This document shows, in pieces, positions 1-64,000 of a stretch of 64,000 nucleotides of DNA. Numbering within the stretch: position 1 is the stretch's first letter; each line of letters opens with the position of its first letter. The stretch spans positions 1-64,000 of IMG/VR virus record IMGVR_UViG_3300045988_151684; one strand, written 5' to 3'. The notes under the pieces are model-generated. The model was not told the origin of the DNA, searched no databases, and worked only from the letters and a program-made list of their open reading frames with translations. Position numbers and translations under genes: made by a program. This DNA is from a virus.

Positions 1-30
1 AAAGAAGCAGCCGAATTATATATCAAACTG

Positions 31-213
31 ATGGCAGAATGTCAGGATCTAATAACAGCAGTCACGAGTTATCAGGAAAAAATGCAGTTTGATGAGAAAA
101 TGCGCCAGCAAATGACGCGCAGTATCAATCACCGTAATAAAGTCAGAAATGACGGAAAGAGGATAAAAAAGATAATTATAAAAAGTAATTCAGGCAATAA
201 AAAAGCCCCATAA
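31..213 (+). CDS. hypothetical basic phage protein
   Basis: ORF followed by hairpin AGCCCCA-taa-TGGGGCT at 205-225; no recognisable motif. Confidence 0.3.
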   Translation: MAECQDLITAVTSYQEKMQFDEKMRQQMTRSINHRNKVRNDGKRIKKIIIKSNSGNKKAP

Positions 214-249
214 TGGGGCTTAAAAGCTTATGACACAGAGGGAGCAGAT

Positions 250-609
250 ATGGAATATAAACGGATTGTTATATGCGAATTGTGTGGCCATCGTTTCGAA
301 GTGACGAATAAATATAATCGGAGCAAAAGGTGTCCGGAATGTCGAAGAAGCATTCGAAGCGGAATACGGCAAAAAGAAACCACTAATAAAGAAAAAACAT
401 GCGTGTCCAATTTGGACACACTGGCTAGAGAAGCAAAAAAATACGGTCTAACCTATGGAAAATATGTTGGACTAAAAAGAGCTGGATATAAGATGGTGCA
501 TAAGCACTCAAAAGAAACAATTACTCACTCATGGGATGAGTGGATTGCTGATTTATATCGCATAGTAGATGCTGGCAAGGAGAGGGTATACACACAACAC
601 CAATACTAA
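250..609 (+). CDS. hypothetical Zn-ribbon protein (CxxC...CxxC)
   Basis: RBS GAGGGAG upstream of ATG; motif ICELCGH...CPECRR suggests zinc ribbon; palindrome GTGTCCAAtTTGGACAC inside (403..419) and degenerate copy just after stop (613..630). Confidence 0.5.
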   Translation: MEYKRIVICELCGHRFEVTNKYNRSKRCPECRRSIRSGIRQKETTNKEKTCVSNLDTLAREAKKYGLTYGKYVGLKRAGYKMVHKHSKETITHSWDEWIADLYRIVDAGKERVYTQHQY

Positions 610-676
610 AATGTGTCCGACTTGGACGCGCTGGATTATAGATGACTATCGTCTCAAAAGAAAAGCCCGCACGTCA

Positions 677-705
677 TAGACATGCGGGCAAATATTTAAT
701 AAAGA
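677..705 (+). terminator. hairpin GCCCGCA...TGCGGGC followed by A/T tract
   Basis: 7-bp stem seen in sequence after stop of 250..609. Confidence 0.4.
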
Positions 706-719
706 ATCTTGAATATGTA

Positions 720-748
720 TTGACAAATCATGATGTAAATGATATAAT
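720..748 (+). promoter_or_regulatory. consensus sigma70-type promoter TTGACA-17nt-TATAAT
   Basis: TTGACA at 720..725, 17-nt spacer, TATAAT at 743..748; followed by RBS AAGGAAAGGAGGG and ATG 782. Confidence 0.5.
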
Positions 749-781
749 AGAATCAAGATAAAGGAAAGGAGGGAAGCGGTT

Positions 782-865
782 ATGGATCCAAATAAAATAC
801 TGAACCTCATAACAGCGGTTATCAACCTCATCACTGCGATAATCCTGCTGAATGCGGCTCAGTAA
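782..865 (+). CDS. 27-aa hydrophobic peptide MDPNKILNLITAVINLITAIILLNAAQ
   Basis: perfect promoter and strong RBS directly upstream; single predicted TM helix; followed by GC hairpin CCCGCC-tgcg-GGCGGG at 877..892. Confidence 0.35.
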   Translation: MDPNKILNLITAVINLITAIILLNAAQ

Positions 866-1019
866 AGCAAATTGAGTGACAAGCTCCCGCCTGCGGGCGG
901 GGCGGCTTCCCTCAAACACAATATACCATAATCGCAAATGTTATGCAAAGAATAACAATGATAATTTCGGGAATCGCATTGATGGTTGCATTGTACGCAC
1001 TATATTTGGGGGTGAGTAG

Positions 1020-1211
1020 GTGAGTAGCAGCAAAAATGGATGGGGCGGAAAACGTGAAGGCGCCGGACGTAGACCATCGGCTCCAGACGGCACCGAAAGA
1101 CGAATGCGTTCCCTGCGCGCTTCAGATGATGAATGGGAAACAATAAAAGCCTTTGCTAAGATTCTCAAAGACAATCCGGTGCGGGCGGCGCGGATGATGA
1201 AAACAGAATAA
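1020..1211 (+). CDS. conserved small phage protein with NGWGGKR.GAGR motif (paralog of 55589..55786)
   Basis: GTG start with RBS GGGGGTGAG; N-terminal motif shared with prophage 2 protein MADTNNGWGGKRAGAGRP. Confidence 0.5.
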   Translation: MSSSKNGWGGKREGAGRRPSAPDGTERRMRSLRASDDEWETIKAFAKILKDNPVRAARMMKTE

Positions 1212-1222
1212 ATCAACATGAA

Positions 1223-1251
1223 GGGGCGGCTGAAAGGGCCGTCCTTTTTAT
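1223..1251 (+). terminator. Rho-independent terminator
   Basis: stem GGCGGC/GCCGTC (one GU), loop tgaaagg, then CTTTTTA. Confidence 0.5.
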
Positions 1252-1349
1252 GTATAAATCCAGAAAATATAGATTGGCATGTCAGACATATGTTTTACAC
1301 AATGTTAAAATATTGTATATATTCATTCGTATAATGCAGGAGGGATTCG

Positions 1350-1856
1350 ATGGCAGCAGAGACTGAAATTATTGACAGCATGAAAAATGATCGAATGATT
1401 GCAGAGGAATATCTATTAGCCTATGAAGATAAGAAACAGGAGTATGAAGACCGCCGCGCAGAATATCTCAACCGTAATATCCCGTTTGATAATAATATGG
1501 GCGGCGGGAAAGGTAATCTGCCAGGCCATCCTGTTGAAATTGCGGCCATTCGGGCGGTACAATACAACATGAATCATGACGAATACCTATGGCTGAAAGC
1601 TGCAGATATCACATTGAAGACGTATGGTGAAAGGAAAAGGATATTCATATCGTGTCGGCAGGAAGCAGATAGACACGCCCGCCGGTGGCGTGGGCGGAAG
1701 TCATGGATAATATACACACAGCGCCGATATAACGAGGAAATCGAAAAGCGATTCATCAATGCCCGTGGATGGGTGAGTGAGCGCACAATTCATACATGGT
1801 GGGCGCAGATTGTCGATAGAGTTGTGCAGATACATTTGCGTTTGCAAAATATTTAA
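1350..1856 (+). CDS. putative late-gene transcriptional activator (ArpU/RinA-like), homolog of 54183..54593
   Basis: RBS AGGAGGG; conserved block RTYGERKRIFI..RQEA...YVQRRY.EEI.KRFINAR...W..I..R..E.HLRL shared with prophage 2; position immediately upstream of HNH-TerS. Confidence 0.45.
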   Translation: MAAETEIIDSMKNDRMIAEEYLLAYEDKKQEYEDRRAEYLNRNIPFDNNMGGGKGNLPGHPVEIAAIRAVQYNMNHDEYLWLKAADITLKTYGERKRIFISCRQEADRHARRWRGRKSWIIYTQRRYNEEIEKRFINARGWVSERTIHTWWAQIVDRVVQIHLRLQNI

Positions 1857-1946
1857 TCATGAAGCATTTTACTTGACGAAATCCATGATATATTAATACC
1901 GTGATGAATCAATCGAATCCCATTAATAATTCTTCATATACATAGA

Positions 1947-1980
1947 AAAGACCACCTTTGCCATTCGGTGGTCTTTTCTA
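1947..1980 (+). terminator. Rho-independent terminator
   Basis: 11-bp stem AAAAGACCACC/GGTGGTCTTTT with 10-nt loop. Confidence 0.7.
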
Positions 1981-2015
1981 TTGCGGAGAAGAGGATAGAA
2001 GGACGTGAATGATGT

Positions 2016-2426
2016 ATGCTGACTACTATATGCAGTAGATGCGGCCAAGTTATAAAGCAGGGTGAACGTTGCCAGTGCGAGCTGGAAAGGCAGCGTGAAT
2101 ACGACCGCGATAATCGGAATCGCGAGTCAGCAGCGTTCTATCACAGCAAAAGCTGGAGCTACCTACAGAAAGCAATAGCAGCGAGAGCCGGATATCAGGA
2201 CGAATATGTTAAGTTCTACAAAGGGCGTGTAATGCCCGGTAGGATAGCACATCACATTGCACCGATTGATGAAAGGCCTGAGCTGAAGCTCGATGGGAAG
2301 AATATCATCTACGTGTCAGACAAGACACACCAGATGATTCATGCCGAATATAAGAAGGGAATAAAGGAAAAAGAAGAGATGCAGCGGCGGTTGTATCGGA
2401 TTCGGATGAAGTCAGAAAAAAGATGA
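2016..2426 (+). CDS. HNH homing endonuclease
   Basis: N-terminal CxxC...CxC, HHI motif, ...THQMIH; typical HNH next to terminase; homolog of 53662..54081. Confidence 0.75.
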   Translation: MLTTICSRCGQVIKQGERCQCELERQREYDRDNRNRESAAFYHSKSWSYLQKAIAARAGYQDEYVKFYKGRVMPGRIAHHIAPIDERPELKLDGKNIIYVSDKTHQMIHAEYKKGIKEKEEMQRRLYRIRMKSEKR

Positions 2427-2513
2427 TTTCATCAAGTAAATATGAGGCCTAGGGGGGTGCTTGAAAAAGTTTTCATCGAAAAACATAGAACCACAAGGCC
2501 TCTTCTCTCGCGA

Positions 2514-2526
2514 GAAAATGCCAAAA
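2514..2526 (+). promoter_or_regulatory. conserved motif AAAATGCCAAAAA upstream of terS (also at 53610..53623 in prophage 2)
   Basis: identical 13-14 nt motif in the terS upstream region of both phages despite strong GC divergence. Confidence 0.4.
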
Positions 2527-2547
2527 ACAGTGAAGGGGGGTAGGGCA

Positions 2548-3027
2548 ATGGGACGTCCGAGAAAAGTAGTGTCTATGTCGACAGGGAAAATTAGCAAGGC
2601 ACAAAAGGCTGCCCGCGTTGAGGGAGAAAAGGCTCTGAAGGTCAGTCGTGATGAATTGAGAGCTCCAGATTGGCTCCCGGATAAAGCCGCCCTTGAGTTC
2701 GAGCGAGTTTGCAGGAATGCCGCAAAGCTGGGGATGCTCGATAATCTGGATTTGTCGGTGCTGGCCGTCTATGCGGACAACTACAACCGATATATCGAAG
2801 CATCGATGCAATTATCCATGCATGGGCATGTCATCACGACAGACAATGGGTATGCGATGCCGTCGCCGTGGATGTCAATCCTCAACCAGTCGGCGAAAAA
2901 TATTTTCTCCTGCTCGGCGAAACTGGGGCTGGCCGTGACCGATAGGCTAAAACTTATTACGCCAGTCAAGAAAGAGAAAACAGTCAACAAGTTCATCAAA
3001 TTCTTGGGCGATGGGGCAAATGGATAG
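2548..3027 (+). CDS. terS: terminase small subunit (P27 family)
   Basis: start MGRPRKVV matches prophage 2 MARPRKVI; conserved LLDNLDLS.LA.YADNY.RY; directly upstream of TerL. Confidence 0.75.
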   Translation: MGRPRKVVSMSTGKISKAQKAARVEGEKALKVSRDELRAPDWLPDKAALEFERVCRNAAKLGMLDNLDLSVLAVYADNYNRYIEASMQLSMHGHVITTDNGYAMPSPWMSILNQSAKNIFSCSAKLGLAVTDRLKLITPVKKEKTVNKFIKFLGDGANG

Positions 3028-4753
3028 AACCACAGAATATGCCAAACTGGTGCTGAGTGGCAAGCGGATTTGTGGCCGGTCAGAAAAGCTGGCAGCAGAA
3101 CGCCACCTGAAGGATATGGCGAACAAATCCTCTGAGTGGATTTTTGACGCCAGGGAAGCCGAGCGACACATCGAAATAGCCAACACGTTGACAATCGGTG
3201 AGGGCGAAGCCCATGCGCTTCGGACACGCGGCTTCCAGAACTTCATTATCGGTTCACTCTTTGGGTGGCGGCGCAAGCGGTCAGATATTCGCCGGTTTCG
3301 TGAGGCCTATGTGCAGGTAGGCAGGCAGAACGGTAAATCATTCCTTGCCGGCGCCCTTGCCAATGATTTCGCCACTTTCGGCGGGTATCAGTATGGCCGT
3401 ATCTTCTGTACGGCTACCAAGCAGGACCAGGCAAACATCGTATGGGATGAAGTTCGTAAGTTCATCGAGTCCGATAAAGACCTTGCTGAGCTCTACAAAA
3501 TCAAGACATATGACAGAACCATAACGAGCCGGGTAACCGGCACCACAATCAAGGCCATCGGGCGCGATACAAAAAGCGCCGATGGCTTTCGTACTATCCT
3601 AGCGATTGTGGATGAGTACCACGCCCATCCCACTAATCAAATGTACAAACTGATGATGGACGGGCAGGACATGGTCAAAAATGCGCTGACGATAGCGATT
3701 ACAACGAGCGGATTCAATCTGAAATCACCATGCTATGAACAGTATCAGTTCTGCAAGAAGGTATTGGAGGGGGTAGTTCAGAAGGATTCGCTCTTTGTAT
3801 ATATAGCCGAAATGGATGAAGGAGATGATATCTGGGAGCGGGAGAACTGGGCAAAATCAAATCCGCTCAAGCTCTTTCTGCCGGATGATGTCACGCTGGA
3901 TGAAGAAAAGCTCAAAGTTGTAGCGTCCAAGGCGATTGACGCCAAGGAAAAGCAGGGCGAGGAGCTGGTCAATTTCAAGACCAAGACGCTCAATGAGTGG
4001 GTAACCTATACAGGCGGTGCACTCCTTGACCTTGCGGCTTGGAAGCTGTGTGGCAGTGATAAAACCATTGAAGATATGGCCGACTGCGATGCCTTCCTTG
4101 GAATTGACCTGTCAAGCGGCGGTGACTTAACGAGCATTGCCCTTTTGTTCCCGATGGCTTCTGACAATGTATATATCTGGTCGCACAGCTATATGCCGGA
4201 ATTGCGGCTGGCGGAGCATATCAAATCCGATGATGCGCCGTATGGCGTGTGGAAAAATCAGGGACTTATCACGCTGACCAGCGGGATGTATGGGATAAAG
4301 ACCGATTATAAGTACATCATCGCTGACTTGAAGCGGATTATTAAGCAGTACGGCATCCGCATTATCGGATGCGGCTATGATGCACATAATGCGGCGGCCT
4401 TTCTGGGAGATTTGGACGAGGTGCTGGATTGCGATATTACGGAGGTCAAGCAGTCTGCCCGATCACTTAATGACCCCACGAAAGACTTTGCCCTGTCAGT
4501 CAAGGCAGGACAGGTCAGCTACGACAAGAACAATGCGCTCCTGTCGTGGAGTGCTGCCAATGCCATCGTATCGGAGCCGAACAGCTTTGGAGAGATAAAG
4601 GTGGACAAGATGACACAGACGAACCGAATCGACCCCATAGATGCCATTTTGGATTCCTGGAAGGTCTGGTTTATCAGTAAGCAAAATAACAGCCCATCGG
4701 GCGAGGAGGCGTTACAGATATGGCTGGAGTCGCTGGGAGGTGAGAACGAATGA
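3011..4753 (+). CDS. terL: terminase large subunit
   Basis: 580 aa; ATPase and nuclease regions (ILAIVDEYHAHP, GIDLSSGGDLTSIALLFP); roughly 70-75% identical by eye over the aligned stretch to 51326..53074. Confidence 0.9.
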   Translation: MGQMDRTTEYAKLVLSGKRICGRSEKLAAERHLKDMANKSSEWIFDAREAERHIEIANTLTIGEGEAHALRTRGFQNFIIGSLFGWRRKRSDIRRFREAYVQVGRQNGKSFLAGALANDFATFGGYQYGRIFCTATKQDQANIVWDEVRKFIESDKDLAELYKIKTYDRTITSRVTGTTIKAIGRDTKSADGFRTILAIVDEYHAHPTNQMYKLMMDGQDMVKNALTIAITTSGFNLKSPCYEQYQFCKKVLEGVVQKDSLFVYIAEMDEGDDIWERENWAKSNPLKLFLPDDVTLDEEKLKVVASKAIDAKEKQGEELVNFKTKTLNEWVTYTGGALLDLAAWKLCGSDKTIEDMADCDAFLGIDLSSGGDLTSIALLFPMASDNVYIWSHSYMPELRLAEHIKSDDAPYGVWKNQGLITLTSGMYGIKTDYKYIIADLKRIIKQYGIRIIGCGYDAHNAAAFLGDLDEVLDCDITEVKQSARSLNDPTKDFALSVKAGQVSYDKNNALLSWSAANAIVSEPNSFGEIKVDKMTQTNRIDPIDAILDSWKVWFISKQNNSPSGEEALQIWLESLGGENE

Positions 4754-6006
4754 ATTTATTTCAAAAAGTGAGAAGCTATTTTACGAATCAAAATGATACG
4801 CTGAGTCTTTCGGCGATTAATGAATTGTTTTTCTCGGGCGGTTCGGCTCAGTATGGGGCGGATATTACGGAAATAACATATTTCACCTGTCTCAAAACCT
4901 TATCTGAAGCACTGGGGAAAATGCCTGTATATCTGATGAACGAAGATAAAAAACGCATCACGAATCACGAAACAGCTCGTTTCCTCTCGGTATCGCCTAA
5001 TGACGTCTATACGCCGATTCAGTTCTTCACCTATATGGAGTTTTGTAGAAACCATTACGGCAATGCCTACGCATACGTAGAGCGGCATAATAGCCATATC
5101 ACTGGGGTTTATCCGCTGGATCCGCGAATGGTGCAGATTTGGGTAAACAATACAGATATGTTCACGAAAAGGAAATATACGTATTACTACACGGATGAAC
5201 GGAGTGGAATGGGCTATTGGCTGGACCCGGAGGATGTGCTGCATGTCAAATCGTGGGTAACGGATAGGAGCGGCCTTGCCGGAAAATCCGTGAGGGAAAT
5301 CCTTGCCACGAATATGGCGGGGTCCAAAGCATCACAGGCTTTTCTCAATGACTTGTATCAGAAAGGGCTCACAGCCAATGCAGTGGTCAAGTATGTAGGA
5401 GACCTCAGTCGTGAACAGCAAAAGGTAATGCTCAAGCAGATTGACAAGCAGGCTCGGGATGAAGGGCGACGGCTTATCACGTTGCCTGTCGGCTATGACA
5501 TTCAGACACTTGATCTCAAACTGACAGATTCGCAGTTCTACGAGCTGAAAAAGTACAACAGCCTGCAGGTGGCTGCAGCGTTTGGCATCCAGCCGAATCA
5601 ACTCAACGATTATAGCAAATCCAGCTATGCAAATAGTGCAGCGCAAAGCCTTAGCTTCTACGTCAACACGCTTCTGTACAATATCACGCTTTATGAGCAG
5701 GAGTTAAACCGGAAACTGTTGACAACTAAGGAACAGAGGCAGGGGCTTGGCTTCAAGTTTAATGTCTGGACGATTTTGCGCGGTGATCCTACACAGCAGG
5801 CTGATGTCCTGCAGAAGATGGTTGCCAGCGCGATTTATTCGCCAAATGAAGCTCGAAGCAAGCTGGACATGCCGCCTACGACTGGCGGAGACGTTCATAT
5901 CGTCAATGGCTCATACGTGAAGCTGGAGGACGTCGGACTTGCCTATACGGCGAAAGCAATGCAATCAGCGGAAGGAGGTGACGACAATGCTGAAAATCAA
6001 AAATAG
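4750..6006 (+). CDS. portal protein (HK97 family)
   Basis: 418 aa, position after TerL, homolog of 50083..51339. Confidence 0.9.
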   Translation: MNLFQKVRSYFTNQNDTLSLSAINELFFSGGSAQYGADITEITYFTCLKTLSEALGKMPVYLMNEDKKRITNHETARFLSVSPNDVYTPIQFFTYMEFCRNHYGNAYAYVERHNSHITGVYPLDPRMVQIWVNNTDMFTKRKYTYYYTDERSGMGYWLDPEDVLHVKSWVTDRSGLAGKSVREILATNMAGSKASQAFLNDLYQKGLTANAVVKYVGDLSREQQKVMLKQIDKQARDEGRRLITLPVGYDIQTLDLKLTDSQFYELKKYNSLQVAAAFGIQPNQLNDYSKSSYANSAAQSLSFYVNTLLYNITLYEQELNRKLLTTKEQRQGLGFKFNVWTILRGDPTQQADVLQKMVASAIYSPNEARSKLDMPPTTGGDVHIVNGSYVKLEDVGLAYTAKAMQSAEGGDDNAENQK

Positions 6007-6724
6007 CGCATATAGTGCAGATATATATATCAGCGGCGCAATCATCGATGATGAAGATGGGGGCTGGCTTGAGTCCTGGAAAGACTCTGGTACTGGCTAC
6101 GAGTGGCCTAATAATATCAAAGCCAAGCTCGCGGAAATCGATGATGATGCACCGCTTACAATCTACATCAATTCGGATGGTGGCAGTGTACCGGCAGGCG
6201 TAGCGATTGCGAATATGATTGCTCGCCACAAGGGAAAGACAACTGCCGTGGTAGATGGCTGGGCGTGTTCGATTGCGACTCAGATATTCTTTGCTGCAGA
6301 TGAACGAAAGATTCCCTCCAATGCTTATCTGATGATTCACAAGCCGAGCACATGTGTCTGCGGAAATGCCGATGACTTCCAGCAGGCCATCGATACGCTG
6401 AATGTATTGCAGGAAGGGTTGGAAACCACTTACCGCAAAGCCGCCTGTGAGGGGGTAACGGATGAGCAGATTCATCAGATGGTGGAGGACACCACCTGGC
6501 TGACGGGCGCGGATGCTGCAGAGCTTTTCAATATTGAACTGCTCGAAGCGACGCAGACTGCTGCATGTGCCAGTGGTTCCGTCAAGTTCAAGAACATGCC
6601 AAAGGGCATCAATTTTGCGGACAGGAAGCCGGTACCTGAACCGCAGGATGCAGATAATTACAAAGTTAGGGCTGCTATTCAGCTCGCAATTATGGAAGGA
6701 GAGATTCTCGATGAAAAAATCTGA
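5987..6724 (+). CDS. ClpP-like prohead protease (HK97 family)
   Basis: RBS GGAGGTGA; IYINSDGGSV.AGVAIANMI...W.CSIATQIFF..DER..P.N.YLMIHKPS ClpP signature. Confidence 0.85.
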   Translation: MLKIKNSAYSADIYISGAIIDDEDGGWLESWKDSGTGYEWPNNIKAKLAEIDDDAPLTIYINSDGGSVPAGVAIANMIARHKGKTTAVVDGWACSIATQIFFAADERKIPSNAYLMIHKPSTCVCGNADDFQQAIDTLNVLQEGLETTYRKAACEGVTDEQIHQMVEDTTWLTGADAAELFNIELLEATQTAACASGSVKFKNMPKGINFADRKPVPEPQDADNYKVRAAIQLAIMEGEILDEKI

Positions 6725-7850
6725 CGAACTCAAGAAAGTCGTTGACGAGCTAAAAGCAAAAGCTGAACAGCTCCAGACGGATGAACAGTATGATGACGCT
6801 CTCAGCGTTGCCAATGAACTGAAAGACGCTATCCGCGACTACAAGACCGCCAAGGCCATTGAAGAGGCTGAGGCTACCAATTTCATCAAGGATGCGACCC
6901 CGGCAACGAAGAAATCGCAGGTCAGCGATTCCGTTATGCGTAACCGTATCTTCAATAAACAGGTATTCGGCAAAACGTTGAACGAAGAGGAAATGGCCTT
7001 CCTCAACACGGCAGGCACGCCGGGACAGGTTGAAGCTACGCCGGCAAAGGGCGGTTACCTCGTACCGGAGGAACAGATTGCACAGCTGACAGAGTTCCGC
7101 CGTGCATACACGGCACTGAAAGATTACACTTCTGTTCGTACAGCCAAAAGTGATAAAGGTAAATTCCCGACGATTGGTGCTGAGACCGGGACGCTGACTG
7201 CATTTGACGAACTTACGGATATCGGCAAATCGGATTTTGACTTCGGTCAGCTCTCTTATGAGATTAACGATTATGGCGATATTATCCCGGTATCGAATCA
7301 GCTCCTGCAGGATGTCGATATCAATCTCATGGGAATCATTGGTCAGCGTTTCGCCCGCAAGGCAATCAATACGGAGAACGCTCAGATTATTGCCTTGCTC
7401 AACACGTTATCGGCATCGGCCATCACGGATTACAAAGGACTGACGAAAGCTATCAATGTTGAGTTGGATCCTGTCTTTGCTGCCAATGCGAAAATCTTCA
7501 CGAATCAGGACGGTTTCCAGTGGATGTCCGAATTGCAGGATGGTCAGAACAGACCGCTGCTGGTGCCGGATGTTACTGCTGCAGATACCTATCGTTTCCG
7601 CGGTAAGGAGGTAGTAGTCCTTTCCAACAATGACCTTAAAACCACGGGGCCCACAGCCAAGAAGGCCCCGATGTATATCGGTTCGATGTCCGATTTTGCG
7701 GCATTCTTCCAGCGTTTGGGCGTTGAGGTTGCTGTATCGAACGAAGCAGGCTTTGTACAGTACGCAACGCTTATCCGTGCGGTCGAGCGCTTTGGTGTGA
7801 CGAAGGTCGATACGGATGCCCTGAAAGCTTATACCGTAGCATTGTCGTAA
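6711..7850 (+). CDS. major capsid protein (HK97 fold) with N-terminal coiled-coil delta domain
   Basis: start MKKSDELKK with RBS GGAAGGAGAG; continuous frame into capsid body; homolog of 48244..49371. Confidence 0.9.
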   Translation: MKKSDELKKVVDELKAKAEQLQTDEQYDDALSVANELKDAIRDYKTAKAIEEAEATNFIKDATPATKKSQVSDSVMRNRIFNKQVFGKTLNEEEMAFLNTAGTPGQVEATPAKGGYLVPEEQIAQLTEFRRAYTALKDYTSVRTAKSDKGKFPTIGAETGTLTAFDELTDIGKSDFDFGQLSYEINDYGDIIPVSNQLLQDVDINLMGIIGQRFARKAINTENAQIIALLNTLSASAITDYKGLTKAINVELDPVFAANAKIFTNQDGFQWMSELQDGQNRPLLVPDVTAADTYRFRGKEVVVLSNNDLKTTGPTAKKAPMYIGSMSDFAAFFQRLGVEVAVSNEAGFVQYATLIRAVERFGVTKVDTDALKAYTVALS

Positions 7851-7865
7851 AGGCGGTGATGGCTT

Positions 7866-8258
7866 ATGGCTATCACACTGGATGAAGTAAAAGTATACCT
7901 CCGCATCGATAGTGATGCGGAGGATGCTTTGCTGGAACGTCTGATGGCAACGGCCTATGCTGTTGTTGCTGGGGCGGTAGATAACTACAAGCTCATTACC
8001 CAGCTAAAGCCTGACTGCGAAAAGTTGGGCGATATGACGCAGTTGGCCTTGATTGCGGACTTGTATGAGAATCGCAATTTAGAGGGAGAAACACCGCAGA
8101 GTTATAGCCGTATCGTGGAGACGATGCTCCATCAATTGCAGTATAATACCGATATGACCAAGGAAGAACTCCAGACACTGGTTGATGCAAAATCGCCTGC
8201 CGAGTCGGCAGATCCAGCAGAATCGGCAGAACAAACCACGCCGGAATATTGGGAGTGA
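7866..8258 (+). CDS. head-tail connector protein (gp6-like)
   Basis: position and similarity to 47930..48226 (ITLDEVK.YLRID.D..D..L; LIA.MYENR). Confidence 0.55.
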   Translation: MAITLDEVKVYLRIDSDAEDALLERLMATAYAVVAGAVDNYKLITQLKPDCEKLGDMTQLALIADLYENRNLEGETPQSYSRIVETMLHQLQYNTDMTKEELQTLVDAKSPAESADPAESAEQTTPEYWE

Positions 8259-8264
8259 TAGCGG

Positions 8265-8585
8265 ATGATTATTGGGAAATTGAATCATAGGGTTACACTC
8301 TTGCAGTATTCTGCTGTTGCTGAGGATGAAGGCTTTGGCCCTATCAAAGAATGGCAGGAGATTGCAACGGTCTGGGCTCAGATTCATGCACCGAGGATTC
8401 AGGCGGTAGCTGCAGTTGGAAGCGGCGATGCGGTAATTATCACGCAGGGTATCACGATCCGAAAACGTGATGGCATCGAAAAAGGCTGGCGAGTTCGTTT
8501 GAATGGCGCGCTCTACGACGTCATTCATGTGGACTGCTCGAAACCATCACAGCTTACCCTGATGACAAGAAAGGTTGATACGTAA
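8265..8585 (+). CDS. head-tail adaptor / head closure protein
   Basis: synteny; homolog of 47556..47987. Confidence 0.5.
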   Translation: MIIGKLNHRVTLLQYSAVAEDEGFGPIKEWQEIATVWAQIHAPRIQAVAAVGSGDAVIITQGITIRKRDGIEKGWRVRLNGALYDVIHVDCSKPSQLTLMTRKVDT

Positions 8586-9037
8586 TGAGTAAAGGATTCT
8601 TCATCAAGATGGACCTTGACAAAGTTGCTTATCAGGCTACGGCTGATATCAACCGATATAACGCGAATACGCAACGCGGAATCCGGCGCGTGATAGCAGA
8701 TGGTGTACAGTCGACTTTTGAGACGGCAGTGAATCGAGCCCCATATGGACCGACAGGAAACCTGAAGACAGGCATCAAGAAAGAAGTCCGAGGTTCTCAC
8801 GGTGTGGTCAAGTCAACCTCGCCGCATTCGCATCTGGTAGAGTTCGGCACAGGACCTCGTATTGTTGGCCCAGTAAAACGAGTAGCATTGAAACTTCCAC
8901 ATTGGCCAGGCTATGTAAAAGGCGATATCTATAACGGAAAAATGCCAAAGGCTCCATTCATGAAACCCGCTGCCGAAGAGAATAAACCAAAAATTGAAGC
9001 CGCAATGGAGGAGGTGCTGCGCGGTGAGAATCATTAA
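8585..9037 (+). CDS. HK97 gp10-like tail component
   Basis: synteny; homolog of 47141..47572. Confidence 0.5.
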   Translation: MSKGFFIKMDLDKVAYQATADINRYNANTQRGIRRVIADGVQSTFETAVNRAPYGPTGNLKTGIKKEVRGSHGVVKSTSPHSHLVEFGTGPRIVGPVKRVALKLPHWPGYVKGDIYNGKMPKAPFMKPAAEENKPKIEAAMEEVLRGENH

Positions 9038-9434
9038 GACTATCCCGACAGTATCGCTCCAAAAAGCGGTATTCAAGTTGCTGTCAGAGGGACAGAGTAA
9101 TAAGGTATATGGCCAAGTGCCCGAAAATGCAGTATTCCCTTATATTACAATTGATTCCATCACGGCAAAGCCATTGGATACTAAAAATAGTGTGCACTGG
9201 AATTGTTCCTTGACGGTCAATGTATGGGGAACTGAGGAAGGAAAACAAGCCGTATATGAGGCCGTATCCGATATTACGTACTTGATATCCAAATACGGCA
9301 TTGAGAAGGTGGTTGTCGATGGTTTTGCGGTGCTGGATGCGCAAATCGATATGATTGAAACATTCCCAGAGCAAACCACCGGCTATCACGGACTCATTCA
9401 GATTAACTATCAACTATCCGATAAGGAGGAATGA
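9024..9434 (+). CDS. tail completion / neck protein
   Basis: probable GTG start after RBS GGAGGAGG; homolog of 46760..47140. Confidence 0.45.
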   Translation: MRIIKTIPTVSLQKAVFKLLSEGQSNKVYGQVPENAVFPYITIDSITAKPLDTKNSVHWNCSLTVNVWGTEEGKQAVYEAVSDITYLISKYGIEKVVVDGFAVLDAQIDMIETFPEQTTGYHGLIQINYQLSDKEE

Positions 9435-9976
9435 AAATGGCACTTACAGAGAATCAGCTGCAGAACTTGCCGACGAACCCCGACCAGAGCGTTGCAGAGC
9501 TCGGCAAAGATAGTCTGCTCTATATTGATGGCGGTACGAATTCGAAGCCGGACTGGAAGCTCGTCGGCGGTCAGCGAAATTCGCCGATTAACCAGTCGGC
9601 TACGAGCATCGATGCATCGCATAAGACGAGCGGCGGCTGGGCTACAAACCTCGCCGGCATCAAATCGTGGACATGTGCTTATACTGGCCTGCTGATTATG
9701 TCAGACGATGGCCTGCAGGTATTGGAGCATTGCTTCCGCAACGACAAACAGGCTCACGTCAAATTCGTCTATAAAGACGGTTCGTATCAGACGGGCTGGG
9801 CGGCAGTTACGCAGTTCAATAAAGATACGAACTACACGTCAGTGGCAACGGTTAGCGTAACGCTTTCTGGTGTTGGTGCAATCAGTGAAGTTACGGCCGC
9901 AATGACTACACCAACTACGGGCGGAGAGTCTACTGGCGGCACGACTTCCAGTGGCAAAACGACGGGCAATCCCTGA
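9431..9976 (+). CDS. major tail protein
   Basis: RBS AAGGAGGA; position before chaperones and TMP; homolog of 46176..46760. Confidence 0.7.
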   Translation: MKMALTENQLQNLPTNPDQSVAELGKDSLLYIDGGTNSKPDWKLVGGQRNSPINQSATSIDASHKTSGGWATNLAGIKSWTCAYTGLLIMSDDGLQVLEHCFRNDKQAHVKFVYKDGSYQTGWAAVTQFNKDTNYTSVATVSVTLSGVGAISEVTAAMTTPTTGGESTGGTTSSGKTTGNP

Positions 9977-9999
9977 TTTGTGAGAAAGGAGATAATAAA

Positions 10000-10353
10000 A
10001 TGAAGAAAGCAACGACGTTTGAAGTAGGTGGAAAGCAGTACACTTTCCTCTTTACCAATCGCTCGTTGGCAATGATGGAGCGGTCGATTGGCCGCTCCAT
10101 TTTGTCGATTATGAGCAGCGGACAGTTGGAAATAATGCAGGCTATGACGATTTCGACGATAGCGGCAGGCGTAAAATACGGTTTACAGGAACTTGGCGAT
10201 AAGGATGCCTACGATGTTATCGATGAAATCTGTGACGCTGGTGGTTCGATTGATGTGATTGCGGCAAATCTCATTTCGTCCTTGCTTGCTACCGGGCTTT
10301 TTACCAGGGGGACGGCTCCCGAGATAAAAGCCGACAAAGTGGCGAAACAGTAA
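10000..10353 (+). CDS. tail assembly chaperone (G-like)
   Basis: RBS AAGGAGA; directly upstream of TMP. Confidence 0.6.
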   Translation: MKKATTFEVGGKQYTFLFTNRSLAMMERSIGRSILSIMSSGQLEIMQAMTISTIAAGVKYGLQELGDKDAYDVIDEICDAGGSIDVIAANLISSLLATGLFTRGTAPEIKADKVAKQ

Positions 10354-10667
10354 AATCGTTCGAGGAATGGTACGAAAAAGCTGAGGATATCGCGTATCGC
10401 ATCGGAATCAAGCCTGCAGAGCTTGATGATATGCAACCGAGAGAGCTCTATAAGATGATGGACGCCTATCGGGAACGCAATAAGGATGAGGATAGAAAGC
10501 GTGCATATCTCACAACGTGGATAGTCAATCCACATCTAAGAGAGCCGGTTAAACCGGATGATATCTTCAATCCGATGTACTATTCTGCAGAAGAAATAGA
10601 GAAAATGAAGCAAGAGAAAGCAAAATCGGACTTAAAATACTTAGAATCGTTCAAAGAAAAGGGGTGA
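10320..10667 (+). CDS. tail assembly chaperone -1 frameshift extension (GT-like C-terminal part)
   Basis: -1 frame is open from ~10290 through 10667 overlapping the end of 10000..10353; classic G/GT arrangement upstream of TMP; slippery site not pinpointed. Confidence 0.45.
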   Translation, partial: RDKSRQSGETVKSFEEWYEKAEDIAYRIGIKPAELDDMQPRELYKMMDAYRERNKDEDRKRAYLTTWIVNPHLREPVKPDDIFNPMYYSAEEIEKMKQEKAKSDLKYLESFKEKG

Positions 10668-10673
10668 CATATT

Positions 10674-13600
10674 TTGGCTACAATATCCGAGCTGTTAATC
10701 AAGATTGGTGCTGATAATTCGGGCCTGTCGAAGGCATTGGACAATACCAAGCAGCAGATTGATTCGACATTTAAAGATGTGTCACCGCTTAATGAGATGC
10801 AAGGCGCGTTAACCGGCACGACGAACAAAGTTGAAGCCTTGCTGGGCTCATTCACGAAGTTTGCGGCAATGGCAGCGGGCGGTTTCGGCATGACGTCACT
10901 GATTTCGGCATCAGTTGAAGCTGGAGAAAGCCTTTATCAGCTTCAGCGGAGGCTAGGCGTTACCACAGCTGAGGCGGGAGAATTTAAGAAAATCCTCGCG
11001 CTCACAGGTGGTGATGCGGATACCGCGTCCGTTGCTATCATGCGAATGGATAAAAATATCAGTGGCTCGTCGGAATCGGCTAAGAAAGCCAAGGCTATCT
11101 TTGAAGCTGTTGGCGTTTCCATGACGGACCAAAACGGCAAGCTCCTGCCGGTCAACAAACAGCTTGAACAATTGGCTGAGGGCTATCGAAAGGCCACTGA
11201 AGCGGGGTACGGGCAGGAATTCATTATGAATACGCTGGGGTCCCGCGGTATGGCCTTGACCAAAACGCTGCAGAATTTTGCTGAAGCGAAAGAAAACGCT
11301 GCCAAGGTGCAGAGTAATGGGCTGATTGACCCCGAGGAAATGCATAAGCTCGACCAAGAGATGAAGGTCATAAATATGCAGCTCGGTCAGCTCAAAACGG
11401 CGGGCGGTGCGGCTTTTGCTCCGATTGCTAAAGAATTCCTGCCGGTTATCTTGACCGGTTTGCAGGACACGGCCAAGTTTATCAAAGAGAATTGTGCGGC
11501 GATCAAGGAGACGACAAAAGATGTTGTGGCATTGATTGCCGTCTATAAGTCCCTGCAAGCGGCCCGTGCTATTGCTATGAAAGTCAACCATGTCGTTGGT
11601 GGCCTGACAGACCATACTGAAGAACTCAAGGCAAATGAATCCAAGGAAACAGAGCTGACAGCGCAACAGGAGCGGGCCATTGCTCGACGTATCAAGAATA
11701 TCGAGAAGCAATCCATCGCTGAAGAACGTGCTTATGCTAAAAGCGTAGCTAAAATGGAGGTTTCCGAAGAGGAAAAATCCAAGCTGATTGCCAAGCATAT
11801 CGTCCAGCGCGAGAAGTTGGCCGCCGAAGCGGCAGAACGTGAACGCCTCATCATGACGGAAATGTTCGCGAAAATCAACGCTGAGCGTCAGATTTCCGTG
11901 GCGAAAGCGGCGACGGCATACTCCGAAAATGCTACAGCGGCGCAGGCAGCATACACACGAATAGTGGCGGCTAATACGAAAGCGGCAGCATCGGCCAATG
12001 AAATTGTTATTGGCAATGCCAGGGCGGCACAGAGTGAGGCGGCGAAAGCAGCGGCGTCCGTAACGGCATCCAGTACGATTGTAGCCAGCAACACGGCGGC
12101 TAAAGCGGCTATTGTTGAAACGACAGTAGCACAGGATGCCCTCACGGCGTCCGAGGTTATTACAGGCGATACTGCCGTTGTACAGGGAGAACGCAAAGTA
12201 GCATCGGAGGCGGCAGCCAAGGCGGCAGTCGTAGAAACTACGGTAGCGCAGGATGCCCTTACGGCGGCTGAGGTTGTCACTGGCAATACGGCAGTTGTGC
12301 AGTGTTCCCGTACAGCCGAAGCATGTGCCGTGGTTACAGGTGCGGTCGGCAGACTAACCAGCGCAGTATGGGCATTGGAACAAGGTTGGTGGGGCGTGTT
12401 CGCCGCGGTAGTGGCAGTAATAAACCTATCTGCACAAAGAAGTACAACAATCGGTCAAAATATCGGCAATCAATACACCTCACTAAGCACAGGCCGGACA
12501 GCTAAGTTTGAAAATGGGAAATTTGTACGAGTAACTGATGAAAGTAATGACATATCACAATCGGTCGTCGCGGCCATGCCGAGTAGAGACGACTATGACG
12601 AAGAAGGTATGGGGGATGACGTACTTGATCCTGATAGTACCGACCTTGAGCGATATGGTGGTACCAATGCAACAGAAGGTGCTGGCGCGCCCAGTCCTGG
12701 CCCTACTTATACGGTTGATGATTTGACAGAGGCTGAACAAGCAGAAGCCTTTGGTAAATCGGAGTTTGGTAAGCAACAGGTATTAGCCGAGCAACAGGCC
12801 GCTGCTGAAGCCGCCGCTGCTGAAGCCCAACGCCAGCAAGAAGAAGCAATGAGGAATCTATTTGCCTCTACCGGCAATGTTATGGGTGCGGGCGGTGGCG
12901 CAGGCGGCGGTGGTGGTTCGTCAAGTGGCGGGGCCGCACCGGCACCCGTTGAGTATGACGTACCGATCGGCGAATATGTCGCACAGGTGGCAACGGAGAA
13001 CTTCCAGCAGGGGGATCAATGGCGCGGCACGCTTGGCAATGATGTAGCAGGCTGGTGTGATGACTTCACGCATGAGGTTTATAAACAGGTTTTTGAGTCC
13101 CTTGGGCGAGCCGATCCGTTCGATGGTGTTGTCAATGACGATGACTTCAAAGCGGCAGGTGCTTATCACGATGGTTCTCTTTCGGAAATCCGTGCTCAGC
13201 TTCAGCCGGGTGATTTGATTGACACACCGGGACATGTCGGTATCTATATTGGTAATGGTATGGTCCGTTCTCGTCAATCTTCGGCGGGGATTAATGACTT
13301 GTCTCTAGATGATTTTGATTCGACCTTTGGCGGTATCATCGGTTTTGGCTCCATCGCCGAAGCATCGGGCGGCCAGACTGTAAAGTCAAGTCAGATTCAT
13401 GGGGATGGTGCGACGCGAGAAGCACAGGAAGCCGCTCGGGCTCTTGCTAATGCACGAAAAGAAGCTACTGCATTGATGCAGACCATGAGGGATGCTGTAC
13501 AAGCAAATGACGGACCCGAATATCAGACCAACATGATAAAAAACATCGAGGACGTCATGCGGAAGAAACAGCAAATCAATAAGATTGCCGCTACGCCTGG

Positions 13601-14690
13601 CATTGACCAGCAAACTGTTGATTCTCTGAACAAGGAACTCGAAAAATATGCCAAATCGATTGACAAGAAGGTTAAAAAGAAATGGCGCGAAGCATTCCAA
13701 GAAATGAAAGACGCTGCATCAGTGGCTCATGCACAGGTTAAGCATGATTATGAGGCGTTTGCTGATGCGGAATTCCGTACGACGCTACATAAGCTTGATA
13801 AAGAGCGTGAAGCGAAAGAAAAAGCCCTCATGAAGGATAAGAAGGACACAGAAGCTCGTGCAGTTATTAATGATTGGTATCATGCACAGGTTGAAGCAGC
13901 TTTAGAAAAGCGCAATAAGTCACGACAGGAGGCCCATGAGAAATATATCAATTGGCTGGCCGAGGAGGGCAGGCTTGAGCAGATTATTGCTGACCTGAAC
14001 ACAGAAACCAGCTCGAAAAAAATGGTAAATTCCATTGATATTGCTGGTCAGAAGAAGCTGGCTCAGACGTATGTAAGTATATGGAAAGATGCTCATGGTT
14101 CGATGTCAAGCTATATCGCGGATGTATCCACATCGGTATATAGTTCGCTCACGGATTCCATGACGGAATTCATTCGCGGCGCCAAATCTGCTAAAAGTGT
14201 ATTACAGGATTTTACGAACTCCATCCTCCAATCAATGGCTAAAATCGCGGCCCAGCGACTGGCAGCTTCGTGGATGACGGAACTGCTTGGGGCGTTCAGC
14301 AGCACACGAAAGAGCGGATTTACCCTTGGAACCGGGGAAAAGCTGGATCCATCATTCGGATATACCGGATCAGTGGTGACGGGGTTTACCAAGTTTGCAA
14401 AGGGCGGTATTGTCACAGCTCCGACCTTGGCTATGATTGGTGAAGCGGGAGAAAACGAAGCGGTCATTCCGCTGAATCATGAAAATTTATCCGCTATGGG
14501 CGGAAGGTCGAAAAGCGGCGGAATGGTGGTGAATATCACGAATAAAACAGACAGTAAAGTCAGCGTGCAGAGTTCCAGCTACGATGAGGGTCTTGAAAAG
14601 TGGGTGCTGGATGTCGTGGTAGATGGAGCGTCCCGTAACCGGGGCGGCTTTGGTACGAATCTGAAAACGGCTTTGGGAGGTCAGGCATAA
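10674..14690 (+). CDS. tail tape measure protein with embedded NlpC/P60-like peptidase domain, Gly-rich linker and 41-aa tandem repeat
   Basis: 1338 aa, coiled-coil rich; WCDDFT...GHVGIYIGNG Cys/His motifs near aa 770-870; 123-nt direct repeat at ~12096 and ~12219. Confidence 0.9.
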   Translation: MATISELLIKIGADNSGLSKALDNTKQQIDSTFKDVSPLNEMQGALTGTTNKVEALLGSFTKFAAMAAGGFGMTSLISASVEAGESLYQLQRRLGVTTAEAGEFKKILALTGGDADTASVAIMRMDKNISGSSESAKKAKAIFEAVGVSMTDQNGKLLPVNKQLEQLAEGYRKATEAGYGQEFIMNTLGSRGMALTKTLQNFAEAKENAAKVQSNGLIDPEEMHKLDQEMKVINMQLGQLKTAGGAAFAPIAKEFLPVILTGLQDTAKFIKENCAAIKETTKDVVALIAVYKSLQAARAIAMKVNHVVGGLTDHTEELKANESKETELTAQQERAIARRIKNIEKQSIAEERAYAKSVAKMEVSEEEKSKLIAKHIVQREKLAAEAAERERLIMTEMFAKINAERQISVAKAATAYSENATAAQAAYTRIVAANTKAAASANEIVIGNARAAQSEAAKAAASVTASSTIVASNTAAKAAIVETTVAQDALTASEVITGDTAVVQGERKVASEAAAKAAVVETTVAQDALTAAEVVTGNTAVVQCSRTAEACAVVTGAVGRLTSAVWALEQGWWGVFAAVVAVINLSAQRSTTIGQNIGNQYTSLSTGRTAKFENGKFVRVTDESNDISQSVVAAMPSRDDYDEEGMGDDVLDPDSTDLERYGGTNATEGAGAPSPGPTYTVDDLTEAEQAEAFGKSEFGKQQVLAEQQAAAEAAAAEAQRQQEEAMRNLFASTGNVMGAGGGAGGGGGSSSGGAAPAPVEYDVPIGEYVAQVATENFQQGDQWRGTLGNDVAGWCDDFTHEVYKQVFESLGRADPFDGVVNDDDFKAAGAYHDGSLSEIRAQLQPGDLIDTPGHVGIYIGNGMVRSRQSSAGINDLSLDDFDSTFGGIIGFGSIAEASGGQTVKSSQIHGDGATREAQEAARALANARKEATALMQTMRDAVQANDGPEYQTNMIKNIEDVMRKKQQINKIAATPGIDQQTVDSLNKELEKYAKSIDKKVKKKWREAFQEMKDAASVAHAQVKHDYEAFADAEFRTTLHKLDKEREAKEKALMKDKKDTEARAVINDWYHAQVEAALEKRNKSRQEAHEKYINWLAEEGRLEQIIADLNTETSSKKMVNSIDIAGQKKLAQTYVSIWKDAHGSMSSYIADVSTSVYSSLTDSMTEFIRGAKSAKSVLQDFTNSILQSMAKIAAQRLAASWMTELLGAFSSTRKSGFTLGTGEKLDPSFGYTGSVVTGFTKFAKGGIVTAPTLAMIGEAGENEAVIPLNHENLSAMGGRSKSGGMVVNITNKTDSKVSVQSSSYDEGLEKWVLDVVVDGASRNRGGFGTNLKTALGGQA

Positions 14691-15058
14691 TGACAGACAT
14701 ATATACTTTACCGGATATCGGTGAGCCAAATCTTCCTGTCTCGTCGAACTGCGGGGATAGCTACAAAGTAAAGAGCCAGGACAGCACTATCAGCACGACG
14801 TCGGACGCACACTACAAGCATACCAGGCCACGAACCACGCGCATGATACGCATTTGGACGTTTGCCTGGGTGGGCATGAAGCAGGAAAAATATGATCTGC
14901 TGATGGATTTTTGGTCAAAAGTAGGGACATTCCAATCGTTCAGCTGGAAAAACTGGATGGACGGCAAGACCTATCTGGTACGCTTTAGCGGCGCGTTTGA
15001 GTGGCAGGAGAATTATCCCTATGGCTGGCAGGGCTCGCTGTCATTTGAGGAGGTATAA
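14690..15058 (+). CDS. minor tail protein (lambda gpM-like)
   Basis: size and position after TMP, ATGA start overlap. Confidence 0.55.
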   Translation: MTDIYTLPDIGEPNLPVSSNCGDSYKVKSQDSTISTTSDAHYKHTRPRTTRMIRIWTFAWVGMKQEKYDLLMDFWSKVGTFQSFSWKNWMDGKTYLVRFSGAFEWQENYPYGWQGSLSFEEV

Positions 15059-15060
15059 GC

Positions 15061-15648
15061 GTGTTCAAGTTTTCTAAGATAGCCACACTCGAAAAAAACA
15101 AGCTCTCGACCGATGCGCCATTCCTCGTATGTATCGAGATGAAAAATGACATGCTGGATGAGCCTGTCCGGCTGGTTCGCAACACGGAAGATATCACATG
15201 GAATAAAAGCACATGGTACGCTTATCCGGTGGAGGTTGAAAACTATACGGAGGATGGCAAGACACTGCCAGCGCTCAATCTGAAAGTGTCAGCTGGCGGC
15301 GGTACGCTCGTAACCTACCTGCAGAAATACAACGGTCTGGCTGATTCTATAGTGAACTTGTACATCATCAACGCCAAGCTGCTTGGCGCCAGCACACCGG
15401 AGATGGAGCTGGCTTTTCAGGTGACATCGACCAGTTATGACGAGCAGTGGATTACATTTACACTGGGACCGTCGCCGGAGCTGGCGAACCGTTTCCCGGC
15501 TTGGCGGTATCTGACCGATTTCTGTCCATTTGTTTGCGGAGATATCCGCTGCGGCTATCAGGGAACCAAAACCTGCCAGAACAATCTGGCGTCCTGCCTG
15601 ATACCGGAACGGTTCGGCGGGGAACCGGGCATCCAGACGGGGAGATGA
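15061..15648 (+). CDS. minor tail protein (lambda gpL-like) with C-terminal Cys cluster
   Basis: position; FCPFVCGDIRCGY..TC...LASC resembles gpL Fe-S cysteines. Confidence 0.6.
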   Translation: MFKFSKIATLEKNKLSTDAPFLVCIEMKNDMLDEPVRLVRNTEDITWNKSTWYAYPVEVENYTEDGKTLPALNLKVSAGGGTLVTYLQKYNGLADSIVNLYIINAKLLGASTPEMELAFQVTSTSYDEQWITFTLGPSPELANRFPAWRYLTDFCPFVCGDIRCGYQGTKTCQNNLASCLIPERFGGEPGIQTGR

Positions 15649-15652
15649 TATC

Positions 15653-16051
15653 ATGTTTACCTATATCGATTTGATCGGCGTGCCATATCAGGATGGTGGC
15701 CGTGATGAAAAAGGAATGGACTGTTGGGGACTGGCAAGGGAGCTGTTTCGGCGGCAGGGGTATACCTTGCCGCTTTATCCGATTGATCCGCGGGATCCAA
15801 AGAAAGTGGATGCGACAGCGCACCGCGTTCTCTCGGCGTGGTGGAAACTATCCGTACCCACTGTTGGATGTTTGGTTCTGCTGAAGCTCTCTACAGGATT
15901 ATGGGCCAATCATGTAGGCATTTATATTGGCAGCGGACGGTTTATTCATGCCTATAGCGGTGCCGGTGTATGTATAGATCGTCTGCGTCGATGGCAGTCA
16001 AGAATTGCTGGCTATTATATGCCGGGAGGTAGAAATGGTACAGATAATTGA
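15653..16051 (+). CDS. tail tip NlpC/P60 family protein (lambda gpK-like)
   Basis: GMDCWGL ... NHVGIYIGSGRFIHA catalytic Cys/His motifs. Confidence 0.75.
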   Translation: MFTYIDLIGVPYQDGGRDEKGMDCWGLARELFRRQGYTLPLYPIDPRDPKKVDATAHRVLSAWWKLSVPTVGCLVLLKLSTGLWANHVGIYIGSGRFIHAYSGAGVCIDRLRRWQSRIAGYYMPGGRNGTDN

Positions 16052-19000
16052 GATACAGAACCCTTTTGAGCCAGAAAAGTGTGAGTATAAGGACCTGTAT
16101 TGTACGGGCGGCAGATTGCCGGAATACATTGCCGTTGAGGGGCGGGATGTTTATATTGACGGAAAGTGCGTGGAACAGCCGGAGAAGGTCACGCCGACTG
16201 ACGAGATGCAGATTCTCGTCACTCCACATATTGCAGGACATGGTCTAAAGCGCATCCTCGGCTTTGCAGCTATGATTGCACTGTCCGTCTATTCCGCCAA
16301 CATCGCGGGCGGCTTGTGGGCCAAAGCCGGAAGCTTTTTCGCCAAGGGGGCGATTGGTTCCGTTCTGGCATCCGGGGCAGTGATGTTCCTCGGCGGTAAA
16401 GTCATCAATGCGATATTCCCTCAGCAGTCGCCGTCTCTGAGCTGGAATGACCGCCAGTCATCGCAGACCTACGGCTGGGACCTGCCAACGCCAACTACGG
16501 TGGCAGGCAATATCATCGGCGAGACATACGGCGAATGTATTCCGGCCCCGCAGCTTTTAGAGCAGCATGTCGAGACGGTCAATGATAAGCAGTATCTGAA
16601 TCTGCTCTACTGCGGCGGCTACGGCCAGGTCGATGAGATCAAGGACATCCGCATCGACTACACCGATATATCGAATTTCAACGAAGTACAGATTGAAACG
16701 CGCCTCGGCACGAACGACCAGAAGCCGATATCGTTCTTCAAGAACACTCCGCTTGACCAGTCGGTCGGCATCGAGCTCTTGAAGGATTCGGTGATTTCCC
16801 GCACGTCAGACAGTACAAAGGCAACTGCGCTGGACGTAACGCTGGAATGGCCGGCAGGACTCTATCATATGAACGATAACGGTTCTTATGGCAATGCGAC
16901 GGTGAAGTTAAGGATAGAATACCGTCTGCGCGGTGAGACTAATTGGAATAATTTCCACCGCAATAGCGACGACTATGTATACGAAGTGACCGGAGCCACG
17001 AATGAAGCCCTTCGGCGTACTTTCAGCGTTACCGGGCTCACGGCCGGTCAGTACGAGGTGCGGGTGTCGATGGTAGACAAGCCCTCTACCTCGCGCTATC
17101 AGAGTATGACACAGTGGTCGATACTGACGTCTTACGTTGACGGCATTTACTGCCGGCCGGGCAAGGTACTCGTAGCGCTGCGCATCAAAGCCAGCAATCA
17201 GCTATCAGGCGGTGTTCCGTCGCTGAACTGGCGGCAGGTACGCAAGACGGTATGGGTACACAACCCGGAAACGGATACCTACGAAGAAAAGCCGGCAGAC
17301 AATCCGATATGGGCCACCTACGATATCCTGCACGGCTGCAGACGGCTGAAAAATGTCCATACTGGCGCATATGAATTTACAGTGGCAGGCTATCCGGCCG
17401 ACTGCTTAGATGCGTATTACGAGCAATGGACGGAAGCGGCTGCTTATGCAGATGAAGAGATCACCAATCAGGACGGAGAAAAAGAACCGCGCTTCCGGTT
17501 TGATGCGTTCTATGATACTAGTCAGAAACGCTGGAACGCGGCACAGAAGGCCGCGAATGTCGGTCACGCGGCCATTATCCCGCATGGGCGCAACATCGGC
17601 ATTGTCGTGGATAAGCCGGGGCAGATCACACAGGTATTCGGCGAGGGCCGTACCACGGTTTCCTCGGTCAAGGGTTCCTTCTCGGCGACTGCTGACCGCG
17701 CCAAGGCGATAGAGATCACCTATAACGATAGCCAGAACGATTTCAAAAACACCGTCATGACAGTACGGTCACCAAACTACAATACCGACCACGCGAGCGA
17801 CAACACGTCCCAGATGACGCTGTTCGGCGTGAAGCGGCGGTCACAGGCGTACCGTGAGGCTATTACGGCTCTTGCGACAAACGAGAGACAGCTGCAGTTT
17901 ATCGAGCTGTCGGCGGATATCGATGCCATCGTGGCGGAGTACGGAGATATTGTCGGCTATAACCACACGGTAAGCCGGATCGGCATAGCGTCGGGGCGCA
18001 TCAGGGCGGCGACAGAAACCACGGTTAGGCTGGATAAGGCCGTGACCATGGTTGATGGCAAAGACTATGAAATTTATATCACGCTTTCAGATGATACGGT
18101 GGTAAAGCGTCAGGTAGTAGCAAAAGCCGGGACTGTCGATACTATTACGGTGTCAGTGCCATTTGACGAAGTGCCGCAGACGTTTGACACCTACGCATTC
18201 GGCGAGACGGATAAGGCAGTAAAGCCGTTCCGCATCGTCAATGCGAGCCGCGACGGCGATATGTTGGTCAGCCTGAAGCTGGCCGAGTATGACGAGGCAA
18301 TGTATTCAACAGAACTGGACTACAGCCGCTATCCGGTTATCGATTACAGCAATTCGCCGACAGCGGCGACGGTCAAGGCTGTCACGGCCAAAGAGCAGAG
18401 CTATCTCAATGGCCGCTCGTCCGTGTCGGACCTCCTTGTGAACTGGACGCTTTCAGGCGGCACGCCGCCGGATAGCTATACTGTCGATTGTATCAGCCGG
18501 GACTCGGCGTTTACCCAGACGATCAATACGCGTATGACCTCTTGTCTTTTCCACGCTGTAAAGCCCGGCGAAACGTATGACATTATCGTGCACAGTGTCC
18601 TGGACGCAGTGACAATCGGGAACACGGCAACCTATATCCATGTTGCCGGTCATGCGGTTCCGGGGGAGAATGTTTCCCATCTTACCGCAATGCCGGTTGT
18701 CGGAGGACTGCGGCTCACATGGTCGCCGACCGGCGAGTACGGGGCAGTTGGATACAATGTGTATCGCGGCGCCAAAGGCGCGGACCTGTCAAAGTGCGAG
18801 CTCATTGCGAAAGGGATTACCGGCATGGTACTGGATGATCCACGAGATAGTGTTGGAGAATGGCAGTATTACGTCAGCGCGGTAAGCAGCAGCGGGGCAC
18901 TGATGGGAAACGCTGTCACGACACTCGGTCAGATAACAGCGCCGGGTGCGGTCAAAGGGGCCACAGCGCGAAGCATCTATCGCCGCTATAATGATGGCTC

Positions 19001-21329
19001 GGCAGGATACGATATTGTCGTTGAGTACGCTTTGCCGCAGGATGACGTTACAACATCTGCAATCTGTTATTATAAGACCAATGCAGTCAGTATGACGGAG
19101 ATCGGCACGATTCCCGAGGGATTGGCGGGCGATGAGACCGGCTATGGGGCAGATTGGCGGATTGCTGGCGAAAGCGCCGATCGGACGGTTATTTCCGGCG
19201 GGCAGATTGGCGATACGTATAAGCTGAAATTAGTATCAAAGTCAAAATATGGTTATGCATCGCCAAACCCAGTGAATATCTCTATCACAGTAGAACCGCG
19301 CACCGAAGTGCCGAATACGCCACAGAATTTCAGCTATGATTTCAGTCTGTCAGGCGGCTTCAGGTTCGCCTGGGATGATGTCGCAAACGCGGATGTGGAC
19401 TTCTATGAGCTGCGTTATGACCAAACTCCAGGAGCGACTGCCGGCCTGATTGCCCGTGTGCAGGGAGCAGGCGCGATGATAAGCACACTCAGCCGCCGCA
19501 ACGCTACGGTGTACCTTTATGCACATAACAGTGCGAAGCTGTATAGCTACCCGGCATTACTGAGCTATGATTTACCCAAGCCAGATGCCCCAAAATCAAT
19601 AACCTTTGCCAGTATTCCCCGCGGCGTTCGGATAACATGCCCGTCTTTTACCTCACCAATTCAATGTATTCGCCTTTATATTACAGGGGAATCTTCATCG
19701 GATGTTATTGATACAAACAATTCATCTTATGCTTACTATGGCAGTCCGGGGATTTACTCTGTCCGTGCAACGTACATTGATCTGATTGGCGAGGGATATT
19801 CTTCGACAGAATACATGGCAACGATTGAAGCGACCTTTGATCCAGCATGGATTAGCGAAGAATCCATTGGATTGAAAAATATCGATGATACCTTGAAAAG
19901 CGCCCTTAAAGATGCTCAGACAGCCATTTCTGGTATTAACGAGGAAATTACTGGATTGAAACAAACTGATTCCGAGTTATCCAATGTCATAAAACAGACA
20001 AAGACGGATATGGAATCGGACATATCCAAGGCAGACCAAAAGGCAGATAGCATTAGTACCACCGTACAGAATCAGAAAAAAGAAATAGATGGGACGATAA
20101 GCGGATTATCCAGTAGAATCTGTCAAAATGCAAATAGTATCACCAATATTGTTACAGAGCTTGGAAAATCCCCGGATAAAAGCAGTTATTCGGCGATAAC
20201 TCAGCTTCTCAATGGAATCAATCTGCGCGTCAAGAAAGAAGAGATTATCAACCAAATCAATATGACTCCATCTGGAACAACTATTGATGGTAAATATTTA
20301 CATATCACAGGAACAACAAAAATTGATAACGATGTGATTGTTGGCGGCATGATAAAAGCCGGGGCAGTGACGGCGGATAAACTGAGCGCTGGGACAATAT
20401 CATTAAGCAATAACCAAGGTATTCAAGGTGGGAATGTTATACTGAGTACCAATGGAATGACTTGTACCGACTCTAATGGGACTACCATTCAATTTGGACA
20501 GGATGGCATGGTATCTAAGGACAAAAATGGCAACAGCTTTGCAATCCTTTCTCAATGTATGATGGGCGTAGCAAAAAACGGTAAATATATAAAATTTAAT
20601 AATCCGTGGACGGAAACGCCTGTTGTCATCATTACGCCTCAAAATGTACAGACAAATAATCCTGCATACTCCACATCGCAAGTAAGATTGCATTGCTATG
20701 CAGAGGATGTATCTGTCAATGGCTTTCGCGTGAGGGCATATAGCGGTATTGCAAATGGTTCTGGCTCATTTGCGCAGTATCAAGAGTGTGGCTCAATGAG
20801 CTGGACAATTTGGAGAGATAACGGGGCTGCCGGCAATATGCGACTACCATATGGCAGTCGCTCTATTACCTTTACTGTAAAAATGCCAAGTAATGCAAGC
20901 CGTGTTGTTTTCCATGGTAGATTCGGGATGCATCTCAATTATAAGTATAGGAATTTTGTTAGATTTCCAAATAGCGCATCTCAGAATATATCTATAAGAT
21001 GCAATGGCAAAGAAACATACAATGGTATGTTTTTTTCTGGTGCTAATAATAACGAAATCCACGGGAGTACAGGCAATCATAACATTGACGAATACTGCTC
21101 ATATACATCAAATGCATTTACAGTCGCACAGGGGAGCGAATTAACATGTACATTAACACTTAACCCATGGACTGAGCATGACGGCGATGGTTCGGATGAT
21201 CTTAGAGTATGGCTCATTATTGATTCGCTTGACGTGTATGTTGACGGTGAACAGATACTTGATAATGACGGGACAGGCGCCTTCTTTGTCGTCAATAGTA
21301 GCAATGGATTGTATACAATTACAGATTGA
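16035..21329 (+). CDS. tail tip protein: gpI-like N-terminus fused to host specificity protein J-like body (FN3 repeats), AT-rich swapped C-terminal domain
   Basis: 1764 aa from ATG 16035 (RBS GGGAGG); hydrophobic I-like segment; long beta-rich body; GC falls sharply from ~19650 to end. Confidence 0.8.
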   Translation: MVQIIEIQNPFEPEKCEYKDLYCTGGRLPEYIAVEGRDVYIDGKCVEQPEKVTPTDEMQILVTPHIAGHGLKRILGFAAMIALSVYSANIAGGLWAKAGSFFAKGAIGSVLASGAVMFLGGKVINAIFPQQSPSLSWNDRQSSQTYGWDLPTPTTVAGNIIGETYGECIPAPQLLEQHVETVNDKQYLNLLYCGGYGQVDEIKDIRIDYTDISNFNEVQIETRLGTNDQKPISFFKNTPLDQSVGIELLKDSVISRTSDSTKATALDVTLEWPAGLYHMNDNGSYGNATVKLRIEYRLRGETNWNNFHRNSDDYVYEVTGATNEALRRTFSVTGLTAGQYEVRVSMVDKPSTSRYQSMTQWSILTSYVDGIYCRPGKVLVALRIKASNQLSGGVPSLNWRQVRKTVWVHNPETDTYEEKPADNPIWATYDILHGCRRLKNVHTGAYEFTVAGYPADCLDAYYEQWTEAAAYADEEITNQDGEKEPRFRFDAFYDTSQKRWNAAQKAANVGHAAIIPHGRNIGIVVDKPGQITQVFGEGRTTVSSVKGSFSATADRAKAIEITYNDSQNDFKNTVMTVRSPNYNTDHASDNTSQMTLFGVKRRSQAYREAITALATNERQLQFIELSADIDAIVAEYGDIVGYNHTVSRIGIASGRIRAATETTVRLDKAVTMVDGKDYEIYITLSDDTVVKRQVVAKAGTVDTITVSVPFDEVPQTFDTYAFGETDKAVKPFRIVNASRDGDMLVSLKLAEYDEAMYSTELDYSRYPVIDYSNSPTAATVKAVTAKEQSYLNGRSSVSDLLVNWTLSGGTPPDSYTVDCISRDSAFTQTINTRMTSCLFHAVKPGETYDIIVHSVLDAVTIGNTATYIHVAGHAVPGENVSHLTAMPVVGGLRLTWSPTGEYGAVGYNVYRGAKGADLSKCELIAKGITGMVLDDPRDSVGEWQYYVSAVSSSGALMGNAVTTLGQITAPGAVKGATARSIYRRYNDGSAGYDIVVEYALPQDDVTTSAICYYKTNAVSMTEIGTIPEGLAGDETGYGADWRIAGESADRTVISGGQIGDTYKLKLVSKSKYGYASPNPVNISITVEPRTEVPNTPQNFSYDFSLSGGFRFAWDDVANADVDFYELRYDQTPGATAGLIARVQGAGAMISTLSRRNATVYLYAHNSAKLYSYPALLSYDLPKPDAPKSITFASIPRGVRITCPSFTSPIQCIRLYITGESSSDVIDTNNSSYAYYGSPGIYSVRATYIDLIGEGYSSTEYMATIEATFDPAWISEESIGLKNIDDTLKSALKDAQTAISGINEEITGLKQTDSELSNVIKQTKTDMESDISKADQKADSISTTVQNQKKEIDGTISGLSSRICQNANSITNIVTELGKSPDKSSYSAITQLLNGINLRVKKEEIINQINMTPSGTTIDGKYLHITGTTKIDNDVIVGGMIKAGAVTADKLSAGTISLSNNQGIQGGNVILSTNGMTCTDSNGTTIQFGQDGMVSKDKNGNSFAILSQCMMGVAKNGKYIKFNNPWTETPVVIITPQNVQTNNPAYSTSQVRLHCYAEDVSVNGFRVRAYSGIANGSGSFAQYQECGSMSWTIWRDNGAAGNMRLPYGSRSITFTVKMPSNASRVVFHGRFGMHLNYKYRNFVRFPNSASQNISIRCNGKETYNGMFFSGANNNEIHGSTGNHNIDEYCSYTSNAFTVAQGSELTCTLTLNPWTEHDGDGSDDLRVWLIIDSLDVYVDGEQILDNDGTGAFFVVNSSNGLYTITD

Positions 21330-21345
21330 AGGTGAATAATACAAT

Positions 21346-23727
21346 ATGTTAAACGCAGGATTCCAATATTTAGAACAACGAGACGCAAATGACACCATCA
21401 CGAAAAACGGCGTAGTGAGCAAGAATAGCCCTTTTGCTACATCGGACAATAGTGGTATTTATGATGTAATCGCTGAGAATTTCCGGGCGATCAAGTATAT
21501 GCTTGACACAGTATCGTCAAGCAATGATTTGTCCTCTATTCGTGATGAAGTCAAAACGATGTATGACGATATGAGGACGAATGAGAAGTTTGGCAGTATC
21601 GAAGCGACGGAGCAAGCGGCGATAGCGAAGGAACAAGCGGCGATAGCCACTGAAAAGGCAAAGGAAGCCGCTGCATCGCTTACTTCCATTACGGACAGCA
21701 GCAAGGATATATCGGCGAATATCAAAACGATAAACGATAGTATTTCTGCTGTAAAGACATACCTTGATACGATCCAGTCGGTACAGAAAGATGTTGCCGA
21801 TAATGCTCAGGTAGCAGCCAATCAAAAAACGGCGGCAAAACAGGCGGCAGACGAGGCGGGTACATCGGAAACCAATGCCGCATCCAGTGCCGCATCCAGT
21901 GCTGCATCGGCAAGTGCGGCAAAGGACTCTGAGACAAATGCAAAGACCAGTGAAACGAATGCAAAGACCAGTGCATCCAGCGCGGCAAGCAGTGCAGAAT
22001 CCGCACAGAACGCAAAAGATTCAGCGGAATCTATTAAAGATACGGTCATGTCATTGAAAAGCGGTGCTGAGAAAGCCATATCGGACCATAACAACACAAT
22101 GACTGCGAATAGTGAGTCCATGCAGGAAACGTTGTCGTTGACGAATCAGGCATACAACAAGGCAAATGAATCTGCATCGACTGCGGAAATGTGGGCAGAG
22201 GGCGATGTTCCCTCTGAGAATGTCACCGGAGGCGATGGAGTTATTACGGTTATTGCGCATAAATCGTCCAAGGGATGGGCATCTGAATCGAAATCGAGTG
22301 CTGAATCAAGCGCTGCCTCTGCTGACAATGCCAGTAAGAGTGCATCGGATGCACATGAATATTTGGACACGGTTGCGACAAATGCAAGCAAGTCCGAGGC
22401 ATCGGCAACGGCAGCAAAACAGTCGGAGGAGAATGCACTTAGTCATGCCAATGGTGCAAAGACCAGCGAGTCTAATGCGAAAGCATCGGAAACCAATGCG
22501 TCTACCTATGCGAACATGGCAAAGGCATGGGCCATGTCAGGGGATTCCCCGGACGACGCATTTGACGCTGACGCTGATGGCGGAAAGACGATGAGTTCCA
22601 AAACATGGGCAATGAAAGCCAGGTCAAGCGCACAGTCGGCTTCGGACAATGCGAAGGAATCCAAGGAAAATGCCAATAACGTAGCTACTGCATTACAAAA
22701 TATGCAAGCGGTTCAGTCGAATATTCTGTCCATTCAAGAGCAAATCAAAAAGTTGGAAAAAGAAGCCAATAAATGTCTTTCCGATGCACAATCCATACGG
22801 GACAGTATTTCCAGTTCCGTGGTGTACAAGGGGGCTGTCGATACTTATGCCGCATTGCCTACGTTCAATAAGGTCGGCGATATGTACAACGTTGCCCATG
22901 CAGATTCTGACCATGGAATTAAAGCGGGAGACAATGTGATTTGGAATGGGACCGATTGGGATAATACTGGCGGCACAATAGACACATCAACTTTTGCTCA
23001 GATTGGTTCTGACGTATCGTTTGGTACAGTCACCGCAACAACATTTAAGGGGAAAGCGGATGCAGCCAAGTTTGCTGACAGTGCATCAAGTGTTGCGTGG
23101 AGCAATGTGACGGGAAAACCAACGTCAATGACGGCAAACGGCGGTAGTGCCGATACGGCAAAAGTTGCAGACAGTGCAAAGATATGTACCGGTAACAGTG
23201 CAAGTGCATCGAGCGTATCGTGGAGCGGGGTAACGGGCAAACCGTCAACGTTTGCGCCAAGTAGTCATACCCATGATTACTTACCCGCATCTGGTGGCAC
23301 GCAACGAGGCAACATTTACTTTTCTGAGATTGGTAATACGGCTAAAAGTGCCGGTATGACGTGGAAAGGCTCAACAGATGGCGCGGATATTTATTATCAG
23401 ACTACTGCTGCTGACCAAGGCAATCTCGTATTTAATCTCCGTGATGATGCCAATTGTTATCTCCGTATTGCATACAATGGCGATTTCAAGAGCTATTTCT
23501 CGCCGTCCGATGGTAATTTCCACGGGAATGTCAACGGAAAAGCGGATGCAGCCAAGGTTGCTGACAGTGCATCGAGTGTTCCGTGGAGCGGGGTGACGGG
23601 AAAACCATCGGCCTACAAGCCGGCGTCCCATTCTCATAGCTGGGACACGACAACGGGCAAGCCGGGTGGCATTGTCAAGGTTGCCGGATGGGATGGGTCG
23701 ACGCTGAGTCTTACGACCTGTACCTGA
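21346..23727 (+). CDS. tail fiber protein with Ala/Ser-rich coiled-coil region and C-terminal repeats
   Basis: low-complexity SETNAKT repeats; triplicated GKADAAK(F/V)ADSASSV.WS.VTGKP motif. Confidence 0.65.
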   Translation: MLNAGFQYLEQRDANDTITKNGVVSKNSPFATSDNSGIYDVIAENFRAIKYMLDTVSSSNDLSSIRDEVKTMYDDMRTNEKFGSIEATEQAAIAKEQAAIATEKAKEAAASLTSITDSSKDISANIKTINDSISAVKTYLDTIQSVQKDVADNAQVAANQKTAAKQAADEAGTSETNAASSAASSAASASAAKDSETNAKTSETNAKTSASSAASSAESAQNAKDSAESIKDTVMSLKSGAEKAISDHNNTMTANSESMQETLSLTNQAYNKANESASTAEMWAEGDVPSENVTGGDGVITVIAHKSSKGWASESKSSAESSAASADNASKSASDAHEYLDTVATNASKSEASATAAKQSEENALSHANGAKTSESNAKASETNASTYANMAKAWAMSGDSPDDAFDADADGGKTMSSKTWAMKARSSAQSASDNAKESKENANNVATALQNMQAVQSNILSIQEQIKKLEKEANKCLSDAQSIRDSISSSVVYKGAVDTYAALPTFNKVGDMYNVAHADSDHGIKAGDNVIWNGTDWDNTGGTIDTSTFAQIGSDVSFGTVTATTFKGKADAAKFADSASSVAWSNVTGKPTSMTANGGSADTAKVADSAKICTGNSASASSVSWSGVTGKPSTFAPSSHTHDYLPASGGTQRGNIYFSEIGNTAKSAGMTWKGSTDGADIYYQTTAADQGNLVFNLRDDANCYLRIAYNGDFKSYFSPSDGNFHGNVNGKADAAKVADSASSVPWSGVTGKPSAYKPASHSHSWDTTTGKPGGIVKVAGWDGSTLSLTTCT

Positions 23728-23764
23728 TGGATGTGCTTTTCTTTATAAAGTATGGAGGGGTGAC

Positions 23765-24310
23765 ATGGGAAATTTTTTGTACGGAGGGAAAAAACCTGCC
23801 TCCATAAAATACAACGGTGCAGCGGTACAAGTATTGAAATATAATGGCGTAATCGTATGGCAGGCAATGGACAGTTATGTGATTACCGGTAAGCTGATTG
23901 GCAAGGGGATAAGGCATAGCTGGGATTGCAACTGTGAAATTGACGATTGCCATAGCGAACAAAATTGTGATTGTAATTGCTCGAACAGTGCAGATGACTA
24001 TGAATATAGTTTGCAATTGACGTTCAGCGGAGTAAGCCGGTTTCCGATCAAGTATGTATCAAAATCCGGTGCGACGGTCAGTATTGAAAAATCTGCTGTT
24101 TCCGGCAGTGGCAGCACCTATACGTATACGTCGGGAACGTTTAACGTCAATCAGCCGTCTATGACTGGGAATTGCAGCGAAAGTTTTGATATGAACTCCG
24201 GAATCGAAGAATTGAAAAGCATTTATCCGGCGTCCGGTCTTAGTTCGTACAGCAGTATCGCTTCGATAAATATTACGGCTCAGAATAACGGCGTGTCGGA
24301 GTGCGTATAG
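23765..24310 (+). CDS. hypothetical protein with Cys-rich cluster (8 Cys in 26 aa: CNCEIDDCHSEQNCDCNCSNS)
   Basis: RBS GGAGGGG; immediately upstream of radical SAM gene. Confidence 0.45.
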   Translation: MGNFLYGGKKPASIKYNGAAVQVLKYNGVIVWQAMDSYVITGKLIGKGIRHSWDCNCEIDDCHSEQNCDCNCSNSADDYEYSLQLTFSGVSRFPIKYVSKSGATVSIEKSAVSGSGSTYTYTSGTFNVNQPSMTGNCSESFDMNSGIEELKSIYPASGLSSYSSIASINITAQNNGVSECV

Positions 24311-24364
24311 GAATCCAATAACTGCCAAGACTGTAATAATTAAACTAGTTGAGGATGTGGTGCC

Positions 24365-25387
24365 ATGTTATTTTCAATCTATCGAATTTTTCTGATGCTT
24401 GGGCCTGAATGCAACCTGCAATGTAAATATTGTTTGCAGCATGATATGGCTTCGACCAGCAGTAAACAGATTTCCCAAGAGGTAATCCATTGGATTAAGA
24501 CTCAGGTTCGAAGCCAATCGTCAAAGTTTACGATAACGTTTTATGGCGGAGAGCCTTTGATTTATTGGGATGCGATTCAGCAAACCATAAGAGAAATTGG
24601 AGATGTGGTATCTTTTTCCATCATAACGAATGGAAAATTGCTGGATGAAGAGAAAGTGAATTATCTAAACGATCACAATGTTCATGTTGCTGTATCTTGG
24701 GATGGTAAGAATGTAATGGAAACACGCGGTTATGATGTTTTGAAAAACAATCCGAATATTCCATACATAAACAATTTGAGTATATCAGCGGTTTCGTCCA
24801 AAGCAAACTATCCAAAGGATTTTCTCGATAGTTTAGAGCCGTTTATGCAGACGTATTATGAGATACATCATTCTTATCCGGGGCTTAATATCGACACCAT
24901 TATGGATTTTGGTCATTGTGCTGATTTGGCCGATATGGATTGTGATAAAATTTACCAGCAGATGCAGGAAATCGTTGCGACGGACAACAGGATTTATCAT
25001 CTTTTCAAGCGTGATTTGATTCGAAGGGCTACGCTGTATTTCCCGCACGATACCGATAGAGCTGCTTGTGGCAACGGTATAAGCGTATGGAATGTAGATA
25101 CGGATGGAAATATCTATCGCTGTCACAACTGCGGAGAAAAGATTGGTAGTATAGATGATGATCCGGTTAATGCTTTGATTCGGGCGGTAAGAAAAGACCC
25201 TACGGAAGAGAATTTCAAAATATGCAAGGAGTGTCCGGTGGTCAGCCTTTGCGGCGGAGGGTGTCCTTTGGTCAATCAGGCGGACAGGGAACGGTATTAC
25301 TGTAAGATCAAGCGATCATATTACCTTCCACTGATTGAGTATGCAAATCGGAAAAATGAGGCAGGAAAGGAGATCGTGATTCAATGA
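24365..25387 (+). CDS. radical SAM enzyme with C-terminal SPASM/twitch domain
   Basis: CNLQCKYC (CxxxCxxC) near N-terminus; GGEP motif; C-terminal CGNG...DG.IYRCHNC and CKECPVVSLCGGGCP cysteine clusters. Confidence 0.75.
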   Translation: MLFSIYRIFLMLGPECNLQCKYCLQHDMASTSSKQISQEVIHWIKTQVRSQSSKFTITFYGGEPLIYWDAIQQTIREIGDVVSFSIITNGKLLDEEKVNYLNDHNVHVAVSWDGKNVMETRGYDVLKNNPNIPYINNLSISAVSSKANYPKDFLDSLEPFMQTYYEIHHSYPGLNIDTIMDFGHCADLADMDCDKIYQQMQEIVATDNRIYHLFKRDLIRRATLYFPHDTDRAACGNGISVWNVDTDGNIYRCHNCGEKIGSIDDDPVNALIRAVRKDPTEENFKICKECPVVSLCGGGCPLVNQADRERYYCKIKRSYYLPLIEYANRKNEAGKEIVIQ

Positions 25388-26133
25388 ATTTTTTGGATGA
25401 ATTGGCAGATAAGATGCCTGAACATGACCGGTTACTCCTTGGCGGTATTGTCGGTTCCTTTACTTACAGATTGGGTGATACCTTGAGTGATACGGATATT
25501 CGCTATTATGTCATGCCGACGCTGGATGATTTACTTCGTAGCCGCAAACGCCGGAGGATATTTTTAGATGGGGAAAACGATGTCCAGGTTCATGACATCC
25601 GGCGCTTTCCTTATTTTTTGAATATGGGCGATTTGAATCAAATATCGGTTTTGTTTTCGCCTTTTTTGTATATCGGTGAATCTTATATTGGGTTATCCCA
25701 TCTGCTTTTGGAACGGCGTGAAGAGATTGCTGAGGCCGTTTCCTCCAATATTTACAGTTGGGGGAAATCTATGTTCGAAAAAAAGATGGGACAGCTGGAT
25801 AGCTTTAAATTGAATGAAATCGTATATCAGCGAAACGGATATAACACCAAGGCTGCAGCGCAGGCGATATATCATATTAAGATGATCGGGAAGTATCTGC
25901 ATAATCTGGAATATAACGTAGAAAAACCTTTGGAGAACGCATTGGACTGCAAGGATATTCGTGAAGATATTCTCGCGGTCAAGGACGGAAAATATACACG
26001 GGATGAGTTTTTGAACATAGCCGATGACGCTTTTTCGTTGTATGCCGTGATTGATCGGAACAGTTATTCTAATATGCCCGGATGGGTTGCCTCGGCAATC
26101 AATGATGAGATCAAAAAACATATTGGTGATTAA
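25384..26133 (+). CDS. Pol-beta superfamily nucleotidyltransferase (AbiEii/KNTase/MNT-like fold) with helical C-terminal domain
   Basis: ATGA overlap with upstream rSAM gene; GGIVGS-x11-SDTD matches GS...DxD NTase motif. Confidence 0.55.
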   Translation: MNFLDELADKMPEHDRLLLGGIVGSFTYRLGDTLSDTDIRYYVMPTLDDLLRSRKRRRIFLDGENDVQVHDIRRFPYFLNMGDLNQISVLFSPFLYIGESYIGLSHLLLERREEIAEAVSSNIYSWGKSMFEKKMGQLDSFKLNEIVYQRNGYNTKAAAQAIYHIKMIGKYLHNLEYNVEKPLENALDCKDIREDILAVKDGKYTRDEFLNIADDAFSLYAVIDRNSYSNMPGWVASAINDEIKKHIGD

Positions 26134-26290
26134 TGGAGGTGATGATCCCATGGAAAAGAATTGATAAACAAAAAGAGCAATTTGCATTTGGGGCATATTG
26201 CTATTTTTTGATTGGAGGAAGATACTTGGCAAGACCGCCGCCGGGGAATCATCCGGACACGATTCTGAATAAATAGTAGAGGTACACGAC

Positions 26291-26524
26291 ATGACACTAA
26301 ATGACGCAGCTATGATCGTATCAATCGCAGCAGCGTGTGGAGGGGCGTTTTATAAGGCTTGTCTTGCGCCACTGCGGGAGAGTATCAATCGACTGAATAA
26401 ACTGATTGATGAGCAGTCGAAGATGATTTCCAGCGATCGGGTGAAGATTGCTGAGATTGAACAGTCGTGCCGGTCGGCGCACCATCGCATTGACCGGCTG
26501 GATAATTTGATGGATGGGAGATGA
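26291..26524 (+). CDS. XhlA-like lysis-associated membrane protein (N-terminal TM + coiled coil)
   Basis: 77 aa; homolog of prophage 2 33752..34018 (shared SAHHR.DRLD); precedes holin and amidase. Confidence 0.5.
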   Translation: MTLNDAAMIVSIAAACGGAFYKACLAPLRESINRLNKLIDEQSKMISSDRVKIAEIEQSCRSAHHRIDRLDNLMDGR

Positions 26525-26696
26525 TAAGGTGATAATCACGACGGATATGATTGTGGGAACGGGACTTGTCGTTGCTTTACTCGCCGCCATTTTTTGCGGC
26601 GGGAGTACGGAGCTTCAAACGACGCTCGGCAGTGGCCTGATCGGCTACCTTGGGCGGACGGCGATCGGGCACGGAGGAGGAGATACGCATGGATAA
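26514..26696 (+). CDS. holin (small 1-2 TM protein)
   Basis: TTD.I...GLVVAL block shared with prophage 2 holin 33568..33762; upstream of endolysin. Confidence 0.5.
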   Translation: MGDDKVIITTDMIVGTGLVVALLAAIFCGGSTELQTTLGSGLIGYLGRTAIGHGGGDTHG

Positions 26697-26859
26697 CCGC
26701 ATACCGACCTTGCAGTATACGCCTTTCGCGGATGCGTTTTGGAATTTCGCGTCCCTGGCAAAGCAGTATCATTTCTACGATGAGGAGGTGGCGCGGATGG
26801 AACAGGCCATGCTGGACATGAATCCCTTTCCGCGCCAGAGAAAGGATGATGTGAAATGA
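26689..26859 (+). CDS. small hypothetical protein in lysis cassette
   Basis: RBS GGAGGAGGAG; overlaps holin end and amidase start. Confidence 0.35.
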   Translation: MDNRIPTLQYTPFADAFWNFASLAKQYHFYDEEVARMEQAMLDMNPFPRQRKDDVK

Positions 26860-27422
26860 AAGTATTTATCAATCCAGGACATGACACGACATACGACAGC
26901 GGCGCGGTCAATCCGAATACGGGGCTGCGTGAGTGCGATGTGGCGGCAGAAGTCGGCGCACGGGTCGCGGCTTATCTTGAGGGAGCAGGTTGTGAGTGCC
27001 AGCTGATGCAGAGCGACAACCTCGCACCGACTGGCGCAGGCCGTTCTGAGTATGCCGACAGACAGGGCTTGACGGTCACGGAGACGGCTAATGAGTGGGG
27101 CGCAGATGTGTTTGTATCTATCCACTGTAATGCGTTCAACGAATCCGCGCACGGTACGGAGGTCGAATGTTACGGTGCAGGAGAGGGCGCACGGCTGGCT
27201 GGCAATATCCAGAAGCAGATTGTCGGGGCACTGGGCACTCTTGACCGTGGCGTGAAATCCATGCCGCATCTTCTCGTGCTCAAATATACGGACATGCCCG
27301 CGTGTCTTGTCGAGATGGCGTTCATCGATAACGACGATGACGCGGAACTGCTGGCAAATAAGCAGGACGATTTCGCTCGTGCAATCGCGCGCGGCGTTAC
27401 TGATTATGAGCAGTCTTTATAA
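26856..27422 (+). CDS. N-acetylmuramoyl-L-alanine amidase (Amidase_3) endolysin
   Basis: FINPGHD...SIHCNAF...MPACLVEMAFIDN signature. Confidence 0.85.
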   Translation: MKVFINPGHDTTYDSGAVNPNTGLRECDVAAEVGARVAAYLEGAGCECQLMQSDNLAPTGAGRSEYADRQGLTVTETANEWGADVFVSIHCNAFNESAHGTEVECYGAGEGARLAGNIQKQIVGALGTLDRGVKSMPHLLVLKYTDMPACLVEMAFIDNDDDAELLANKQDDFARAIARGVTDYEQSL

Positions 27423-27489
27423 ATCGTTCGAACGATTCGCGCCAGCAATGACGCGGATTCGTGGGCTTTTCGAACGATTTTCGAACGAT
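27422..27489. repeat. 16-bp perfect palindrome AATCGTTCGAACGATT plus two direct TTCGAACGATT half-sites
   Basis: seen directly at the right end of prophage 1 after endolysin stop. Confidence 0.6.
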
Positions 27490-27502
27490 TGATTATAGAT
27501 AG

Positions 27503-27541
27503 GAATAAATAAGGCCCCGATACTCTTACGAGCGTCGGGAC
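27503..27541 (+). terminator. probable terminator after lysis cassette
   Basis: CCCGA...TCGGG stem then TTATTTTT. Confidence 0.4.
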
Positions 27542-27637
27542 CTTATTTTTGTGCAAAAAATATTCCGCGAAAAACATTCAAGGATGCAGGAGTATAAGCC
27601 AATAATGTAGTAATAATATATTGCTAGTAACAAAGAT

Positions 27638-27662
27638 TTGTGATAACATAATTTGGTATAAT
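27638..27662 (+). promoter_or_regulatory. extended -10 promoter (TGgTATAAT) for 313-aa gene
   Basis: TTGTGA-13nt-TGgTATAAT then RBS AGGGGGAAG and ATG 27677. Confidence 0.35.
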
Positions 27663-27676
27663 TTAGGGGGAAGAAA

Positions 27677-28618
27677 ATGTGTACTGATAAAGTTAAGGTT
27701 AGAATAGCCTATGATGGCAACGCTCTTTCTGATGGCACCATGGATGTTAAAGACCTAGCCCCGGCGTTGATGGCCTATGCTAACTTTATTATTAGAGCAA
27801 ATCAAGTGATTGGTAATGAGGTACCAATCAATGTGAAGTTGAGAGCTGATGATGTACAAAAAGGTTCATTTGATTTAGTGTTGGAAGTAGTGCAGAGTCT
27901 TTTAGGACAGGCAAAAAGCCTGTTTAAGGTGGCTGAGAACACTGGCTTGAAAGATTTATCAGACCTTATTGGCATCGGAGAAACCATCGGCGGTACAATG
28001 ACAAGTATATTCGGGTTCTTATTGCTTGTGAAAAAACACGGAGGCATTTTAAAACAGAAGCCGATTGAAAGTGGCGTGCAAATTACATTCAAGGATTGTG
28101 TTATACAGAATGTGACAAACAATGTGTACAATGTGTATAAAGACTATGAATCACGAAAAAATTTAGAGGGCGTAGTTGAGCCGCTGAAACGAGATGGCAT
28201 TAGCAGCTTTCAGTATAGGGATGCAGAGAAACCTTCAAGTAAAGAGGCACTGCTAGTTATTAACAAGGATGATATACAGGCATTTGCTTCACCGGAAAAA
28301 GCAGAGGGCGAGCAGATTGTTAATGAAATTTCTGGCAGGATGGTTTTTCACATAGTCGGCATAGTATTTGATGAAAATCAAAAATGGCGATTCTCTGATG
28401 GAGAATCGACTTTTTGGGCAAAAATTGCAGATAACGATTTTTGGAGTTACGTTGAAGATGGTACATATGCATTTGCCAAAGGAGATCAGCTTGAGGTTGA
28501 GTATACGATTAGACAAACAGTACAAGCTGGTGGGAAATCAAACGTTGAGCGTGTCATAACAAAGGTTGTACGAAAAATTCCACGCCCAACCCAGATAAAA
28601 TTAGATTTTGAAAAATAA
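27677..28618 (+). CDS. stand-alone 313-aa hypothetical protein (AT-rich accessory gene, candidate defense/abortive infection)
   Basis: own promoter, strong RBS, downstream hairpin/T-run; GC much lower than prophage 1; no recognisable motif. Confidence 0.6.
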   Translation: MCTDKVKVRIAYDGNALSDGTMDVKDLAPALMAYANFIIRANQVIGNEVPINVKLRADDVQKGSFDLVLEVVQSLLGQAKSLFKVAENTGLKDLSDLIGIGETIGGTMTSIFGFLLLVKKHGGILKQKPIESGVQITFKDCVIQNVTNNVYNVYKDYESRKNLEGVVEPLKRDGISSFQYRDAEKPSSKEALLVINKDDIQAFASPEKAEGEQIVNEISGRMVFHIVGIVFDENQKWRFSDGESTFWAKIADNDFWSYVEDGTYAFAKGDQLEVEYTIRQTVQAGGKSNVERVITKVVRKIPRPTQIKLDFEK

Positions 28619-28945
28619 ACTCTATATCAATAAGGTCTATACTGGCAAGATAATGCCGGGTATGGGCCTTATTTTTGTTTCTGCTAGACTATGAGGAGCT
28701 TTTCCATAATGAACGAAAAGATACTGAGAATTTTTCTGCAAATATTTAAATATATTATTAGCATATTGTTGGACATGCCGTATTTTTGCCGCTCAAACAG
28801 GGGACTTTTGCCGCTCAAGCGTATAAATGCATATAAAAGTGTATGCAAGTGTTTTCCCAGATAATTTTTAAAAACCTAATAACTACGCGGTTTCTAGACG
28901 TTTTTTACAAACGTATATAAACATATATAAAAGGATATTTTGTTT

Positions 28946-28974
28946 ACTTCCGATAATTTATACTTATCGGAAGT
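28946..28974. repeat. 11-bp perfect inverted repeat ACTTCCGATAA-n7-TTATCGGAAGT in AT-rich non-coding gap
   Basis: seen in sequence; followed by TTTTTGTT. Confidence 0.5.
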
Positions 28975-29184
28975 TATGACCTTTTTGTTAATGCTTGTTA
29001 ATATTTGTGCTTTAACCCTTGCGCCGTCGCGGACTTATTGGAATCACAAAAAATGTTTGTTTATATTTATTAATGTCTGTAAATAAGATTTTCCGGACGC
29101 ATGGCGGAAAAATGGCGGAAGAAATGAAATCATGGACAGGGTTTAAAACGGATGACGAAATTTTTTCGTTCAGACTATATTTTA

Positions 29185-29268
29185 TCAATTCTCAAGGTAA
29201 ATCAACGCCATCACTGCATTGGCCACAATCAGCCATGTAATAATTTTCCTTTTGGTTTCCAATGTCAT
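29185..29268 (-). CDS. 27-aa hydrophobic peptide MTLETKRKIITWLIVANAVMALIYLEN
   Basis: RBS AAGAAAGGGG; adjacent to conserved GGAGG.TTTCGCCTCCC hairpin. Confidence 0.3.
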   Translation of the reverse strand: MTLETKRKIITWLIVANAVMALIYLEN

Positions 29269-29335
29269 TGCTATCTGCCCCTTTCTTATGTATAATTAGG
29301 GCTAAGCAGGAGGATTTCGCCTCCCGCGCCCCGGT
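29268..29335 (+). promoter_or_regulatory. TTGCTA-17-TATAAT promoter followed by hairpin GGAGGATTTCGCCTCC (motif shared with 55924..55939)
   Basis: seen in sequence; no ORF downstream before terminator at 29465..29518. Confidence 0.35.
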
Positions 29336-29464
29336 GTGCTACTTAATTAGGAATGCGATTAACTGGAGTAGGAAAGAAACTAGCTATCGTAATCACTAAT
29401 TCTAAGTCAGCACGCTTTTCTGCTCTTTCGAGCCGTTTTCGGTGTTCCGTGCGGAATATTTTTT

Positions 29465-29518
29465 TGCATAAAAAAATAAGCCCTATACCAGCATTGTGCC
29501 AGTATAGGGCTTTTGTTA
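29465..29518. terminator. bidirectional Rho-independent terminator
   Basis: AAGCCCTATA...TATAGGGCTT stem flanked by A-run and T-run. Confidence 0.6.
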
Positions 29519-30325
29519 ATATCCTGTGAATGTATTGAATGACGTTGCTCTGTACCAATACAACGCCCACAAAACAAAGTCAACTATCATCACGAAAAAC
29601 AAAAACAGGTTTATTCCTGCTATGGTTGATAGCTGAGGTTCTTTTTTCTTGTCATTTATCTTTGATGACACCGCTAATGGCTTCATGTTCACTTTTGCTA
29701 TGAAATCCAGCAGTAAATTCAGTAAGTTGAAAAGCATCATTGCAATCAGGATAATCACAAACGTCAAGCGATATATGGAAACTTTGTCTATATTGTTCAA
29801 TATAGAGCTGGAAAACACCATACCCGCTACAAACGTAATAACTATGGATGAGAAAATGCCAAGGATTGTAATATAGTCCTTCTGCATATTAGCCGCCTTT
29901 TCGCTCAGTGACCTTATTTCCTCACCAGATTTGCGATTTTTATCCTCCATGCGCTGAGCTATCTCTTGTGTGTAGCTGATGCGAGATATTTCCAGGTTCA
30001 CATGGTCATAAAGCTTTTCAAGCTTGTCACACAGCTCTGATGTCACATGGCCACGTCCTTCATCCCGCCACTGCACGGCAGATTCATACAATATTTGGAT
30101 ATTCCCTTGTAATTTTGCCATATCCAAATCATTATCAGCATCGATTCGTGTTATGACCCCGAACATCCCAGAATACAGGTGCCGGAAATCATCCGCATAA
30201 ATATCCTGCAATATAAAAATGTACTGTTCAAGGTTCTTTTCTGTTACATTCGTGTCTAAGCGAGCCAGCTTTAGAAGAAATTCCTGCAGTGCCTGCTGTT
30301 TATCACGCACATTCATACTCTGCAA
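29516..30325 (-). CDS. putative membrane toxin (soluble N-domain + 3 C-terminal TM helices), partner of Panacea-like gene
   Basis: start overlaps upstream gene by 23 nt; predicted TM segments at the C-terminus. Confidence 0.5.
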   Translation of the reverse strand: MQSMNVRDKQQALQEFLLKLARLDTNVTEKNLEQYIFILQDIYADDFRHLYSGMFGVITRIDADNDLDMAKLQGNIQILYESAVQWRDEGRGHVTSELCDKLEKLYDHVNLEISRISYTQEIAQRMEDKNRKSGEEIRSLSEKAANMQKDYITILGIFSSIVITFVAGMVFSSSILNNIDKVSIYRLTFVIILIAMMLFNLLNLLLDFIAKVNMKPLAVSSKINDKKKEPQLSTIAGINLFLFFVMIVDFVLWALYWYRATSFNTFTGY

Positions 30326-30782
30326 TCACTTCCTTGGGTATAATCTGCATCTTGCCGGCACCGCCCTGATACACTAAATCCCACGGTTTCCCTTCGGCAT
30401 GTGTCTCCTGAACTAAGTCCCACGGTCTCTTGCTCAACTTGTCAGCTACTACCTGGTCGATAATTGCCTTTTCATCAGCAGAAAAAGCTTCTTTTGGCTC
30501 TTTGCGTTCATAAATCGCAGCTGCCCCATAACCGCAATACTCACGGTAAACGCTTCTGACAACAGGACCGAATTGCCACGCTTCTACCTCATCCATAAAC
30601 AAAGCTCGCTTTTGTTGTATCAGAAACGTAGCTTGAACATAGTATAGAATCTTTTGCAACTGCAAATTGCTGATAGCCTTGTTTTCCTTCGTGCACTTGC
30701 TGATAATGTATCTTGCTACGTCATTAGCCGTGTGCGTGCCTTCAAAATCATTATTTTTATCGCCTTTGAAGAAAAAAAACAT
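30303..30782 (-). CDS. Panacea (DUF4065, SocA-like) domain protein, putative antitoxin
   Basis: LQKILYYVQATFLIQ...L..DE.EAWQFGPVVRSVY resembles DUF4065 signature; likely start MFFFFKG at 30782 with RBS GAGGAG. Confidence 0.5.
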   Translation of the reverse strand: MFFFFKGDKNNDFEGTHTANDVARYIISKCTKENKAISNLQLQKILYYVQATFLIQQKRALFMDEVEAWQFGPVVRSVYREYCGYGAAAIYERKEPKEAFSADEKAIIDQVVADKLSKRPWDLVQETHAEGKPWDLVYQGGAGKMQIIPKEVIAEYECA

Positions 30783-30811
30783 GGTTTTCAGCTCCTCTCT
30801 ATTGAATTTTT

Positions 30812-30841
30812 TATTATAGCCATATGATATATGGTTACACA
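30812..30841 (-). promoter_or_regulatory. promoter (TTGTGT-18-TATAAT) with embedded palindrome CCATAT-n3-ATATGG (putative autoregulatory operator)
   Basis: palindrome at 30820..30834 lies in the spacer. Confidence 0.4.
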
Positions 30842-31082
30842 AAAAATTACTTTTGTCAAACCCTGCATATTTAACCTAATCCGCTAGAAGTCCTCCACCT
30901 CTTAGTTGGGGGATGAAGGCGGGCATGGTGAATATACATTTATACATTTGAACGGCAAAAATCCCCTGTTTGAGTGGCAAAAATATGGCACCTTTTTGCA
31001 GGCTGGGCCGGAGCCAAAACGCCGTATTTTTGCCGTTCCGCCGCATACAGATATGTTGCAAAACGGCGGCAACCATAATATA

Positions 31083-31133
31083 AAATCAACCCCATACCGG
31101 CATAATGTGCTGACATGGGTTGATTTTTTGTTA
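31083..31133. terminator. bidirectional terminator
   Basis: ATCAACCC...GGGTTGAT stem with T-runs on both strands. Confidence 0.5.
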
Positions 31134-31349
31134 ATTTTTCTTTGTCAGCTTCGGCCCAAATACCCGTGTCATACCTTCAATGGTAATTAGCCAGGTAGAA
31201 CCTGACTGCCGTGCTTCGTTTTTTTCGAAACGTGGTGCGGCTTTTTTATAGCCGGTGCAGGCCTGACGGACGGTGACAACAGACTTGCCCCAGCGCTTAG
31301 CCGCCTCCGCAACCGTCATGACATTATTTAATAATTCTTTGCCTTCCAT
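31131..31349 (-). CDS. helix-turn-helix DNA-binding protein (excisionase/HTH_17-like)
   Basis: MTVAEAAKRWGKS...WLIT motif; GC-rich unlike neighbours. Confidence 0.5.
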   Translation of the reverse strand: MEGKELLNNVMTVAEAAKRWGKSVVTVRQACTGYKKAAPRFEKNEARQSGSTWLITIEGMTRVFGPKLTKKN

Positions 31350-31549
31350 TTCCGCAGCTCCTTAATTCCGCAAATCATTACCCATGCCCCCATAATTGAA
31401 AGGAACACTCCCATGTCTGTACCATCTGGCAATAGACAATCCAGCAGGAATGCCAAAGCTGTGATGAATACTATCAATTTCGTATTGCTCATATCTTATT
31501 CAGAATGGTATAATTCCAGTGAGGGGTGTCGGCCCCTCACCGGTTTTCT

Positions 31550-31672
31550 TTATTTGCTCAAGCTTTCAATGATTGAAGCTAATCCCTTTAACACGATGCC
31601 AAGTCCCGTTAATAGGATTCCTACTGCTTTTAGCAGGTCAGCGATAAGCTTGAGCTTTCTGTTTGATACCAT
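31550..31672 (-). CDS. 40-aa amphipathic/hydrophobic peptide MVSNRKLKLIADLLKAVGILLTGLGIVLKGLASIIESLSK
   Basis: perfect RBS AAAGGAGGG 6 nt upstream of ATG. Confidence 0.3.
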   Translation of the reverse strand: MVSNRKLKLIADLLKAVGILLTGLGIVLKGLASIIESLSK

Positions 31673-31764
31673 CTGTTTCCCTCCTTTCTATGATTTAATT
31701 ATACATCGAATTGCGTTGTTTATCAACGCAATTCGATTGATTTCCTTAGAAATTTACACAAAGA

Positions 31765-31810
31765 TAAGGCCCGTACCAACTGAGATTGCCGGTACGGGCC
31801 TGTTATTTAC
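31765..31810. terminator. Rho-independent terminator
   Basis: AGGCCCGTACC...GGTACGGGCCT 11-bp stem. Confidence 0.5.
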
Positions 31811-32347
31811 TTCGTCGCTCCCCAAGCACCCAACCCTATGGCCAATATTTGCCATAGGGTTTTCTGCGTCCTGAGCCGCTTTTCAGTCGTTTCGTGTGCT
31901 TTCTGAGCCGCCAGCATCTCTTGTCTGGCCTGTTGTAATGATTGATTGGTTGCTTGTATTGAGTTCTCGGCATTCTCGGCAGAGCTGGAAAGCCCGTTCA
32001 AGTGCTGATGAAGCTGATTGATTTGCTGCTTCTGCTGATACAATATTATTGTTAACTCGCTGACTTGCTTCTGCGATTCGGTCAGCGACTGACGTGCCTC
32101 CGCCGTTGCTGTCTGCGATAACTGCAGCTGACTGCTGAGCTGAATCAATTCCTTTTCTAACAACTGCAATTTCTGCTTCTGCTTTTCGTTGTTGATCTGC
32201 AGTCTGCTCAATGCACTGGACTGCTCGATGGTCTGCGTCTGGGGCTGTCCGGTTGTCTCGGAACAATAGCCAGACGAAAGCGGCCACAGCAATGACAAGC
32301 ACAATATAGCCGCCATAAGTAAGATACTTTTTGACGTTCTCATTCAT
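31807..32347 (-). CDS. lysis-region membrane/coiled-coil protein; two alternative overlapping frames (154 aa from ATG 32347 ending 31883, or 178 aa from ATG 32343 ending 31807)
   Basis: both frames open ~460 nt; RBS AAAGGAG upstream; N-terminal hydrophobic segment in both; Q/L heptads in the 178-aa frame. Confidence 0.4.
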
Positions 32348-32363
32348 GGTGTCTCCTTTCCCG

Positions 32364-32774
32364 TTATAAGATTCTCCCTAAGATGTAGCCCAGGGCTAAA
32401 ATTTCCATTGCTTGGTAAATGTCCTGCCGATGCGCAATGAGCATTTCCCCGAAGGCCTTGATATACTCCTTTACGCTCCGCTTTTCGTACTCTACTTTCC
32501 CCTGCAAGACAGCAACGCTCTTCTGCAGCCCCCGGCTGACATCTTCCAGCTGATGCGCCCAGGCATTGCTTCCAGCTTCTTTGAGTTTTTCAGCGCCCAG
32601 CTCCAGTTCTACTATCGTGTTCTGGTATGTTCTGATCAGAATCTTCTTGTCTTCTTCACGCATTTTATGCCCTCCATTCTGTTTCACTTGACTTTTCGAA
32701 GAAATATGCGCTCCTACTTGATTTATAAAGTCAAGTAAGTACGCATATTCCCTGCAGAAGTCAGAATTGGACAC
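32364..32774 (-). CDS. hypothetical protein downstream of endolysin
   Basis: ORF only. Confidence 0.4.
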   Translation of the reverse strand: MSNSDFCREYAYLLDFINQVGAHISSKSQVKQNGGHKMREEDKKILIRTYQNTIVELELGAEKLKEAGSNAWAHQLEDVSRGLQKSVAVLQGKVEYEKRSVKEYIKAFGEMLIAHRQDIYQAMEILALGYILGRIL

Positions 32775-32794
32775 GGAGTTAACTCAGCTTTAAC

Positions 32795-33409
32795 TCACTC
32801 ATCATAATAGATGCTTGCATCATAGCCAAAGCCAGCTAAATTGTCCGTGAACTGGTGCATCCGAATGATGTTATTCGGATATTCCTCTTTGAGATAATCC
32901 CGACAGGCCGTTTCGAACGTGTTGCCCTCACCATAATTTGCCACCCAGTATGGCACATAATCGGGCAGGTCTTCGATTCGGATGTGATGATCCCCTTCAG
33001 CGCTCAGCCAGTTCCAGCTGGCGTAGATTCCATTGTACTGATGGCCATAGTCTGTCAATCGATTGATGAACGCCCGGCAGCACTCGGTCACATCACCGTT
33101 AAGCATCCGTTTTGACTCTGCATCATACCAAATACCCAGCGACGGGGTTTCGCCCCTCAGATATTCCTTCAGCCATGCAGCCACCTGATCAGCCTCAGCC
33201 ACCGCCTCATCATAGGTGCAAGCGCGGGCAAAATAATAAACGCCAAATTGTAAACAATTTTCCACAGCCTTATTGATATGATCCACAAACATATCATCCA
33301 GGTGGGAATGTTCGCCAATCTTCAATATAACGCCCTCGATACCGGCATCTTTCACGGCCTGCCAGTCCACATTCTCCTGCCATGCAGAAATATCGATTAC
33401 CTTCATCAT
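32795..33409 (-). CDS. GH25 family lysozyme (muramidase) endolysin
   Basis: MMKVIDISAWQ..VDW...GIEGVILK...GVYYFA signature. Confidence 0.85.
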   Translation of the reverse strand: MMKVIDISAWQENVDWQAVKDAGIEGVILKIGEHSHLDDMFVDHINKAVENCLQFGVYYFARACTYDEAVAEADQVAAWLKEYLRGETPSLGIWYDAESKRMLNGDVTECCRAFINRLTDYGHQYNGIYASWNWLSAEGDHHIRIEDLPDYVPYWVANYGEGNTFETACRDYLKEEYPNNIIRMHQFTDNLAGFGYDASIYYDE

Positions 33410-33567
33410 TAGTTCTTACCGCCTTTCTTATTCGGTCTGTAATTTCGCGGAAATGGGCACATCTTAAAAAGACTGTATTCCATTTCCTGCACTTGATTTA
33501 CATAAAAACCCTGCCGCCTTGCTGCGTATGCAAATGCCGCTAACTAATTCACTCCACGCTAAACCAT

Positions 33568-33762
33568 TCATTTTCCCTCCGTGTTCTCCTGCGCTTTCCC
33601 GTGCAGGTCTTTTCCTGCCACTTTGCCGCCTAAAAAGCCTACAAGCCCTATGGCGATATTGTTTTGTAGTTGTGTATCACCGCCGATAATTTCGGCGATT
33701 ATAAGCGCAACCACAAGCCCTATAGCGATAATTTTATCCGTTGTAAAGTATTTAGCCTCCAT
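33568..33762 (-). CDS. holin
   Basis: homolog of 26514..26696; TM segment. Confidence 0.5.
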   Translation of the reverse strand: MEAKYFTTDKIIAIGLVVALIIAEIIGGDTQLQNNIAIGLVGFLGGKVAGKDLHGKAQENTEGK

Positions 33763-34018
33763 TTCTCCCTCCTACAACACTGTCAAGCCTGTCCAGTCTG
33801 TGATGGGCACTAGCCGCGCTGGCTTCAACCTTTGCGACACGCTCCTGTAGTTCGTTCCGTCTTTGTTCGCTGTATCTTAGTTCGTCCTTGAGTTCTGAAA
33901 CGATTGTTCTAAGCCCTTCGATGGACTGGTTCAACGGTTTCAGGACGATGTAAGAAAATGCCCCTGCAAAAAATCCTGCTATAGCTACCGACTGCGCTAT
34001 TGTGTTCAAAATATCCAT
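33752..34018 (-). CDS. XhlA-like lysis-associated protein
   Basis: likely start MDILN (ATG 34018); homolog of 26291..26524. Confidence 0.5.
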   Translation of the reverse strand: MDILNTIAQSVAIAGFFAGAFSYIVLKPLNQSIEGLRTIVSELKDELRYSEQRRNELQERVAKVEASAASAHHRLDRLDSVVGGRNGG

Positions 34019-34019
34019 T

Positions 34020-34169
34020 TCACCACCGCCATACAACACCTTCCGCTACACTGTTCCATTCGCCAAACAGGTATGTTGTCACCATGCCAATTGCTCCCGT
34101 TATCGTTCCCCACACAACTTCAAAACGCACCGGTATTATGGACTTAATAATTTCATTTATGAACTCCAT
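34020..34169 (-). CDS. 49-aa hypothetical protein (TGAaATG coupling to XhlA-like gene)
   Basis: ORF with overlapping stop/start. Confidence 0.3.
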   Translation of the reverse strand: MEFINEIIKSIIPVRFEVVWGTITGAIGMVTTYLFGEWNSVAEGVVWRW

Positions 34170-34182
34170 ACTTTCACCATTT

Positions 34183-34581
34183 TTACTTGCTATTTACTTT
34201 GAACCCGATAGTATTGTCATTCTGTGGCTCTATCACTGTATTGTTAACTATTGAATACTTGCCGCTGCTTTCCTTAGTGATTTGTATTATTGGCAGCATT
34301 TTGGTCCCATCACCTGCCTCATCAAAATATATACCATCATTTTTCATCACCATACGGGCTTCACTGTCATTATCAAACAATATACTTACTGAATTATTAG
34401 CTAAAAGTTCAATATTACGTGTTGGATCGGATGGAATACTTATATCATTATATCCATTAAACAATACTCCATTTATTTTTGCACCAGGTGTTAACTGCCT
34501 AGCAAATGGTGCCATAAAATACGCCTGCATTTGTGCAATTATATATTTAATATTATCCAATGTTATTAAAGATTCAGCCAT
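34183..34581 (-). CDS. hypothetical tail-module protein
   Basis: AT-rich block, co-oriented. Confidence 0.4.
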   Translation of the reverse strand: MAESLITLDNIKYIIAQMQAYFMAPFARQLTPGAKINGVLFNGYNDISIPSDPTRNIELLANNSVSILFDNDSEARMVMKNDGIYFDEAGDGTKMLPIIQITKESSGKYSIVNNTVIEPQNDNTIGFKVNSK

Positions 34582-34586
34582 TTTAA

Positions 34587-35630
34587 TTAACCTCCAATAA
34601 AATTTATTTTAAATTCACTTTTTATAGGAACATATTTTTTATCTTTCTTAAAAATTATTTTCCCCGTATCAGCATCATAAGTAGCGGTCATTTCATCATA
34701 ATCATATCCGTTTTCATAAAGACATTTTCCGCTCAATGAATGTTCCAATTCTGCAATCATGTTAATTTTAAATTTTTTATAAAAATCATAACTATTCCAT
34801 TCATCTATATTACATGTACATACAATAGTTCGAGTAGCTGGTGTATAATCACTACCATATGTATATAATTCCATATTAATATCAATGGTTTCTTCTTTAT
34901 TAGCTGGCGCTGCTGATATTTGATTGTCTATTATTTTTTTTATTACCAATAAATCATTAAATGTTATTTTAATTTTTTTATAGTAGTATTCATTACACTC
35001 TAATTCTATATCATACCAAGTAGGCTTTATTACTATTGGAACAGTCCCATATGCATTTAGATTTTTTACGCTAGATGCTTCAAACATCATTTTACCGCCA
35101 TATTTTGTAGCCCAGTCTTTTACTGATAACATATTTAACGTCCAAGGAAATATTTGTGGCAAGCTGCGGCATCCGCTAAACATCAAATAAAAATTTTGAC
35201 ATTTTGATGTATCAAATTCAGATAATTTTTGTAATTTTTGACAATCATAAAACATCGCTTCTGCACTACCAAGCAAAGGTGTTTTTAAACCATTTATTGA
35301 AATCAGTTCCGTGCATCCATCAAAACAATGATTAGCACTAATAGCATTGCTTAAATCCAAATTATCTATATTCTTTAATGCTGAACATCCTTTAAACAAC
35401 TCATCAGCACATGTTAATTTAGAATAATCTATATCATACGGTATTTCTGTCATTGATTTATATGTATCTGGATATAAATCAATCATTCTATAGCCAGTTT
35501 TTTCAAGCAAATAACTTTTATTTGTTTGCGTTGTCTTTAACAATTCCTTGGTGTCTTGTGTTACTGATTTATTTAAAAATTTACTTTTAATATTATTAGC
35601 TTGACCATGGCTTAATATTTTATTTCCCAT
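34587..35630 (-). CDS. BspA-type leucine-rich-repeat (LRR_5) tail-associated protein
   Basis: repeats F.GC..L..I......N...MF..C..L. Confidence 0.5.
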   Translation of the reverse strand: MGNKILSHGQANNIKSKFLNKSVTQDTKELLKTTQTNKSYLLEKTGYRMIDLYPDTYKSMTEIPYDIDYSKLTCADELFKGCSALKNIDNLDLSNAISANHCFDGCTELISINGLKTPLLGSAEAMFYDCQKLQKLSEFDTSKCQNFYLMFSGCRSLPQIFPWTLNMLSVKDWATKYGGKMMFEASSVKNLNAYGTVPIVIKPTWYDIELECNEYYYKKIKITFNDLLVIKKIIDNQISAAPANKEETIDINMELYTYGSDYTPATRTIVCTCNIDEWNSYDFYKKFKINMIAELEHSLSGKCLYENGYDYDEMTATYDADTGKIIFKKDKKYVPIKSEFKINFIGG

Positions 35631-35642
35631 TATATCACCTGC

Positions 35643-35963
35643 TTATTGATATACATTTAATGGAACTTTTTTGCCCTGTATGTTGCAATTTTGCATATAT
35701 TCATATATTTCGCTATTTCCTTCAATATGCACATTATCTAATATGCCATCATAAACTGTTTGCCGTGCATAATATCGTCTATCTGCTTTTATAATTTGTT
35801 TAATACTACCATCAGATATTACACCATGTATTATTTCATTATCCATATTTAAATCGCTATTAGCTGTTATAACAAATTCTCCTTTTTTATAACAGTTGCT
35901 TTTCAAATATGATACTAACTGCTTTATATCATCAATTGTTGCCCATTTATCAGCCATTTTCAC
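35643..35963 (-). CDS. hypothetical protein
   Basis: ORF. Confidence 0.35.
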   Translation of the reverse strand: MKMADKWATIDDIKQLVSYLKSNCYKKGEFVITANSDLNMDNEIIHGVISDGSIKQIIKADRRYYARQTVYDGILDNVHIEGNSEIYEYMQNCNIQGKKVPLNVYQ

Positions 35964-36523
35964 ACCTTCACACGTCCATTAATTATAATCATATTTAAAC
36001 TTGTCCCCAAATTATCAGCGGTCATATTTGCTATTAATGAATCTGGTACATCTTCAAATCGTGCAATTGTTACGCTGCTTCCTGAAAATATGCCCTTTAT
36101 ATTATCTATTCTTTCATCTATGCTTTTACATGATATAATCCATGGGAAAACTCCTGGTAATGATGAACAATCTTTAAACATATCTGCTAATGATACCGCA
36201 TTAGATGTATCTAGCCAATTTATATTTTTCAATTTAGCGCAGCCAGAAAAAGCTGCTTTATAATTTATCACCTTATTCCTTCGAAACTTCGTTATTACAT
36301 CATCTGGCAATAAATTTATGTTATTGTATGAATCGGTATAATTATTTGACATATAATTAGTTGCATCAATATCCGTAATATTTTTTAATGATGATAATAC
36401 GTTATCTAGGTCTTCTTTAGTTGCATGATTACTATAATCTTTTTTTAATAAATAGGTTGCTTTAGTTTTTTTAGCTAATTCATTTATGGCTTCGCTGCCA
36501 ACCAACTTTATATTACTTGCCAT
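35960..36523 (-). CDS. BspA-type LRR tail-associated protein
   Basis: AFSGCAKLKNI...MFKDCSSL repeat units. Confidence 0.45.
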   Translation of the reverse strand: MASNIKLVGSEAINELAKKTKATYLLKKDYSNHATKEDLDNVLSSLKNITDIDATNYMSNNYTDSYNNINLLPDDVITKFRRNKVINYKAAFSGCAKLKNINWLDTSNAVSLADMFKDCSSLPGVFPWIISCKSIDERIDNIKGIFSGSSVTIARFEDVPDSLIANMTADNLGTSLNMIIINGRVKV

Positions 36524-36534
36524 TTTATTCTCCT

Positions 36535-36984
36535 TTAAAACAAGGCATCAACTTCAGCAGCAGTCATATATTCCACTGTAGATCCATCAGGCATTATTTG
36601 ATTCCCCTCATCAACCGCTAATACAATTACTTTTGACAAATATTTATCCGAATCAGGTATAATTTCTTGAATTTCATTTGATGGTACACATATTTTTTCT
36701 TGTACGGTGACAGCAGCATTAACTTGGTTACTGCTGCCACCTTGGTTAAAATCCACTACATTAATTACCGCTTCCGTTCCTGCTCCATCTATTGCTCTAG
36801 CATAAACAGTTCCTGCAAACGGTATTTTCTGCCCTGATAACAGGGGTATGCCTTCCCCTTGCTTTGCATCTGATGAACTAGTTAATTCCACATTATCACG
36901 TCCAGCATTATAAATTGTGCCAGCAGTTTCAGTAATTTTTTGTAACTTAGGTGTTAATACATATTGCTTAGCCATTTTCATCAC
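36535..36984 (-). CDS. hypothetical tail protein
   Basis: ORF. Confidence 0.35.
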   Translation of the reverse strand: MMKMAKQYVLTPKLQKITETAGTIYNAGRDNVELTSSSDAKQGEGIPLLSGQKIPFAGTVYARAIDGAGTEAVINVVDFNQGGSSNQVNAAVTVQEKICVPSNEIQEIIPDSDKYLSKVIVLAVDEGNQIMPDGSTVEYMTAAEVDALF

Positions 36985-38545
36985 CTTTTTGTTTCATTAT
37001 ATTTTTTGCCATTTGTCTTATTTTAGATTGACTAACTTGATTTATTCTAAAATTGTTTCCATAACCAACATAGCTATCAATTATTTGCACCTCAACGTCT
37101 TGTTTGCTTATATCAACTAAACTAAGGTCCTTTTGAGACATTACTAAATATATTCCATTAGCTACTTCTAAAATATCATTTGGAACTGTCATATTAGTTA
37201 ACCCTAAATAATCACAGGTTTTATATGGATATTTACCGTCAGCATTAAAAGTTACTGGTATACCATTTCCTTTTAAATCTTTTCCTATAGGTATAGTAAA
37301 ATCGTAATATTGGGGCTCTTCAAAATATTGTTCTTTATTATCCGGTATTGCAGGTGGTGGTGTTTTTGTATGCAAAATTTTAAAATATTTTTTAGTAACT
37401 ATTTCTTTTTTATCATCAGAATAAATTATTTTGTCATCTACTAATACAGATAAATTATAATTCCCTTCATTATTTTTTTCCCACGTAAACGGATTGCCCA
37501 CATCACCATCTAATTCTTCTTTACCAATATATCCAACAGCTAATTCATATTTCTCAGATGCTTCATATCTCGTGCTTATTGCTATTTCATTCAACTGTTT
37601 CTTTTCATAATAAAGATGCCTATGCGTGGTACCACCGCTAATATGGGTTCTCCGTATTACACGTATGTTCTTAAAAATGCTTCTGTTATTATATTTAATA
37701 TCATCTAATGCTGTGTCTTTAGCTTCATCAGGTATAATAGGTCCAACAGTTTCAGTATTTATGCACTCACCTTCTATATATGTGAGCCTATCTGTATATG
37801 CATAAACAGGATAATCTGAAACAACTTTATAATTTGATATTACTAGTTCCACTTTCTCATCTTGATATTCACCACTCCCCTCATCCGCAAATGCATAATA
37901 ACATCCACCTTTGTTATCTATATATACTGGTTCTGTCACTTGAGGAATAATTTTTTCTGCTACATCATTCTTAAAAATCACACATCCTGGAATATACCTA
38001 TCTCCATTATAACCGCCAATGTAGGCAGTTATTAGATCTCCGTTATCTGTTATAGTTGCCATGTTAACATACGGATTATGAATTGTATATCCTCCTTTAT
38101 CATCATTTAGATAGTACCGTTGTAAATCTATTTTATTATCATTAATTATATCTATCCATTTTAATGATGTTCTGCCATTTTGCCACCAAGCATTATTATT
38201 ACCACACACCAATGTACTATATGGGGTAATACCAAAATTTTTTGTTTTAAAGTTTTTAATTCCCAGCCCATATAAAAAACCTCCCATATATGAGCTTATA
38301 TATGGATAATAATGTTCTCCCCACAACATACCACCACCGCTTCGAGCTTCCAATCCATATATATATTTACCATCTGTCCAAACCGTATCACCTGGAACGA
38401 AACTACGATTACCTGTAAAAATTAATTTACTGCCATTAGTAGTTATTCCTTTTCCTTCGGATATTTTTGCCAATGTTTCGCGGTATACCATTATAATTAT
38501 ATTCCTCCACCAATTATTGCTACCCCTGATGGGGTTGGCAGACAA
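36968..38545 (-). CDS. putative receptor-binding / tail fiber protein
   Basis: 525 aa, beta-rich, distal position. Confidence 0.4.
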   Translation of the reverse strand: MSANPIRGSNNWWRNIIIMVYRETLAKISEGKGITTNGSKLIFTGNRSFVPGDTVWTDGKYIYGLEARSGGGMLWGEHYYPYISSYMGGFLYGLGIKNFKTKNFGITPYSTLVCGNNNAWWQNGRTSLKWIDIINDNKIDLQRYYLNDDKGGYTIHNPYVNMATITDNGDLITAYIGGYNGDRYIPGCVIFKNDVAEKIIPQVTEPVYIDNKGGCYYAFADEGSGEYQDEKVELVISNYKVVSDYPVYAYTDRLTYIEGECINTETVGPIIPDEAKDTALDDIKYNNRSIFKNIRVIRRTHISGGTTHRHLYYEKKQLNEIAISTRYEASEKYELAVGYIGKEELDGDVGNPFTWEKNNEGNYNLSVLVDDKIIYSDDKKEIVTKKYFKILHTKTPPPAIPDNKEQYFEEPQYYDFTIPIGKDLKGNGIPVTFNADGKYPYKTCDYLGLTNMTVPNDILEVANGIYLVMSQKDLSLVDISKQDVEVQIIDSYVGYGNNFRINQVSQSKIRQMAKNIMKQKGDENG

Positions 38546-38766
38546 TATACCAACACACCATTTTTTAATATAATATCTTTACTAGCTAATGAACAATTAT
38601 ATAATTTATCATTAATAACTACTTTCCCATTATAATATATCCCCTGTTTTGCTGTTGTATTTTTCATCGATTTTATTCGCTGCATTTTTAAGTTGTTTTG
38701 TTGAATTACATTTTTTATTCGATGCACTTTATTGTTTAAATAATTCAAGCTGCTCATTATTTCCAC
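38497..38766 (-). CDS. hypothetical protein
   Basis: ORF. Confidence 0.3.
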   Translation of the reverse strand: MEIMSSLNYLNNKVHRIKNVIQQNNLKMQRIKSMKNTTAKQGIYYNGKVVINDKLYNCSLASKDIILKNGVLVYCLPTPSGVAIIGGGI

Positions 38767-40739
38767 CTCACTAATACTAAGGATTGTTTTAATTCTTTTG
38801 GTGATATTGATACATTGTTGCTAACAAGATAATATTCACATCCTGCTAAAATAATTTTATCTCTAAAATCTATAATATGTTTGTATTCAGAAATTCCATT
38901 ATTCACTGATGTTATTAAATCTAAGGTAACAGTTTCTTTAATCCTTTGATTACAGTATTCCGATATTTCCTTAAAATATTTATTATTAAGTGAACTGTCT
39001 TCTATTGAAAATGGTAATGTATCATTTTCCTCACTTGAATAATACGTATTGGAATTACCATAAGTATCATTTAGCTGGTATAAATACCAGCTATGGTGTT
39101 CCCCTACTGATGGAGTAATTATTATGCTATGGGATATATTATTTAAACCTGTTACATTATTAGTATTAGCTATTGCATTTTCAATAACACCACTTATATC
39201 GCTTTTTGATGTTATAGCATGACGATGGCCTAGATCAGTGTGATATACGTTATATGAATCATTTTTTTTACCATTCTTTAATACTGTATGATTTTCATTA
39301 ATCTGTCTAGCATTTGTATTATAATCAAACTTTATAACCTCCTGTGATCCATCCGCATTATTTATAATTTGCATGGCTGGTCTATTATATATATCATAAA
39401 TTATTTCATTATCAGCACTGCCCGTTTCAAAATATAGCAAATTACCATTATCATCGTTATCACCATCTTCAAAATCGAAATCTATATTTACATCATAACC
39501 AACATCTTTGTTTAACAATATTGCCATAGTTTTATAAATCATTATTGGTTCCTGTTGAATTACTGGTCTAGTATGCGGAATGTCAGTAATATCTACTATA
39601 TTTATTTCATGACCTCGTTGTAATGCATATATTTTTTTATTACGTATAAATACATTTATTTGATGCCAGGGTATTTCCTTGCTCCAGCTAAAAAAATTAC
39701 TGATCAAATCAATACATGTAGCACTTTGATTAGCACATCCATTAGATGGTGTAAAATCATCGAACATTATTACCGGTTCCAAACCTAATATATTGGCTAA
39801 ATATTTAAAATGTACACTTGCTTTAGCGGTTGGTTCTCTTTTAGAATCGTCAACACCTCCAGACACACCATAATTTAGTGTTGTATGACCGCCAATATTA
39901 CCACCGCCTGTAACTATATGCGGTTCACTTGGTGAAGTATCTCTATAAATTACAATTTTTCCATTTTTATCAAAATCAGGATAACGAACAAGTGAATGTG
40001 TCAATATTTTCCAAGCCGTCGTTGACGTTATTGATAGTTTCTTGTCTGTTATTGATGTTGTTTTTACCATAAAATCATAATAATAATCCAAAATATTACC
40101 ACTTATTCTATCTTTAGGTAACATTGAACCAAACATCAAATCCATACTTATATTATCATTAATTGTATTTTCTTGTATGCTAATTGCTGCATTTATTAAC
40201 CGCATTCCTTTTGGCTGAACAACTTGACCATTTTGCCACGATATATTTTTTAATGCCTGTGCTAAAGTATCAAATTTTATTTCAATCGAACCATTTTGAA
40301 TTACTTTCGTTGAAAAATTCCACTTTGTCAAATATCCTTGCTTACGAAATGTATCCGATGATAAACTTATATGTTTGTATACATAACGTTTTAAATCAAA
40401 ATCACTAACTATGCTTATATATTGTGCTAAATCTCTTTGAACATCATATGAAATAGTCATTGTCTTATCTATAATTCGTTTTGCAATGCTATTATTTATT
40501 TCAAAATTACTAATATAACGTTTTATATCATATTGAACAGCTATTGCTGTTCCAATAGATAAGTCTCGTTTAGTTGCATAATAAGCCTGCAACGACTTTT
40601 CAACATTACGTTGTATATAATAATTTTCATCTATAGTTATAGCGTTGTCTGCAATTATATACGCATATAACGATATTGATGATATATCCGCTTTTTGTTT
40701 TCTACAATTTGCATAACTAATGAACGACAGATTCGCCAT
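38757..40739 (-). CDS. tail-associated (Tal-like) baseplate protein
   Basis: 660 aa, position after Dit-like. Confidence 0.45.
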   Translation of the reverse strand: MANLSFISYANCRKQKADISSISLYAYIIADNAITIDENYYIQRNVEKSLQAYYATKRDLSIGTAIAVQYDIKRYISNFEINNSIAKRIIDKTMTISYDVQRDLAQYISIVSDFDLKRYVYKHISLSSDTFRKQGYLTKWNFSTKVIQNGSIEIKFDTLAQALKNISWQNGQVVQPKGMRLINAAISIQENTINDNISMDLMFGSMLPKDRISGNILDYYYDFMVKTTSITDKKLSITSTTAWKILTHSLVRYPDFDKNGKIVIYRDTSPSEPHIVTGGGNIGGHTTLNYGVSGGVDDSKREPTAKASVHFKYLANILGLEPVIMFDDFTPSNGCANQSATCIDLISNFFSWSKEIPWHQINVFIRNKKIYALQRGHEINIVDITDIPHTRPVIQQEPIMIYKTMAILLNKDVGYDVNIDFDFEDGDNDDNGNLLYFETGSADNEIIYDIYNRPAMQIINNADGSQEVIKFDYNTNARQINENHTVLKNGKKNDSYNVYHTDLGHRHAITSKSDISGVIENAIANTNNVTGLNNISHSIIITPSVGEHHSWYLYQLNDTYGNSNTYYSSEENDTLPFSIEDSSLNNKYFKEISEYCNQRIKETVTLDLITSVNNGISEYKHIIDFRDKIILAGCEYYLVSNNVSISPKELKQSLVLVRWK

Positions 40740-40740
40740 A

Positions 40741-41565
40741 TTAACTTCCCTCGCTCGTTATAACAATTTTTTCTTTATCTATAGCTGTAAATACAGTTTG
40801 CTTTTCAGTTGTTAATCCAATTTTTTTTGATATTTCATTGGCTTGAACCGTTAAGCCGGTTACATCACCACCACCAGCAACATTAAATATTGCTTGTAAA
40901 CAATCAATATTGTACCCCTTTAGTTCATCAATATTCTCTGGTGCTGCCAACATTATTTTTTTATTAATATTATCTGTTTCATAGCTGCTATCATCTTTTA
41001 AAATCCAGTCAGTAGTTATTGTTGGCTTTATTTTTACAATTTTATCATTAAAGTCAATTTTACTATCTGAAATTATAATCATTTTAAAATCATATCTATA
41101 TTTACTATATGGATCACATATTAATAGTTTTGTAATTGATTCATCAGCTAGATAATTACCATTCAATGATACTACCGGTGAATCATCTCCTGCTTGTTTT
41201 ATGACAAAAACACCATCTGTACCACTTTTTATATGAATAATAATATCAAGATTTTTTGTATTTAAAACAAATGGTTCAGAACTGATTTTATCATCGGTTT
41301 TTATCACCCAATTTAAAGAATTTGCATTACACGATATTATTATTTGATGATTAGCGGACTGAAACGATATTATGTCTGTATCAAAACCACCAGTATAATA
41401 TTCTGCTTTAACTCTCACCCAATATTCTTTTTTATTTTCACTAACCAGGTCCAAAACAGGCGCATTAACCAACTTATATGGCAATGCTAATGAGTTGGTT
41501 CTTTCAAAAACATCTGTATAATCATCAAAAAAATATTTACTATTTATCGTAAATTTTTTAAACAT
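40741..41565 (-). CDS. distal tail protein (Dit-like)
   Basis: size/position downstream of TMP. Confidence 0.4.
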   Translation of the reverse strand: MFKKFTINSKYFFDDYTDVFERTNSLALPYKLVNAPVLDLVSENKKEYWVRVKAEYYTGGFDTDIISFQSANHQIIISCNANSLNWVIKTDDKISSEPFVLNTKNLDIIIHIKSGTDGVFVIKQAGDDSPVVSLNGNYLADESITKLLICDPYSKYRYDFKMIIISDSKIDFNDKIVKIKPTITTDWILKDDSSYETDNINKKIMLAAPENIDELKGYNIDCLQAIFNVAGGGDVTGLTVQANEISKKIGLTTEKQTVFTAIDKEKIVITSEGS

Positions 41566-41582
41566 AAATTATCCTCATTCAC

Positions 41583-41993
41583 TTATACAGCCTTGATTTT
41601 TGTTGTTATTCTAATATTAGTTGAACTATCAATGACTGGATCTTCATCAGCTGTTGATAGTGCTTTAATATATAATATTTTATTGGTTTCATTTATTGAA
41701 TCTCTAATGATTAATGAACTTTCAAACGAACTGTTTTCACTAGCAGATATTACCCATTTATTACTATTACTACCAACAAAAGTTATAGCTGTATTGCCTG
41801 TAGTAATAAACCCTGGTTCACACCGTACTGCTACTTTAACTGTCTTGCTTTCATTATTGGCAGCATCAAGTGTAATTTCTAATGGTGATGTTTCTGTATT
41901 ATCTGTAGATATTGGTATTCCGTCACTTCCGCCCTCTGTTACATCTCCCATGTATAAATTAATATATTTATTAGACATTTTATTCATCCTCAT
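41583..41993 (-). CDS. 136-aa tail protein, tandem paralog A
   Basis: paralogous to 41990..42400 (YINLY..TEG..DG...RCE....A.IT.V...W....SL....IN.TN.I). Confidence 0.45.
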   Translation of the reverse strand: MRMNKMSNKYINLYMGDVTEGGSDGIPISTDNTETSPLEITLDAANNESKTVKVAVRCEPGFITTGNTAITFVGSNSNKWVISASENSSFESSLIIRDSINETNKILYIKALSTADEDPVIDSSTNIRITTKIKAV

Positions 41994-42400
41994 TCATTTA
42001 CTAAAATCATTGCCTTTAACTGCAAAACAACTGACCTATCATTTTTAGGCAATGCTGCATCTGATTTCACTTTAACAAAAAAAATTGTATTCGTAGTATT
42101 TATTTCATCTTCAAATATCAAGCTCTTTTTAAATTCATCTGTTTCATTTTTAGCAAACAACCAATTAGTTTTATCATCATTGACAGCAGTTATAACTGCT
42201 CCTGGTGCTGCCTTCCACCTGTTTTCACATCTTAATCCCAGTTTTATATTTTTGCTTTCAAATTCACCTACATCCAAAACAACTTCCACTGGATTACTTT
42301 GTTCACCATTAAGACTAACTAATACTCCATCTAATGCGCCTTCTGTTGGATTGTTTTTATATAAGTTTATATATTGATTAGCTGCCATTATATTCTCCAA
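41990..42400 (-). CDS. 136-aa tail protein, tandem paralog B
   Basis: as above. Confidence 0.45.
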   Translation of the reverse strand: MENIMAANQYINLYKNNPTEGALDGVLVSLNGEQSNPVEVVLDVGEFESKNIKLGLRCENRWKAAPGAVITAVNDDKTNWLFAKNETDEFKKSLIFEDEINTTNTIFFVKVKSDAALPKNDRSVVLQLKAMILVNE

Positions 42401-42744
42401 ATTTCCAATGCTGCTTTTACTGCCTGCTTAGCATAATATTCTACATATTGCCAGTTTTTTATCACTATACGGCAATTTGATATTTTTTTCCCACTTTCAT
42501 CAGTTACAGTAACTAACGTCCTTGACTCCCATAATTGATAAATTTTGCTAAAATCTTCACTTCTAAAAGTCGTTGAAACTGTAATTTTATCCCCTGCTGT
42601 ATTGTGACCAAAATCTTGTACTACCGTTCCATCAATCACATCAATTCTAGTTTGCCGATCATCTGGTGTTATTTGCCATGATTCAGCTTTTCCAAGTGAT
42701 GATATATCATTTATTTGTAAAACTGCCAAAATACTCACCTTCAT
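42388..42744 (-). CDS. hypothetical tail protein
   Basis: ORF after TMP. Confidence 0.4.
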   Translation of the reverse strand: MKVSILAVLQINDISSLGKAESWQITPDDRQTRIDVIDGTVVQDFGHNTAGDKITVSTTFRSEDFSKIYQLWESRTLVTVTDESGKKISNCRIVIKNWQYVEYYAKQAVKAALEIWRI

Positions 42745-42745
42745 T

Positions 42746-45622
42746 CTAATAACTTAAACCTACATCAGCATCACCTAATGCTTTAGCTACTATTTCCGCT
42801 CCAGCTTCCGCTACTTTATTTTCAGCATCTTCCAAACCGCTTACTAGTATATGCATCTGAATTTTTTTAGTAGCTTCTGGATAATTATTAATTTGTCTTG
42901 CGCTAGGATTATAATTTAGTTTACTAGAATTATTTTCTAATGTGCCAACTATTTTAGTCAGGCTATCAGTAACCCTAGTAATATCATCACTGCTAAACAT
43001 TGCATTAGCCTGTTGCTGCGTCCATAAAGGATAATCCTGCCAATTTGCCGTCCCGCTTGGCTGACTATAATTATAATAATCTGTCTGCGTTCCTTTAATC
43101 ACTGATACAGCCGCTTCCCCAGTTATCATACCTGCCATTTTAAATGCATCAACTGCCTCAGTATTAATACCGGCCAATACATCCCCTGGCAATTGGTAAC
43201 TGCTTTGCGTTCCGCCCACTACTTCAACCATCGCTGCTTTTACCCCTCTATAGGTCGCATCTGACAAAATAGGAACTAAATTATTATTAGCTATCTGCAT
43301 TGCTTGCTGAAATTGTGCTATTTCAGCAGGTGAGGTAAATGACATATTAGCAATTCCTTTGTCTTTTCGCATTTGTTCAGCAATCTGTTGTGCAGCTCCA
43401 TTAATATCCGCTCCTCCAGCCATTGCATTTCTAAATATTTCTAAATATTTTTTCTGTGATGTAAACATTTCTTGTGCTGATTGCTGTTGTAATTGTTTTT
43501 TAGATTCTTCTGCCCACTTAGTTGCTTTTACTTCATCTAATCCTTTTTGAATCCAAGCTTGTTTTTCCCGATTAATTTCTGATAATCTTTTTTGATAATT
43601 ATTTCCCCAAATAGAATCTATCTGACCAGCAACTTGCGCATCCCAATCAGAACGTATTTTAGATTTTCTTGCCTGCGCCCATTTGTTGGCTTCATCTGAA
43701 CTTGCACCACGCTTAATATAATCTTTAGCTTGCAAATCTACATCATCAAGCTGATTTTGTAAGTCTGTCTTAAAAGCTTGTGCCATTGGAGCAGTTACAT
43801 TCCTAAACTTATCCTCTGCTATACGTGTTGATTTAGCATTGATAAAATCATTTATTAAATCATCAGGAACACCATTTGCTTTAGCCTTTTCAGCTTCCAC
43901 ATACATAGCATGTGTGGCACTGTCAATATCATTATGGGTTAGCGTATAAATGGTTTCTGCCAGCTGTCCGGCAGCAGTTGCCCGCCATTTCATGGCGTCA
44001 GCAGCCTTTAATTGAGCGCTGGCGTTTTTATTTGCCGTTTCTGCATTCTTTTTATCTGCATTTTCCGCTTTCATGCTTGAATTAACAACGCGGTTCCAAG
44101 CTTCTTCAATAAATGGCGTATTTTTATTTATTATATTGGCATATTTCGTAAATCCTTCCGTGCTAGGTGCATCTATGCCCTTATGTAAGGCTTTTTGAAA
44201 AACATTCCCTATGCTGCTATAGTCTTTGCCTTTTTGTATATCATCATAAACGCCTTGTTGCATCCTATAGGCATCATAATCTTTTTTTATTAGCGAGCCT
44301 CCCAAATAGGCACTAATTGGATTAGACATCATAGCTATGGTATTCAATTTGCCTTTATTGTTCCAGGAATATTCTAATTCTTTGAGCACTTGACCAGACT
44401 TTAAGCCTATAACCCCAATTACTTTAGCAACTGCCTCTATAGCTGTTGCCCAGCCTTCAATAGAGTCTTTTACATCATCCTTGTTATCCTTAATAATGCT
44501 AACAAATGTTTTCATCCCGTCGGTTACTTCTGGCATTATTGCTTGCGCTATTGGTATCATTGCTGCACCAAAAGCTGTTTTAAGCTGTCCAGCTTCCGCA
44601 TTCATGGTTCTCCATTCAATTGATAATTTATGTGCTTCAACTGGATCAAGCAAACCGGTAGTCTTAACATTATTCGCTATCTGCATATTAGTTTTATAAT
44701 CTTCTAACAACGGAATCAGCTCTGCACCACGACGCCCTAATATTTGCGCTTGAAATTCTTCCAGCTTCCCGGCTTCGGCTGCTCTTTGATATCCTGCGGC
44801 TAATTCATCTAGCTGACGATTTAACGGCAATAAATTACCTGCTGAATCCTTTAGATTTATACCAAATGACAGTAAAGCTAAACTTGTGCTATTAAGTCCT
44901 TTATTTGAACTCAACACTTGTTTATCCAGATTGGAAAAAAAAGGAATAACTGCTTGTATATTAACTCCACTGATAGAAAACACTCTATTCAAACTGGCAG
45001 CTTCTCCAGTAGTAAGATGAAGTCTATTGGATAATTTATACAGGTTTTCTCCAGCCTGCATTGCATCTTGCGTTATATTGAATAATCCTGCTCCAGTAGT
45101 AGCTATCGCCATAAAAGCCGCTAATTTACCACTTAAAAGTCCAAAACTTCCTGTTAATTTATCCAAGCCTGAACTAGCACCATTTGCCATTTTTGATATT
45201 CCTGATTGGTTAACTTTATTTTGTTCAACTTGAACCATTTTTAGCGCATTTTTTAACTTTTCTAATTGTGTTGCCTGTTGAAGATAATTATTTTGAGCCC
45301 TATATGTTACTTTAGATTTTCCACCGAATTGTTCATTGGCTGCTTTATACGCCTGTGCTAAAATGTCAACCTTTCGTTTTTGAATTTCAATTTGCTGTGT
45401 TAATGACTGCTCTTTTATTTTTAGCTTGTCAACATCATTCCCAGCTTCCCCAAGCTTTGCCGCATCAAAGCTAGCTTTTAGCTTGATAGTTTTTGCTTCC
45501 GCATTTAGTTTTTGAATCTCAGCATTTATTGAATTTTTCGCAGCATTAAAACCGCCCGCTAAATCATCAATATTAAGTCCCAATGATAAATATAATTTTG
45601 ATACTTCCGTTCCTGCTGCCAT
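42746..45622 (-). CDS. tail tape measure protein
   Basis: 958 aa, coiled coils, homolog of N-terminal part of 10674..14690. Confidence 0.85.
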   Translation of the reverse strand: MAAGTEVSKLYLSLGLNIDDLAGGFNAAKNSINAEIQKLNAEAKTIKLKASFDAAKLGEAGNDVDKLKIKEQSLTQQIEIQKRKVDILAQAYKAANEQFGGKSKVTYRAQNNYLQQATQLEKLKNALKMVQVEQNKVNQSGISKMANGASSGLDKLTGSFGLLSGKLAAFMAIATTGAGLFNITQDAMQAGENLYKLSNRLHLTTGEAASLNRVFSISGVNIQAVIPFFSNLDKQVLSSNKGLNSTSLALLSFGINLKDSAGNLLPLNRQLDELAAGYQRAAEAGKLEEFQAQILGRRGAELIPLLEDYKTNMQIANNVKTTGLLDPVEAHKLSIEWRTMNAEAGQLKTAFGAAMIPIAQAIMPEVTDGMKTFVSIIKDNKDDVKDSIEGWATAIEAVAKVIGVIGLKSGQVLKELEYSWNNKGKLNTIAMMSNPISAYLGGSLIKKDYDAYRMQQGVYDDIQKGKDYSSIGNVFQKALHKGIDAPSTEGFTKYANIINKNTPFIEEAWNRVVNSSMKAENADKKNAETANKNASAQLKAADAMKWRATAAGQLAETIYTLTHNDIDSATHAMYVEAEKAKANGVPDDLINDFINAKSTRIAEDKFRNVTAPMAQAFKTDLQNQLDDVDLQAKDYIKRGASSDEANKWAQARKSKIRSDWDAQVAGQIDSIWGNNYQKRLSEINREKQAWIQKGLDEVKATKWAEESKKQLQQQSAQEMFTSQKKYLEIFRNAMAGGADINGAAQQIAEQMRKDKGIANMSFTSPAEIAQFQQAMQIANNNLVPILSDATYRGVKAAMVEVVGGTQSSYQLPGDVLAGINTEAVDAFKMAGMITGEAAVSVIKGTQTDYYNYSQPSGTANWQDYPLWTQQQANAMFSSDDITRVTDSLTKIVGTLENNSSKLNYNPSARQINNYPEATKKIQMHILVSGLEDAENKVAEAGAEIVAKALGDADVGLSY

Positions 45623-45642
45623 TATTTTCTCCTTTATATAGG

Positions 45643-45815
45643 CAAAACATCATCAATAAATGCCTGTGTTGGTTCATTTTCTACTTTATCCATCACATAT
45701 ATCATTTCAAACAAATCTTCTAAATCAGTATCATCTATTTGTTTGATAGTCCAATGATATGTCTTAGCTAACTGACAATATAATGAAAGTGCTGTTTCAT
45801 GGGCGGTCAGCTTTA
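45643..45815 (-). CDS. tail chaperone -1 frameshift extension (GT-like)
   Basis: -1 frame open ~70 codons from chaperone stop to just before TMP start. Confidence 0.35.
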
Positions 45816-46118
45816 TTGTTCTGCTGCCGCCGTTTCTACGTTTGGGAGGTTATTTATTTTTTCATAAAAAGTCCGGTATACATATTTGCTTGCATCAATA
45901 TAAGCATTTGCCACATCTTCAAATGACATTTTTTCAATTTCCTTATCTGAAACGTCGTATATCAGCAATATTCCCTGTATTGCTATATTGGCAGCGTCTT
46001 TTATTGAATTTTCACTCTCATATTTTTCATTTAATTTCAAGATTTCACGCCAATCACCAACAGTTATTTTTTTTGCACTATATTCAGTTCCATCTATCAC
46101 AATTTTTGGGATTTCCAT
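45813..46118 (-). CDS. tail assembly chaperone
   Basis: synteny with 10000..10353. Confidence 0.55.
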   Translation of the reverse strand: MEIPKIVIDGTEYSAKKITVGDWREILKLNEKYESENSIKDAANIAIQGILLIYDVSDKEIEKMSFEDVANAYIDASKYVYRTFYEKINNLPNVETAAAEQ

Positions 46119-46175
46119 AAACGTTATCCTTTCTATGTAGAAAAAACAGACGGTAATTAACCGCCTGCTATATTA

Positions 46176-46760
46176 TCAGGCTGTTGCAAACCAATCCGTT
46201 TTAGTCTGCTCAATATAGCCTTCTGCTTCTTCATCTGCCTGCATAACCGCTACATGATCACTGTTTCTATACACAGCTGTAGCTGTCATTTGTGGCGTAT
46301 TGTACGAAATATTTTCTTCTTTGGTCTTAGCATCTTCATCCGGCTCAGCAAATTTAACTTTTACAAATTTTATAAATCTTGCTTTGCCATTAGACTTATT
46401 GGCTTGAAATGCTACTAAAAAATATGGTGCTGCATCAGTAGACTTTATCGTCATTATGCCAGTTTTATCATCGTAATCATGACCGCATAATAATGCTCTA
46501 TATTCTAGTGGTATATTAGCCATATCAACAGTTAACTGATATTTTGATACTACATTGGACGATTCTACAGCTGCATCATCTGCGTATAGCGATTCTTCAT
46601 TTGTTTGCGGTTTAATTTGTACTTCCCGCAATTGCGGAATATGAATCATTTCAGCATACGTAGCTATTCCCTCTGCTGGATCCGTAAGCATTTCCGCAAT
46701 ATGAAATTGCGAAATACCTATGAACGGAGAATTGGTAATGCCTGATTTTGTTCCTGCCAT
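46176..46760 (-). CDS. major tail protein
   Basis: homolog of 9431..9976. Confidence 0.7.
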   Translation of the reverse strand: MAGTKSGITNSPFIGISQFHIAEMLTDPAEGIATYAEMIHIPQLREVQIKPQTNEESLYADDAAVESSNVVSKYQLTVDMANIPLEYRALLCGHDYDDKTGIMTIKSTDAAPYFLVAFQANKSNGKARFIKFVKVKFAEPDEDAKTKEENISYNTPQMTATAVYRNSDHVAVMQADEEAEGYIEQTKTDWFATA

Positions 46761-47140
46761 TATGCTTCAACTCCAATCTTATAATCAGCCACGCATAATG
46801 CATGGCCATCATCTTCCTTTAACTCATTTACTTGTAAGCGTGAAAATCCTAACTTGACCATTATAGTATTAATTATCTCGTAAAGCTGCCAATATCCCCC
46901 AGTATTTCCTGTTACAACATGTATTCTTAATGTTACATAATGCCCTAATTCATAATCATCACCACATATTCCTGGTATATCTGATACAACAGAATAAACA
47001 ATATATGGTATTCGGGCTTCATTGCCTGGCGGAGCTTGTATATGATATATACCTTGACTTCCTTTAGCCAAATTATCCGTAAGCTTTTGGTCTTTACTTA
47101 ATGCACTATAAACTTTTGTCAATAATTCTGCTGTTTTCAA
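46760..47140 (-). CDS. tail completion / neck protein
   Basis: homolog of 9024..9434. Confidence 0.45.
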   Translation of the reverse strand: MKTAELLTKVYSALSKDQKLTDNLAKGSQGIYHIQAPPGNEARIPYIVYSVVSDIPGICGDDYELGHYVTLRIHVVTGNTGGYWQLYEIINTIMVKLGFSRLQVNELKEDDGHALCVADYKIGVEA

Positions 47141-47572
47141 TTATTTGCTTCCTCGTCGTTTTGTAGCATTTTGAACTGCTTGAATAATTGAATTTCTTAC
47201 AGCCTGTTGATGTGCATCAAACGCTGGGTATAAAAACGGTTTATTTATTTTACTAGAAAATTCAACAAATAATCCATACGGCAGTCCTGATGTGCTACTT
47301 TTGGCATTAGCTTCAATATGATATACCGAACCTTCTTTTTTACCAACTGCTTTAATTGAAGCTTTTAAAGCTCCCGCCTCAACATCAGCTCTTGGTAAGC
47401 CGTTATATACTGGAACTCTATTTTTAGCATCCTCAGTAATTGTATTGACGCCCTGTTTTAAAGCTGCTTTAGCAGCTTTAACAACATTTACGCCAATTTC
47501 TTCTAATGCTTTTACTGCCTGAGCAACACCACGTACATCACCACGAGTAAAATCATTATAGCGTTTGGCCAT
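47141..47572 (-). CDS. HK97 gp10-like protein
   Basis: homolog of 8585..9037. Confidence 0.5.
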   Translation of the reverse strand: MAKRYNDFTRGDVRGVAQAVKALEEIGVNVVKAAKAALKQGVNTITEDAKNRVPVYNGLPRADVEAGALKASIKAVGKKEGSVYHIEANAKSSTSGLPYGLFVEFSSKINKPFLYPAFDAHQQAVRNSIIQAVQNATKRRGSK

Positions 47573-47987
47573 CTTCCACTAACTCCCTACAATCAATGAC
47601 TAGCCATATATGACGATTCTCGGCATCATATGGCGGTGATACTATTTGTAATTTTTTTGACCGCCAAAATATTATATCGTCCGTTTTAATATTTTTACGA
47701 TAACGGATTATTATCCTGTAATATATTTCAGCTGATTTACTTGCCACATCATGACCATCCTTTGCAGCATATGGCAAAATTTTAGCCCAACAAGTGTAAC
47801 GCGTTTTCTCTGTACGACTAACGATGTCGCCAATTTCATCACGGCTATAGTCATAATAAAGAACCTTTATTCTCTCTCGTAAATCATCAAAAGAAGTTCC
47901 CTTTATGATACTTCCTTTACTAATCACAATTAATCCTCCGCAAAATTCTGTAACTGCGAAATCATCGAACGTATAAAATATGGCCAT
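47556..47987 (-). CDS. head-tail adaptor
   Basis: homolog of 8265..8585. Confidence 0.5.
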   Translation of the reverse strand: MAIFYTFDDFAVTEFCGGLIVISKGSIIKGTSFDDLRERIKVLYYDYSRDEIGDIVSRTEKTRYTCWAKILPYAAKDGHDVASKSAEIYYRIIIRYRKNIKTDDIIFWRSKKLQIVSPPYDAENRHIWLVIDCRELVEDGQTL

Positions 47988-48226
47988 TCAGTGCGACTAT
48001 CATTATGTGAATCTCTATTAGAATACATTTCCGCTATTAACGCATATAACAACATATTAGCTTCAGGCTCAAATTTATTGTTTTTCATAAGTTGTTCAAA
48101 ATTATCTATTGAATTTTTGCAATAACTTTCAGCAGATACTATACATTGTTGCAAAAACGCATCATCATGAGTAATATCATCATCTATGCGCAAATAATTT
48201 TTTATTCCACTTAAATCAATTGCCAT
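47930..48226 (-). CDS. head-tail connector
   Basis: homolog of 7866..8258. Confidence 0.55.
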   Translation of the reverse strand: MAIDLSGIKNYLRIDDDITHDDAFLQQCIVSAESYCKNSIDNFEQLMKNNKFEPEANMLLYALIAEMYSNRDSHNDSRTEWPYFIRSMISQLQNFAED

Positions 48227-48243
48227 AATTTCAGTTAACCTTC

Positions 48244-49371
48244 TTATGCAGTCGTAACAGCGTATGCCTTCATTGCATTCACATCATCAGCTACTACATC
48301 AAAACGTTCAACACAACGTAAGGCTGTCGCATATTTATCAAAAAGAAAATCTTGTGATACCGCTATTTCTATTCCCTGACGTTCAAAAAATGCTGCATAA
48401 TCTGCCAACGAACCAACATAGAATGGTATTTTTTTGGCGGTAGTAGCTAATGTATTGTTCGGTAATACAACAATTTCCTTTCCTCTAAAACGATATGTAT
48501 CTGGTGCAGCAACATCCGGCAATAATAAAGGGCGATTCTGACCATCTTCCAATTCTGATAACCACTGAAAACCATCCTGATTAGTGATAATTTTTGCATT
48601 AGCATAATAAGCTGGATCAATATCTACATTTAACGCTTTTACCAAATTTTTATAACCTGTTAGCGCAGTTGATGATAATTTAGCCAACAGCTTTAATATT
48701 TCAGCATTTTCCGTATTTACTGCTTTTCTAGCAAACCGTTTACCAATAATATCTACAATACTTACATCTGCATCCGCTAACAGCTGATTTGATACTGGAA
48801 TGATATCACCGTAATCTTTGATTTCATACTTCAATTGACCAAAATCAAAATCAGACTGTGTTATACTATTAAGTTCTTCAAAAGCAGTAAGCAAACCAGA
48901 TTCATCACCAAGTGTTGGCATTTTCCCTGATAAACTATTTGCATTTTGAACATGTGTAAGCTGCTTTATTGCAGTATATGCTTTTCTGTATTCTCGTATA
49001 GTTGCCAATTGCTCCTCAGGCACCAAATAGCCGCCCTTATTCGGTGTCCCAGCAACCTGTCCCGGCGAACCAATTGTATTAGCTATTTCTTTTTCATCGT
49101 CATTAAGCTTATGCCCTAATACCAGCTTATTAAATACTCGATTTTTTAATTTAACATTATTCACATGCCTTCCATTCACAGGAGCAGCATTTTTGGTAAA
49201 ATTGGTCATTGCTGCTGCTTCCATAGCTTTTGCTGTATGGTATTTGTTTACTGTCTCTGTTAATTCCGTGCTTAGTTTTGCTGCATCAGAATACTTTTAA
49301 TTCTGTTGCAGTTGTTCTATTTTTCCAGTCAATTCATCTACAACTTTTTTCAATTCATCAGATTTTTTCAT
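48244..49371 (-). pseudogene. major capsid protein gene interrupted by in-frame TAA (49297..49299) after codon 25
   Basis: reading from ATG 49371: MKKSDELKKVVDELTGKIEQLQQN-stop-KYSDAAKLSTELTETVNKYHTAKAMEAAAMTNF... aligns colinearly with intact prophage 1 MCP, which has DEQ at that point. Confidence 0.55.
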
Positions 49372-50111
49372 TTCAACATTGCTCCTTTCGCAAGTGCCAA
49401 AGCTATTTCAGCTTTGTATTTATCATTATTTTTATCTAACATTGTTTTTTTCAATGCCATTTTTTGTTGTTGCACTATTTCATAAGGGATTTTGGTTTTA
49501 TTCATATAATTCAAGCCTTTGCCTGCACATGCAGCTACTTGTATTGGTTCAGTTTTATTTATATTGAATATTTTAGACGCTTCGTCACCAGTTAACCATG
49601 TTTCTGACTCTACCATAGAATGTATTTTTTCAGCTGTTATTCCATCTAAAGCGCAATTTATATAAATTTTTTCAAGTCCGTCTTGAATTGTGTCAAGGAT
49701 TTCCGCCATTTTTTTCATATCATTAGAATTACCACTACTATATGCGGATGGTTTATGTATCATTAAATATGTGTTGCTTGGCATTTCTCGCTCATCTGCT
49801 GAAAAAAATATTTGTGTTGCTATACTGCAACACCAGCCTTCAACAATTGCCTTGGTATGACCATCATGATTATGTATCATATTCGCAATTGCTACTCCTG
49901 CCGGTACACTGCCACCGTCAGAGTTAATATATATCGTTAAATCTTTTCCTTGTAAATCATCCAGTTGTTTACGAATTTTTTCAGGCCATTGATATCCTGT
50001 GGTATTGCTATACCATTCTTCTATGCAACCACCATTATCATCATCTATTATATTTCCACTAATAACTATTTCCGCACTATCATTAGTTTGATTTTGGATT
50101 CTTATCCCCAT
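49368..50111 (-). CDS. ClpP-like prohead protease
   Basis: IYINSDGGSVPAGVAIANMI...IATQIFF.ADER..PSN.YLMIHKPS. Confidence 0.85.
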   Translation of the reverse strand: MGIRIQNQTNDSAEIVISGNIIDDDNGGCIEEWYSNTTGYQWPEKIRKQLDDLQGKDLTIYINSDGGSVPAGVAIANMIHNHDGHTKAIVEGWCCSIATQIFFSADEREMPSNTYLMIHKPSAYSSGNSNDMKKMAEILDTIQDGLEKIYINCALDGITAEKIHSMVESETWLTGDEASKIFNINKTEPIQVAACAGKGLNYMNKTKIPYEIVQQQKMALKKTMLDKNNDKYKAEIALALAKGAMLK

Positions 50112-51339
50112 TGCTTTTCACCTCGTTGTTTTCATACGCTTTTCCTATATCTTCTAATTTCACATATGAACCATTAACCATATGCACATCACCGCCTATA
50201 CATGGCGGTATATCTAAACGGTCACGAGCTTCATTGACGCTATACACTGATGATTGAACCATTTTTTGCAAAACATCTGCCTGTTGCTGCGGATCACCGC
50301 GTAATATTGTCCAAACATTGAATTTAAATCCTAATCCAGCTAATTGTTCTTTTTTAGTTAATAATTTTCTATTCATTTCCTGCTCATAAATTGTGACATT
50401 ATATAGCAAGGTATTAACATAAAATTGCAAATTTTGCATAGCACTATTGTTATAACTTGATTTTGTATAATCATTTAGATGATCTGGATTTACCCCAAAA
50501 GCAGCTGCTATCTGTAATGCATTGTATTTGCGCAATTCATAAAACTGTGAATCGGTCAATTTTAAATCAATTGGCTGAATATCAAAACCTACGGGTAAGG
50601 TAATCATGCGCCTAGCATCATCCCGGGATTGTTCATCAATCCTTTTTAAAAGTTTTCTTTGTTCAATACTATTTAAATCACCAACATATTTAACCACGGC
50701 ATTAGCCGTTAGCCCATGACTATATAAATTGGTTAAAAATTCTTGGGCAGCCTTATTGCCTGCCATATTTGCGGCCAATATCTCTCGTACTGATTTTCCA
50801 ACATAACAACCATTTTCAGTAATCCACGCTTTGACGTGTAACATATTTTCAGGATCTATCCAAAAATCTTTACCGGAACCACTATCAAAATAACGATAAT
50901 AATACTGCCGTTTTGTATAATCAGCTGTATTATTAACCCAAACTTGAACCTTTTGTGGATCAAGTAAATGCAATCCCTTTAAAATAGAATTTTCCCGCTC
51001 AATATACGCATAACCATTGCCATAATGGTTGCGACAATATTCCAATCTAGAAAAAAATTGTATTGGTGTCATTATTTTATTTGGTGCTATGCTAAAAATT
51101 GAAACAGTTTCATGATGGCTTATTCTATTCTTTTCCTTATCAATTAGATAAACTGGCATTTTTCCCAAATTTTCAGCTAACGTTTTTAAACATGTAAAAT
51201 AAGTTATTTCAGCTAAATCCGGACCACCAATTTTATTTTTTGATGCAAAAAATAATTCATTTATATCATTCAAAGAAATATTAGCTGTCATATTATTTAT
51301 TTTTCTTTTAAGCAACGTCAATATACTAATCTTCCTCAC
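50083..51339 (-). CDS. portal protein
   Basis: homolog of 4750..6006. Confidence 0.9.
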   Translation of the reverse strand: MRKISILTLLKRKINNMTANISLNDINELFFASKNKIGGPDLAEITYFTCLKTLAENLGKMPVYLIDKEKNRISHHETVSIFSIAPNKIMTPIQFFSRLEYCRNHYGNGYAYIERENSILKGLHLLDPQKVQVWVNNTADYTKRQYYYRYFDSGSGKDFWIDPENMLHVKAWITENGCYVGKSVREILAANMAGNKAAQEFLTNLYSHGLTANAVVKYVGDLNSIEQRKLLKRIDEQSRDDARRMITLPVGFDIQPIDLKLTDSQFYELRKYNALQIAAAFGVNPDHLNDYTKSSYNNSAMQNLQFYVNTLLYNVTIYEQEMNRKLLTKKEQLAGLGFKFNVWTILRGDPQQQADVLQKMVQSSVYSVNEARDRLDIPPCIGGDVHMVNGSYVKLEDIGKAYENNEVKSNGDKNPKSN

Positions 51340-53074
51340 CTTCTTTCTCAGTGATTTCCAGCCACTCAGCTAAAGCAGCATGACCATCAACTGTATCACT
51401 TTTTTGTGAAAACCATACTTTCCAAGCATCTATAATGGCATCTACACAATCAATACGATTTGTTTGTGTCATCTTATCAATTTTTATCTCACCAAATGAA
51501 TTAGGTGCTGAAATAATTGCATTTACAGCGCTCCATGTCATTAATGCATTTTGTTTATCATACATTACTTGCCCAGATTTAACAGATAACTGAAAATCTT
51601 TTGTAACATCATTTAATGACCGTGCTGACTGCTTAATCTCAGTTAAATCACAATCCAAAATTTGTTCCAAATCTTCTAAAAAGGCACTGGCATTATGCGC
51701 ATCATAACCACATCCTATTATTTTTAAATGATATTTGTTTATCATATTATTTAATTCTGAAATGATATGCTTATAATCTGTTTTTATGCCATACATGCCA
51801 GATGTAAGCGTCAATAAACCTGCATTTTTCCACATTCCATACGGTGCATCATCTGACTGTATATGTTCAGCCAAACGTAACTCTGGCATATAACTATGTG
51901 AGTATAAATATATCCTTGACTGCTCCAGTGGGAAAAGCAACGCTATACTTGTTAAATCACCGCCACTAGATAAATCTATACCTAAAAAACATTCCTTGCC
52001 TTCCATGTCAGAAATTTTTTTATTAGCGCCGCATCGCTTCCAGCACTCTAAATCCAGTAACGCACCGCCTGTATATGTTACCCAGCGGTTTAACGATTTG
52101 GTTTGAAAATTAACTAATTCATTTCCTTGTTTTTCCTTTGCATCTATTGCCTTTTCAGCCATTCGTGCAACCATTTGCTTATTGATAGTATCATCATCAT
52201 TCCATAGATACAGCGGATTTGCTTTAGCCCAATTTTCTGGCAGCCAAATATCATCATCTTGATCCATTTCAGCAATATATATAAATAGCGATTCTTTTTT
52301 TACATTTCCTGTCAACACTTTTTTGCAATATTGATATTGCTCATAGCATGGACCATTAAGATTAAATCCAGCCGTTGTAATCGCTAGCGTCAAAGCATTA
52401 TCAACCAAAATTTGACCATCATTTACTAACTTGTACATCTGATTGGTTGGATGCGCATGATATTCATCAACAATTGCTAGTATTGTTCTAAAACCATCTG
52501 CGCTTTTAGTGTCTCTGCCAATAGCTTTTATAACTGTTCCAGTTATACGTGATGTAATAACATGATCGTATTTACGGATTGTATATAATTCAGCTAGGTC
52601 TGAATCTGATTCAATAAATTTTTGCACATCTTCCCAAACAATATTAGCCTGGTCCTGTTTAGTAGCTGTACAAAATATCCGCCCATAATTATATCCTCCA
52701 AATGTAGCAAAATCATTGCATAATTCACCAGCTATAAATGATTTACCATTTTGTCGTCCCATTTGGATATAACCCTCACGAAAGCGACGCAATTTACTAC
52801 GTTTTTTTCGCCAGCCAAATAAGCTTCCAATTATAAAATTTTGAAAACCTCTTGTTTTTAACGGTTTCGGACTGCCTTCACCTATTGTCAATGTATTTGC
52901 TATAGCTATATGACGCTCTGCTTGTTTAACATCAAAAATATATTCAAAATTTTTATTTTCCATGTCATTAAGATGACGTTTACAAGCTAAATACTCAGCA
53001 CGACCACATATTTTTTTACCACTTATTATTTTTTTTGCGTATTCAGTAGTTAAGTCTTTCATCACACATAGCAA
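51326..53074 (-). CDS. terL: terminase large subunit
   Basis: 582 aa, high identity to 3011..4753. Confidence 0.9.
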   Translation of the reverse strand: MLCVMKDLTTEYAKKIISGKKICGRAEYLACKRHLNDMENKNFEYIFDVKQAERHIAIANTLTIGEGSPKPLKTRGFQNFIIGSLFGWRKKRSKLRRFREGYIQMGRQNGKSFIAGELCNDFATFGGYNYGRIFCTATKQDQANIVWEDVQKFIESDSDLAELYTIRKYDHVITSRITGTVIKAIGRDTKSADGFRTILAIVDEYHAHPTNQMYKLVNDGQILVDNALTLAITTAGFNLNGPCYEQYQYCKKVLTGNVKKESLFIYIAEMDQDDDIWLPENWAKANPLYLWNDDDTINKQMVARMAEKAIDAKEKQGNELVNFQTKSLNRWVTYTGGALLDLECWKRCGANKKISDMEGKECFLGIDLSSGGDLTSIALLFPLEQSRIYLYSHSYMPELRLAEHIQSDDAPYGMWKNAGLLTLTSGMYGIKTDYKHIISELNNMINKYHLKIIGCGYDAHNASAFLEDLEQILDCDLTEIKQSARSLNDVTKDFQLSVKSGQVMYDKQNALMTWSAVNAIISAPNSFGEIKIDKMTQTNRIDCVDAIIDAWKVWFSQKSDTVDGHAALAEWLEITEKEGEED

Positions 53075-53078
53075 CTAC

Positions 53079-53543
53079 CTATAGGTATTTCAAATACTTA
53101 TTTACCGTTTTTTCTTCTTTAGTTGGAACAATTAATTTCAATCGATCCGTTGTAGCTAATCCTAGTTTCGTACTGCATTTCATTATTTGAGTCGCTGAAT
53201 CATTAGCAATTCGACAATAAGCCGATGGTATTTCTCCAACTTTGCCTTCTGTAGTCAAACCTTTTTCATTAAGTGATTTACTCGCAACGATATACCTGCT
53301 GTAATTATCTGCATAAATTGCCAATATTGATAAATCCAGGTTATCAAGCAAATTAACTTTAGCTGCTTCACGAACTACTCTATTATATTCATAAGCAGCC
53401 TCATCATTAAGCCACTTGGGAGCGCCTGTTTCTAATTGATCACGTCCGACTTTTAATTTGGATTCTTGCAATTCACGATTCATACGGTCTTTTTTACTTA
53501 TTTTACCGGTTGATATACCAATTACTTTTCTTGGTCTTGCCAC
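53079..53543 (-). CDS. terS: terminase small subunit (P27 family)
   Basis: GTG start MARPRKVIG after RBS AGGAGG + 8 nt; homolog of 2548..3027. Confidence 0.7.
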   Translation of the reverse strand: MARPRKVIGISTGKISKKDRMNRELQESKLKVGRDQLETGAPKWLNDEAAYEYNRVVREAAKVNLLDNLDLSILAIYADNYSRYIVASKSLNEKGLTTEGKVGEIPSAYCRIANDSATQIMKCSTKLGLATTDRLKLIVPTKEEKTVNKYLKYL

Positions 53544-53605
53544 ATGATTCACCTCCTACTAATGTATGTTCACTCAATGCGTATTTGCTTGCAGTTATAT
53601 CTATT

Positions 53606-53654
53606 GGCATTTTTGGCATTTTTCCAAAATAAAAGGGGGAGCGCGCTCCAACTA
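53606..53654 (-). promoter_or_regulatory. direct repeat GGCATTTTT x2 (contains AAAAATGCCAAAAA) and palindrome GGGAGCGCGCTCCC followed by T-run upstream of terS
   Basis: seen in sequence; motif shared with prophage 1 position 2514..2526. Confidence 0.4.
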
Positions 53655-53661
53655 GTAAATA

Positions 53662-54081
53662 CTAAAACTTTTTTCGCCTTCCCCTGGCAGTAACAATATC
53701 TATAAGCTTAGCTTGCAATAATTTCTTTTCGTTTCCTTCTTTTTTATAAATATCATGGACCTTTTTATGATTCTTGCGTGATAAAAAAATAAGATTATTT
53801 ATATCAAGTGCTTTGTCCGGTTTTTCTTCCAGTGTATATATGTGATGTACTATATTTCCAGCCTGATATTGTTTTGATTCTGCCATAACCAATTCATCAG
53901 CACCGTGTGCTATTATCTTTATTTTTTCAACTATCTTTCGCCATGCTAAACTATGATAAAATTTATTTTTTTTCTGATCACGTTTCTCATTGTTATACTG
54001 ACGTTGCCGTAAGCTAACGCATGGGCAAGTTACACCTTGTGGTAGTTTACGGCCACATGCGCTACATATGGTCATAAGCAC
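53662..54081 (-). CDS. HNH endonuclease
   Basis: CxxC...CxC, HHI motif; homolog of 2016..2426. Confidence 0.75.
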   Translation of the reverse strand: MLMTICSACGRKLPQGVTCPCVSLRQRQYNNEKRDQKKNKFYHSLAWRKIVEKIKIIAHGADELVMAESKQYQAGNIVHHIYTLEEKPDKALDINNLIFLSRKNHKKVHDIYKKEGNEKKLLQAKLIDIVTARGRRKKF

Positions 54082-54182
54082 ATTATATTCACCTTCCCTC
54101 TATTCATTTTAGATAATAAGCCTAAATAACTATCTCGGCATTAAATATAGTTATCCTTATTGAAAATAATAGCATTGATTGG

Positions 54183-54593
54183 CTAGTTTAAGGTGCTGCC
54201 TTTTAATCGCAAATGCATTTCAATTATTCGATTTATTATTTGCCGCCACCACTCTTTTAATGTTCTTTCAGCAAATAAACAACGAGCATTAATAAAACGT
54301 TTATTTATTTCCTCTGCATATCGTCTTTGAACATATGCTGTCCAAGCGTGCCGCCCACGGCCATTTGTTTTCTTGCCTTCTGCTTCTTGACGTACCATAA
54401 TAAATATTCTTTTTCGTTCACCGTATGTTCGCAAGGTTAAATCTATAGCCTGCAACCACTCATTATCTTTAATATTTTTATCCACTTGGGTTTGGTAAAT
54501 ATCATAATTTAGAATATACTTAGCTGCCATTTTACGATCTTCCCGCATTTGTTTAACAATTTCTTGCGCATTGTCATACTGATATTTTTTCAT
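54183..54593 (-). CDS. ArpU/RinA-like late transcriptional activator
   Basis: start MKKYQYD with RBS AAAGGGGA; homolog of 1350..1856. Confidence 0.45.
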   Translation of the reverse strand: MKKYQYDNAQEIVKQMREDRKMAAKYILNYDIYQTQVDKNIKDNEWLQAIDLTLRTYGERKRIFIMVRQEAEGKKTNGRGRHAWTAYVQRRYAEEINKRFINARCLFAERTLKEWWRQIINRIIEMHLRLKGSTLN

Positions 54594-54657
54594 AATTTCC
54601 CCTTTTATGTAATACGTGTTTATAAAACTCCTTGGCAATAGTCAGTTTTTGAAATCT

Positions 54658-54686
54658 CCTTGACAATATAGGATAAAACATATATT
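54658..54686 (+). promoter_or_regulatory. promoter TTGACA-17-TATTAT with direct repeats (TATAGGATA x2; TCCTTG.CAATA x2)
   Basis: seen upstream of HigB-like gene. Confidence 0.45.
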
Positions 54687-54725
54687 ATATCTATAGGATA
54701 TATCACATATTATCAAGGAGTAACA

Positions 54726-55082
54726 ATGTCAGATTTTGAAGTCAGTTTCTATACTTGCCACGATGGCGGCAAGCCTGCTAAAGATTTTATCCTTGGTCTG
54801 GATAAGAAGATGCGTACCAAAATGTTACGCACCATCGAAATTCTTGAAGATAAGGGCAATCTGCTCCGTGAGTCATATTCTAAGCATTTAGACGATGGTA
54901 TCTTTGAACTTCGTGCCAAAGTCGGCAGCGATATTTCACGGGTGCTATATTTCTTCGTGGTAAACCACGAAATTATACTCTCCCACGGCTTCATCAAGAA
55001 AACTCAAAAGACACCACCTGCCGAAATCGAACGTGCAAAAAAGAACCGTAAGGACTATTTGGAAAGGATGACTGACAAATGA
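54726..55082 (+). CDS. RelE/HigB-like (Gp49/DUF891-type) toxin
   Basis: ...ELRAKVGSDISRVLYFFVVNHEIILSHGFIKKTQKTPPAEIERAKK pattern; followed by HTH gene with ATGA overlap. Confidence 0.65.
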   Translation: MSDFEVSFYTCHDGGKPAKDFILGLDKKMRTKMLRTIEILEDKGNLLRESYSKHLDDGIFELRAKVGSDISRVLYFFVVNHEIILSHGFIKKTQKTPPAEIERAKKNRKDYLERMTDK

Positions 55083-55357
55083 GCGAATTTAGGGATTTTC
55101 TCAATAAACAACTGCAAGATCCAGAAATTAAGGCCGAATATGATGCTTTAGAACCGGAATTTGCCATTATTCGCGCCATGATTGATGCACGGGAACGGCA
55201 GGGCATAACTCAAAAGGAATTAGCCGCCCGCACCGGCATTGCGCAGGCCGATATAAGCAAACTGGAAAACGGCAACGCCAATCCATCCATCAAGACTCTT
55301 AAACGCCTGGCATCCGGCCTTGGTTGTCGCCTAAAAATTGAATTTGCAGCCCTATGA
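55079..55357 (+). CDS. XRE-family HTH antitoxin (HigA-like)
   Basis: GITQKELAARTGIAQADISKLENG HTH; coupled to upstream toxin. Confidence 0.65.
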   Translation: MSEFRDFLNKQLQDPEIKAEYDALEPEFAIIRAMIDARERQGITQKELAARTGIAQADISKLENGNANPSIKTLKRLASGLGCRLKIEFAAL

Positions 55358-55384
55358 GGAAAGGCCTTTGCAGAATTTGATATG

Positions 55385-55440
55385 ATACCTCTAAAGTAGA
55401 TAAGGTAAATAACTAAAATCTACTTTGGAGGTATTTTTAT
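55385..55440 (+). terminator. long hairpin (16-bp stem, 1 mismatch) followed by TTTTTAT; coincides with GC-composition junction
   Basis: ATACCTCTAAAGTAGA ... TCTACTTTGGAGGTAT. Confidence 0.5.
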
Positions 55441-55588
55441 GGGTAGAAAAACCAAATGTACGTTTGAAGAAAAAGTTTCTGCTGATAAAAATTTGCACTA
55501 GAAAAGGCCACCCGCATTTTTGCGAGTGGCCATCAGGTACACTTCTATGCCCTGATAATATCATGTTCGGTATTCGGTTGTCAAATTT

Positions 55589-55786
55589 TTATTTTGTTGT
55601 CATCATACGCTCGGCGCGAGCGCGGTCTTTTTTGACGATTTCAGCGTATTTCTTGATAAGTTCCCATTCGTCATCATGCGCCCGTACCTGCCGTTGTTTG
55701 CGCTGATTGCTTTCGGCCTTGGTTGTTCCCTTTGGCCTGCCAGCCCCGGCGCGTTTGCCGCCCCAACCGTTGTTAGTATCTGCCAT
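55589..55786 (-). CDS. conserved GWGGKR-motif small phage protein
   Basis: paralog of 1020..1211. Confidence 0.5.
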   Translation of the reverse strand: MADTNNGWGGKRAGAGRPKGTTKAESNQRKQRQVRAHDDEWELIKKYAEIVKKDRARAERMMTTK

Positions 55787-55905
55787 GCCCCATCACCTTC
55801 TTCAGAACAAAAAGCGATACCGCCAGAGCTGCTAGTGACACTGCCAAAGTTACACTTGTCAATATTTCCATTTTCGTGATATGAAAACTATGCTATAATT
55901 ATCTT

Positions 55906-55960
55906 AACCCTCCAATGGAGGGGGAGGCTTTCGCCTCCCATCGCTTTTACTTGCGATGTT
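55906..55960 (+). ncRNA. candidate antisense RNA with three stable hairpins (CCCTCC-aatg-GAGGG; GGAGGC-tttc-GCCTCC; CATCGC..GCGATG)
   Basis: extended -10 TGcTATAAT at 55892..55899 directs transcription antisense to the small peptide gene. Confidence 0.25.
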
Positions 55961-56057
55961 CTTCTTTATAAGCCTTGTACATCAGTAATGCCGTTACCAG
56001 TTGGATTACTGCTGTTACAAGGCTTATTGTGTTTGCTATAATTTGCATTGTTTCCAT
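55947..56057 (-). CDS. 36-aa Fst/Ldr-like hydrophobic peptide (candidate type I toxin) METMQIIANTISLVTAVIQLVTALLMYKAYKEEHRK
   Basis: strong RBS AAGGAGGTGAGGAT; single TM then charged tail; convergent antisense promoter and hairpins overlap its 3' end. Confidence 0.4.
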   Translation of the reverse strand: METMQIIANTISLVTAVIQLVTALLMYKAYKEEHRK

Positions 56058-56209
56058 ATCCTCACCTCCTTTCTATGATTTTATTATATATCATCTTGAT
56101 TATTTTGTCAATCATAAAATCAAAAAATTTATGGGAACATCATTTTTAGCTCCCGCTAGTACCTATAACCCCCGGGGGCTATATTTGTGCCCAAGTTGGG
56201 CACAATCTC

Positions 56210-56515
56210 TCAGACATCCCAGCCCATTGCCTTCCTGTTGAGCCTATAGACTTCGTCTGCGCTCATCCCCTCACGCTCTGCAACGATTGCAAGCAATTCA
56301 TCACGTTGAATGTTACCTGAATGAGCACCAATATGGCAGCACGTACACAGCTGAACCAAGTTGTATGATACATCGCCACCGCCGCTGCCAACCGTGAAAA
56401 TGTGATGTGGTTCAATTCCTGCGTAACGCCCGCAACGTTCGCAGAAGTTCTTGCGTGCAGCTTTGATGGCTTTGCGGTCCTTTATTCTCTTGTGTTTACT
56501 GAGTCCCAACAACAT
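56210..56515 (-). CDS. small HNH endonuclease
   Basis: start MLLGLSK with RBS AAAGGAGG; CERCG...HHI...CxxCH motifs. Confidence 0.6.
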   Translation of the reverse strand: MLLGLSKHKRIKDRKAIKAARKNFCERCGRYAGIEPHHIFTVGSGGGDVSYNLVQLCTCCHIGAHSGNIQRDELLAIVAEREGMSADEVYRLNRKAMGWDV

Positions 56516-56521
56516 ATTTCC

Positions 56522-56558
56522 TCCTTTGCATACAAAAAGACCGTTGGGGTACTCCCGC
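56522..56558. terminator. bidirectional terminator
   Basis: AGACCGTTG...CAACGGTCT 9-bp stem with T-runs. Confidence 0.6.
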
Positions 56559-56672
56559 AACGGTCTGCTTTCTTTTGGGCACTAAAATAGCCGCCCGTTA
56601 TACGCGGACGGCTTTGCTCTGCAATAGTTAGTGCTTTACACGCTCTATTATACCTTCCTCTCATTCTGACTG

Positions 56673-57149
56673 TCAACCGTCGCACAATCTTCGATAAAGT
56701 TCTTTTGTCGTGGGTTTGGATAAGTCCGTCTTGTGCCGGGGCTTTCCGCTTCTTGAGCCGCCGCCTTTCGTAGGCCGTCCGCCAATTATAGCCGCATATA
56801 TGTCTTGCGAATGATTGAACACCGGGAAATCCTCGGTGGTCTCCATAACTGCGCGGATATCGTTGCGGGTTTCCGCGTGTGTTTTTTTGCCGTACCAGAC
56901 TTCAGTGGCACATTGCGGACATTTGCAATAGGTATCGTCTATTGCTATCATCGGGACACGGCATCGCTGGCAATACCATACACCGTGTTTCTTGATCGCA
57001 AGTTCCGCGCCTTGCTTATTTTGTTTGTAGCTTGCTTCGCCGCTTGGCCATGCTTCGGCTCCGCACTCCGGGCATTTATCAAACATTCCCGCTTGTGGCT
57101 CCATTAGCACCCTGCATTCCTGACAAAACCACGTCTTGTCGTTTTCCAT
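56673..57149 (-). CDS. hypothetical double zinc-ribbon protein
   Basis: two CxxC-x10-20-CxxC units (CQECR...CPEC; CQRCR...CPQC). Confidence 0.45.
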   Translation of the reverse strand: MENDKTWFCQECRVLMEPQAGMFDKCPECGAEAWPSGEASYKQNKQGAELAIKKHGVWYCQRCRVPMIAIDDTYCKCPQCATEVWYGKKTHAETRNDIRAVMETTEDFPVFNHSQDIYAAIIGGRPTKGGGSRSGKPRHKTDLSKPTTKELYRRLCDG

Positions 57150-57215
57150 TAGTTCGAGCCTCCTCCGCGGTTCTTCTTTTTCCTCTGCTTGTGTTTCTTT
57201 CGATTCTTTGGCTGC

Positions 57216-57386
57216 TTATTTATTATAACGGTGTGCTGGCTGGCTATTTTCACCAGCCTTAGATATTCCCTTAGCTTCATGACTTCGTCCCTCCCAGCCA
57301 GGTATTTTATCCGGCTTATCAGATTTTGTTCCGCTCACCCAAATAATGGTCATGATGAAGATAGCCACTGCTAATATATCAAGCAT
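57216..57386 (-). CDS. 56-aa small TM protein (paralog B)
   Basis: RBS GGAGGG; hydrophobic N-terminus. Confidence 0.35.
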   Translation of the reverse strand: MLDILAVAIFIMTIIWVSGTKSDKPDKIPGWEGRSHEAKGISKAGENSQPAHRYNK

Positions 57387-57528
57387 GTTTATCCCTCCGG
57401 TTTGCTTCTTTCTCGTAATACCTGCGAACGCTTCTTTCGTAGTCGCAACGTCCGCCCACGGCAAAAATTACGGTTATCATCATGCCAAAGATGGCACCGA
57501 GCATAAAATCGATTACACACTCCAGCAT
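57379..57528 (-). CDS. 49-aa small TM protein (paralog A)
   Basis: RBS GGGGAGGA; hydrophobic. Confidence 0.35.
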   Translation of the reverse strand: MLECVIDFMLGAIFGMMITVIFAVGGRCDYERSVRRYYEKEANRRDKHA

Positions 57529-57533
57529 GTTTT

Positions 57534-57842
57534 TTATTCCTCCCCGTATATGATTCTCTTTCCCTGTTGCAGCGCAAAAGCTGTTTCCGCTCGGCATCCG
57601 TTAGAATCTTCCCAGCCGTTGCAAACCAGCAACGTATCGCAACGTGATAATAGTTCAAGGCACTGGCTCAGTTCCTGACAGTAGTTCACGGTTTTATTAT
57701 CCGCATCGCCGAACAACCCCAGTGGCGTTATAAATACTTTGTCCGGGTATTTCGCCTGTAAACACGCCCTGATAGCTTTCGCCTTTTTTATATTACTTTC
57801 TTCGTCCCCCGTGAACGGGTGGGCAATATATACAAGCTCCAT
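57534..57842 (-). CDS. DUF4406 / nucleoside 2-deoxyribosyltransferase-like protein
   Basis: weak pattern match (AHPF.G....N......L....P.....I.P....D....V......D.L.....GW..S.G...E...A...GK.I). Confidence 0.35.
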   Translation of the reverse strand: MELVYIAHPFTGDEESNIKKAKAIRACLQAKYPDKVFITPLGLFGDADNKTVNYCQELSQCLELLSRCDTLLVCNGWEDSNGCRAETAFALQQGKRIIYGEE

Positions 57843-57843
57843 G

Positions 57844-58086
57844 TTATTTTCGTCCTTTCCGTTCTTTTACCTTGCGCTGCTTGATTTGCCCGCACATAAT
57901 GCCAAAATACCGACGCCAATATTTCTCGCTCCGGTTGTCGATAGCCACCTGCAGCTTAATCTTGACACCGAACACTTTTTCAACGCTTGCACTGATATCT
58001 GCAATAATCTTCCTCTTTTCTTTTTCCCATTCCTTGCGAAACTCGGCGAAGTCCGCCGTGGCGTCCTCTGCCCATAGCTTTATCAT
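57844..58086 (-). CDS. hypothetical protein
   Basis: ORF. Confidence 0.3.
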   Translation of the reverse strand: MIKLWAEDATADFAEFRKEWEKEKRKIIADISASVEKVFGVKIKLQVAIDNRSEKYWRRYFGIMCGQIKQRKVKERKGRK

Positions 58087-58277
58087 TTCATCACCTTCTT
58101 TTTTTTCCGTTCCAGTTCTTCTAACATCGTGTCACAGCTTCGGCGGACGGCATTTACAGTATGGCTTTTCATTATTCCAGCCTTAAATGCGTCCAGCGCT
58201 TTTTTTCGTTGTTTTAAAACTTCACTTTCTGCCTGCTTGATTTCATCAAGTGTCATTTTATTTTTTAATACAATCAT
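58083..58277 (-). CDS. hypothetical protein
   Basis: ORF. Confidence 0.3.
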   Translation of the reverse strand: MIVLKNKMTLDEIKQAESEVLKQRKKALDAFKAGIMKSHTVNAVRRSCDTMLEELERKKKKVMK

Positions 58278-58295
58278 GCTCTCCCTCTTTCCAGT

Positions 58296-58562
58296 CTATT
58301 CAGTCCACTTCATAACGCCAGCTTTTACCATCTCATTGGCGTCTTTGAATCCATGACTTTGTGCATGGTCATTGCTGACAAAAGTTGACCATTGCCCGCA
58401 TATTTTACAAATGCCCGCCCGCCAGCGCGTCGGTTTAACCTGCCGTGGTACAACCGCTGGATGCCGATGATTATCTTGCTCAATGATGGCGCATATTGAC
58501 TGACTGATTTCTTTCCGCCCACAGCGTTGCTGCTTTAAATACTCGCTTTGATGTTTTTTCAT
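58296..58562 (-). CDS. hypothetical Cys-rich (zinc-finger) protein
   Basis: CGRK...CAII; CKICGQW. Confidence 0.35.
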   Translation of the reverse strand: MKKHQSEYLKQQRCGRKEISQSICAIIEQDNHRHPAVVPRQVKPTRWRAGICKICGQWSTFVSNDHAQSHGFKDANEMVKAGVMKWTE

Positions 58563-59803
58563 GACGCTGTCTCCCTGATTTTCTGCTCAAGCTGGCGTGT
58601 TTGCATAATTAATGTGTTGATATGGTTAAGGGCAATTTGCAGAGCGTCGATAGTCTCATCGTCCCCGCCGTTTTCCCAAGCGTCCGACTGTTGTTCGTAT
58701 AGTTCCGCCCGCGCTTTTTCCAGCGTATATGCCGCCAGCTCGTAGCCTCTTGCTTCTGCCAGCTTGCTGGTGTCCGGTTCCGTGTCATAATGAATGGTTT
58801 CCTGCGGCTCGTTTTGGTCATCCGAAATGTCCAAGGTGTTTGCTGGTGTCTGCTGTGCTTTCATTTTCAGCAGTTCGTTCCCCAATGCATCCTGCGTAAT
58901 CATTTCCAGCGCACCATCCCATGCTGCTTTATAAGAAACATATTTCTGGTTTTTGTCGACATACTCGAAAGCGTGAATCTGTCCATCTGATTCAGTAGCT
59001 TGTCCGCAATATCCAGCATAATACCGCCCGTCATATTGCCCAATTATTATAAATAATTCTCCAGCGCTTTCAGGAATATCTTGCAGGCGGGTTTTGGTTT
59101 CTTTTGGCAAAGGTTTATCATCTTGCAGGTCTGCCAGCTTGACCTTAGCCCCTTTTGTCGCATGTATAACTTTTTGTTCTTTTTCTGACTTACTGGCCAG
59201 CTTGTCGGCCACTCCCGTGGATATATTGCCGTCTTTGTATTCCTGCTTATATTCATCCGTCAGGCTTTTTTCAATCTTTTCCAAACGACCAACGGCTGAA
59301 AGGCTCATGCCTAACGCCTCCGCGATATGTTCACGACGGCGCCCTTTTATTTTCTCCCCAGCATCTTCCCGACGTTTAAATATCTCGTTCATCCGCTTGA
59401 CGGCCTGCATTTTCTCCCAATCGGAAATAACACGGTTCGGCAGATTTGCTTCTAACAGCATTTGCTCGGCATCCGTTTCGTCAGCATCGATAATTACGCA
59501 ATCGACTTTTCTAAATTCTTCTTTTCCTTCCGCTGCCAGCCGTTCATGCATCAGCTTACGGCGATGTCCCGAAATTAAAGTATACATACCACCGCCCGCC
59601 GGCCGAACGATAAGCGGATCTAAAAGTCCAAACTGCTCGATTGAATCTTTAAGCAGCGCGTTTTTTTTCTCAATCTCTGTACCGCCCGTTACCTCAAAGT
59701 CGTTATTTTCATCGTCTGCGATATTGGCAAGGTCAATTTTTACAATTTCCCTCGTTTTCTCTGCCATGTAGTCGCCCATAGCGCCCATCATGCTAAAAGC
59801 CAT
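58559..59803 (-). CDS. ParB-like nuclease domain (ParB/Srx N-terminal) protein
   Basis: RBS GGGAGG; LIVRPAGGGMYTLISGHRRKL ParB box. Confidence 0.7.
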   Translation of the reverse strand: MAFSMMGAMGDYMAEKTREIVKIDLANIADDENNDFEVTGGTEIEKKNALLKDSIEQFGLLDPLIVRPAGGGMYTLISGHRRKLMHERLAAEGKEEFRKVDCVIIDADETDAEQMLLEANLPNRVISDWEKMQAVKRMNEIFKRREDAGEKIKGRRREHIAEALGMSLSAVGRLEKIEKSLTDEYKQEYKDGNISTGVADKLASKSEKEQKVIHATKGAKVKLADLQDDKPLPKETKTRLQDIPESAGELFIIIGQYDGRYYAGYCGQATESDGQIHAFEYVDKNQKYVSYKAAWDGALEMITQDALGNELLKMKAQQTPANTLDISDDQNEPQETIHYDTEPDTSKLAEARGYELAAYTLEKARAELYEQQSDAWENGGDDETIDALQIALNHINTLIMQTRQLEQKIRETAS

Positions 59804-59829
59804 TATAAAACCTCCCTTATGCCTTATGT

Positions 59830-60612
59830 TCAAATTGTACCCAAGTTGGGTACAACCTCAGCTATAAAAGTACGATAATCTACTGCCGATCGGCATTTTT
59901 TTGCGTACTCAACGACTGGAATATGCGCAAACACTGATTCTTTAACTTTTACACTCATGTGGATTACTGACTTAAATACCGGGAATTTTGTTTTTTCGCG
60001 CAGAAAAGTCAGTCCATCCCGATCCATTTTGGTGCGGGCGCTGAATTTCGTAATCAGTACCCCTGCCAGTTTGCAGTCCGGGTTATAACTCTGCCTTGCT
60101 TCCAGTATACGGTTTTCTACTTCCCGCAAGCCATCAATACTGAAGCCGTCTATCTCCATCGGCACAATAACATCCGTGGCGGCTAAAAATGCATTGATTA
60201 CGTTCGGTGTCATATTCGGGGCGCAATCGATAATGACAAAATCAAAGCTATCGGCAACGCTTCCCAACGCCTCTTTTAAAATCAGTGCTGCGCTAACCCC
60301 CTGATCATTGCGCTGTCTAGCCATAAGTTCCATGTTCACGCTTGCCAAATCCATATCGCCCATGATTACAAAAAGATTTTCGTATTTCGTCGGGCGGATA
60401 GCCTTCCGCAGGTCAGCCCCACGGAACACATCAGCAATAGTCGGGACGCCTGCCGTTTTGCGCTGTTCGTAAAATGCGGATGCGTTGCCCTGTATGTCAT
60501 TGTCTACCAGCAAGACACGCTTACCTTCCTCAGCCAATAAATAAGCCATATTGCAGGCGGTGGTAGTCTTTGCGACGCCACCTTTCATGTTGACAATAGC
60601 AAATATTCTCAT
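59830..60612 (-). CDS. ParA/Soj-family ATPase
   Basis: deviant Walker A NMKGGVAKTTTA; start MRIFAIV with RBS GGAGGG. Confidence 0.8.
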   Translation of the reverse strand: MRIFAIVNMKGGVAKTTTACNMAYLLAEEGKRVLLVDNDIQGNASAFYEQRKTAGVPTIADVFRGADLRKAIRPTKYENLFVIMGDMDLASVNMELMARQRNDQGVSAALILKEALGSVADSFDFVIIDCAPNMTPNVINAFLAATDVIVPMEIDGFSIDGLREVENRILEARQSYNPDCKLAGVLITKFSARTKMDRDGLTFLREKTKFPVFKSVIHMSVKVKESVFAHIPVVEYAKKCRSAVDYRTFIAEVVPNLGTI

Positions 60613-61151
60613 TGTTTGCCCTCCTTGTGCACTATAAAACTGTTTTTTTGCCATGCATCATCCAGCATAAGCGTCAGTACATTACAGCCGTTAACCACGA
60701 CCATATCTCCGATGCATACCAGTTCTAGTTTATCGCCTATCATGTTCAGGTAATCTCCTTGGACTAAAATATAACCGTCCGCCCCAGCATAAAGCCTGCC
60801 GTCCATAGGGGTATTTTCGTAAAGAACAACAGCAATACCAGTCGGGGTTAATATTTCGCCCTGTTCAGCCTGCTTTATCCATGATAGATATTTTTCCAGC
60901 ACACCATCACAATCCGGCTCCCTTGCCGACTGCACCCAATTGGACTTTATGCGCTCATAATAAACGTTTCGTTTTTCTACTTCCAGCTTGCACTGGATCC
61001 GGAACGCATCGCGCTGGCGCAGGTGTAAAATAAATGTTTCTGTCACCAAGTAATGTTCTTCATCACGATCAAGCAACATGAACGTGCCGGACTGTTTCAC
61101 TGCCCGTACTACTGCCGAACAGTTTATCGGATCTATTTTTTCTTCCTCCAT
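60609..61151 (-). CDS. hypothetical protein
   Basis: ORF overlapping ParA start. Confidence 0.4.
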   Translation of the reverse strand: MEEEKIDPINCSAVVRAVKQSGTFMLLDRDEEHYLVTETFILHLRQRDAFRIQCKLEVEKRNVYYERIKSNWVQSAREPDCDGVLEKYLSWIKQAEQGEILTPTGIAVVLYENTPMDGRLYAGADGYILVQGDYLNMIGDKLELVCIGDMVVVNGCNVLTLMLDDAWQKNSFIVHKEGKQ

Positions 61152-61169
61152 GTCTTTCTCCTTTTCTGA

Positions 61170-62010
61170 CTACATGTTTTTATCTTGCAACGTCTGCACT
61201 TTTCGGGGCTTTTGCCAACACAAAACGTGCTGAGCAGTTCCCCCGCCTTTTTGGGATTCATTCTTCTGCTTTCCCTCCAGCTTGACGTATACCGCGTATT
61301 GCATGGGGTAGCCGTACCGGTTTACGCCACTATAAGATAAATTCTTGTCGATGTAATAGCCTTTTCTTTCCGGCGGTTCCTTCCTCCACGTTTTAGCATG
61401 GACAACACGAGCCTTTGGCGTCGCCTCTCGCAAGTTACGGGATGACGAAAATCTTTTTTTTATTATCGGATCGTCGCTTAGAAAAGTTTCCTCCCCGTTC
61501 TTGATGATGTACGCTGCCACACTGTGCCAGTTCTGCGTTTTATCAAGGTGGCTGGCGTGAACATGTACCCACTCACCACCGTTTACAATATTCTGCCAGT
61601 TGGTCGCTATTATCTCCGTGTCAATTTTGGTCAGTATCATGTGCAAATGGATTGCTCCACGTTTTCCACGACCAACCGAAAAGATATACTTACATTCTTT
61701 GCCATCCTGCCGATATTTCTTGCGGATCCGCTTCAAGAACTCTTTTATATTTTTCTTTACTGTATCACTGTCAGGAGTGCTCTTTGCTGGGTAGGTCAGT
61801 GTTACCCATAGATCTCCCGGCTGAAAGTTCTGTTTATCTCGCAGAAGTCTCCACACCTTTCTGACTGCTTCCTTGCTCTGCCATCTTAGCTGTTCTTCTG
61901 GTGTAGCTCTCTGTGCTGCTGCTTTCTCTCTTTTTTCTCTTATTCCATATCGGCCATTGGTATATTTATGGACTTCTACCACGTTTCCCCGATCTATTAC
62001 TTTTTCAAGA
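61170..62010 (-). CDS. rolling-circle replication initiator (HUH endonuclease, Rep)
   Basis: start MAYLEK with RBS GGAGG; HUH motif GAIHLHMIL and downstream Tyr motif VAAYIIKNGEE. Confidence 0.6.
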
Positions 62011-62173
62011 TAAGCCATTATGCAGCACCTCCTTCTGCTACTCTTTATTTTTTTTATTATTCTTTTATTATTGGTTCTTAAAACAATATGTTTAACAAGC
62101 CCAAACAGTCCCCCAGCGGGGAATAAAAAAGCAAGCTTGAAAAAAGCGCCAGGCAATAACTGGCGCGCTTTTC

Positions 62174-62413
62174 TTACTCGTCTATGGTCGCCGATGCCAA
62201 TGTTGCCAGTAAATCCTCGCCCATGTGCTCTACAAAAAACGCATGGAGGCACGATTTGGGGACTCGGCACTCATTGCCGAATCTGATAGCCCCCAGCAAT
62301 CCGGCGTCTATCAGTCCTTTGACAAATTTTCTTCCCGTCCGCATCCGCTTTGCGGTTTCTTCTAAATTCATCAAGCGGTCAGCATCGTCTAAAATCAACA
62401 CATTTTCAGTCAT
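62174..62413 (-). CDS. HTH_17/excisionase-family DNA-binding protein
   Basis: LMNLEETAKRMRTGRKFVKGLIDAGLL.AIRFGNECRVPKSCL; RBS AAGGAGG. Confidence 0.5.
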   Translation of the reverse strand: MTENVLILDDADRLMNLEETAKRMRTGRKFVKGLIDAGLLGAIRFGNECRVPKSCLHAFFVEHMGEDLLATLASATIDE

Positions 62414-62418
62414 GTCTA

Positions 62419-62586
62419 TCACCTCCTTAAATCAGCTTTATCTTCTGGCGTAGCGGTAAGGATATAACCCGCAAGAGTTAATATCGTATTTGTTCCGCCC
62501 ATCTCGCGGATTTTTTTTATTATCCGCATTGTTTCCATGCGGGCCTGCTCGCTACGCAGGGCTTCAAGTATAGTTCCTTTATTCAT
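62419..62586 (-). CDS. 55-aa hypothetical protein
   Basis: RBS AAAAGGAGGA; stop overlaps RBS of next gene. Confidence 0.35.
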   Translation of the reverse strand: MNKGTILEALRSEQARMETMRIIKKIREMGGTNTILTLAGYILTATPEDKADLRR

Positions 62587-62688
62587 TTTTATCCTCCTTT
62601 TAATAATTTCATTTTGTGCTTTTCAAGCTTTGTTGTCGTTCTTTTCTTTTAATAACAAATATGTTATAATTTTCTTGGAGGTGATATT

Positions 62689-63048
62689 TTGCACCAAGTA
62701 GAGTTTTATGCTGACTCCCAGGGTAATGAGCCTGTCAAGGATTTCCTTGTAGAGCTTCAAGCAAAGAGGGATTCCGATAAGTCAGCCCGCATCTTGTCAG
62801 AGAAAATACTGACATACATCCGTGTATTGCAGGAATACGGCACCAGAGCAGGTATGCCATATATGCGCCATTTGGATGGTGATATATGGGAACTTCGACC
62901 ACAGCCGGAGCGGGTTCTGTTCTTCTCTCATCACAATGGAAAATTCATTCTGCTCCACCATTTCCGCAAGAAAACTCAGAAAACTCCCAAAAGAGAAATT
63001 GACTGTGCCAAGCGACGTGCCAAGGCCTATAACGAAAGGAATGATTAA
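62689..63048 (+). CDS. RelE/HigB-like (Gp49-type) toxin, paralog of 54726..55082
   Basis: TTG start after RBS GGAGGTGA; FFSHHNGKFILLHHFRKKTQKTPKREIDCAKRR. Confidence 0.6.
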   Translation: MHQVEFYADSQGNEPVKDFLVELQAKRDSDKSARILSEKILTYIRVLQEYGTRAGMPYMRHLDGDIWELRPQPERVLFFSHHNGKFILLHHFRKKTQKTPKREIDCAKRRAKAYNERND

Positions 63049-63049
63049 C

Positions 63050-63322
63050 ATGGGTACTAACTTTAATGATTTGTGGAATGACTCCTCATTCATCAGCGAG
63101 GAGCAACGAAACAAAATAGATTTTGAGGTTGCTCTGATTGGCAAGCTGATTGAAGTCAGAGAAAGCAAAGGCTTATCCCAAAAACAGCTGGCTGATATGT
63201 GCGGGCTGAAACAGTCTGCTATTGCTAGACTGGAAAAAATGAATGTCACCCCTCAGCTCAATACCCTTATTAAAGTCTTAAAACCTTTGGGCTATAGACT
63301 GGATATTGTTCCCTGTGATTAA
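63050..63322 (+). CDS. XRE-family HTH antitoxin (HigA-like)
   Basis: KGLSQKQLADMCGLKQSAIARLEK HTH; 2-nt gap after toxin. Confidence 0.6.
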   Translation: MGTNFNDLWNDSSFISEEQRNKIDFEVALIGKLIEVRESKGLSQKQLADMCGLKQSAIARLEKMNVTPQLNTLIKVLKPLGYRLDIVPCD

Positions 63323-63370
63323 GCTCCGCCCCGTGGGGCTTTTTCATGTGTCAGAGGTTCTAGCAATTTA

Positions 63371-63568
63371 TCACCTCCTCAAGGATTTTTTTTTAGCCTT
63401 ATACATCGTCTTGAAGCGATGCTTCCCGACCTTGGCGTTAGGCTTGTTTAGCCTATTGCGCCACATCTTCAACCAGAAAACTTTATCCCATTTTCTTAAA
63501 TATTTGTTTATCTTGCGAGCTTCTTTCCCAGTAAGTGGCTCGCTTTTTTCATGCGCTAATTCAGTCAT
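63371..63568 (-). CDS. small highly basic protein in cro position of leftward operon
   Basis: RBS AAAGGAGG; K/R-rich; first gene transcribed from minus-strand consensus promoter. Confidence 0.4.
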   Translation of the reverse strand: MTELAHEKSEPLTGKEARKINKYLRKWDKVFWLKMWRNRLNKPNAKVGKHRFKTMYKAKKKSLRR

Positions 63569-63640
63569 TTAGCAACCTCCTTTCCTAGCTCCGCTTTACT
63601 CATTTCTAGACCATCCTAATCTTGCGTACTTTTGCGATAT

Positions 63641-63727
63641 TTTTATAGTTGTTTTGCGTTTACATACTCATTATACCAAATTCAATACGTATGTCAACGT
63701 TTTTATAGTTGTTTTGCGTTGACATAC
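63641..63727. repeat. 27-bp direct repeat TTTTATAGTTGTTTTGCGTT(T/G)ACATAC x2 (63641..63667, 63701..63727) plus inverted repeat GTATGTCAACG/CGTTGACATAC: operator region of lysis-lysogeny switch
   Basis: seen in sequence between divergent genes. Confidence 0.55.
63670..63697 (-). promoter_or_regulatory. near-consensus minus-strand promoter TTGACA-16-TATAAT (leftward early promoter)
   Basis: rc of 63692..63697 is TTGACA; rc of 63670..63675 is TATAAT. Confidence 0.5.
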
Positions 63728-63747
63728 GCAATAAAAGATATTATGAT
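63719..63747 (+). promoter_or_regulatory. promoter TTGACA-17-TATGAT for repressor gene
   Basis: overlapped by repeat copy 2. Confidence 0.5.
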
Positions 63748-63772
63748 TATATTAATGAAAGGTGGTGACTAT

Positions 63773-64000
63773 ATGACAAACATAGGAGAGCGCTTGAAAA
63801 TCTTTCGAAAATCAATCAAAAAAACACAGGCTGCGTTCGGCGAACTTTTAGGAACCGGTCGTGACACAATTTCGAACTATGAAATCGGGCGCGTTGAACC
63901 TACGGAAACATTTATACAGTTGCTAATAACTAAATATAATGTTTCTGAGAACTGGCTAAGGACTGGCCAAGGGGAAATGTATGCGGAAACGGAAACGACT
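63773..64000 (+). CDS. XRE-family (cI-like) repressor, 3' end beyond window
   Basis: RBS AAAGGTGG; LKIFRKSIKKTQAAFGELLGTGRDTISNYEIG HTH. Confidence 0.6.
   Translation, partial: MTNIGERLKIFRKSIKKTQAAFGELLGTGRDTISNYEIGRVEPTETFIQLLITKYNVSENWLRTGQGEMYAETETT

Follow-up and report, generated by a model that had tools for sequence, protein, structure and literature searches.

A recurrent phage gene trio combines a radical SAM/SPASM enzyme, a nucleotidyltransferase and a Cys-rich small protein in a candidate maturation cassette for a tail-accessory protein

Introduction

The ranthipeptide (SCIFF, freyrasin) maturases CteB and PapB combine a radical SAM core with a two-cluster SPASM domain, and their leader-core peptide substrates are Cys-rich with Asp, Asn or Thr acceptors and receive several cross-links each. 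QhpD, also a radical SAM/SPASM enzyme, works on a protein subunit and not on a secreted peptide, and forms several Cys-to-Asp/Glu thioethers within it. Protein substrates are also used by anSME, the product of which is formylglycine and not a cross-link, while viperins are radical SAM enzymes without a SPASM domain. Among nucleotidyltransferases (NTases), MntA is known to AMPylate proteins. RlaP acts on RNA 3' ends and tails damaged RNA (bioRxiv 10.64898/2025.12.29.696909).

Here, we analyze a three-gene cluster in prophage 1 of a 64,000-nt stretch of viral DNA (positions 1 to 64,000 of IMG/VR record IMGVR_UViG_3300045988_151684, hereafter the window), in which a radical SAM/SPASM enzyme (rSAM) is encoded together with an NTase and a small protein with a Cys-rich loop. 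An earlier reading of the sequence (the original prediction) had proposed that the cluster might modify the Cys-rich protein or a tail component, or serve in defense or anti-defense. The trio and its surroundings comprise the following features:

23765..24310, + strand: small tail-accessory protein gene (gene 1; 181-aa ORF), proposed substrate
23765..23869, + strand: N-terminal module of ~35 aa, MGNFLYGGK.P..I.YNG..V..LKYNG..VW, a probable virion-attachment adaptor
23927..23980, + strand: Cys/Asp/Asn-rich loop, proposed modification site (C55, C57, C62, C68, C70, C72)
23996..24007, + strand: D78-Y79-E-Y81 motif directly 3' of the loop, from alignment conservation
24365..25387, + strand: radical SAM/SPASM enzyme gene (gene 2; 340 aa), without RRE domain (Pfam PF04055 and PF13353)
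24410..24433, + strand: CxxxCxxC radical SAM cluster motif (C16, C20, C23), invariant in 33 homologs
25067..25303, + strand: SPASM domain with seven conserved Cys (235, 253, 287, 290, 296, 300, 313) in invariant alignment columns
25364..25384, + strand: rSAM C-terminal tail GKEIVIQ, from comparison of rSAM variants
25384..26133, + strand: divergent Pol-beta-fold NTase gene (gene 3; 249-aa ORF) with helical C-terminal domain
25453..25497, + strand: NTase catalytic motif G24-S25-x10-D36-T-D38, invariant in 13 homologs
16005..21329, + strand: central tail fiber J-like protein gene (context; 1774 aa, phrog_31 at 4e-133)
21346..23727, + strand: tail fiber protein gene (context; 793 aa, weak PHROG tail fiber matches)
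26291..27422, + strand: lysis cassette (context): small proteins of 77 and 60 aa, then an Amidase_3 endolysin (1.4e-36)

Results

The three ORFs were found where they had been predicted, all on the + strand, and the rSAM stop codon overlaps the NTase start in an ATGA, which supports translational coupling. The low GC ascribed to the cluster held for the trio itself (0.44, 0.41 and 0.41, compared with 0.47-0.56 in other prophage-1 genes) but is not confined to it, as the 3' end of the J-like gene also falls to ~0.40. A 37-nt gap separates the 793-aa tail fiber gene from the small protein gene that follows it, and fibers precede the trio at the equivalent position in two other loci (L010 and L103). 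Downstream, the lysis gene order matches that of L010. Pfam confirmed the predicted amidase of this cassette and did not recover the proposed XhlA at 26291-26524 (E ≤0.01); a weak XhlA match was obtained only for the equivalent gene of L010. Promoter and terminator scans of the region gave counts equal to the shuffled expectation, and no match came up when the region was compared at the nucleotide level with 50,697 GenBank phage records. A candidate defense gene, PDC-S42, was detected by PADLOC 1.5 kb downstream.

Judged from its motifs and profile matches, the product of gene 2 is a genuine radical SAM enzyme whose SPASM domain has all seven Cys. The C16-x3-C20-x2-C23 motif (CNLQCKYC) is present, and the Pfam Radical_SAM match (3.4e-11; PF04055 at 44 bits) lies above the gathering cut-off of 29.5, so the motif assignment held up in the profile searches on which the original prediction had staked it. 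SPASM domains are recognized by the pattern CX9-15GX4C ... CX2CX5CX3C ... C, with two auxiliary clusters, and the window enzyme carries C235-x12-G248-x4-C253, C287-x2-C290-x5-C296-x3-C300 and C313, invariant across 33 homologs; the homolog in L008 additionally matched the TIGR04085 SPASM model. Alignments of the window enzyme with CteB and anSME extend across this domain. An N-terminal PqqD-like RRE domain (about 80-100 aa) is absent, the cluster motif beginning at residue 16, and alignments to CteB, QhpD, nif11 and other maturases start at around residue 77-100 of those enzymes. The closest NCBIfam models are PapB (1.2e-33), QhpD and anSME, all far below cut-off, and the closest PDB chains are CteB (5wgg, 2.8e-28) and anSME (4k37). 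Since scores against every thioether-maturase family fall far short of the curated cut-offs, the type of reaction can be assigned only tentatively.

The small protein is the only one with a dense Cys cluster in a scan of the prophage-1 proteins. The original prediction had counted eight Cys in 26 residues, whereas we find six in 18 residues (55-72), eight being the total for the whole protein. No PHROG or Pfam match was found. An AlphaFold2 model (all-beta, pLDDT 78) found no similar fold in the PDB or BFVD; it places the loop, modeled at low confidence, at the tip of a long beta-hairpin. Among close homologs, the loop is the most variable segment (56% identity compared with 86-93% in the flanks), and the non-Cys residues of the Cys-rich cores are mostly D (28%), N (15%), S (12%), Q (8%) and E (7%). 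Immediately after it, Y81 is invariant in a 17-sequence alignment, D78 is nearly invariant there and invariant in a 16-sequence alignment, and Y79 is nearly invariant in the latter. The D78-Y79-E-Y81 motif may be purely structural, marking the start of strand 73-88.

Position and modularity both suggest that this protein is part of the virion. It is encoded 3' of the tail fibers in the window and related loci, consistent with a tail-accessory role. Its N-terminal module also heads small proteins with unrelated, Cys-poor C-terminal domains (P0155, P0156, P0158, P0167), and proteins with this module fill the equivalent slot in related phages, sometimes in tandem (L101, L102, L103). The module is thus probably a virion-attachment adaptor.

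For gene 3, the Pol-beta assignment was borne out, with a corrected spacer (GS-x10-DTD instead of GS-x11-DTD). The superfamily motif is hG[GS]-x9-13-Dh[DE]h, with a third carboxylate further along, and G24-S25, D36-T-D38, D66 and D71 are invariant in 13 homologs. The protein matched phrog_388 (NTase, 6.4e-10), while PF10127 (RlaP) scored 15.3 bits (E 0.016) against a gathering threshold of 23 bits; weak PF10127 matches recur in all seven relatives (best 5e-5), and the closest PDB sequence is MntA. These data identify a divergent Pol-beta NTase, apparently weakly related to RlaP/PF10127, with conserved catalytic residues. The family is very rare. A single-sequence search of IMG/VR gave no match, and an alignment-based scan was needed. 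Related NTases in Herelleviridae sit among nucleotide-metabolism genes. No RNA repair gene was found near the window trio among the ORFs and Pfam matches.

A search for conservation of the rSAM-NTase pair, as the original prediction had proposed, showed that the pair recurs together with the Cys-rich gene in at least six unrelated phage backgrounds, including siphoviruses, SU10-like podoviruses and jumbo phages. The trio occurs on siphovirus backbones (the window, L103 and L010), on SU10-like podovirus backbones (L001-3 and L102), where it lies within the structural module with structural-type genes on either side, and on contigs of 168-334 kb (L004 and L012-15) that resemble jumbo phages, where it adjoins large fiber-like proteins. 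Because the same trio recurs in many independent loci, it is not a chance neighborhood. L010/11 have the shuffled order NTase-small protein-rSAM, whereas in L108 gene 1 forms part of a fusion that encodes 449 aa. Every NTase locus with enough flanking sequence also carries the small protein and the rSAM, and members of the small-protein family (28 representatives at 50% identity) invariably adjoin both enzymes.

The rSAM C-terminal tail follows the same pattern. A G-K/R-x-I-x-I tail ends all 10 intact rSAM variants from NTase loci and none of ~40 from NTase-less loci, so that NTase, small-protein family and tail co-occur three-way wherever the rSAM is intact. We rejected a mere NTase ribosome-binding site as the sole cause of the tail, since L010 keeps it with the NTase located upstream. 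Natural variants are also informative. In L101, the N-terminal module is joined to a Cys-poor domain and the next gene is not an rSAM; in L105/106, a Cys-free small protein stands beside a split, degenerate rSAM, which lacks the tail despite the NTase in that locus. These variants fit, and support, an rSAM that acts on the Cys-rich loop. The persistence of the NTase beside the degenerate rSAM in L105/106 indicates that its role may be separable from cross-linking.

The wider rSAM family (33-44% identity) is located in phage tail modules, with a tail-fiber neighborhood at every locus whose gene context was inspected. Same-strand neighbors with D/N/Q-Cys repeats accompany ~20 of 27 rSAM clusters, the pattern expected of an enzyme and its substrate, and the repeat type follows the branches of the rSAM family, with CxC loops in the clade of the trio and (CQx)n in the one at 33-36% identity. 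Three homologs (L006, L059 and L069) had no obvious Cys-rich neighbor. In GenBank phage records, tblastn recovered only rSAMs of 21-27% identity (Campylobacter, Ralstonia and Achromobacter phages), and by this search no cultured phage among the 50,697 records carries the family. Members with a named source organism all derive from strictly anaerobic Negativicutes, hosts that suit an oxygen-sensitive enzyme, with close relatives in Selenomonas montiformis, Acidaminococcus fermentans, Phascolarctobacterium faecium and Dialister, all of which have been cultured.

The organization had been flagged as unrecognized, and this stands: no dedicated NCBIfam, Pfam or PADLOC model was found for it, and in the literature searched, no rSAM was described from the tail module of a phage. 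The original prediction had named ordinary tail-fiber assembly or chaperone genes as the outcome that would count against it; this applies in part, in that the tail-fiber neighborhood is conserved, but ordinary chaperone genes these are not. What is unusual is precisely that an rSAM with Cys-repeat partners is found in a tail module.

Discussion

We consider it somewhat probable (roughly 55%) that the trio is a cassette dedicated to the maturation of a tail-accessory protein of the phage, in which the loop is modified by the rSAM and the NTase is a partner. The proposed post-translational modification of the Cys-rich protein is strongly backed by the comparative genomics. Cross-linking is suggested because the closest characterized relatives (CteB, PapB and QhpD) form thioethers, and a protein substrate because the RRE-less architecture resembles that of the protein-modifying anSME. 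The small protein would probably attach to the tail via its N-terminal module and display the hypervariable Cys/Asp/Asn loop at the tip of the beta-hairpin. The rSAM would act on this loop within the strictly anaerobic host, before virion assembly, and most probably make several thioethers between Cys sulfur and Asp/Asn/Glu side-chain carbons (ranthionine or QhpC type); such bridges could serve as redox-insensitive staples in a reducing, protease-rich gut habitat. The NTase, apparently active given its conserved catalytic residues, would be an obligatory partner specific to the small-protein family. As a best guess, it adds an NMP to a hydroxyl group of the small protein or, alternatively, helps to dock the folded substrate to the rSAM via the extra C-terminal tail.

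The chemistry at the loop could differ from thioether formation. Formylglycine oxidation, sactionine (Calpha-thioether) formation, C-C or C-O cross-linking and epimerization are other radical reactions that we regard as unlikely while giving them real weight. Several chemistries score alike in the searches (e.g., anSME at 8e-20, the YhhB/FxsB cyclophane formers, and the nif11 and CcpM maturases), and the RRE-less length and architecture are nearest to anSME. Nonetheless, the loop does not contain the motif targeted by anSME (C/S-x-P/A-x-R), with no CxPxR or CxAxR in the small protein, and the aromatic residues required for cyclophanes are scarce in the Cys-rich cores. By sequence, PapB and CteB, both of which form thioethers, match best, and acceptor-type residues (D, N, E, Q) dominate the cores. 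It is also conceivable, if improbable, that the Cys-rich segments are metal or Fe-S knots and that the rSAM and NTase have another target, such as a different tail protein, a small molecule or nucleic acid. Asp-containing runs of CxC and CxxC resemble metal-binding, metallothionein-like ligand sets, and three rSAM homolog clusters have no Cys-rich neighbor. SPASM enzymes, moreover, are not all peptide-acting, AhbD being an example (PMC10452713). Against such knots stand the linkage of Cys-repeat ORFs to the rSAM, the tracking of repeat type with clade, the pairing of a Cys-free small protein with a degenerate rSAM and the absence of a candidate site in any other prophage-1 protein.

If the cassette were instead a moron of RiPP or bacteriocin type, carried by the prophage to the benefit of the lysogen and with no part in the virion, this would fit the position of the window trio at the tail-fiber/lysis junction, a common moron site, as well as its lower GC and the label "FibroRumin system peptide maturase" that a source database gives to the identical rSAM. 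The "precursor", however, is a 181-aa folded beta protein whose modular N-terminus is common to other tail-slot proteins, and no RRE, leader, protease, exporter or immunity gene was found nearby, nor any promoter or terminator separating the trio from the late operon. The moron slot originally predicted also agrees poorly with an SU10-like trio embedded among structural genes, with trios beside fiber-like proteins on jumbo-like contigs and with the tail-fiber neighborhoods of the rSAM family, and we judge this explanation quite improbable. The defense or anti-defense module that was also put forward, with the rSAM-NTase pair acting in a viperin-like manner or in RlaP-type RNA repair and the small protein an unrelated neighbor, appears very improbable. 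PADLOC reports pVip matches at 1e-14, but these are confined to the generic rSAM core (residues 12-116) of an enzyme that has a SPASM domain, and on this basis we rejected the viperin reading. The apparent weak relationship of the NTase to RlaP, a tailer of damaged RNA, the setting of the related Herelleviridae genes and the PDC-S42 candidate near the window trio also speak for such a module. We give RNA repair low weight because the NTase is strictly linked to the other two genes, and no partner of the RNA ligase or kinase type was found. PDC-S42 is absent from the other trio loci, and the small protein accompanies the pair throughout, even where the genes are shuffled or fused.

The proposed maturation cassette points to phages that staple tail proteins of their own by chemical means, of which we found no report. 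In a more specific and tentative form, which we put somewhat below even odds, phages of Negativicutes, strictly anaerobic diderm Firmicutes, would place RiPP-type covalent cross-links in virion tail proteins at hypervariable Cys/Asp/Asn or (Cys-Gln-x)n segments by their own leader-independent rSAM/SPASM enzymes, one clade requiring a second, nucleotidyl-transfer step by an NTase complexed via the rSAM tail. If true, radical SAM/SPASM cross-linking, so far a matter of secreted peptides and a few cellular enzymes, would reach virus particles as well. No virus structural protein would have been seen before with a radical-SAM post-translational modification, and the pairing of rSAM and NTase would be new. 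Thioethers could be redox-proof substitutes for disulfides on particles in the reducing, protease-rich gut or rumen, and RiPP enzymology would gain an RRE-less family that recognizes folded proteins, with compact, naturally diversified CxC and CQx motifs. The rSAM-NTase partnership, uncharacterized so far, is flagged here. For gut virome annotation, at least one rSAM of the tail-module family is now labeled as the peptide maturase of an unrelated system. The reading is directly testable, as relatives occur in cultured Negativicutes and the three genes are small.

Comparison with known systems

The window rSAM shares its core and two-cluster SPASM domain with CteB and PapB, its best sequence matches. 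It differs in having no N-terminal RRE, the alignment starting only from CteB residue 96, and its score against the PapB family (NF047865) is 116.8 bits, where the equivalog cut-off is 340. Instead of a leader-core peptide, it would presumably modify a folded phage protein of 181 aa, in an internal loop or C-terminal tail. Unlike CteB and PapB, it has its gene in the tail module of a phage, together with that of an NTase. QhpD, the third-best NCBIfam match (1.2e-22), aligns over the N-terminal half only (80 bits, cut-off 453), and its context with QhpC is a periplasmic dehydrogenase operon with no NTase or phage association.

In size (~340-370 aa), lack of an RRE and the CxxxCxxC near the N-terminus, anSME is similar to the window enzyme, and 4k37 aligns over nearly its full length (1.6e-18); the TIGR03942 score is nonetheless 71.2 bits (cut-off 349), and the loop lacks the sulfatase motif. 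The match to prokaryotic viperin, confined in NCBIfam as in PADLOC to residues 12-116, reached 56.6 bits (cut-off 180), whereas a viperin would match over its full length, C-terminal nucleotide-binding extension included; unlike viperins, the window rSAM has a SPASM domain. The NTase shares hG[GS]-x10-DxD, a third Asp and a helical C-terminal domain with RlaP and MntA, and its 249 aa equal the profile length of PF10127. Whereas those systems have an RNA ligase/RtcB or HEPN partner, the window NTase has neither. Its neighbors are an rSAM, with which it shares translational coupling, and a tail-slot protein to which its linkage is strict.

Genomic setting of the trio

Two prophages, oriented tail-to-tail, lie in the window. 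The trio belongs to prophage 1, which also carries a portal gene (+ strand); it starts directly 3' of a fibre gene and is followed by two small ORFs and then an Amidase_3 endolysin gene.

Features of the window (position, strand, description)
from 3011, +, terminase, prophage 1
10674-14690, +, tape measure, prophage 1
16005-21329, +, central-fibre J-like protein (phrog_31, 4e-133)
21346-23727, +, 793-aa fibre, prophage 1
23765-24310, +, ORF, gene 1, small protein (181 aa)
24365-25387, +, ORF, gene 2, radical SAM (rSAM) enzyme (340 aa)
25384-26133, +, ORF, gene 3, nucleotidyltransferase (NTase; 249 aa)
27677-28618, +, PDC-S42 candidate defence protein, 313 aa (PADLOC 5e-66; phrog_3243)
29516-30325, -, unannotated 269-aa protein, apparently membrane-associated, overlapping the next gene
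30303-30842, -, SocA/Panacea-domain antitoxin-like gene (2.9e-17)
32795-55100, -, prophage 2, on the opposite strand to prophage 1
32795-33409, -, GH25 lysin, prophage 2
34587-35630, -, DUF285 tail protein, prophage 2
51326-53074, -, terminase, prophage 2
58559-59833, -, ParB_N-domain gene, beyond prophage 2
61170-62270, -, REP_ORF2-G2P replication-protein gene, beyond prophage 2

A Shine-Dalgarno-like sequence precedes every trio gene, and the rSAM stop does overlap the NTase start (ATGA), as the original prediction held. The lower GC content ascribed to the trio was upheld against most prophage 1 genes (0.41-0.44 vs 0.47-0.56), but GC is just as low at the 3' end of the J-like gene; hence, the entire receptor-binding end is compositionally distinct.

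The PDC-S42 gene, just 3' of the endolysin gene and low in GC (0.39), looks like a genuine defence candidate in a moron slot, with no relation to the trio. The SocA/Panacea gene and its 269-aa partner are a probable toxin-antitoxin (TA) pair between the prophages. GC content in prophage 2 is only 0.29-0.36 (vs about 0.49 in prophage 1), and the ParB_N and REP_ORF2-G2P genes may form its replication module or a small element in their own right.

A radical SAM/SPASM enzyme and its wider family

Judged from its sequence, gene 2 encodes a radical SAM enzyme whose SPASM domain is complete. This earlier assignment was borne out: Pfam Radical_SAM and Fer4_12 both pass their cut-offs, and all motif cysteines (C16/C20/C23 and the seven SPASM cysteines C235, C253, C287, C290, C296, C300 and C313), together with G248, are invariant among 33 aligned homologues. 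No curated family takes in gene 2. Its many NCBIfam matches are all sub-threshold, the best being PapB (1.2e-33, 117 bits vs a cut-off of 340) and others nif11 maturase, QhpD, anSME and SCIFF maturase. The solved structures nearest in sequence are CteB (5wgg, 2.8e-28) and anSME (4k37, 1.6e-18). Since the CteB alignment begins only at CteB residue 96, gene 2 lacks an RRE, the leader-binding domain of RiPP maturases. It thus resembles the RRE-less SPASM enzyme anSME in architecture, and is nearest to thioether formers in sequence.

Homologues at 33-44% identity are plentiful (one 90% cluster has 725 members), and those with a named source (Acidaminococcus fermentans, Phascolarctobacterium faecium, Dialister, Selenomonas, Sporomusaceae) are all Negativicutes; we found no cultured phage carrying the family. 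Every locus inspected for gene context lies in a phage tail or lysis-proximal module. The NTase is absent from these loci, and Cys repeats are conspicuous in same-strand neighbours of the rSAM: (CQx)n runs (e.g., CQTCQGCQSCQTCQGCQKC), CNCDCNCNCSDDS(GGG) tails at the C-termini of baseplate-like and small proteins, and, in the Sporomusaceae locus, a (DC)n tail. Such a neighbour lies ≤2.5 kb from the rSAM in roughly 20 of 27 clusters (70% identity), with none within that distance in L006, L059 and L069. Repeat type tracks rSAM clade, as would be expected of a co-evolving enzyme and substrate.

Features of homologous loci
L008:4513-5175, ~8150-8456 (uncalled ORF), 8459-8830, (CQx)n-type locus
L008:8845-9255, 9249-10079, 10081-11043, 11040-11690, second-rSAM region
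L105:5461-8621 (= L106), rearranged trio, five ORFs including a split rSAM
L001:6743-7045; L002:4683-5349; L101:5413-5932; L103:8718-9232, opposite strand, TA pairs beside the small-protein slot
L102:17304-18582; L003:9632-10677, giant-protein loci

In (CQx)n-type prophages, next after the rSAM (33-36% identity; named relatives from Acidaminococcus, Phascolarctobacterium and Dialister) come one or two proteins of ~120 aa bearing extended (Cys-Gln-x)n runs (e.g., CQTCQGCQSCQTCQGCQKCQTCQGC). The L008 layout recurs in about 50 IMG/VR loci (L023-L063, L070-L075), and CNCDCNCNCSDDS(GGG) ends three proteins of the L008-type locus; neither protein type matched a family in NCBIfam, Pfam or PHROG. These loci also hold, 2 kb downstream, another rSAM/SPASM gene (320 aa), which is more divergent, is translationally coupled to a 216-aa protein without a known family and is preceded by genes for a Hint-like 136-aa protein and an uncharacterised 276-aa protein. 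This layout suggests a two-enzyme maturation pathway.

A modular Cys-rich protein

Gene 1 has no match in Pfam, NCBIfam, PHROG or PADLOC, and only 28 relatives emerged when 1.84 billion representatives were searched exhaustively with HMMER. Its cluster, previously counted as 8 Cys in 26 residues, comprises 6 in 18 (C55, 57, 62, 68, 70, 72), 8 being the whole-protein total; no comparable cluster was found in other prophage 1 proteins. The AF2 model (pLDDT 78) is all-beta, with the Cys-rich loop at the tip of a long hairpin formed by strands 36-54 and 73-88, and no similar fold was found in PDB or BFVD.

Sequence comparisons indicate a modular build. The first ~35 residues (N-module) also begin small proteins whose C-terminal domains are Cys-poor and unrelated (P0155, P0156, P0158, P0167); these proteins fill the same slot in related phages, some in tandem (L101, L102, L103). 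The core domain forms the C-terminus of the 449-aa P0154 and is duplicated and Cys-free in P0148. Cys-rich segments occupy two sites in the family, the loop at the hairpin tip and a variable tail at the C-terminus, and loop identity among close homologues is 56% (vs 86-93% in the flanks). Across 30 homologues, the most frequent Cys spacing in the cores is C-x-C, and their non-Cys residues are chiefly D (28%), N (15%), S (12%), G (9%), Q (8%) and E (7%).

The nucleotidyltransferase and its linkage to the trio

Gene 3 has no Pfam match at E ≤0.01 and matches phrog_388 ("nucleotidyltransferase", 6.4e-10). PF10127 (RlaP) matches weakly in 7/7 family members (best 5e-5), the window NTase scoring 15.3 bits vs a cut-off of 23, and the nearest PDB sequence is the antitoxin MntA (0.0045). 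RlaP proteins add one or two NMPs to RNA 3' ends (bioRxiv 10.64898/2025.12.29.696909). The motif spacer, first read as GS-x11-DTD, is x10: G24-S25-x10-D36-x-D38, D66 and D71 are invariant among 13 homologues with identities as low as 35%, and so is GYNTK/QAxY in the helical half; the NTase is therefore probably active. The closest cultured-phage relatives (Herelleviridae, 27-30% identity) lie among early/nucleotide-metabolism genes, unlike the trio. Members of the NTase family are very rare: a 5.8-billion-protein index contains 8 clusters, and further members occur in one genome (a Selenomonadales MAG, 100% identity), in three contigs from metagenomes and in four from IMG/VR.

Phages of very different kinds carry the trio: SU10-like podoviruses (L001-3, and L102 in Selenomonas montiformis GCA_052064355.1), within the structural module and with structural-type genes on either side; siphoviruses (the window, L103, L010/11); and contigs of 168-334 kb (L004, L012-15), adjoining 800-aa fibre-like and DUF285 proteins. 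Gene order in L010/11 is NTase-small-rSAM, and L108 has the small protein as part of a 449-aa fusion. Wherever flanking DNA exists, both other genes accompany the NTase. An extra C-terminal tail (...G[KR][EI]I[IVHK]I) ends 10/10 distinct intact rSAMs from NTase-containing loci and 0/~40 variants from NTase-less loci, which points to a physical complex. That the tail merely supplies the ribosome-binding site of a downstream NTase was rejected, since L010 retains it with no NTase downstream.

Two natural variants fit the modification picture. In L105/106, a Cys-free duplicated small protein (299 aa) lies beside an intact NTase and a split, degenerate rSAM (a 107-aa N-fragment with intact CxxxCxxC, and a 312-aa ORF without it that keeps the SPASM cysteines), which may represent either a split enzyme or one in decay; the locus also encodes a 61-aa mini-protein (N-module plus NDDCDDNDDCDDSCDGE). 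In L101, the N-module is carried on a Cys-poor domain and the next gene is no rSAM, the contig ending ~680 bp further on.

Small TA pairs (RelE/HTH_3, RelB/YoeB) are recurrently inserted beside the small-protein slot, which is thus a recombination hot spot in these phages. Proteins of giant size (4656-5184 aa) are also encoded by the trio-bearing SU10-like phages; they unite SLT or glucosaminidase, Zeta-toxin, ParB-like, SNF2/ResIII helicase and MuF domains and look like ejected internal virion proteins.

Proposed function and comparison with known systems

In the best-supported model, the trio acts as a cassette that matures a tail-accessory protein, whose Cys/Asp/Asn-rich segments would be modified by the RRE-less rSAM/SPASM enzyme in the anaerobic host cytoplasm. 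The model builds on observed gene identities, motifs, linkage and location, from which association with the virion, the enzyme-substrate relation and the chemistry are inferred. Thioethers from Cys sulfur to Asp, Asn or Glu side-chain carbons would be the most probable product, because of the nearest relatives (CteB, PapB, QhpD and the NxxC beta-thioether enzymes) and the acceptor-rich composition; some other radical chemistry on the same loop is possible, though we think it unlikely. Less plausible still is that the loops bind metal and the enzymes act on another target. The NTase would be an obligatory, probably catalytic partner confined to this substrate family. Its favoured role, protein O-nucleotidylylation or substrate docking via the rSAM tail, is the weakest step of the model, and L105/106 hint that this role can outlive the rSAM.

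We regard a RiPP or bacteriocin moron as improbable: leader, RRE, exporter and protease are all absent, the "precursor" would be a folded 181-aa protein, and the trio sits within structural modules. Defence, anti-defence or RNA repair is more doubtful again: the PADLOC viperin matches of gene 2 cover only the generic rSAM core (residues 12-116), linkage to the small protein is strict, and the PDC-S42 gene is not conserved with the trio.

The trio and the Cys-repeat partners have no describing model in Pfam, NCBIfam (June 2026), PHROG-function or PADLOC, and full-text literature searches returned no report of a similar system. Mechanistically, the maturation cassette would be a variant of rSAM/SPASM protein or peptide cross-linking, which is itself known; its setting, on virus structural proteins, and its partner, a Pol-beta NTase, would be new.

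Follow-up and report, generated by a model that had tools for sequence, protein, structure and literature searches.

A probable PanA–PanT toxin–antitoxin cassette with a T4-type membrane toxin in a Selenomonas-type phage element

Two overlapping genes in a stretch of viral DNA of 64,000 nt (the window) raise the question of whether they form a toxin–antitoxin (TA) pair, and, if so, of what kind and to what end. Both open reading frames are found on the minus strand, with panA upstream and panT downstream (Table 1). The pair is a typical representative of a TA family known from earlier work, in which a Panacea-domain antitoxin is followed by a membrane-inserting toxin. Judged from its sequence, the cassette is very probably a type II PanA–PanT TA system with a toxin of cluster T4 sensu Kurata et al. 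2022. The kind of system is a known one; a Selenomonas-type phage cassette is now placed firmly in PanAT, within the T4 membrane-toxin cluster.

Table 1. Features of the panA–panT cassette, in window coordinates.
Feature	Position	Strand	Description
panA	30303..30782	−	Starts at ATG 30782; 159-aa stand-alone Panacea (DUF4065) antitoxin; PF13274 match and homology to validated PanA
panT	29516..30316	−	266 aa from ATG 30316; 269 aa from the alternative TTG 30325
Ribosome-binding site GAGGAG	30792..30797	−	9 nt before the panA ATG; read from the sequence
Perfect −10 box TATAAT	30813..30818	−	Kept in S137 and L003
Palindrome CCATAT-ATC-ATATGG	30820..30834	−	In the spacer between TTGTGT and TATAAT; candidate operator, probably chance
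Upstream cassette edge, −35-like elements	30837..30860	−	Perfect TTGACA 30859..30854; TTGTGT 30842..30837
Intrinsic terminator	29468..29512	−	16-pair hairpin (29512..29478) and T-run; from terminator scan and inverted repeat

The antitoxin and its membrane partner

The initial annotation had read a SocA/Panacea pattern in the upstream protein and had named a DUF4065 match as a check. Such a match is found, and it confirms the reading: residues 42–134 of PanA match the Pfam family SocA_Panacea (PF13274) with an E-value of 2.3e-17, and the score of 64.4 bits is well above the cut-off of 25.7. PanA also matches phrog_1281 (E 7e-43). An identical 159-aa protein is present in public data, and its relatives are titled ‘Panacea domain-containing protein’. 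In the Pfam analysis the Panacea domain stands alone, no HTH or other DNA-binding domain being found, and the N-terminal tail of 16–18 residues is too short to accommodate one.

For panT, the ATG start is preferred over the TTG, as it agrees with the N-termini of the homologues (MN..DKQQ) and with the RefSeq relative WP_074571508.1, which has 266 aa. With this start, the two genes overlap by 14 nt; with the TTG, they overlap by 23 nt. The overlap first noted therefore stands, but the favoured start replaces its proposed length of 23 nt and the 269-aa product.

The N-terminal part of PanT is soluble, with a maximal Kyte–Doolittle 19-residue mean of 0.26 over residues 1–140. This part forms a helical domain, residues ~1–145, in which the motifs FRHxYS and KLYDHxNL are invariant. 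It is followed by three hydrophobic segments, residues ~149–171, 184–206, and 231–253, which coincide with helices of the AF2 model (pLDDT 79; helices 3–18, 29–39, 51–60, 66–86, 93–174, 181–210, and 229–263). Hydropathy and the model thus bear out the soluble N-domain and three C-terminal TM helices described before; the hydropathy analysis also shows that the TM2–TM3 loop is K-rich. PanT matches phrog_5763 (E 6e-28), and no match above threshold was found for it in Pfam or NCBIfam. In an alignment of the family, the window PanT is intact and has all 28 of the 28 invariant residues.

Fold searches returned generic helical or coiled-coil matches only, so that a pore mechanism would be without structural precedent. 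Several weak domain matches were considered and set aside. CTD11 of the ABC-3C systems, a Pfam match at E 0.066, occurs in 3 of 25 family members, none of which does better. Vma12 is matched by 21 of the 25 (best E 3.7e-6) over the coiled coil and TM1 only, and we read this as compositional similarity; the window PanT, at 16.4 bits, falls short of the cut-off of 25.5. The matches of the family to XhlA, Syntaxin, CorA, and MCU involve few members and lie below threshold.

Relation to the validated T4 pair and to other systems

The pair WP_095295401.1/WP_095295403.1 of Helicobacter sp. 13S00482-2 is a verified TA system whose mode of action is given as ‘Membrane’ (Kurata et al. 2022, PMC8832971). 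Its toxin, PanT(Hel. sp.), depolarises cells without uptake of SYTOX Green (PMC8832971). Dataset S1 of the same work enters the pair as T4, with a ‘noNTD’ PanA, gene order A|T, a gap of −11, and the flag ‘NotPhage’ (PMC8832971). Our genome scan contains this strain as locus L056, the proteins of which are, by exact look-up, exactly WP_095295401.1 and WP_095295403.1. The T4 entries for H. rodentium, C. volucris, H. mesocricetorum, and strain DSM 106076 correspond to loci L041, L045, L049, and L067.

The window PanA is 42% identical to the Helicobacter PanA (E 1e-34), and the window PanT is 33% identical to the Helicobacter PanT over residues 36–254 in BLASTP (E 2e-32). Common to both pairs are the antitoxin-first order, the overlap of the genes (−11 there, −14 here), a stand-alone Panacea domain, and the invariant motifs FRHxYS, LxDHxNL, YITILGIF, and NIDKxSIYRL. 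The toxins share a helical or coiled-coil N-terminal part followed by C-terminal TM helices. The two pairs also differ. The window pair is in a phage-like element of Negativicutes, whereas the Helicobacter pair is in a Campylobacterota chromosome and is flagged ‘NotPhage’. The coiled-coil linker of the window PanT is ~35 residues shorter, and the window PanA has its additional N-terminal tail of 16–18 residues. Finally, the Helicobacter pair has been validated experimentally, whereas the window pair is a predicted one.

The association of the two genes is strict. A PanA homologue is immediately upstream, on the same strand, at all 80 genome loci, 78 of which have a complete PanT ORF; at the other two (L051 and L081), PanT is cut by the contig end. 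The intergenic gaps at the genome loci are mostly from −26 to +8 nt. Among the 79 IMG/VR viral loci, PanA is upstream at 74, three of the exceptions being cut by the contig end. When PanT has the full architecture and the upstream flank is readable, PanA is directly upstream at every locus (78/78 genome and 74/74 IMG/VR). The genome loci span Selenomonas, Lachnospiraceae, Helicobacter, Campylobacter, Eggerthellaceae, and others, and the flanking genes vary from locus to locus. The pairwise identities of PanA and PanT are correlated (r = 0.86, Mantel p <= 0.001, 130 non-redundant pairs), a co-divergence that could reflect tight linkage only and would bear on a physical complex of the two proteins no more than indirectly.

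By the criteria of Kurata et al., then, the antitoxin has a Panacea/DUF4065 domain, the two genes are on one strand and within 100 nt (a 14- or 23-nt overlap), and PanA keeps its upstream position across taxa amid differing flanking genes. The T4 assignment follows from the homology to WP_095295403.1 and from a helical or coiled-coil N-region that precedes the C-terminal TM helices. The proposal of a PanA–PanT-like module is strongly supported by the DUF4065 match, by the fact that each protein has its homologue in the validated pair, and by the conservation of the two genes as a unit in essentially every relative examined. T4 is a very large family: clustering at 50% identity leaves 2,743 clusters, and its members are very often carried by phages. 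A DNA search of 50,697 phage records gave no match, and a protein search of phage records gave one match only, in a Helicobacter rodentium phage.

Other known systems can be compared with the window pair. For the PanTs of E. coli STEC O31 (T3) and Bartonella apis/choladocola (T12, which is D11 in NetFlax), a stand-alone Panacea domain is likewise the neutralising partner and the effect is membrane depolarisation. However, these PanTs are small peptides whose N-terminal region is charged, whereas the window PanT has 266 aa and a folded N-domain. They make large pores (SYTOX-positive), in contrast to the T4 representative, which depolarises without permeabilisation. None of the searches done here found sequence similarity of the window PanT to T3 or T12 PanTs.

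SocA–SocB of Caulobacter, a type VI TA system, includes the founding Panacea-domain antitoxin, and the window PanA has the SocA/Panacea domain in common with it. SocA is a proteolytic adaptor for SocB, a soluble replication-blocking toxin. Against NCBIfam NF047745 (SocA), PanA scores 88.4 bits (E 4e-25), far under the equivalog cut-off of 190, and the window partner is a three-TM membrane protein rather than a soluble SocB-like one. Membership of SocAB type VI is rejected on these two grounds. RosmerTA RmrT(D5) of Gordonia phage Kita is also a phage-borne two-gene module with a demonstrated anti-phage role; its toxin depolarises cells and has its membrane region at the C-terminus. Its antitoxin is of the HTH-plus-protease type, not Panacea, and its toxin forms pores, with increased permeability shown. 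Homology of the window pair to RosmerTA was not detected here.

Proposed mechanism and biological role

We propose that panA and panT are co-transcribed, probably from a sigma-70-type promoter with the TATAAT box (30818..30813), and that the 14-nt overlap probably couples panT translation to that of panA. PanT most likely inserts in the cytoplasmic membrane. An N-in, C-out topology would place both the N-terminal helical domain and the lysine-rich TM2–TM3 loop in the cytoplasm. PanT would then dissipate the membrane potential through a conduit that is probably narrow and lined by the conserved polar TM residues S169, N175, N197, N236, and D246. For PanA, the most likely mode of neutralisation is direct binding to PanT in the cytoplasm; direct neutralisation of a toxin by stand-alone Panacea has been found in two tested systems (PMC10440598). 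For toxicity, depolarisation, direct neutralisation, and topology alike, the Helicobacter homologue and other stand-alone PanAs serve as our models. The invariant polar residues of the N-domain, R45, H46, Y48, S49, K101, D104, H105, and R112, are concrete targets for mutagenesis. The original coiled-coil description of T4 did not bring out these N-domain motifs.

Such a mechanism is compatible with a main role as a prophage anti-phage system, through abortive infection or superinfection exclusion. PanA would sense the invader and release PanT, and the depolarised lysogen would die or arrest before the invader could replicate. We consider this role less likely than not. It is suggested by the place of the cassette in a phage-like element, in the accessory region behind the lysis genes, by the 79 relatives on IMG/VR viral contigs, and by the relative in S. 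sputigena, which is within a prophage, between SSB/RusA and terminase. In addition, Ernits et al. prefer a model in which Panacea senses the cues that activate TA systems, and toxSAS toxins, some of which are PanA-neutralised, can protect against phages (PMC10440598). On the other hand, T4-type PanAT pairs are not known to protect against phages, and the validated Helicobacter pair carries the ‘NotPhage’ flag. Neither protein matches the PADLOC-DB v2 defence models at E <= 1.

It is tempting to go further and to suggest a prophage-encoded abortive-infection switch in which Panacea senses some part of a rumen phage that enters the cell and frees PanT, the invariant cytoplasmic FRHxYS/KLYDHxNL domain gating a narrow, ion-conducting bundle of the three TM helices with their many polar residues. 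This fuller scheme is speculative and rather doubtful; if true, T4, with its more than 2,700 sequence clusters, would gain a defence role and a gating mechanism, each for the first time.

A different view is that PanT is not toxic in this host, and is a harmless membrane protein, or a toxin that has decayed, carried along with a Panacea gene. When tested in E. coli, a T4 pair that comes from a Clostridioides difficile phage was ‘not Toxic’ (PMC8832971), so that toxicity cannot be counted on for every family member or in every heterologous host, and eight PanTs in Kurata et al. 2022 were non-toxic (PMC8832971). Furthermore, in the 99% identical locus L003, which is from MAG HGM14095, a 5-nt duplication frameshifts panT after about codon 13, and at ~10 of the 80 genome loci the toxin ORF starts well downstream of panA. 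We nevertheless consider a non-toxic PanT unlikely. The window PanT is intact, with every family-invariant residue, and in thousands of relatives the two genes have stayed strictly paired, which points to selection on each of them. Disruptions that are mostly in the toxin and rarely in the antitoxin are, moreover, to be expected of a costly toxin.

Cassette boundaries, promoter region, and setting

The cassette, 30860..29499, is 1.36 kb long as delimited by comparison with Selenomonas ruminantium S137, which is 93% identical over this interval and 73–84% identical, or without a counterpart, in the flanks. The homology to S137 starts exactly at 30860 and ends at 29499, inside the terminator. 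The comparison indicates that the pair moves between phages as a 1.36-kb promoter-to-terminator cassette. With a terminator and what is predicted to be a promoter of its own, the cassette would be a self-contained accessory element of the ‘moron’ type. Its place is in the accessory region that follows the lysis genes, where the phage-like element ends. The host of this element is of Selenomonas type (Negativicutes).

The terminator that follows the panT stop is a strong one; it has T-rich runs on both strands and is, therefore, usable bidirectionally. On the upstream side there is a single terminator-like hairpin (31133..31076, with a 24-nt loop), which follows the preceding HTH_59 gene ~270 nt away and was not called by the terminator scan. 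The bidirectional terminators that the initial annotation had placed on both sides are thus found downstream but not upstream. In the promoter region, TTGTGT is 18 nt upstream of the TATAAT box, and TTGACA, TTGTGT, and TATAAT are all kept in S137. The site was not called by the promoter scan, since only 3 of 6 positions match in the −35 that goes with TATAAT.

The palindrome CCATAT-n3-ATATGG, earlier taken for the operator of an autoregulated operon, is indeed present. Lying in the spacer that separates the perfect −10 from a −35-like hexamer, it occupies a classic operator position, where PanA or the PanA–PanT complex would bind. Many type II TA operons are autoregulated, and 343 PanAs carry an N-terminal HTH. 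The window PanA does not; it aligns to the ‘noNTD’ PanA from residue 19. The window contains 278 perfect 6 + 6 inverted repeats (spacer 0–8), one or more being present in 16% of 70-nt windows, so the palindrome is at chance level. In S137, three substitutions in 17 nt, none of them compensatory, break 3 of the 6 pairs in a cassette that is otherwise highly similar. Nor do palindromes show a real excess in 134 upstream regions of relatives, in which the longest inverted-repeat arm has a mean of 5.87 nt, against 5.38 nt in shuffles. Ernits et al. 2023 consider that Panacea itself is probably no transcriptional autoregulator (PMC10440598). The marks of a classical autoregulated type II TA system, a DNA-binding domain in the antitoxin and a conserved palindromic operator, are both missing. 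Autoregulation through this site is, therefore, very unlikely, and the palindrome is most likely a chance feature. The lesson is that short, AT-rich promoter palindromes should not be taken as operators without conservation.

A role of the pair in phage lysis, with a holin-like or XhlA-like PanT and PanA as its inhibitor, is highly improbable: a GH25 endolysin is encoded ~2 kb upstream on the same strand, and 4 of 25 family members have weak XhlA matches (best E 3e-4), but these matches are below threshold and limited to the coiled coil and one TM helix, a terminator-like hairpin and ~900 bp of other genes separate the lysis genes from the cassette with its own predicted promoter and terminator, the S. 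sputigena pair adjoins terminase and not a lysin, and the Helicobacter pair is chromosomal and ‘NotPhage’.

A mobile element bounded by a 59-nt inverted repeat was also considered and rejected, since the S137 cassette has no such repeat and the homology to L003 extends beyond it; the repeat motif was not found in IMG/VR nor at any other locus. Within the window there is no second copy of the pair, and the tRNA scan found no tRNA genes. Rfam gave nothing at the gathering threshold for the whole window and, for 28500–31400 with an E-value threshold, only two sub-threshold sRNA matches. The pair had been described as AT-rich, which does not hold in its context: the GC content of the module is 0.406, compared with 0.423 for the window and 0.375 for its own phage element, and the module is at the 38th percentile among windows of equal size.

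The panA-panT gene pair and its relatives

The pair consists of two overlapping ORFs, both on the minus strand. The upstream ORF, panA, is readable from a TTG at 30842, and an ATG at 30782 has GAGGAG 9 nt before it. Starting at this ATG gives the 159-residue PanA, for which an exact look-up found an identical sequence already in public data; in Selenomonas ruminantium the product, WP_074571507.1, carries the name ‘Panacea domain-containing protein’. PanA matches Pfam PF13274 (SocA_Panacea) at 64.4 bits (cut-off 25.7; E 2.3e-17) and phrog_1281 with E 7e-43. The DUF4065 domain predicted in the initial annotation, whose absence had been named as grounds for rejecting the module, is thus present. 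The downstream ORF, panT, ends at 29516. For its start, the N-termini of homologues (MNxxDKQQ, MxDKQ) and a 266-residue RefSeq relative favor the ATG at 30316 over the TTG at 30325, so that an overlap of 14 nt and a protein of 266 residues are more likely than the 23 nt and 269 residues given originally, the overlap itself being sound. No family in Pfam, NCBIfam or PADLOC matches PanT above threshold; phrog_5763, a family without assigned function, matches it with E 6e-28.

Relatives were collected by a pattern scan, one genome per species, giving 80 loci. The pair at one of these, from Helicobacter sp. 13S00482-2, was found by exact-sequence look-up to be WP_095295401.1/WP_095295403.1, which Table 1 of Kurata et al. 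2022 (PMC8832971) gives as an experimentally verified PanA-PanT pair with the mode of action ‘Membrane’. PanA is 42% identical to WP_095295401.1 (E 1e-34), and PanT is 33% identical to WP_095295403.1 over residues 36–254 (E 2e-32). Dataset S1 of that paper assigns the Helicobacter pair to toxin cluster T4, with a ‘noNTD’ PanA, gene order A|T and a gap of −11; further scan loci coincide with T4 entries from H. rodentium, C. volucris, H. mesocricetorum and strain DSM 106076. As a caveat, the same dataset records a C. difficile phage T4 pair as ‘not Toxic’ in E. coli (PMC8832971).

ORFs were extracted from all loci and searched with PanA and PanT. In all 80 genome loci, the gene immediately before panT on the same strand encodes a PanA homologue (phmmer E 1e-18 to 1e-109), with gaps mostly between −26 and +8 nt; the PanT ORF is complete in 78, L051 and L081 being cut by the contig end. 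This arrangement and the homology to the Helicobacter pair bear out the proposal of a PanA-PanT-like module. Among 79 IMG/VR viral contigs with PanT relatives, PanA is directly upstream in 74. Of the exceptions, three contigs begin inside the toxin, and two (L147 and L152) share the TM module only. In L147 (3662-5558) and L152 (3794-5549), this module (xVTILGIFxxIVL...) is kept behind a different, longer N-terminal domain, and the upstream partner, of 245–263 residues, has no Pfam match but by eye is distantly Panacea-like, which suggests swapping of domain or partner at the edge of the family. The pairwise identity matrices of PanA and PanT correlate (r = 0.86, Mantel p ≤ 0.001, 130 non-redundant pairs); therefore, the two genes travel and diverge together. 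The PanT family is large: in a profile search covering 1.84 billion cluster representatives, 2,743 relatives scored E ≤ 1e-3, and 704 reached E ≤ 1e-30.

PanT architecture and proposed mode of action

The predicted soluble N-domain followed by three C-terminal TM helices agrees with hydropathy and with an AlphaFold2 model built from 25 homologues (mean pLDDT 79; N-domain about 90). Hydropathy gives three hydrophobic segments, at about 149–171, 184–206 and 231–253, and none in residues 1–140. In the model, residues 3–86 form a small helical bundle, a very long helix (93–174) continues into TM1, and TM helices 181–210 and 229–263 follow. The TM2–TM3 loop is rich in lysine (6 K/R in 23 residues), whereas the TM1–TM2 loop is short and neutral, which by the positive-inside rule suggests an N-in, C-out topology. 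Of the columns in the family alignment, 28 are invariant. Among them are the soluble-domain motifs R45-H46-x-Y48-S49 and K101-L102-x-D104-H105 and four polar residues within or beside the TM helices, S169, N175, N197 and N236; D246 is nearly invariant.

Overall, the evidence best supports the following model, a type II PanAT module. Given the gene overlap, panA and panT would be co-transcribed and translationally coupled. Hydropathy, the structural model and the charge distribution suggest that PanT inserts into the membrane with its N-domain in the cytoplasm. The Helicobacter PanT shuts down transcription, translation and replication together and strongly depolarizes cells without SYTOX Green uptake (PMC8832971). 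From this behavior and the conserved intramembrane polar residues, PanT may depolarize by way of a narrow conduit and not a large pore. PanA would neutralize PanT by direct binding, by analogy with the complexes that PanA antitoxins form with cognate toxins (Kurata et al., PMC8832971) and with two stand-alone PanAs characterized by mutagenesis.

A role in phage defense by abortive infection is compatible with this mechanism and is a plausible candidate role for a T4-type toxin. It is less likely that PanT is a benign or decayed membrane protein. In the 99%-identical MAG of Selenomonadales HGM14095 (L003:6020-6035, about window 30275), a 5-nt tandem duplication (TAAAG) shifts the panT frame after about codon 13 and leaves panA intact, which is either a genuine inactivation of the toxin or an artifact of assembly. 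The toxin ORF starts more than 90 nt after panA in about 10 of the 80 genome loci, and panA is split in one, a crude count open to MAG errors. The frameshift and the late-starting ORFs are a hint that PanT may be costly.

Cassette boundaries, putative promoter and palindrome

The cassette of S. ruminantium S137 is 93.4% identical to window 30860..29499, whereas its upstream flank is only 73–84% identical, and S137 lacks about 900 bp (31757..30861) comprising a 54-aa ORF, the HTH_59 gene and a repeat element. Therefore, the mobile unit is a 1.36-kb cassette, reaching from the TTGACA (30859) to within the terminator hairpin (29512..29478). With a promoter and a terminator of its own, this accessory PanAT cassette is a classic moron. 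The Selenomonadales MAG is collinear with the window from 36406 down to 28946, except for gaps at about 32.04–32.17 kb and 29123-29450, and past 28946 diverges into SSB and topoisomerase genes. The missing segment 29123-29450, about 328 bp in length and situated beyond the panT terminator, has no convincing ORF and no Rfam match.

The pair had been described as bounded by bidirectional terminators. The downstream one is strong, with T-rich runs flanking it on both strands, but the sole upstream hairpin (31133..31076, 24-nt loop) comes after the stop codon of the HTH_59 gene, about 270 nt ahead of the promoter. Nor is the pair AT-rich, as had been stated: its GC content, 0.406, lies between that of element B (0.375) and that of the window (0.423). 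Hairpins of terminator type at 28630-28678, 29478-29512 and 31758-31808, after the LAPAL gene, panT and a 178-aa gene, respectively, share the core CCTATAC.GGCA ... TGCC.GTATAGG followed by a T-run. The core also occurs at the S137 junction, and the three look like a terminator module reused at cassette junctions.

In the putative promoter, TTGTGT stands 18 nt upstream of the TATAAT; since the paired −35 matches at only 3 of 6 positions, the promoter scan made no call here. The perfect TTGACA is too far from this TATAAT to be its −35 partner. The palindrome CCATAT-ATC-ATATGG (30834..30820) lies within the promoter spacer, and it had been read as the operator of an autoregulated operon. Five points speak against reading it so and make palindrome-based autoregulation less likely. 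Perfect 6+6 inverted repeats with spacers of 0–8 occur 278 times in the window, and 16% of 70-nt windows contain one. The S137 counterpart, TCCTAT-ATC-GTATGG, differs at three of 17 nt with no compensatory change, so that 3 of 6 pairs remain, whereas TTGACA, TTGTGT and TATAAT are identical. When 134 distinct upstream regions from relatives were compared with their dinucleotide shuffles, the longest perfect inverted-repeat arm had a mean of 5.87 nt (shuffles, 5.38 nt), and only 9% of the regions exceeded 95% of their own shuffles. PanA consists of a Panacea domain only, and its alignment with the ‘noNTD’ PanA of Helicobacter begins at residue 19. Finally, by the account of Ernits et al. 2023 (PMC10440598), a stand-alone Panacea neutralizes toxins directly and is probably no transcriptional autoregulator.

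The surrounding phage-like elements and the inverted repeat

The window comprises two convergent phage-like elements, A on the plus strand and B on the minus strand. They are related and span 1-28900 and 29500-64000, respectively; both carry a terminase-sized ORF (about 580 aa) and a portal-sized one (418 aa).

Features of elements A and B and of the putative panA promoter
Feature	Element	Position	Strand	Details
Terminase-/portal-sized ORFs	A	near 3-6 kb	+	
Radical-SAM protein	A	within 24365-26133	+	340 aa; PF04055, phrog_1802; interval of the two-gene pair
Amidase endolysin	A	26856..27422	+	
LAPAL-family gene	A	27677..28618	+	313 aa; last gene; NCBIfam NF053583 E 1e-58; phrog_3243
Rep	B	61170..62270	-	REP_ORF2-G2P
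ParA	B	59830..60654	-	
ParB-like protein	B	58559..59833	-	ParB_N
GH25 endolysin	B	33409..32795	-	followed by several small genes
HTH_59 gene	B	31349..31131	-	
TTGACA		30859..30854	-	perfect; 35 nt from TATAAT
TATAAT		30818..30813	-	perfect; putative -10

The ParA, ParB_N and Rep genes suggest that element B is a phage-plasmid and not an integrated prophage; neither an integrase nor a tRNA gene turned up in the 64-kb window. The PanAT pair is the final coding unit of element B, where it lies beyond the GH25 endolysin gene; a lysis-cassette role is less likely than the type II module. In element A, the radical-SAM gene overlaps one for a 249-aa product, which weakly matches a nucleotidyltransferase PHROG; the two lie just upstream of the endolysin and may be an accessory or anti-defense pair. 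The LAPAL-motif family is annotated as a putative phage structural protein, and the element A gene sits 3′ of the endolysin, in an accessory-gene position. Sharp composition shifts, to 54–57% GC at 26400-27400 around the amidase endolysin (surroundings about 40%) and to 25–30% at 34400-36000 in element B, suggest a mosaic origin.

A 59-nt inverted repeat flanks the PanAT region, at 28776-28834 (+) and 30932-30990 (-), the copies being 88% complementary. One lies downstream of the LAPAL gene and the other between the HTH_59 gene and the panA promoter. Outside the window, it was found in the Selenomonadales MAG and not in Rfam, IMG/VR or the other fetched loci. Because S137 lacks it, the repeat is ruled out as part of the PanAT cassette. 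Each copy has two direct 13-mers, TTTTGCCRYTCAA, 22 nt apart. The four exact 13-mers in the window all fall inside the copies; with one mismatch allowed there are five, a number reached in none of 100 shuffles. The repeat could be a pair of regulator-binding sites or a recombination site.

Follow-up and report, generated by a model that had tools for sequence, protein, structure and literature searches.

Temperate tailed phages are modular mosaics, as formulated in Botstein's module theory and seen in mosaic genomes of the Hendrix type, and the arms of coliphage lambda have long been known to differ in GC content. The window analysed here, a stretch of 64,000 nucleotides (positions 1 to 64,000 of IMG/VR record IMGVR_UViG_3300045988_151684), holds two prophages, the second of which (prophage 2) is a temperate siphovirus of roughly 37 kb (estimate) whose host is an uncultured Selenomonadales bacterium of the human gut with ~37% GC. 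It resembles the known mosaics in that whole modules appear to have been swapped at gene or operon borders, the nearest relatives of the modules differ and the GC content varies by segment. It differs from them in showing a large, clean GC step (the 0.16 at the left junction exceeds all 72 comparison loci) that can be oriented against a known host GC, with the virion module as the host-like part. This is classical phage mosaicism, ordinary but unusually clean. We consider it probable that in prophage 2 two phage lineages, which differ in the composition of their past hosts, recombined at operon borders and that the recombinant became fixed.

The closest known early module is that of L014 and L128-L131 (56-57% GC, hosts of ~60% GC), which is collinear from Rep to HNH at 54-74% amino-acid identity (Rep 68-74%, ParA 73%, ParB 61-70%, HNH 71%); the homology ends at window position ~56186. 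In these phages it is joined to another late module, with a lambda GpA-type terminase (PF05876), Phage_portal_2 and an S78 protease-capsid fusion, together with a serine recombinase, and the GC3 of the shared genes is 0.69-0.78 compared with 0.47-0.54 in prophage 2. Prophage 1 (1350-28618) and its relatives (e.g. L132) have the same gene order as prophage 2 throughout, the order common to prophages 1 and 2 being HTH_17, Rep (PF23343), ParA, ParB, first late gene, HNH, TerS, TerL, portal, ClpP and capsid. The head proteins of the two prophages are 48-73% identical, but the tail-tip genes are unrelated. As a side observation, L132 comes from a MAG labelled Selenomonas ruminantium and bears a relative of the prophage 1 TerL. 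Among 50,697 deposited phage records the best TerL match is Fusobacterium phage phiHugo (OR492275.1; 61.5% over 98% of the query), which likewise has a low-GC host genus but falls far short of the 74-79% seen in uncultured relatives, and no DNA-level match was found between phiHugo and the block. In Streptomyces cluster BI and related phages, a GC and codon mismatch with the host was read as incomplete adjustment after host movement (bioRxiv 10.1101/842583). Those phages are mismatched over their entire genome and fall below the host, while in prophage 2 one arc is mismatched and lies above it.

The first-pass annotation had noticed an AT-rich morphogenesis block in prophage 2, and both 1-kb windows and change points bear this out. 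The block (26 genes, minus strand, 20.6 kb) has a GC content of 0.330, compared with 0.447 and 0.446 in the two arms of prophage 2 and 0.477 in prophage 1; the rest of prophage 2 averages ~45% GC, about 12 points above the block and lower than the ~48-50% first estimated. The GC content of the 1-kb windows is 0.28-0.39 at 34-55 kb versus 0.42-0.56 across most of the remaining window (Mann-Whitney p = 3e-10), and the uniform composition that would have spoken against such a block was not seen. The GC3 value is 0.16-0.29 in all 26 block genes, and mostly 0.43-0.61 in the flank genes, with one short ORF at 0.37. The intergenic DNA follows the same pattern (0.32 in the block versus 0.41 in the flanks). 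By maximum likelihood, the composition changes at 34134 (2-lnL support 34112-34149) and at 54757 (support 54712-54854), and these change points coincide with both ends of the late operon, as in a mosaic genome. When GC is compared between neighbouring 3-kb windows, the largest step is 0.16 at the left junction and 0.11-0.125 at the right junction, while 72 other phage loci, each of at least 12 kb, have a median of 0.054, a 95th percentile of 0.105 and a maximum of 0.132. Table 1 summarizes the features concerned.

Table 1. Features of prophage 2 and of the prophage 1 head module in the window.
Feature	Position	Strand	Remarks
Prophage 1 head module	1350..7850	+	First late gene, HNH, TerS, TerL, portal, ClpP, capsid
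Left arm of prophage 2	28946..34134	-	Lysis cassette and accessory genes
Likely attachment-site hairpin	28946-28978		
Left-arm accessory genes		-	HTH_59; SocA_Panacea (30303-30842); a 266-269 aa protein
GH25 lysin	32795-33409	-	
Small membrane protein, lysis cassette	33568-33762	-	
Lysis cassette gene	33752-34039	-	phrog_1863
Left junction	34020..34169	-	49-aa ORF (called in L003 and L008) spans change point 34134
AT-rich late (morphogenesis) block	34135..54725	-	26 genes, first late gene to distal tail genes
Distal tail, baseplate and fibre genes	34183..42744	-	Two DUF285-like repeat proteins among them
Tape-measure protein	42746..45622	-	958 aa; by size and position
Head-tail connector, head closure, HK97 gp10-like, tail completion	45813..48226	-	PF05135, PF05521, PF04883 on L036-L045 equivalents
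Probable major tail protein (by position) and small ORF upstream of tape-measure gene	within 45813..48226	-	
Major capsid protein (HK97 type)	48244..49371	-	PF05065
ClpP-type prohead protease	49368..50111	-	PF00574
Portal protein	50083..51339	-	PF04860
Large terminase subunit (TerL)	51326..53074	-	PF03354, PF20441; 578-579 aa as called in related contigs
Small terminase subunit (TerS; Terminase_4 / P27 family)	53079..53552	-	PF05119, E = 4.6e-16
HNH endonuclease beside terminase genes	53662..54081	-	phrog_144, E = 5e-21; weak Pfam HNH match
First late-operon gene	54183..54638	-	136 aa, 54183-54593, as called in related contigs
Right junction	54594..54725	.	132-bp divergent intergenic region
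Right arm of prophage 2	54726..64000	-	Replication/partition genes and two toxin-antitoxin-type pairs
Gp49/HTH_37 toxin-antitoxin pair	54726-55357	+	On the GC-richer side of the junction
Hairpin	55385..55440	+	18-bp stem, then U run; dG = -25.9 kcal/mol, z = -5.35
Right-arm HNH	56210-56560		DUF4406 gene also in right arm
ParB	58559-59833		
ParA	59830-60654		
Rolling-circle-type Rep	within ORF 61170-62270		HTH_17 gene also in right arm
Second Gp49/HTH pair	62689-63322		

From Table 1, the block is an HK97-like siphovirus module in which TerS, TerL, portal, ClpP-type protease and HK97-fold capsid follow in this order. In this copy the major capsid gene is broken by an in-frame TAA at codon 25, as seen from the translations. 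The first late gene had been labelled ArpU-like, and this label was not sustained: no family was found for it in Pfam or PHROGs, and NCBIfam gave chance-level matches to unrelated families only. It is 51% identical to the prophage 1 gene at 1350-1856, and judged by position only (the first gene upstream of HNH and TerS) it is possibly a late regulator. The tape-measure protein is 34% identical over 240 aa to the prophage 1 ORF at 10674-14690, the copy of which in L046-L048 has a weak Tape_meas_lam_C match. The distal tail region is the lowest-GC part (0.28-0.33), and no homologues of its genes were found in prophage 1. A 660-aa gene in this region has allelic patches in other copies, with 86-92% identity and still AT-rich. 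In related contigs the right arm is followed by a repressor and a tyrosine integrase, just past the window end.

The junctions had been placed near 34170 and near the long hairpin. The left change point is at 34134, and the right junction lies at ~54612-54725, that is, ~650-800 bp to the left of the hairpin, where it separates the first late gene from the toxin-antitoxin pair. The hairpin is the terminator of the toxin-antitoxin operon, not a compositional junction, and the right-junction intergenic region contains an 11/12 sigma-70-like promoter pointing at this pair. Between 54611 and 54647, an insertion of 656 bp that contains a 191-aa gene is present in some copies, and in a related prophage remnant the lysis genes directly adjoin the toxin-antitoxin pair, with homology beginning at 54655; judged by this insertion and this remnant, the junctions are active borders. 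A search of the left junction region revealed no terminator-like site separating the lysis genes from the last tail gene, and the lysis genes are therefore apparently read through from the late operon. The unit of exchange comprises the entire late operon and excludes the lysis cassette, with the left border located within tens of bases and the right one within ~100 bp. The same two junctions recur in 18 loci; these stem from 16 different samples and several assembly pipelines, and their identity across both junctions is 92-100% per kilobase. Prophage 2 is an abundant human-gut prophage.

The head module of prophage 1 is syntenic with the block, yet its GC content is 0.45-0.51. The two TerL proteins (prophage 1: 3011-4753) are 72.7% identical over 576 aa by blastp, within the 70-75% estimated by eye, and the identity is 63% for portal, 61% for capsid, 56% for TerS, 48% for ClpP and 38% for HNH. 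At the DNA level it is 66.8% for TerL, 67% for capsid and 63% for portal, and the description of the two modules as similar in protein and not in nucleotide sequence is correct. As to the suggested dN/dS of the TerL pair, the synonymous sites of the two head modules are saturated (pS 0.83-0.94), so dS is undefined. Given this saturation, and early proteins that are only 27-38% identical between the prophages, prophage 1 was rejected as the exchange partner. Within prophage 1 the GC content is 0.43 in the early region and 0.50 in the late region.

The relatives of the two arcs of prophage 2 are discordant, the early module and the block TerL having different nearest relatives. The block TerL is of the HK97 type, and its nearest relatives (74-79% identity) lie in 47-55% GC contigs, two of them having been retrieved from contigs of 48-55% GC. 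The AT-rich module was also sought in low-GC phages as proposed. The TerL relatives from such phages are less close (63% at most in IMG/VR), so a low-GC Firmicute phage of the generic kind was rejected as the source. Of the proposed modular replacement by a low-GC relative, the modular exchange stands, with sharp borders at the module edges, but the generic low-GC Firmicute source does not. The amino-acid composition of the block TerL is the most AT-biased among its 120 best relatives. Across this TerL family the GC content of the gene spans 0.28 to 0.58 and each phage is compositionally uniform, the largest step elsewhere being 0.132. Among 5.8 billion proteins, no TerL between 79% and 99% identity was found. 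The block was not found in another genomic background, the TerL matches of at least 99% and the examined exact lysin and antitoxin matches all lying in the same mosaic; the collections searched were large, not exhaustive, and the next TerL stands at 79%. Likewise, the search gave no parental phage: a phage of low GC throughout that has the block was not encountered, and neither was the backbone with a GC-rich HK97-type block. The step, its position and recurrence, the host composition and the discordant relatives of the arcs are thus direct observations, whereas the recombination event is inferred, as no parent has been sampled.

The host chromosome is present on the same 355,477-bp contig, directly left of the prophage 1 integrase, and at this one locus of ~21 kb its GC content is 0.369-0.373 and its GC3 is 0.29. 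Prophage 2 directly abuts the same chromosomal locus in L002 and L008. As there are only two prophages in the window, the first-pass annotation had used ~50% GC as its baseline; the host is at 37% GC and the block has host-like codon usage, so the GC-richer parts are the outliers, not the block. The suggested codon-usage comparison separates block and flanks clearly: the RSCU correlation with the host is 0.85 for the block, 0.35 for the flanks and 0.15 for the late genes of prophage 1, and only 0.39-0.77 for eleven other low-GC phage loci used as a control. By codon log-likelihood ratio, 26 of the 26 block genes are host-like and 20 of the 23 flank genes are prophage-1-like. With a GC content of 0.33 versus 0.37 in the host and r = 0.85, the block is not a foreign AT-rich island; the flanks deviate instead. 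Its GC3 of ~0.22 is slightly under that of the host, which fits the usual AT offset of phages and equally fits an origin in a relative of somewhat lower GC.

The opposite polarity, in which a native phage of ~47-50% GC had its structural genes replaced by the module of a low-GC (Firmicute-type) phage and the AT-rich block is foreign, fits the mosaic structure and the sharp borders equally well. The low-GC host of phiHugo, the closest deposited phage by TerL, and the GC3 of the block, a little under that of the host, also speak for it. However, the host itself has 37% GC, the block matches its codons better than other low-GC phages do, the low-GC TerL relatives are more distant than those from 47-55% GC contigs, and the nearest relatives of the backbone are in ~60% GC hosts, so we regard this polarity as unlikely.

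A history without exchange appears quite improbable to us. Here one GC-richer ancestor changed unevenly in the host, and its highly expressed late genes shifted faster to host codons by drift or selection. Stronger adaptation to host codons has been described for phage structural genes, and the low GC of the block TerL looks derived, as this protein stands among GC-richer relatives. Nevertheless, the late genes of prophage 1 keep a GC3 of 0.44-0.63 in the same host, and all 26 block genes are shifted, including the putative regulator and the HNH nuclease, which are unlikely to be highly expressed. The intergenic DNA is shifted as well, the left boundary is resolved to ~40 bp, and the lysis genes are unshifted although apparently read through from the same operon. 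The metagenome-type assembly and the two prophages side by side could also suggest a mis-assembly, or an independent mobile element inserted into the prophage. Both are effectively refuted and hardly deserve credence: the recurrence of both junctions across samples and pipelines shows that the step is not an assembly artefact, while for a nested element there is no recombinase (neither integrase nor transposase was found in the annotation of the 26 block genes), the two junction regions share no direct or inverted word of at least 11 bp, and the phage minus the block would be left without any virion genes.

In the recombinant reading that we prefer, the circularised genome would consist of two arcs, the 20.6-kb late operon (first late gene, HNH, TerS, TerL, portal, ClpP, capsid, tail and fibres) and a remainder of ~16 kb (lysis cassette, accessory genes, attachment site, integrase, repressor, Rep, ParA, ParB and toxin-antitoxin pair). 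One exchange with two crossovers, both at operon borders, would be enough for this arrangement. In composition, the late arc would long have been in equilibrium with the lineage of this host or with a close relative of low GC; its GC3, intergenic GC, amino-acid composition and specific codon preferences all follow the host, and the host-recognition (tail) genes sit in it. The GC-richer arc, like all of prophage 1, lies 8-13 GC points above the host, and it is probably a later arrival, or still mixing with a GC-richer phage pool, because the phages that carry its closest relatives have hosts of 56-60% GC. Its GC3 of ~0.47 is between the host (0.29) and these nearest relatives (0.69-0.78), and it may not be a recent arrival. 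Which arc is native is read from composition only.

More tentatively, it is possible, though we would not bet on it, that a replication-lysogeny backbone (rolling-circle-type Rep, ParA, ParB, integrase and lysis) circulates among Selenomonadales genera of ~35% to ~60% GC and changes host by acquiring a full cassette for virion and host recognition that is locally adapted. If so, prophage 2 would be a cross-genus host shift with a readable direction, made of an immigrant backbone and a native cassette, and this would account for a 37% GC host with several GC-richer prophages, the opposite of the usual phage-host offset. The value of prophage 2 is that of an example, not of a discovery: viewed from the window only, the AT-rich block is marked as foreign, whereas from the host chromosome it is native-looking, and tools that search for atypical composition would flag the wrong half. 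The presence of at least two prophages 8-13 GC points richer than their host suggests that phage genes move between Selenomonadales genera whose GC contents differ widely.

The AT-rich morphogenesis block that the first-pass annotation had seen inside a GC-richer phage is borne out by both sliding-window GC and per-gene GC3. In 1-kb windows, GC falls from 0.42-0.48 to 0.28-0.39 across 34-55 kb and then returns to 0.44-0.47. GC is 0.330 in the block (window 34135-54725), against 0.447 and 0.446 in the arms of prophage 2 and 0.477 in the window's prophage 1 portion. GC3 lies between 0.16 and 0.29 in all 26 genes between 54638 and 34183 and mostly between 0.43 and 0.61 in the flank genes (one short ORF has 0.37), and intergenic GC is 0.32 within the block versus 0.41 in the flanks. 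When set against 72 comparison loci, the GC step at the left junction (0.16) exceeds all of them (maximum 0.132) and that at the right junction is above their 95th percentile. It is the size and cleanness of this step that set prophage 2 apart.

The left change point falls at 34134 (2-lnL support 34112-34149) in a two-segment likelihood scan, and the right change point at 54757 (support 54712-54854). The left crossover falls within or beside a 49-aa ORF (34020-34169), at the border of the tail genes and the lysis cassette. This border showed no terminator-like site, so late transcription probably carries on through the lysis genes. The right crossover falls in a 132-bp divergent intergenic region (54594-54725) and not at the hairpin 55385-55440, where the junction had been placed at first; that hairpin is about 650-800 bp outside the block. 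It is nevertheless real (18-bp stem, dG -25.9 kcal/mol, z = -5.35) and, being 3' of the toxin-antitoxin pair, looks like the terminator of that operon. Two other copies of prophage 2 (L039 and L043) have an insertion of 656 bp that separates 54611 from 54647, precisely on the right compositional junction, and encodes a 191-aa predicted membrane protein (gene at 8915-9490, GC 0.35). In addition, a related prophage remnant in which lysis genes abut a toxin-antitoxin pair has homology to prophage 2 that begins at 54655. Together, the insertion and the remnant mark the right border of the block as an active exchange point in the population.

Features of prophage 2, its integration site and its surroundings (window coordinates unless a related contig locus, L, is named; prophage 2 genes are on the minus strand unless marked)
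Feature	Position	Details
Repressor (160 aa), then tyrosine integrase (367 aa)	just past window end	seen in related contigs
Early arm, from right		second Gp49/HTH pair, HTH_17, rolling-circle-type Rep (PF23343), 180-aa protein, ParA, ParB, several small genes, DUF4406, zinc-ribbon protein, HNH protein, 65-aa protein
Second Gp49/HTH toxin-antitoxin pair	62689-63322	plus strand
Toxin-antitoxin pair Gp49/HTH_37	54726-55357	plus strand
Late operon, start	within 54638 to 34183	protein identity to prophage 1: unclassified first gene 51%, HNH 38%, TerS 56%, TerL 72.7% (over 576 aa), portal 63%, ClpP 48%, capsid 61%
Late operon, rest	within 54638 to 34183	connector and tail genes, tape measure, ~8.5 kb of distal tail/fibre genes including DUF285-like proteins
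Left arm		GC-richer lysis cassette (phrog_1863 protein, small membrane protein, GH25 lysin), then accessory genes
33-bp palindrome ACTTCCGATAATTTATACTTATCGGAAGTTATG	28946-28978; L032 11815-11847; L033 around 11821	
Chromosomal genes beside prophage 2	L002, L008	metallo-beta-lactamase-fold protein, DAHP synthase, GGDEF protein, CsrA
Prophage remnant at the same chromosomal site	L032 11897-13836; L006 13419-14833; L007 14230-15891	

The first late gene had been called ArpU-like, a label that found no support in three family libraries. In the circular form the GC-richer arms join, leaving an AT-rich arc of 20.6 kb and a GC-richer one of roughly 16 kb, for which one exchange with two crossovers suffices. 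A scan of the window and four related loci found no tRNA genes; thus the attachment site is not a tRNA gene, and there are no phage tRNAs to offset a codon mismatch.

The window contains no chromosome, only the two prophages tail to tail, and because of this the baseline of about 50% GC adopted in the first-pass annotation was wrong: the adjoining host chromosome has about 37% GC with a GC3 of 0.29. Chromosomal genes of GC 0.36-0.40 come right up to the left end of prophage 2 in L002 and L008. An unoccupied version of the locus (L033; 21 kb, 18 genes) has a GC of 0.371 and a GC3 of 0.29, and the same chromosomal locus, at GC 0.369, lies directly left of the prophage 1 integrase on the 355,477-bp contig ERZ27229808 k119_17872, which carries both prophages. 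In the source databases these proteins bear the MAG labels 'Selenomonadales bacterium' or 'Selenomonas sp.', and the best named homologue of the DAHP synthase (86%) is from an Anaerovibrio sp. MAG.

The RSCU correlation with the host is 0.85 for the block, 0.35 for the prophage 2 flanks and 0.15 for the prophage 1 late genes. In a per-gene codon test, all 26 block genes were host-like, and 20 of the 23 flank genes were prophage-1-like. This is not only a generic low-GC effect, as 11 other low-GC phage loci (GC3 0.15-0.37) used as a control reached only r = 0.39-0.77 with the host. It is the block that matches the host in codon usage, and the flanks do not. With host-like GC and codon usage, the AT-rich block is the native-looking part, and the remaining parts of prophage 2, like prophage 1 as a whole, lie 8-13 GC points above the host. 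Prophages GC-richer than their host are the reverse of the usual phage tendency to be AT-richer, which is mildly surprising. Selenomonadaceae-related genomes have a wide GC range: those compared in PMC10491768 depart by as much as 17 GC points from a gut isolate of 35.5% GC, so such contrasts are plausible within the group. Approximate GC is 48-50% for the prophage 1 late genes, 45% for the prophage 2 backbone and 37% for the host (L033; L133 1-11800); the remnant in L032, at 47-53%, is also above the host value.

The head proteins of the two prophages are alike, as had been noted, and the TerL identity estimated by eye at 70-75% agrees with the measured value. Matches at the DNA level are confined to TerL (66.8%), capsid (67%) and portal (63%), and the prophage 2 tail-tip genes have no counterparts in prophage 1. 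Synonymous differences between the prophages are past saturation (pS 0.83-0.94, dS undefined), so dN/dS cannot be computed, and the same codon is used at only 34-41% of conserved residues. Gene order is the same throughout, with early proteins only 27-38% identical; on these early proteins and the saturated synonymous sites of the head genes, prophage 1 was rejected as the recombination partner.

The TerL group of prophage 2 is tight (at least 99% identity), and all members whose context was read have the same mosaic. The next TerL relatives are at 79%, 76% and 74%, and the first two, which were retrieved, lie on contigs of 55% and 48% GC. Low-GC family members are more distant (63% identity at GC 0.32, 59% at GC 0.28), and the best match among deposited phages is Fusobacterium phage phiHugo (61.5%). 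An origin of the block in a low-GC Firmicute-type relative, as first proposed, does not agree with these values, since low-GC TerL relatives reach at most 63% against 74-79% for the nearest. Across about 55 family loci TerL GC varies from 0.28 to 0.58, each phage being internally uniform, with upstream and downstream GC differing by at most 0.08. The TerL of prophage 2 has the most AT-biased amino-acid composition among its 120 best relatives. The block appears to be a lineage of this TerL phage family that has long been at low GC, and does not appear to have come in recently from a remote phylum of low GC.

Neither the block nor the early arm had a megablast match among 50,697 deposited phages, and exact-protein look-ups of TerL (with the TTG start of the ORF) and ParA, whose start codons probably differ from those of the collection, were likewise negative. 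A TerL scan of genome contigs brought up nothing except the source-like MAG 'Selenomonadales bacterium HGM14095'. No relative of the 660-aa tail protein was found in IMG/VR, so the scan named no donor of the tail genes, and a literature search on Selenomonas, Anaerovibrio or Megamonas prophages turned up nothing relevant to prophage 2.

The closest relatives of the early arc are phages of 56-57% GC, adjoining host DNA of about 60% GC. They are collinear with prophage 2 (Rep 68-74%, ParA 73%, ParB 61-70%, zinc-ribbon protein about 60%, HNH 71%) until the homology ends at window position ~56186. Their virion module is wholly different, with a lambda GpA-type terminase, Phage_portal_2 and an S78 protease-capsid fusion, and they encode a serine recombinase. 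The same early module joined to an unlike virion module is direct evidence that early and late modules reassort in this phage group.

We consider it probable that prophage 2 is a fixed recombinant of a low-GC late-operon lineage and a GC-richer lineage; the exchange itself is inferred, neither parental phage having been found. The low-GC, host-equilibrated lineage would have given the whole late operon, host-recognition genes included, and the GC-richer lineage the lysogeny, replication, toxin-antitoxin and lysis functions. Since both junctions are present in all sampled copies, the event would be older than the spread of prophage 2. Exchange was also the idea behind the modular replacement proposed in the first-pass annotation, and that part stands as the best explanation. 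Its polarity, a native GC-richer phage with an imported AT-rich structural module, is compatible with the mosaic structure but at odds with the host data, and we hold it to be unlikely. On composition we lean towards the block as the long-term resident, in which case the true orientation of the step is the opposite of the first impression. Against certainty on which arc is native, the block GC3 of 0.22 is slightly below that of the host, and the GC-richer arc, with a GC3 of about 0.47, lies between the host (0.29) and its closest relatives (0.69-0.78).

Uneven change in place, with no exchange, is quite improbable: the prophage 1 late genes stay GC-rich in the same host, regulators and intergenic DNA have shifted too, the left boundary is resolved to about 40 bp, and the lysis genes, which close the same operon, are unshifted. 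It is scarcely credible that the step is an assembly artefact or a nested element. Exact copies of the lysin (32795-33409) and of the antitoxin (55079-55357) occur in many independent metagenome contigs, NCBI MAG records and Logan assemblies; among the 20 loci that were retrieved, every lysin comes after the same tail genes and every antitoxin stands beside the same late genes. Both junctions recur across loci, with a per-kilobase identity to the window of 92-100%, compared base by base, in 18 loci from 16 different samples; contig ERZ27229810 k119_174146 is 100% identical. The block has no flanking repeats of at least 11 bp and no recombinase, so it is not a nested mobile element, and this reading was dropped.

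The recombinant is a well-resolved textbook case of the classical modular mosaicism of temperate tailed phages. Genomes whose arms differ in GC have been familiar ever since work on coliphage lambda, and are comparable to the two arcs of unlike GC in prophage 2. There is also precedent for reading a phage-host mismatch in GC and codon usage as the trace of a host shift (bioRxiv 10.1101/842583).

The 33-bp palindrome is found immediately 3' of the chromosomal metallo-beta-lactamase-fold gene and again between prophages 1 and 2, and is likely to be the attachment-site core of an integration hot spot. Depending on the contig, the site is occupied by prophage 1, prophage 2, the remnant or a P2-like myovirus remnant (L135). 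In the first of these remnants, a GH25 lysin and holin directly abut a Gp49/HTH_37 toxin-antitoxin pair, and these genes match window 32865-33598 and 54655-55396 at about 79% DNA identity. The element resembles prophage 2 minus the whole late operon, and could be a deletion derivative or an element naturally without virion genes. The window has an extra segment of ~330 bp (29123-29450) that is absent from L005 and L007.

Several smaller observations concern individual genes. The major capsid gene (48244-49371) has an in-frame TAA at codon 25 (~49297-49299, minus strand), where relatives have Glu. An intact 375-aa gene is present in 9 of 10 retrieved copies, and L045, whose contig is identical to the window, shares the short form of the gene; possibly the copy is defective, or else translation resumes from a Met further on. 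In the 660-aa tail protein gene (38757-40739), L001, L002, L005 and L006 show patches of 86-92% DNA identity with GC 0.27-0.38, the block outside them being 99-100% identical, which points to allelic exchange or diversification in what is probably a receptor-binding region, and to the existence of a pool of related low-GC phages. The two Gp49 (HigB-like)/HTH pairs stand one at each end of the early arm, and the exact antitoxin of the first occurs in 236 collection blocks, compared with 28 for the lysin. The early arm of L038 and L041 (11723-15126) has an insertion of a 758-aa Peptidase_S8 protein and a 374-aa AAA ATPase, giving a local GC step of 0.157; the two genes may be a defence or accessory cassette. 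In prophage 1, a radical SAM protein (340 aa) and a 249-aa partner (24365-26133) lie between the tail genes and the Amidase_3 lysin; their GC of 0.41, below the rest of prophage 1, suggests accessory cargo. Finally, 30932-30990 (intergenic, left arm) has an inverted match (59 bp, 88% identity) at 28776-28834, just right of the last prophage 1 gene.

Follow-up and report, generated by a model that had tools for sequence, protein, structure and literature searches.

An in-frame stop codon in the major capsid gene of a gut Selenomonadales prophage, very probably a recent nonsense mutation

The 64,000-nucleotide stretch of DNA analysed here (the window) holds two prophages lying tail-to-tail about 2-3 kb apart: prophage 1 (1-28600, plus strand) and prophage 2 (~30700-64000, minus strand), the second of which runs from ~30.7 kb to beyond 64 kb of the window. 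The early region of prophage 2 carries a replication initiator gene and ParA/ParB-like genes, and the late genes follow in the order HNH, TerS, TerL, portal, protease, capsid, connectors, tail proteins, tape measure and distal tail proteins, with a GH25 endolysin gene after the distal tail genes. All on the minus strand, the genes for the terminase large subunit (51326..53074; PF03354 and PF20441), the portal protein (50083..51339; PF04860, E = 7e-73) and a ClpP-type prohead protease (49368..50111; PF00574, E = 2.8e-23) are directly seen to be intact, and the portal and protease genes sit immediately upstream of the capsid gene. The TGA stop of the protease gene overlaps the capsid ATG (ATGA), and the authentic capsid start is preceded by the Shine-Dalgarno sequence AAGGAG (49382..49387, minus strand), with an anti-Shine-Dalgarno duplex of -7.9 kcal/mol that places it in the top 1.4% of gene positions. 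Scans of 48000-50300 found 7 promoter-like sites, against 11.2 expected from shuffles, and 3 terminator-like sites, against 1.1; in this region only one terminator-like site lies on the gene strand, within the protease gene, and none bears on the capsid stop described below. A blastn search of the INPHARED phage collection at a distant setting returned no match to 48000-50200.

The major capsid gene of prophage 2 (48244..49371, minus strand) was identified from its translation, its PF05065 domain and 99% identity to an intact 375-aa protein (P0001). Translation of the minus strand from ATG 49371 to the TAA stop at 48246..48244 yields 376 codons with exactly one internal stop; the intact form of the gene has 375 sense codons. 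The internal stop is a TAA at codon 25 (49297..49299, minus strand), where all close relatives have GAA (Glu), and the altered base is window position 49299, which is T on the coding strand and G in relatives. Upstream of the TAA the frame reads MKKSDELKKVVDELTGKIEQLQQN, and downstream it continues as KYSDAAKLSTELTETVNKYHTAKAMEAAAMTNF... for another 350 codons in the same frame. The 24 pre-stop codons (49300..49371, minus strand) correspond, by translation and AF2 modelling, to helix 1 of the scaffold (delta) domain, and this 24-codon piece is all that the authentic capsid start can now yield. While orthologues encode an intact 375-aa precursor, the prophage 2 gene has no uninterrupted frame that would give the full precursor. 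Its longest stop-free ORF begins at Met50 (48244..49224, minus strand; 326 aa, P0121) and carries the IMG annotation 'HK97 family phage major capsid protein'; gene calls on ENA contigs begin at Met55 and give 321 aa (P0132; ATG 49209, minus strand). Chance is not at issue: the frame runs on for the 350 post-stop codons and matches intact orthologues residue for residue. We rejected frameshifting, because the reading frame is identical before and after the stop, and also a separate, split-off scaffold gene, because the piece before the stop is no longer than 24 codons and the gene is a single fused one in relatives.

The reconstructed 375-residue protein matches Pfam PF05065 over residues 113-370 (E = 2.7e-35), and PDB chains of major capsid proteins align over residues 109-370 (E = 1e-20), identifying the gene product as an HK97-type major capsid protein. 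The capsid domain thus begins at about residue 109-113, and the codon-25 stop therefore falls within the N-terminal scaffold (delta) domain. Like HK97 gp5, the protein has about 105 N-terminal residues, with a predicted helical hairpin, fused to the capsid domain, and the genes follow the order TerS-TerL-portal-ClpP-like protease-capsid-connector with no separate scaffold gene. It differs from the HK97 system in that the prophage 2 protease is ClpP-type, whereas that of HK97 is of the gp4 type, and in that the capsid gene is interrupted at codon 25 and, as encoded, cannot be a functional member of the family.

As a comparator we used the major capsid gene of prophage 1 (6711..7850, plus strand), which is uninterrupted and encodes 379 aa. 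Its product, which begins MKKSDELKKVVDELKAKAEQLQTDEQYDD..., shares 61% identity with the prophage 2 capsid over 376 aa, and the first 14 residues of the two proteins are identical. We place the start at ATG 6711 rather than 6513 on the basis of a GGAGG Shine-Dalgarno sequence upstream and matching N-termini in homologues; the mechanically called ORF (6513-7850, 445 aa) overlaps the prophage 1 protease gene (5939-6724). An earlier note on this DNA, written without database searches, had reported the in-frame TAA in the prophage 2 capsid gene and its colinearity with the N-terminus of the prophage 1 capsid. Both observations hold: the frame is colinear with intact capsids on both sides of the stop, and the match to prophage 1 runs from the true start at 6711. 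Beyond the capsid, the head modules of the two prophages are homologous, with amino-acid identities of 73% for TerL, 63% for the portal and 48% for the protease. Both prophages are carried by MAG HGM14095, where prophage 1 lies on one contig (L009) at 99.8% identity, and the host species is therefore a human-gut Selenomonadales bacterium.

Every close relative of the prophage 2 gene has GAA at codon 25, as read in five assemblies with 99.1-99.6% DNA identity. The protein P0001 (375 aa, ...QQNEKYSD...), found by protein search, is 99% identical to the 350 post-stop residues, and the 1.7-kb gut-metagenome contig that encodes it (L001) is 99.1% identical to the window without gaps; where 241 bases spanning the start codon were aligned, the sole difference between the two is the G/T at codon 25. 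GAA is likewise present in two contigs with 99.38% identity over 12.6 kb (L002 and L003), in the GTDB species-representative MAG, Selenomonadales bacterium HGM14095 (L012; 99.3% over 7.1 kb), and in a Logan assembly (L024; 99.6% over 17.5 kb). At the protein level, each of the 12 full-length sequences read in the 90%-identity cluster has Glu25; these represent 63 contigs, and truncated capsid forms represent three, which puts the mutation in about 3 of 66 contigs, an estimate based on the membership of protein clusters and on contig look-ups. Across 47 more distant viral-contig relatives in IMG/VR the gene is free of in-frame stops throughout, with E or G at position 25, and nearly all capsid homologues among the matches listed are 374-388 aa long. 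Exact-pattern scans around codon 25, with N at the variable base, gave no match in IMG/VR or JGI metagenome contigs, and contig look-up by encoded protein gave none for the 326-aa ORF or a 424-aa ParB-like protein. The mutation, its polarity with respect to intact orthologues and its restriction to a single lineage can be read directly from these alignments. The presence of GAA in close relatives and the confinement of the stop to one lineage show that the lesion is a derived, lineage-specific G>T transversion rather than a conserved feature.

A one-base difference from orthologues that are otherwise 99% identical could also arise if the true base were G and the capsid gene intact, with the T introduced by sequencing or assembly; this would be a fourth option, implied by the earlier note's advice to re-sequence the locus. 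We consider such an error very unlikely. Window 30741..59209 (28.5 kb) is matched at 100% identity by the ENA contig ERZ27229810:k119_174146, which has the TAA, and a second ENA contig (430,859 bp) also encodes a truncated capsid product. By protein, the 326-aa form occurs on an IMG contig of 103,993 bp and the 321-aa form on ENA contigs of 322,526 and 430,859 bp. At least two further assemblies, which differ in assembler or settings and are identical to the window over 28.5 kb, thus share the T, and the lesion is a substitution rather than a homopolymer-length error. The recurrence of the TAA in separately built assemblies makes a random assembly error very improbable, with reproducibility established at the level of assemblies; the TAA-bearing assemblies are 100% identical and represent one strain, and their samples could in principle be related.

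These data strongly favour a recent, lineage-specific nonsense mutation, in which codon 25 of the prophage 2 capsid gene, within the delta domain, went from GAA (Glu) to TAA by a G>T change. Ribosomes loading at the strong authentic site would terminate after 24 residues, and little or no assembly-competent capsid protein would be made, leaving prophage 2 unable to build its own heads. Prophage 2 would then be a newly defective prophage: an essential virion gene, whole in its orthologues, is disabled, and the other late genes are apparently intact. We infer from the sequence that both capsid protein and particle production would be lost, although low-level readthrough, reinitiation or help from prophage 1 would be conceivable.

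The rest of the late module is in good order. Over 12.6 kb, the window differs from the intact-capsid relative L002 by 77 substitutions and one 1-bp indel, and in the late module 42 of the differences are synonymous and 23 non-synonymous, the nonsense change included. This excess of synonymous changes indicates that the late module was under purifying selection until recently. The 1-bp indel, seen relative to both L002 and L003 at window ~54607, is intergenic, lying just upstream of a 136-aa gene (54592..54183), and shortens no gene. Gene calls of TAA and GAA strains are alike apart from the capsid, and no extra stops, frameshifts or deletions were found in the 28 kb compared, an absence of further erosion that places the capsid inactivation in the recent past. 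The capsid stop appears to be the only disabling difference, and the label 'defective' would rest on this one codon. The suggestion in the earlier note that a nonsense mutation makes prophage 2 defective therefore stands, as the nearest orthologues differ at this codon only in having GAA for TAA and the stop occurs in one lineage only, but its description of the element as possibly cryptic, or decayed, was overstated, since the late module is otherwise intact.

Prophage 2 is also a compositional mosaic. Its late module (window 34000-54000) has 29-36% GC and its own early region (54000-64000) 40-47%, and prophage 1 (window 1-28000) is mostly 41-54% GC; the sharp GC mosaic suggests that the late module came from a phage whose host had a lower GC content. 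At window 54726-55357, a divergent, plus-strand pair of genes within the otherwise minus-strand prophage encodes, according to the annotation of the identical contigs, a Gp49-like protein (PF05973) and an HTH protein (PF01381 and related). The pair has the look of a cassette, either a toxin-antitoxin system of HigB/HigA type or a regulator, that was inserted where the early and late modules meet. Among the relatives, the intact-capsid assembly L024 (Logan SRR11236262) has one gap relative to the window in an alignment in which a 347-aa DUF285 distal tail gene is split into ORFs of 47 aa and 299 aa (L024:15936-16980, equivalent to window 34587..35630). This split, a candidate lesion distinct from the capsid stop and in another strain, hints that independent inactivating hits accumulate in the prophage family, or it could be an assembly error.

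We give very little credence to the idea that a capsid-null prophage 2 still spreads, whether through prophage 1 heads or through an assembly-competent, delta-truncated product from Met50 or Met55. In the second of these routes, translation would restart at Met50 (ATG 49224) or at Met55 (ATG 49209) to give a capsid with a shortened delta domain that still assembles; the earlier note had proposed it in the form of reinitiation at Met 49224. The 326- or 321-aa ORF that is left has been annotated by gene callers, and a weak GGAAG lies 8 bases upstream of Met55. The internal sites are nonetheless poor ones: anti-Shine-Dalgarno energies are -0.1 kcal/mol at Met50 and -3.3 at Met55, compared with the -7.9 of the authentic start, and the Met55 value is equalled or bettered at 29% of gene positions. 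The first in-frame start codon lies 73 nt past the stop, and the Met50 and Met55 columns are both variable among relatives (alignment A2), leaving neither a credible ribosome-binding site before an internal start nor a conserved internal methionine.

The product of such a restart would also lack residues 1-49 or 1-54, comprising MKKSDELKK, helix 3-23 and most of helix 27-61. In the family alignment, residues 1-9 (the MKKSDELKK N-terminus) are invariant or nearly so, and AF2 predicts helices 3-23 and 27-61 as a helical hairpin with pLDDT 81-88, in a model that is poor overall (mean pLDDT 54, pTM 0.36) and of which only the N-terminal ~55 residues were used. In the corresponding region of HK97, residues 2-66 form coiled-coil towers that hold the portal (PMC10275583); a 2014 study by Oh et al., cited in that paper, describes the delta domain in its title as essential for assembly. 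With no Shine-Dalgarno sequence, an unconserved Met50 and the loss of the N-terminus and most of the hairpin, reinitiation at Met 49224 finds no support, and we regard an assembling restart product as extremely improbable.

The other route would have the co-resident prophage 1 supply capsid protein in trans, so that prophage 2 is still propagated. Homologous head modules do lie in one window, and both prophages occur in the species-representative MAG, but with capsids that are 61% identical and proteases that are 48% identical, the prophage 1 protein is not expected to assemble with the portal and protease of prophage 2. The scenario is speculative and would need simultaneous induction, and the mutation is rare (~3/66 contigs), with nothing that points to selection for the TAA. 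Supply in trans therefore seems scarcely credible; if it were true, the use of prophage 1 heads would make prophage 2 a new satellite-like dependant.

Equally hard to sustain is the proposal that the TAA is read through or suppressed, by a suppressor tRNA or a leaky context, to give full-length capsid. Both release factors recognise UAA, which leaks less than the other stops, and background readthrough could not provide the hundreds of subunits that go into a capsid. TAA is moreover the commonest genuine stop of prophage 2 and ends 16 of its 26 genes, the capsid gene among them, so that an efficient ochre suppressor would be harmful; the 64-kb window contains no tRNA gene, and on stop-codon usage we rejected reassignment of TAA. 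In-frame stops with apparent readthrough have been reported to be widespread in prokaryotes, a point in favour of the idea, but the termination codon that the same paper names as 'leaky' is TGA (PMC7918605). The stop in prophage 2 is absent from every relative (5 close relatives, 12 cluster proteins and 47 viral-contig relatives), and there is therefore no conserved recoding signal. Readthrough, as the earlier note had offered it, is thus left with no leaky or reassigned codon, no cognate suppressor tRNA in the window and no conservation of the stop.

We therefore return to a recent nonsense mutation, E25*, as the reading that best fits the locus. Unless the host supplies a suppressor, a nonsense codon early in a phage's major head gene should prevent heads from being assembled. 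Prophage 2 has this kind of lesion in common with laboratory amber and ochre head-gene mutants, which are conditional-lethal; unlike theirs, its lesion is natural, occurs in a gut bacterium and comes with no evidence of a suppressor host. It also resembles defective or cryptic prophages that arose by point mutation in having a single disabling mutation in an essential virion gene, present in some strains only, with intact alleles in the same species. Classical cryptic prophages, though, are heavily eroded, whereas prophage 2 is at the earliest stage. Among prokaryotic genes, the mobilome/prophage category has the highest frequency of in-frame stops, and many of its interrupted genes are pseudogenes (PMC7918605); the same paper discusses prophage pseudogenisation, citing Bobay, Touchon and Rocha 2014. 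The event described here is ordinary and the type of lesion already known: a natural ochre mutation in a head module of the standard HK97-like kind, with no new mechanism and no recoding.

For annotation, the locus should be entered as a capsid pseudogene (E25*), and the label 'major capsid protein' for its ORF of 321 or 326 aa should be dropped; prophage 2 of the TAA strain, which is probably defective despite its complete look, should not score as intact in prophage predictors. Beyond annotation the significance is small. The TAA/GAA pairing may be of use in population studies of prophage inactivation rates, or as a natural control for induction in gut Selenomonadales, and it shows in clean natural form how prophage decay begins, with a single nonsense hit in an otherwise intact element and with intact alleles co-circulating in the same gut species.
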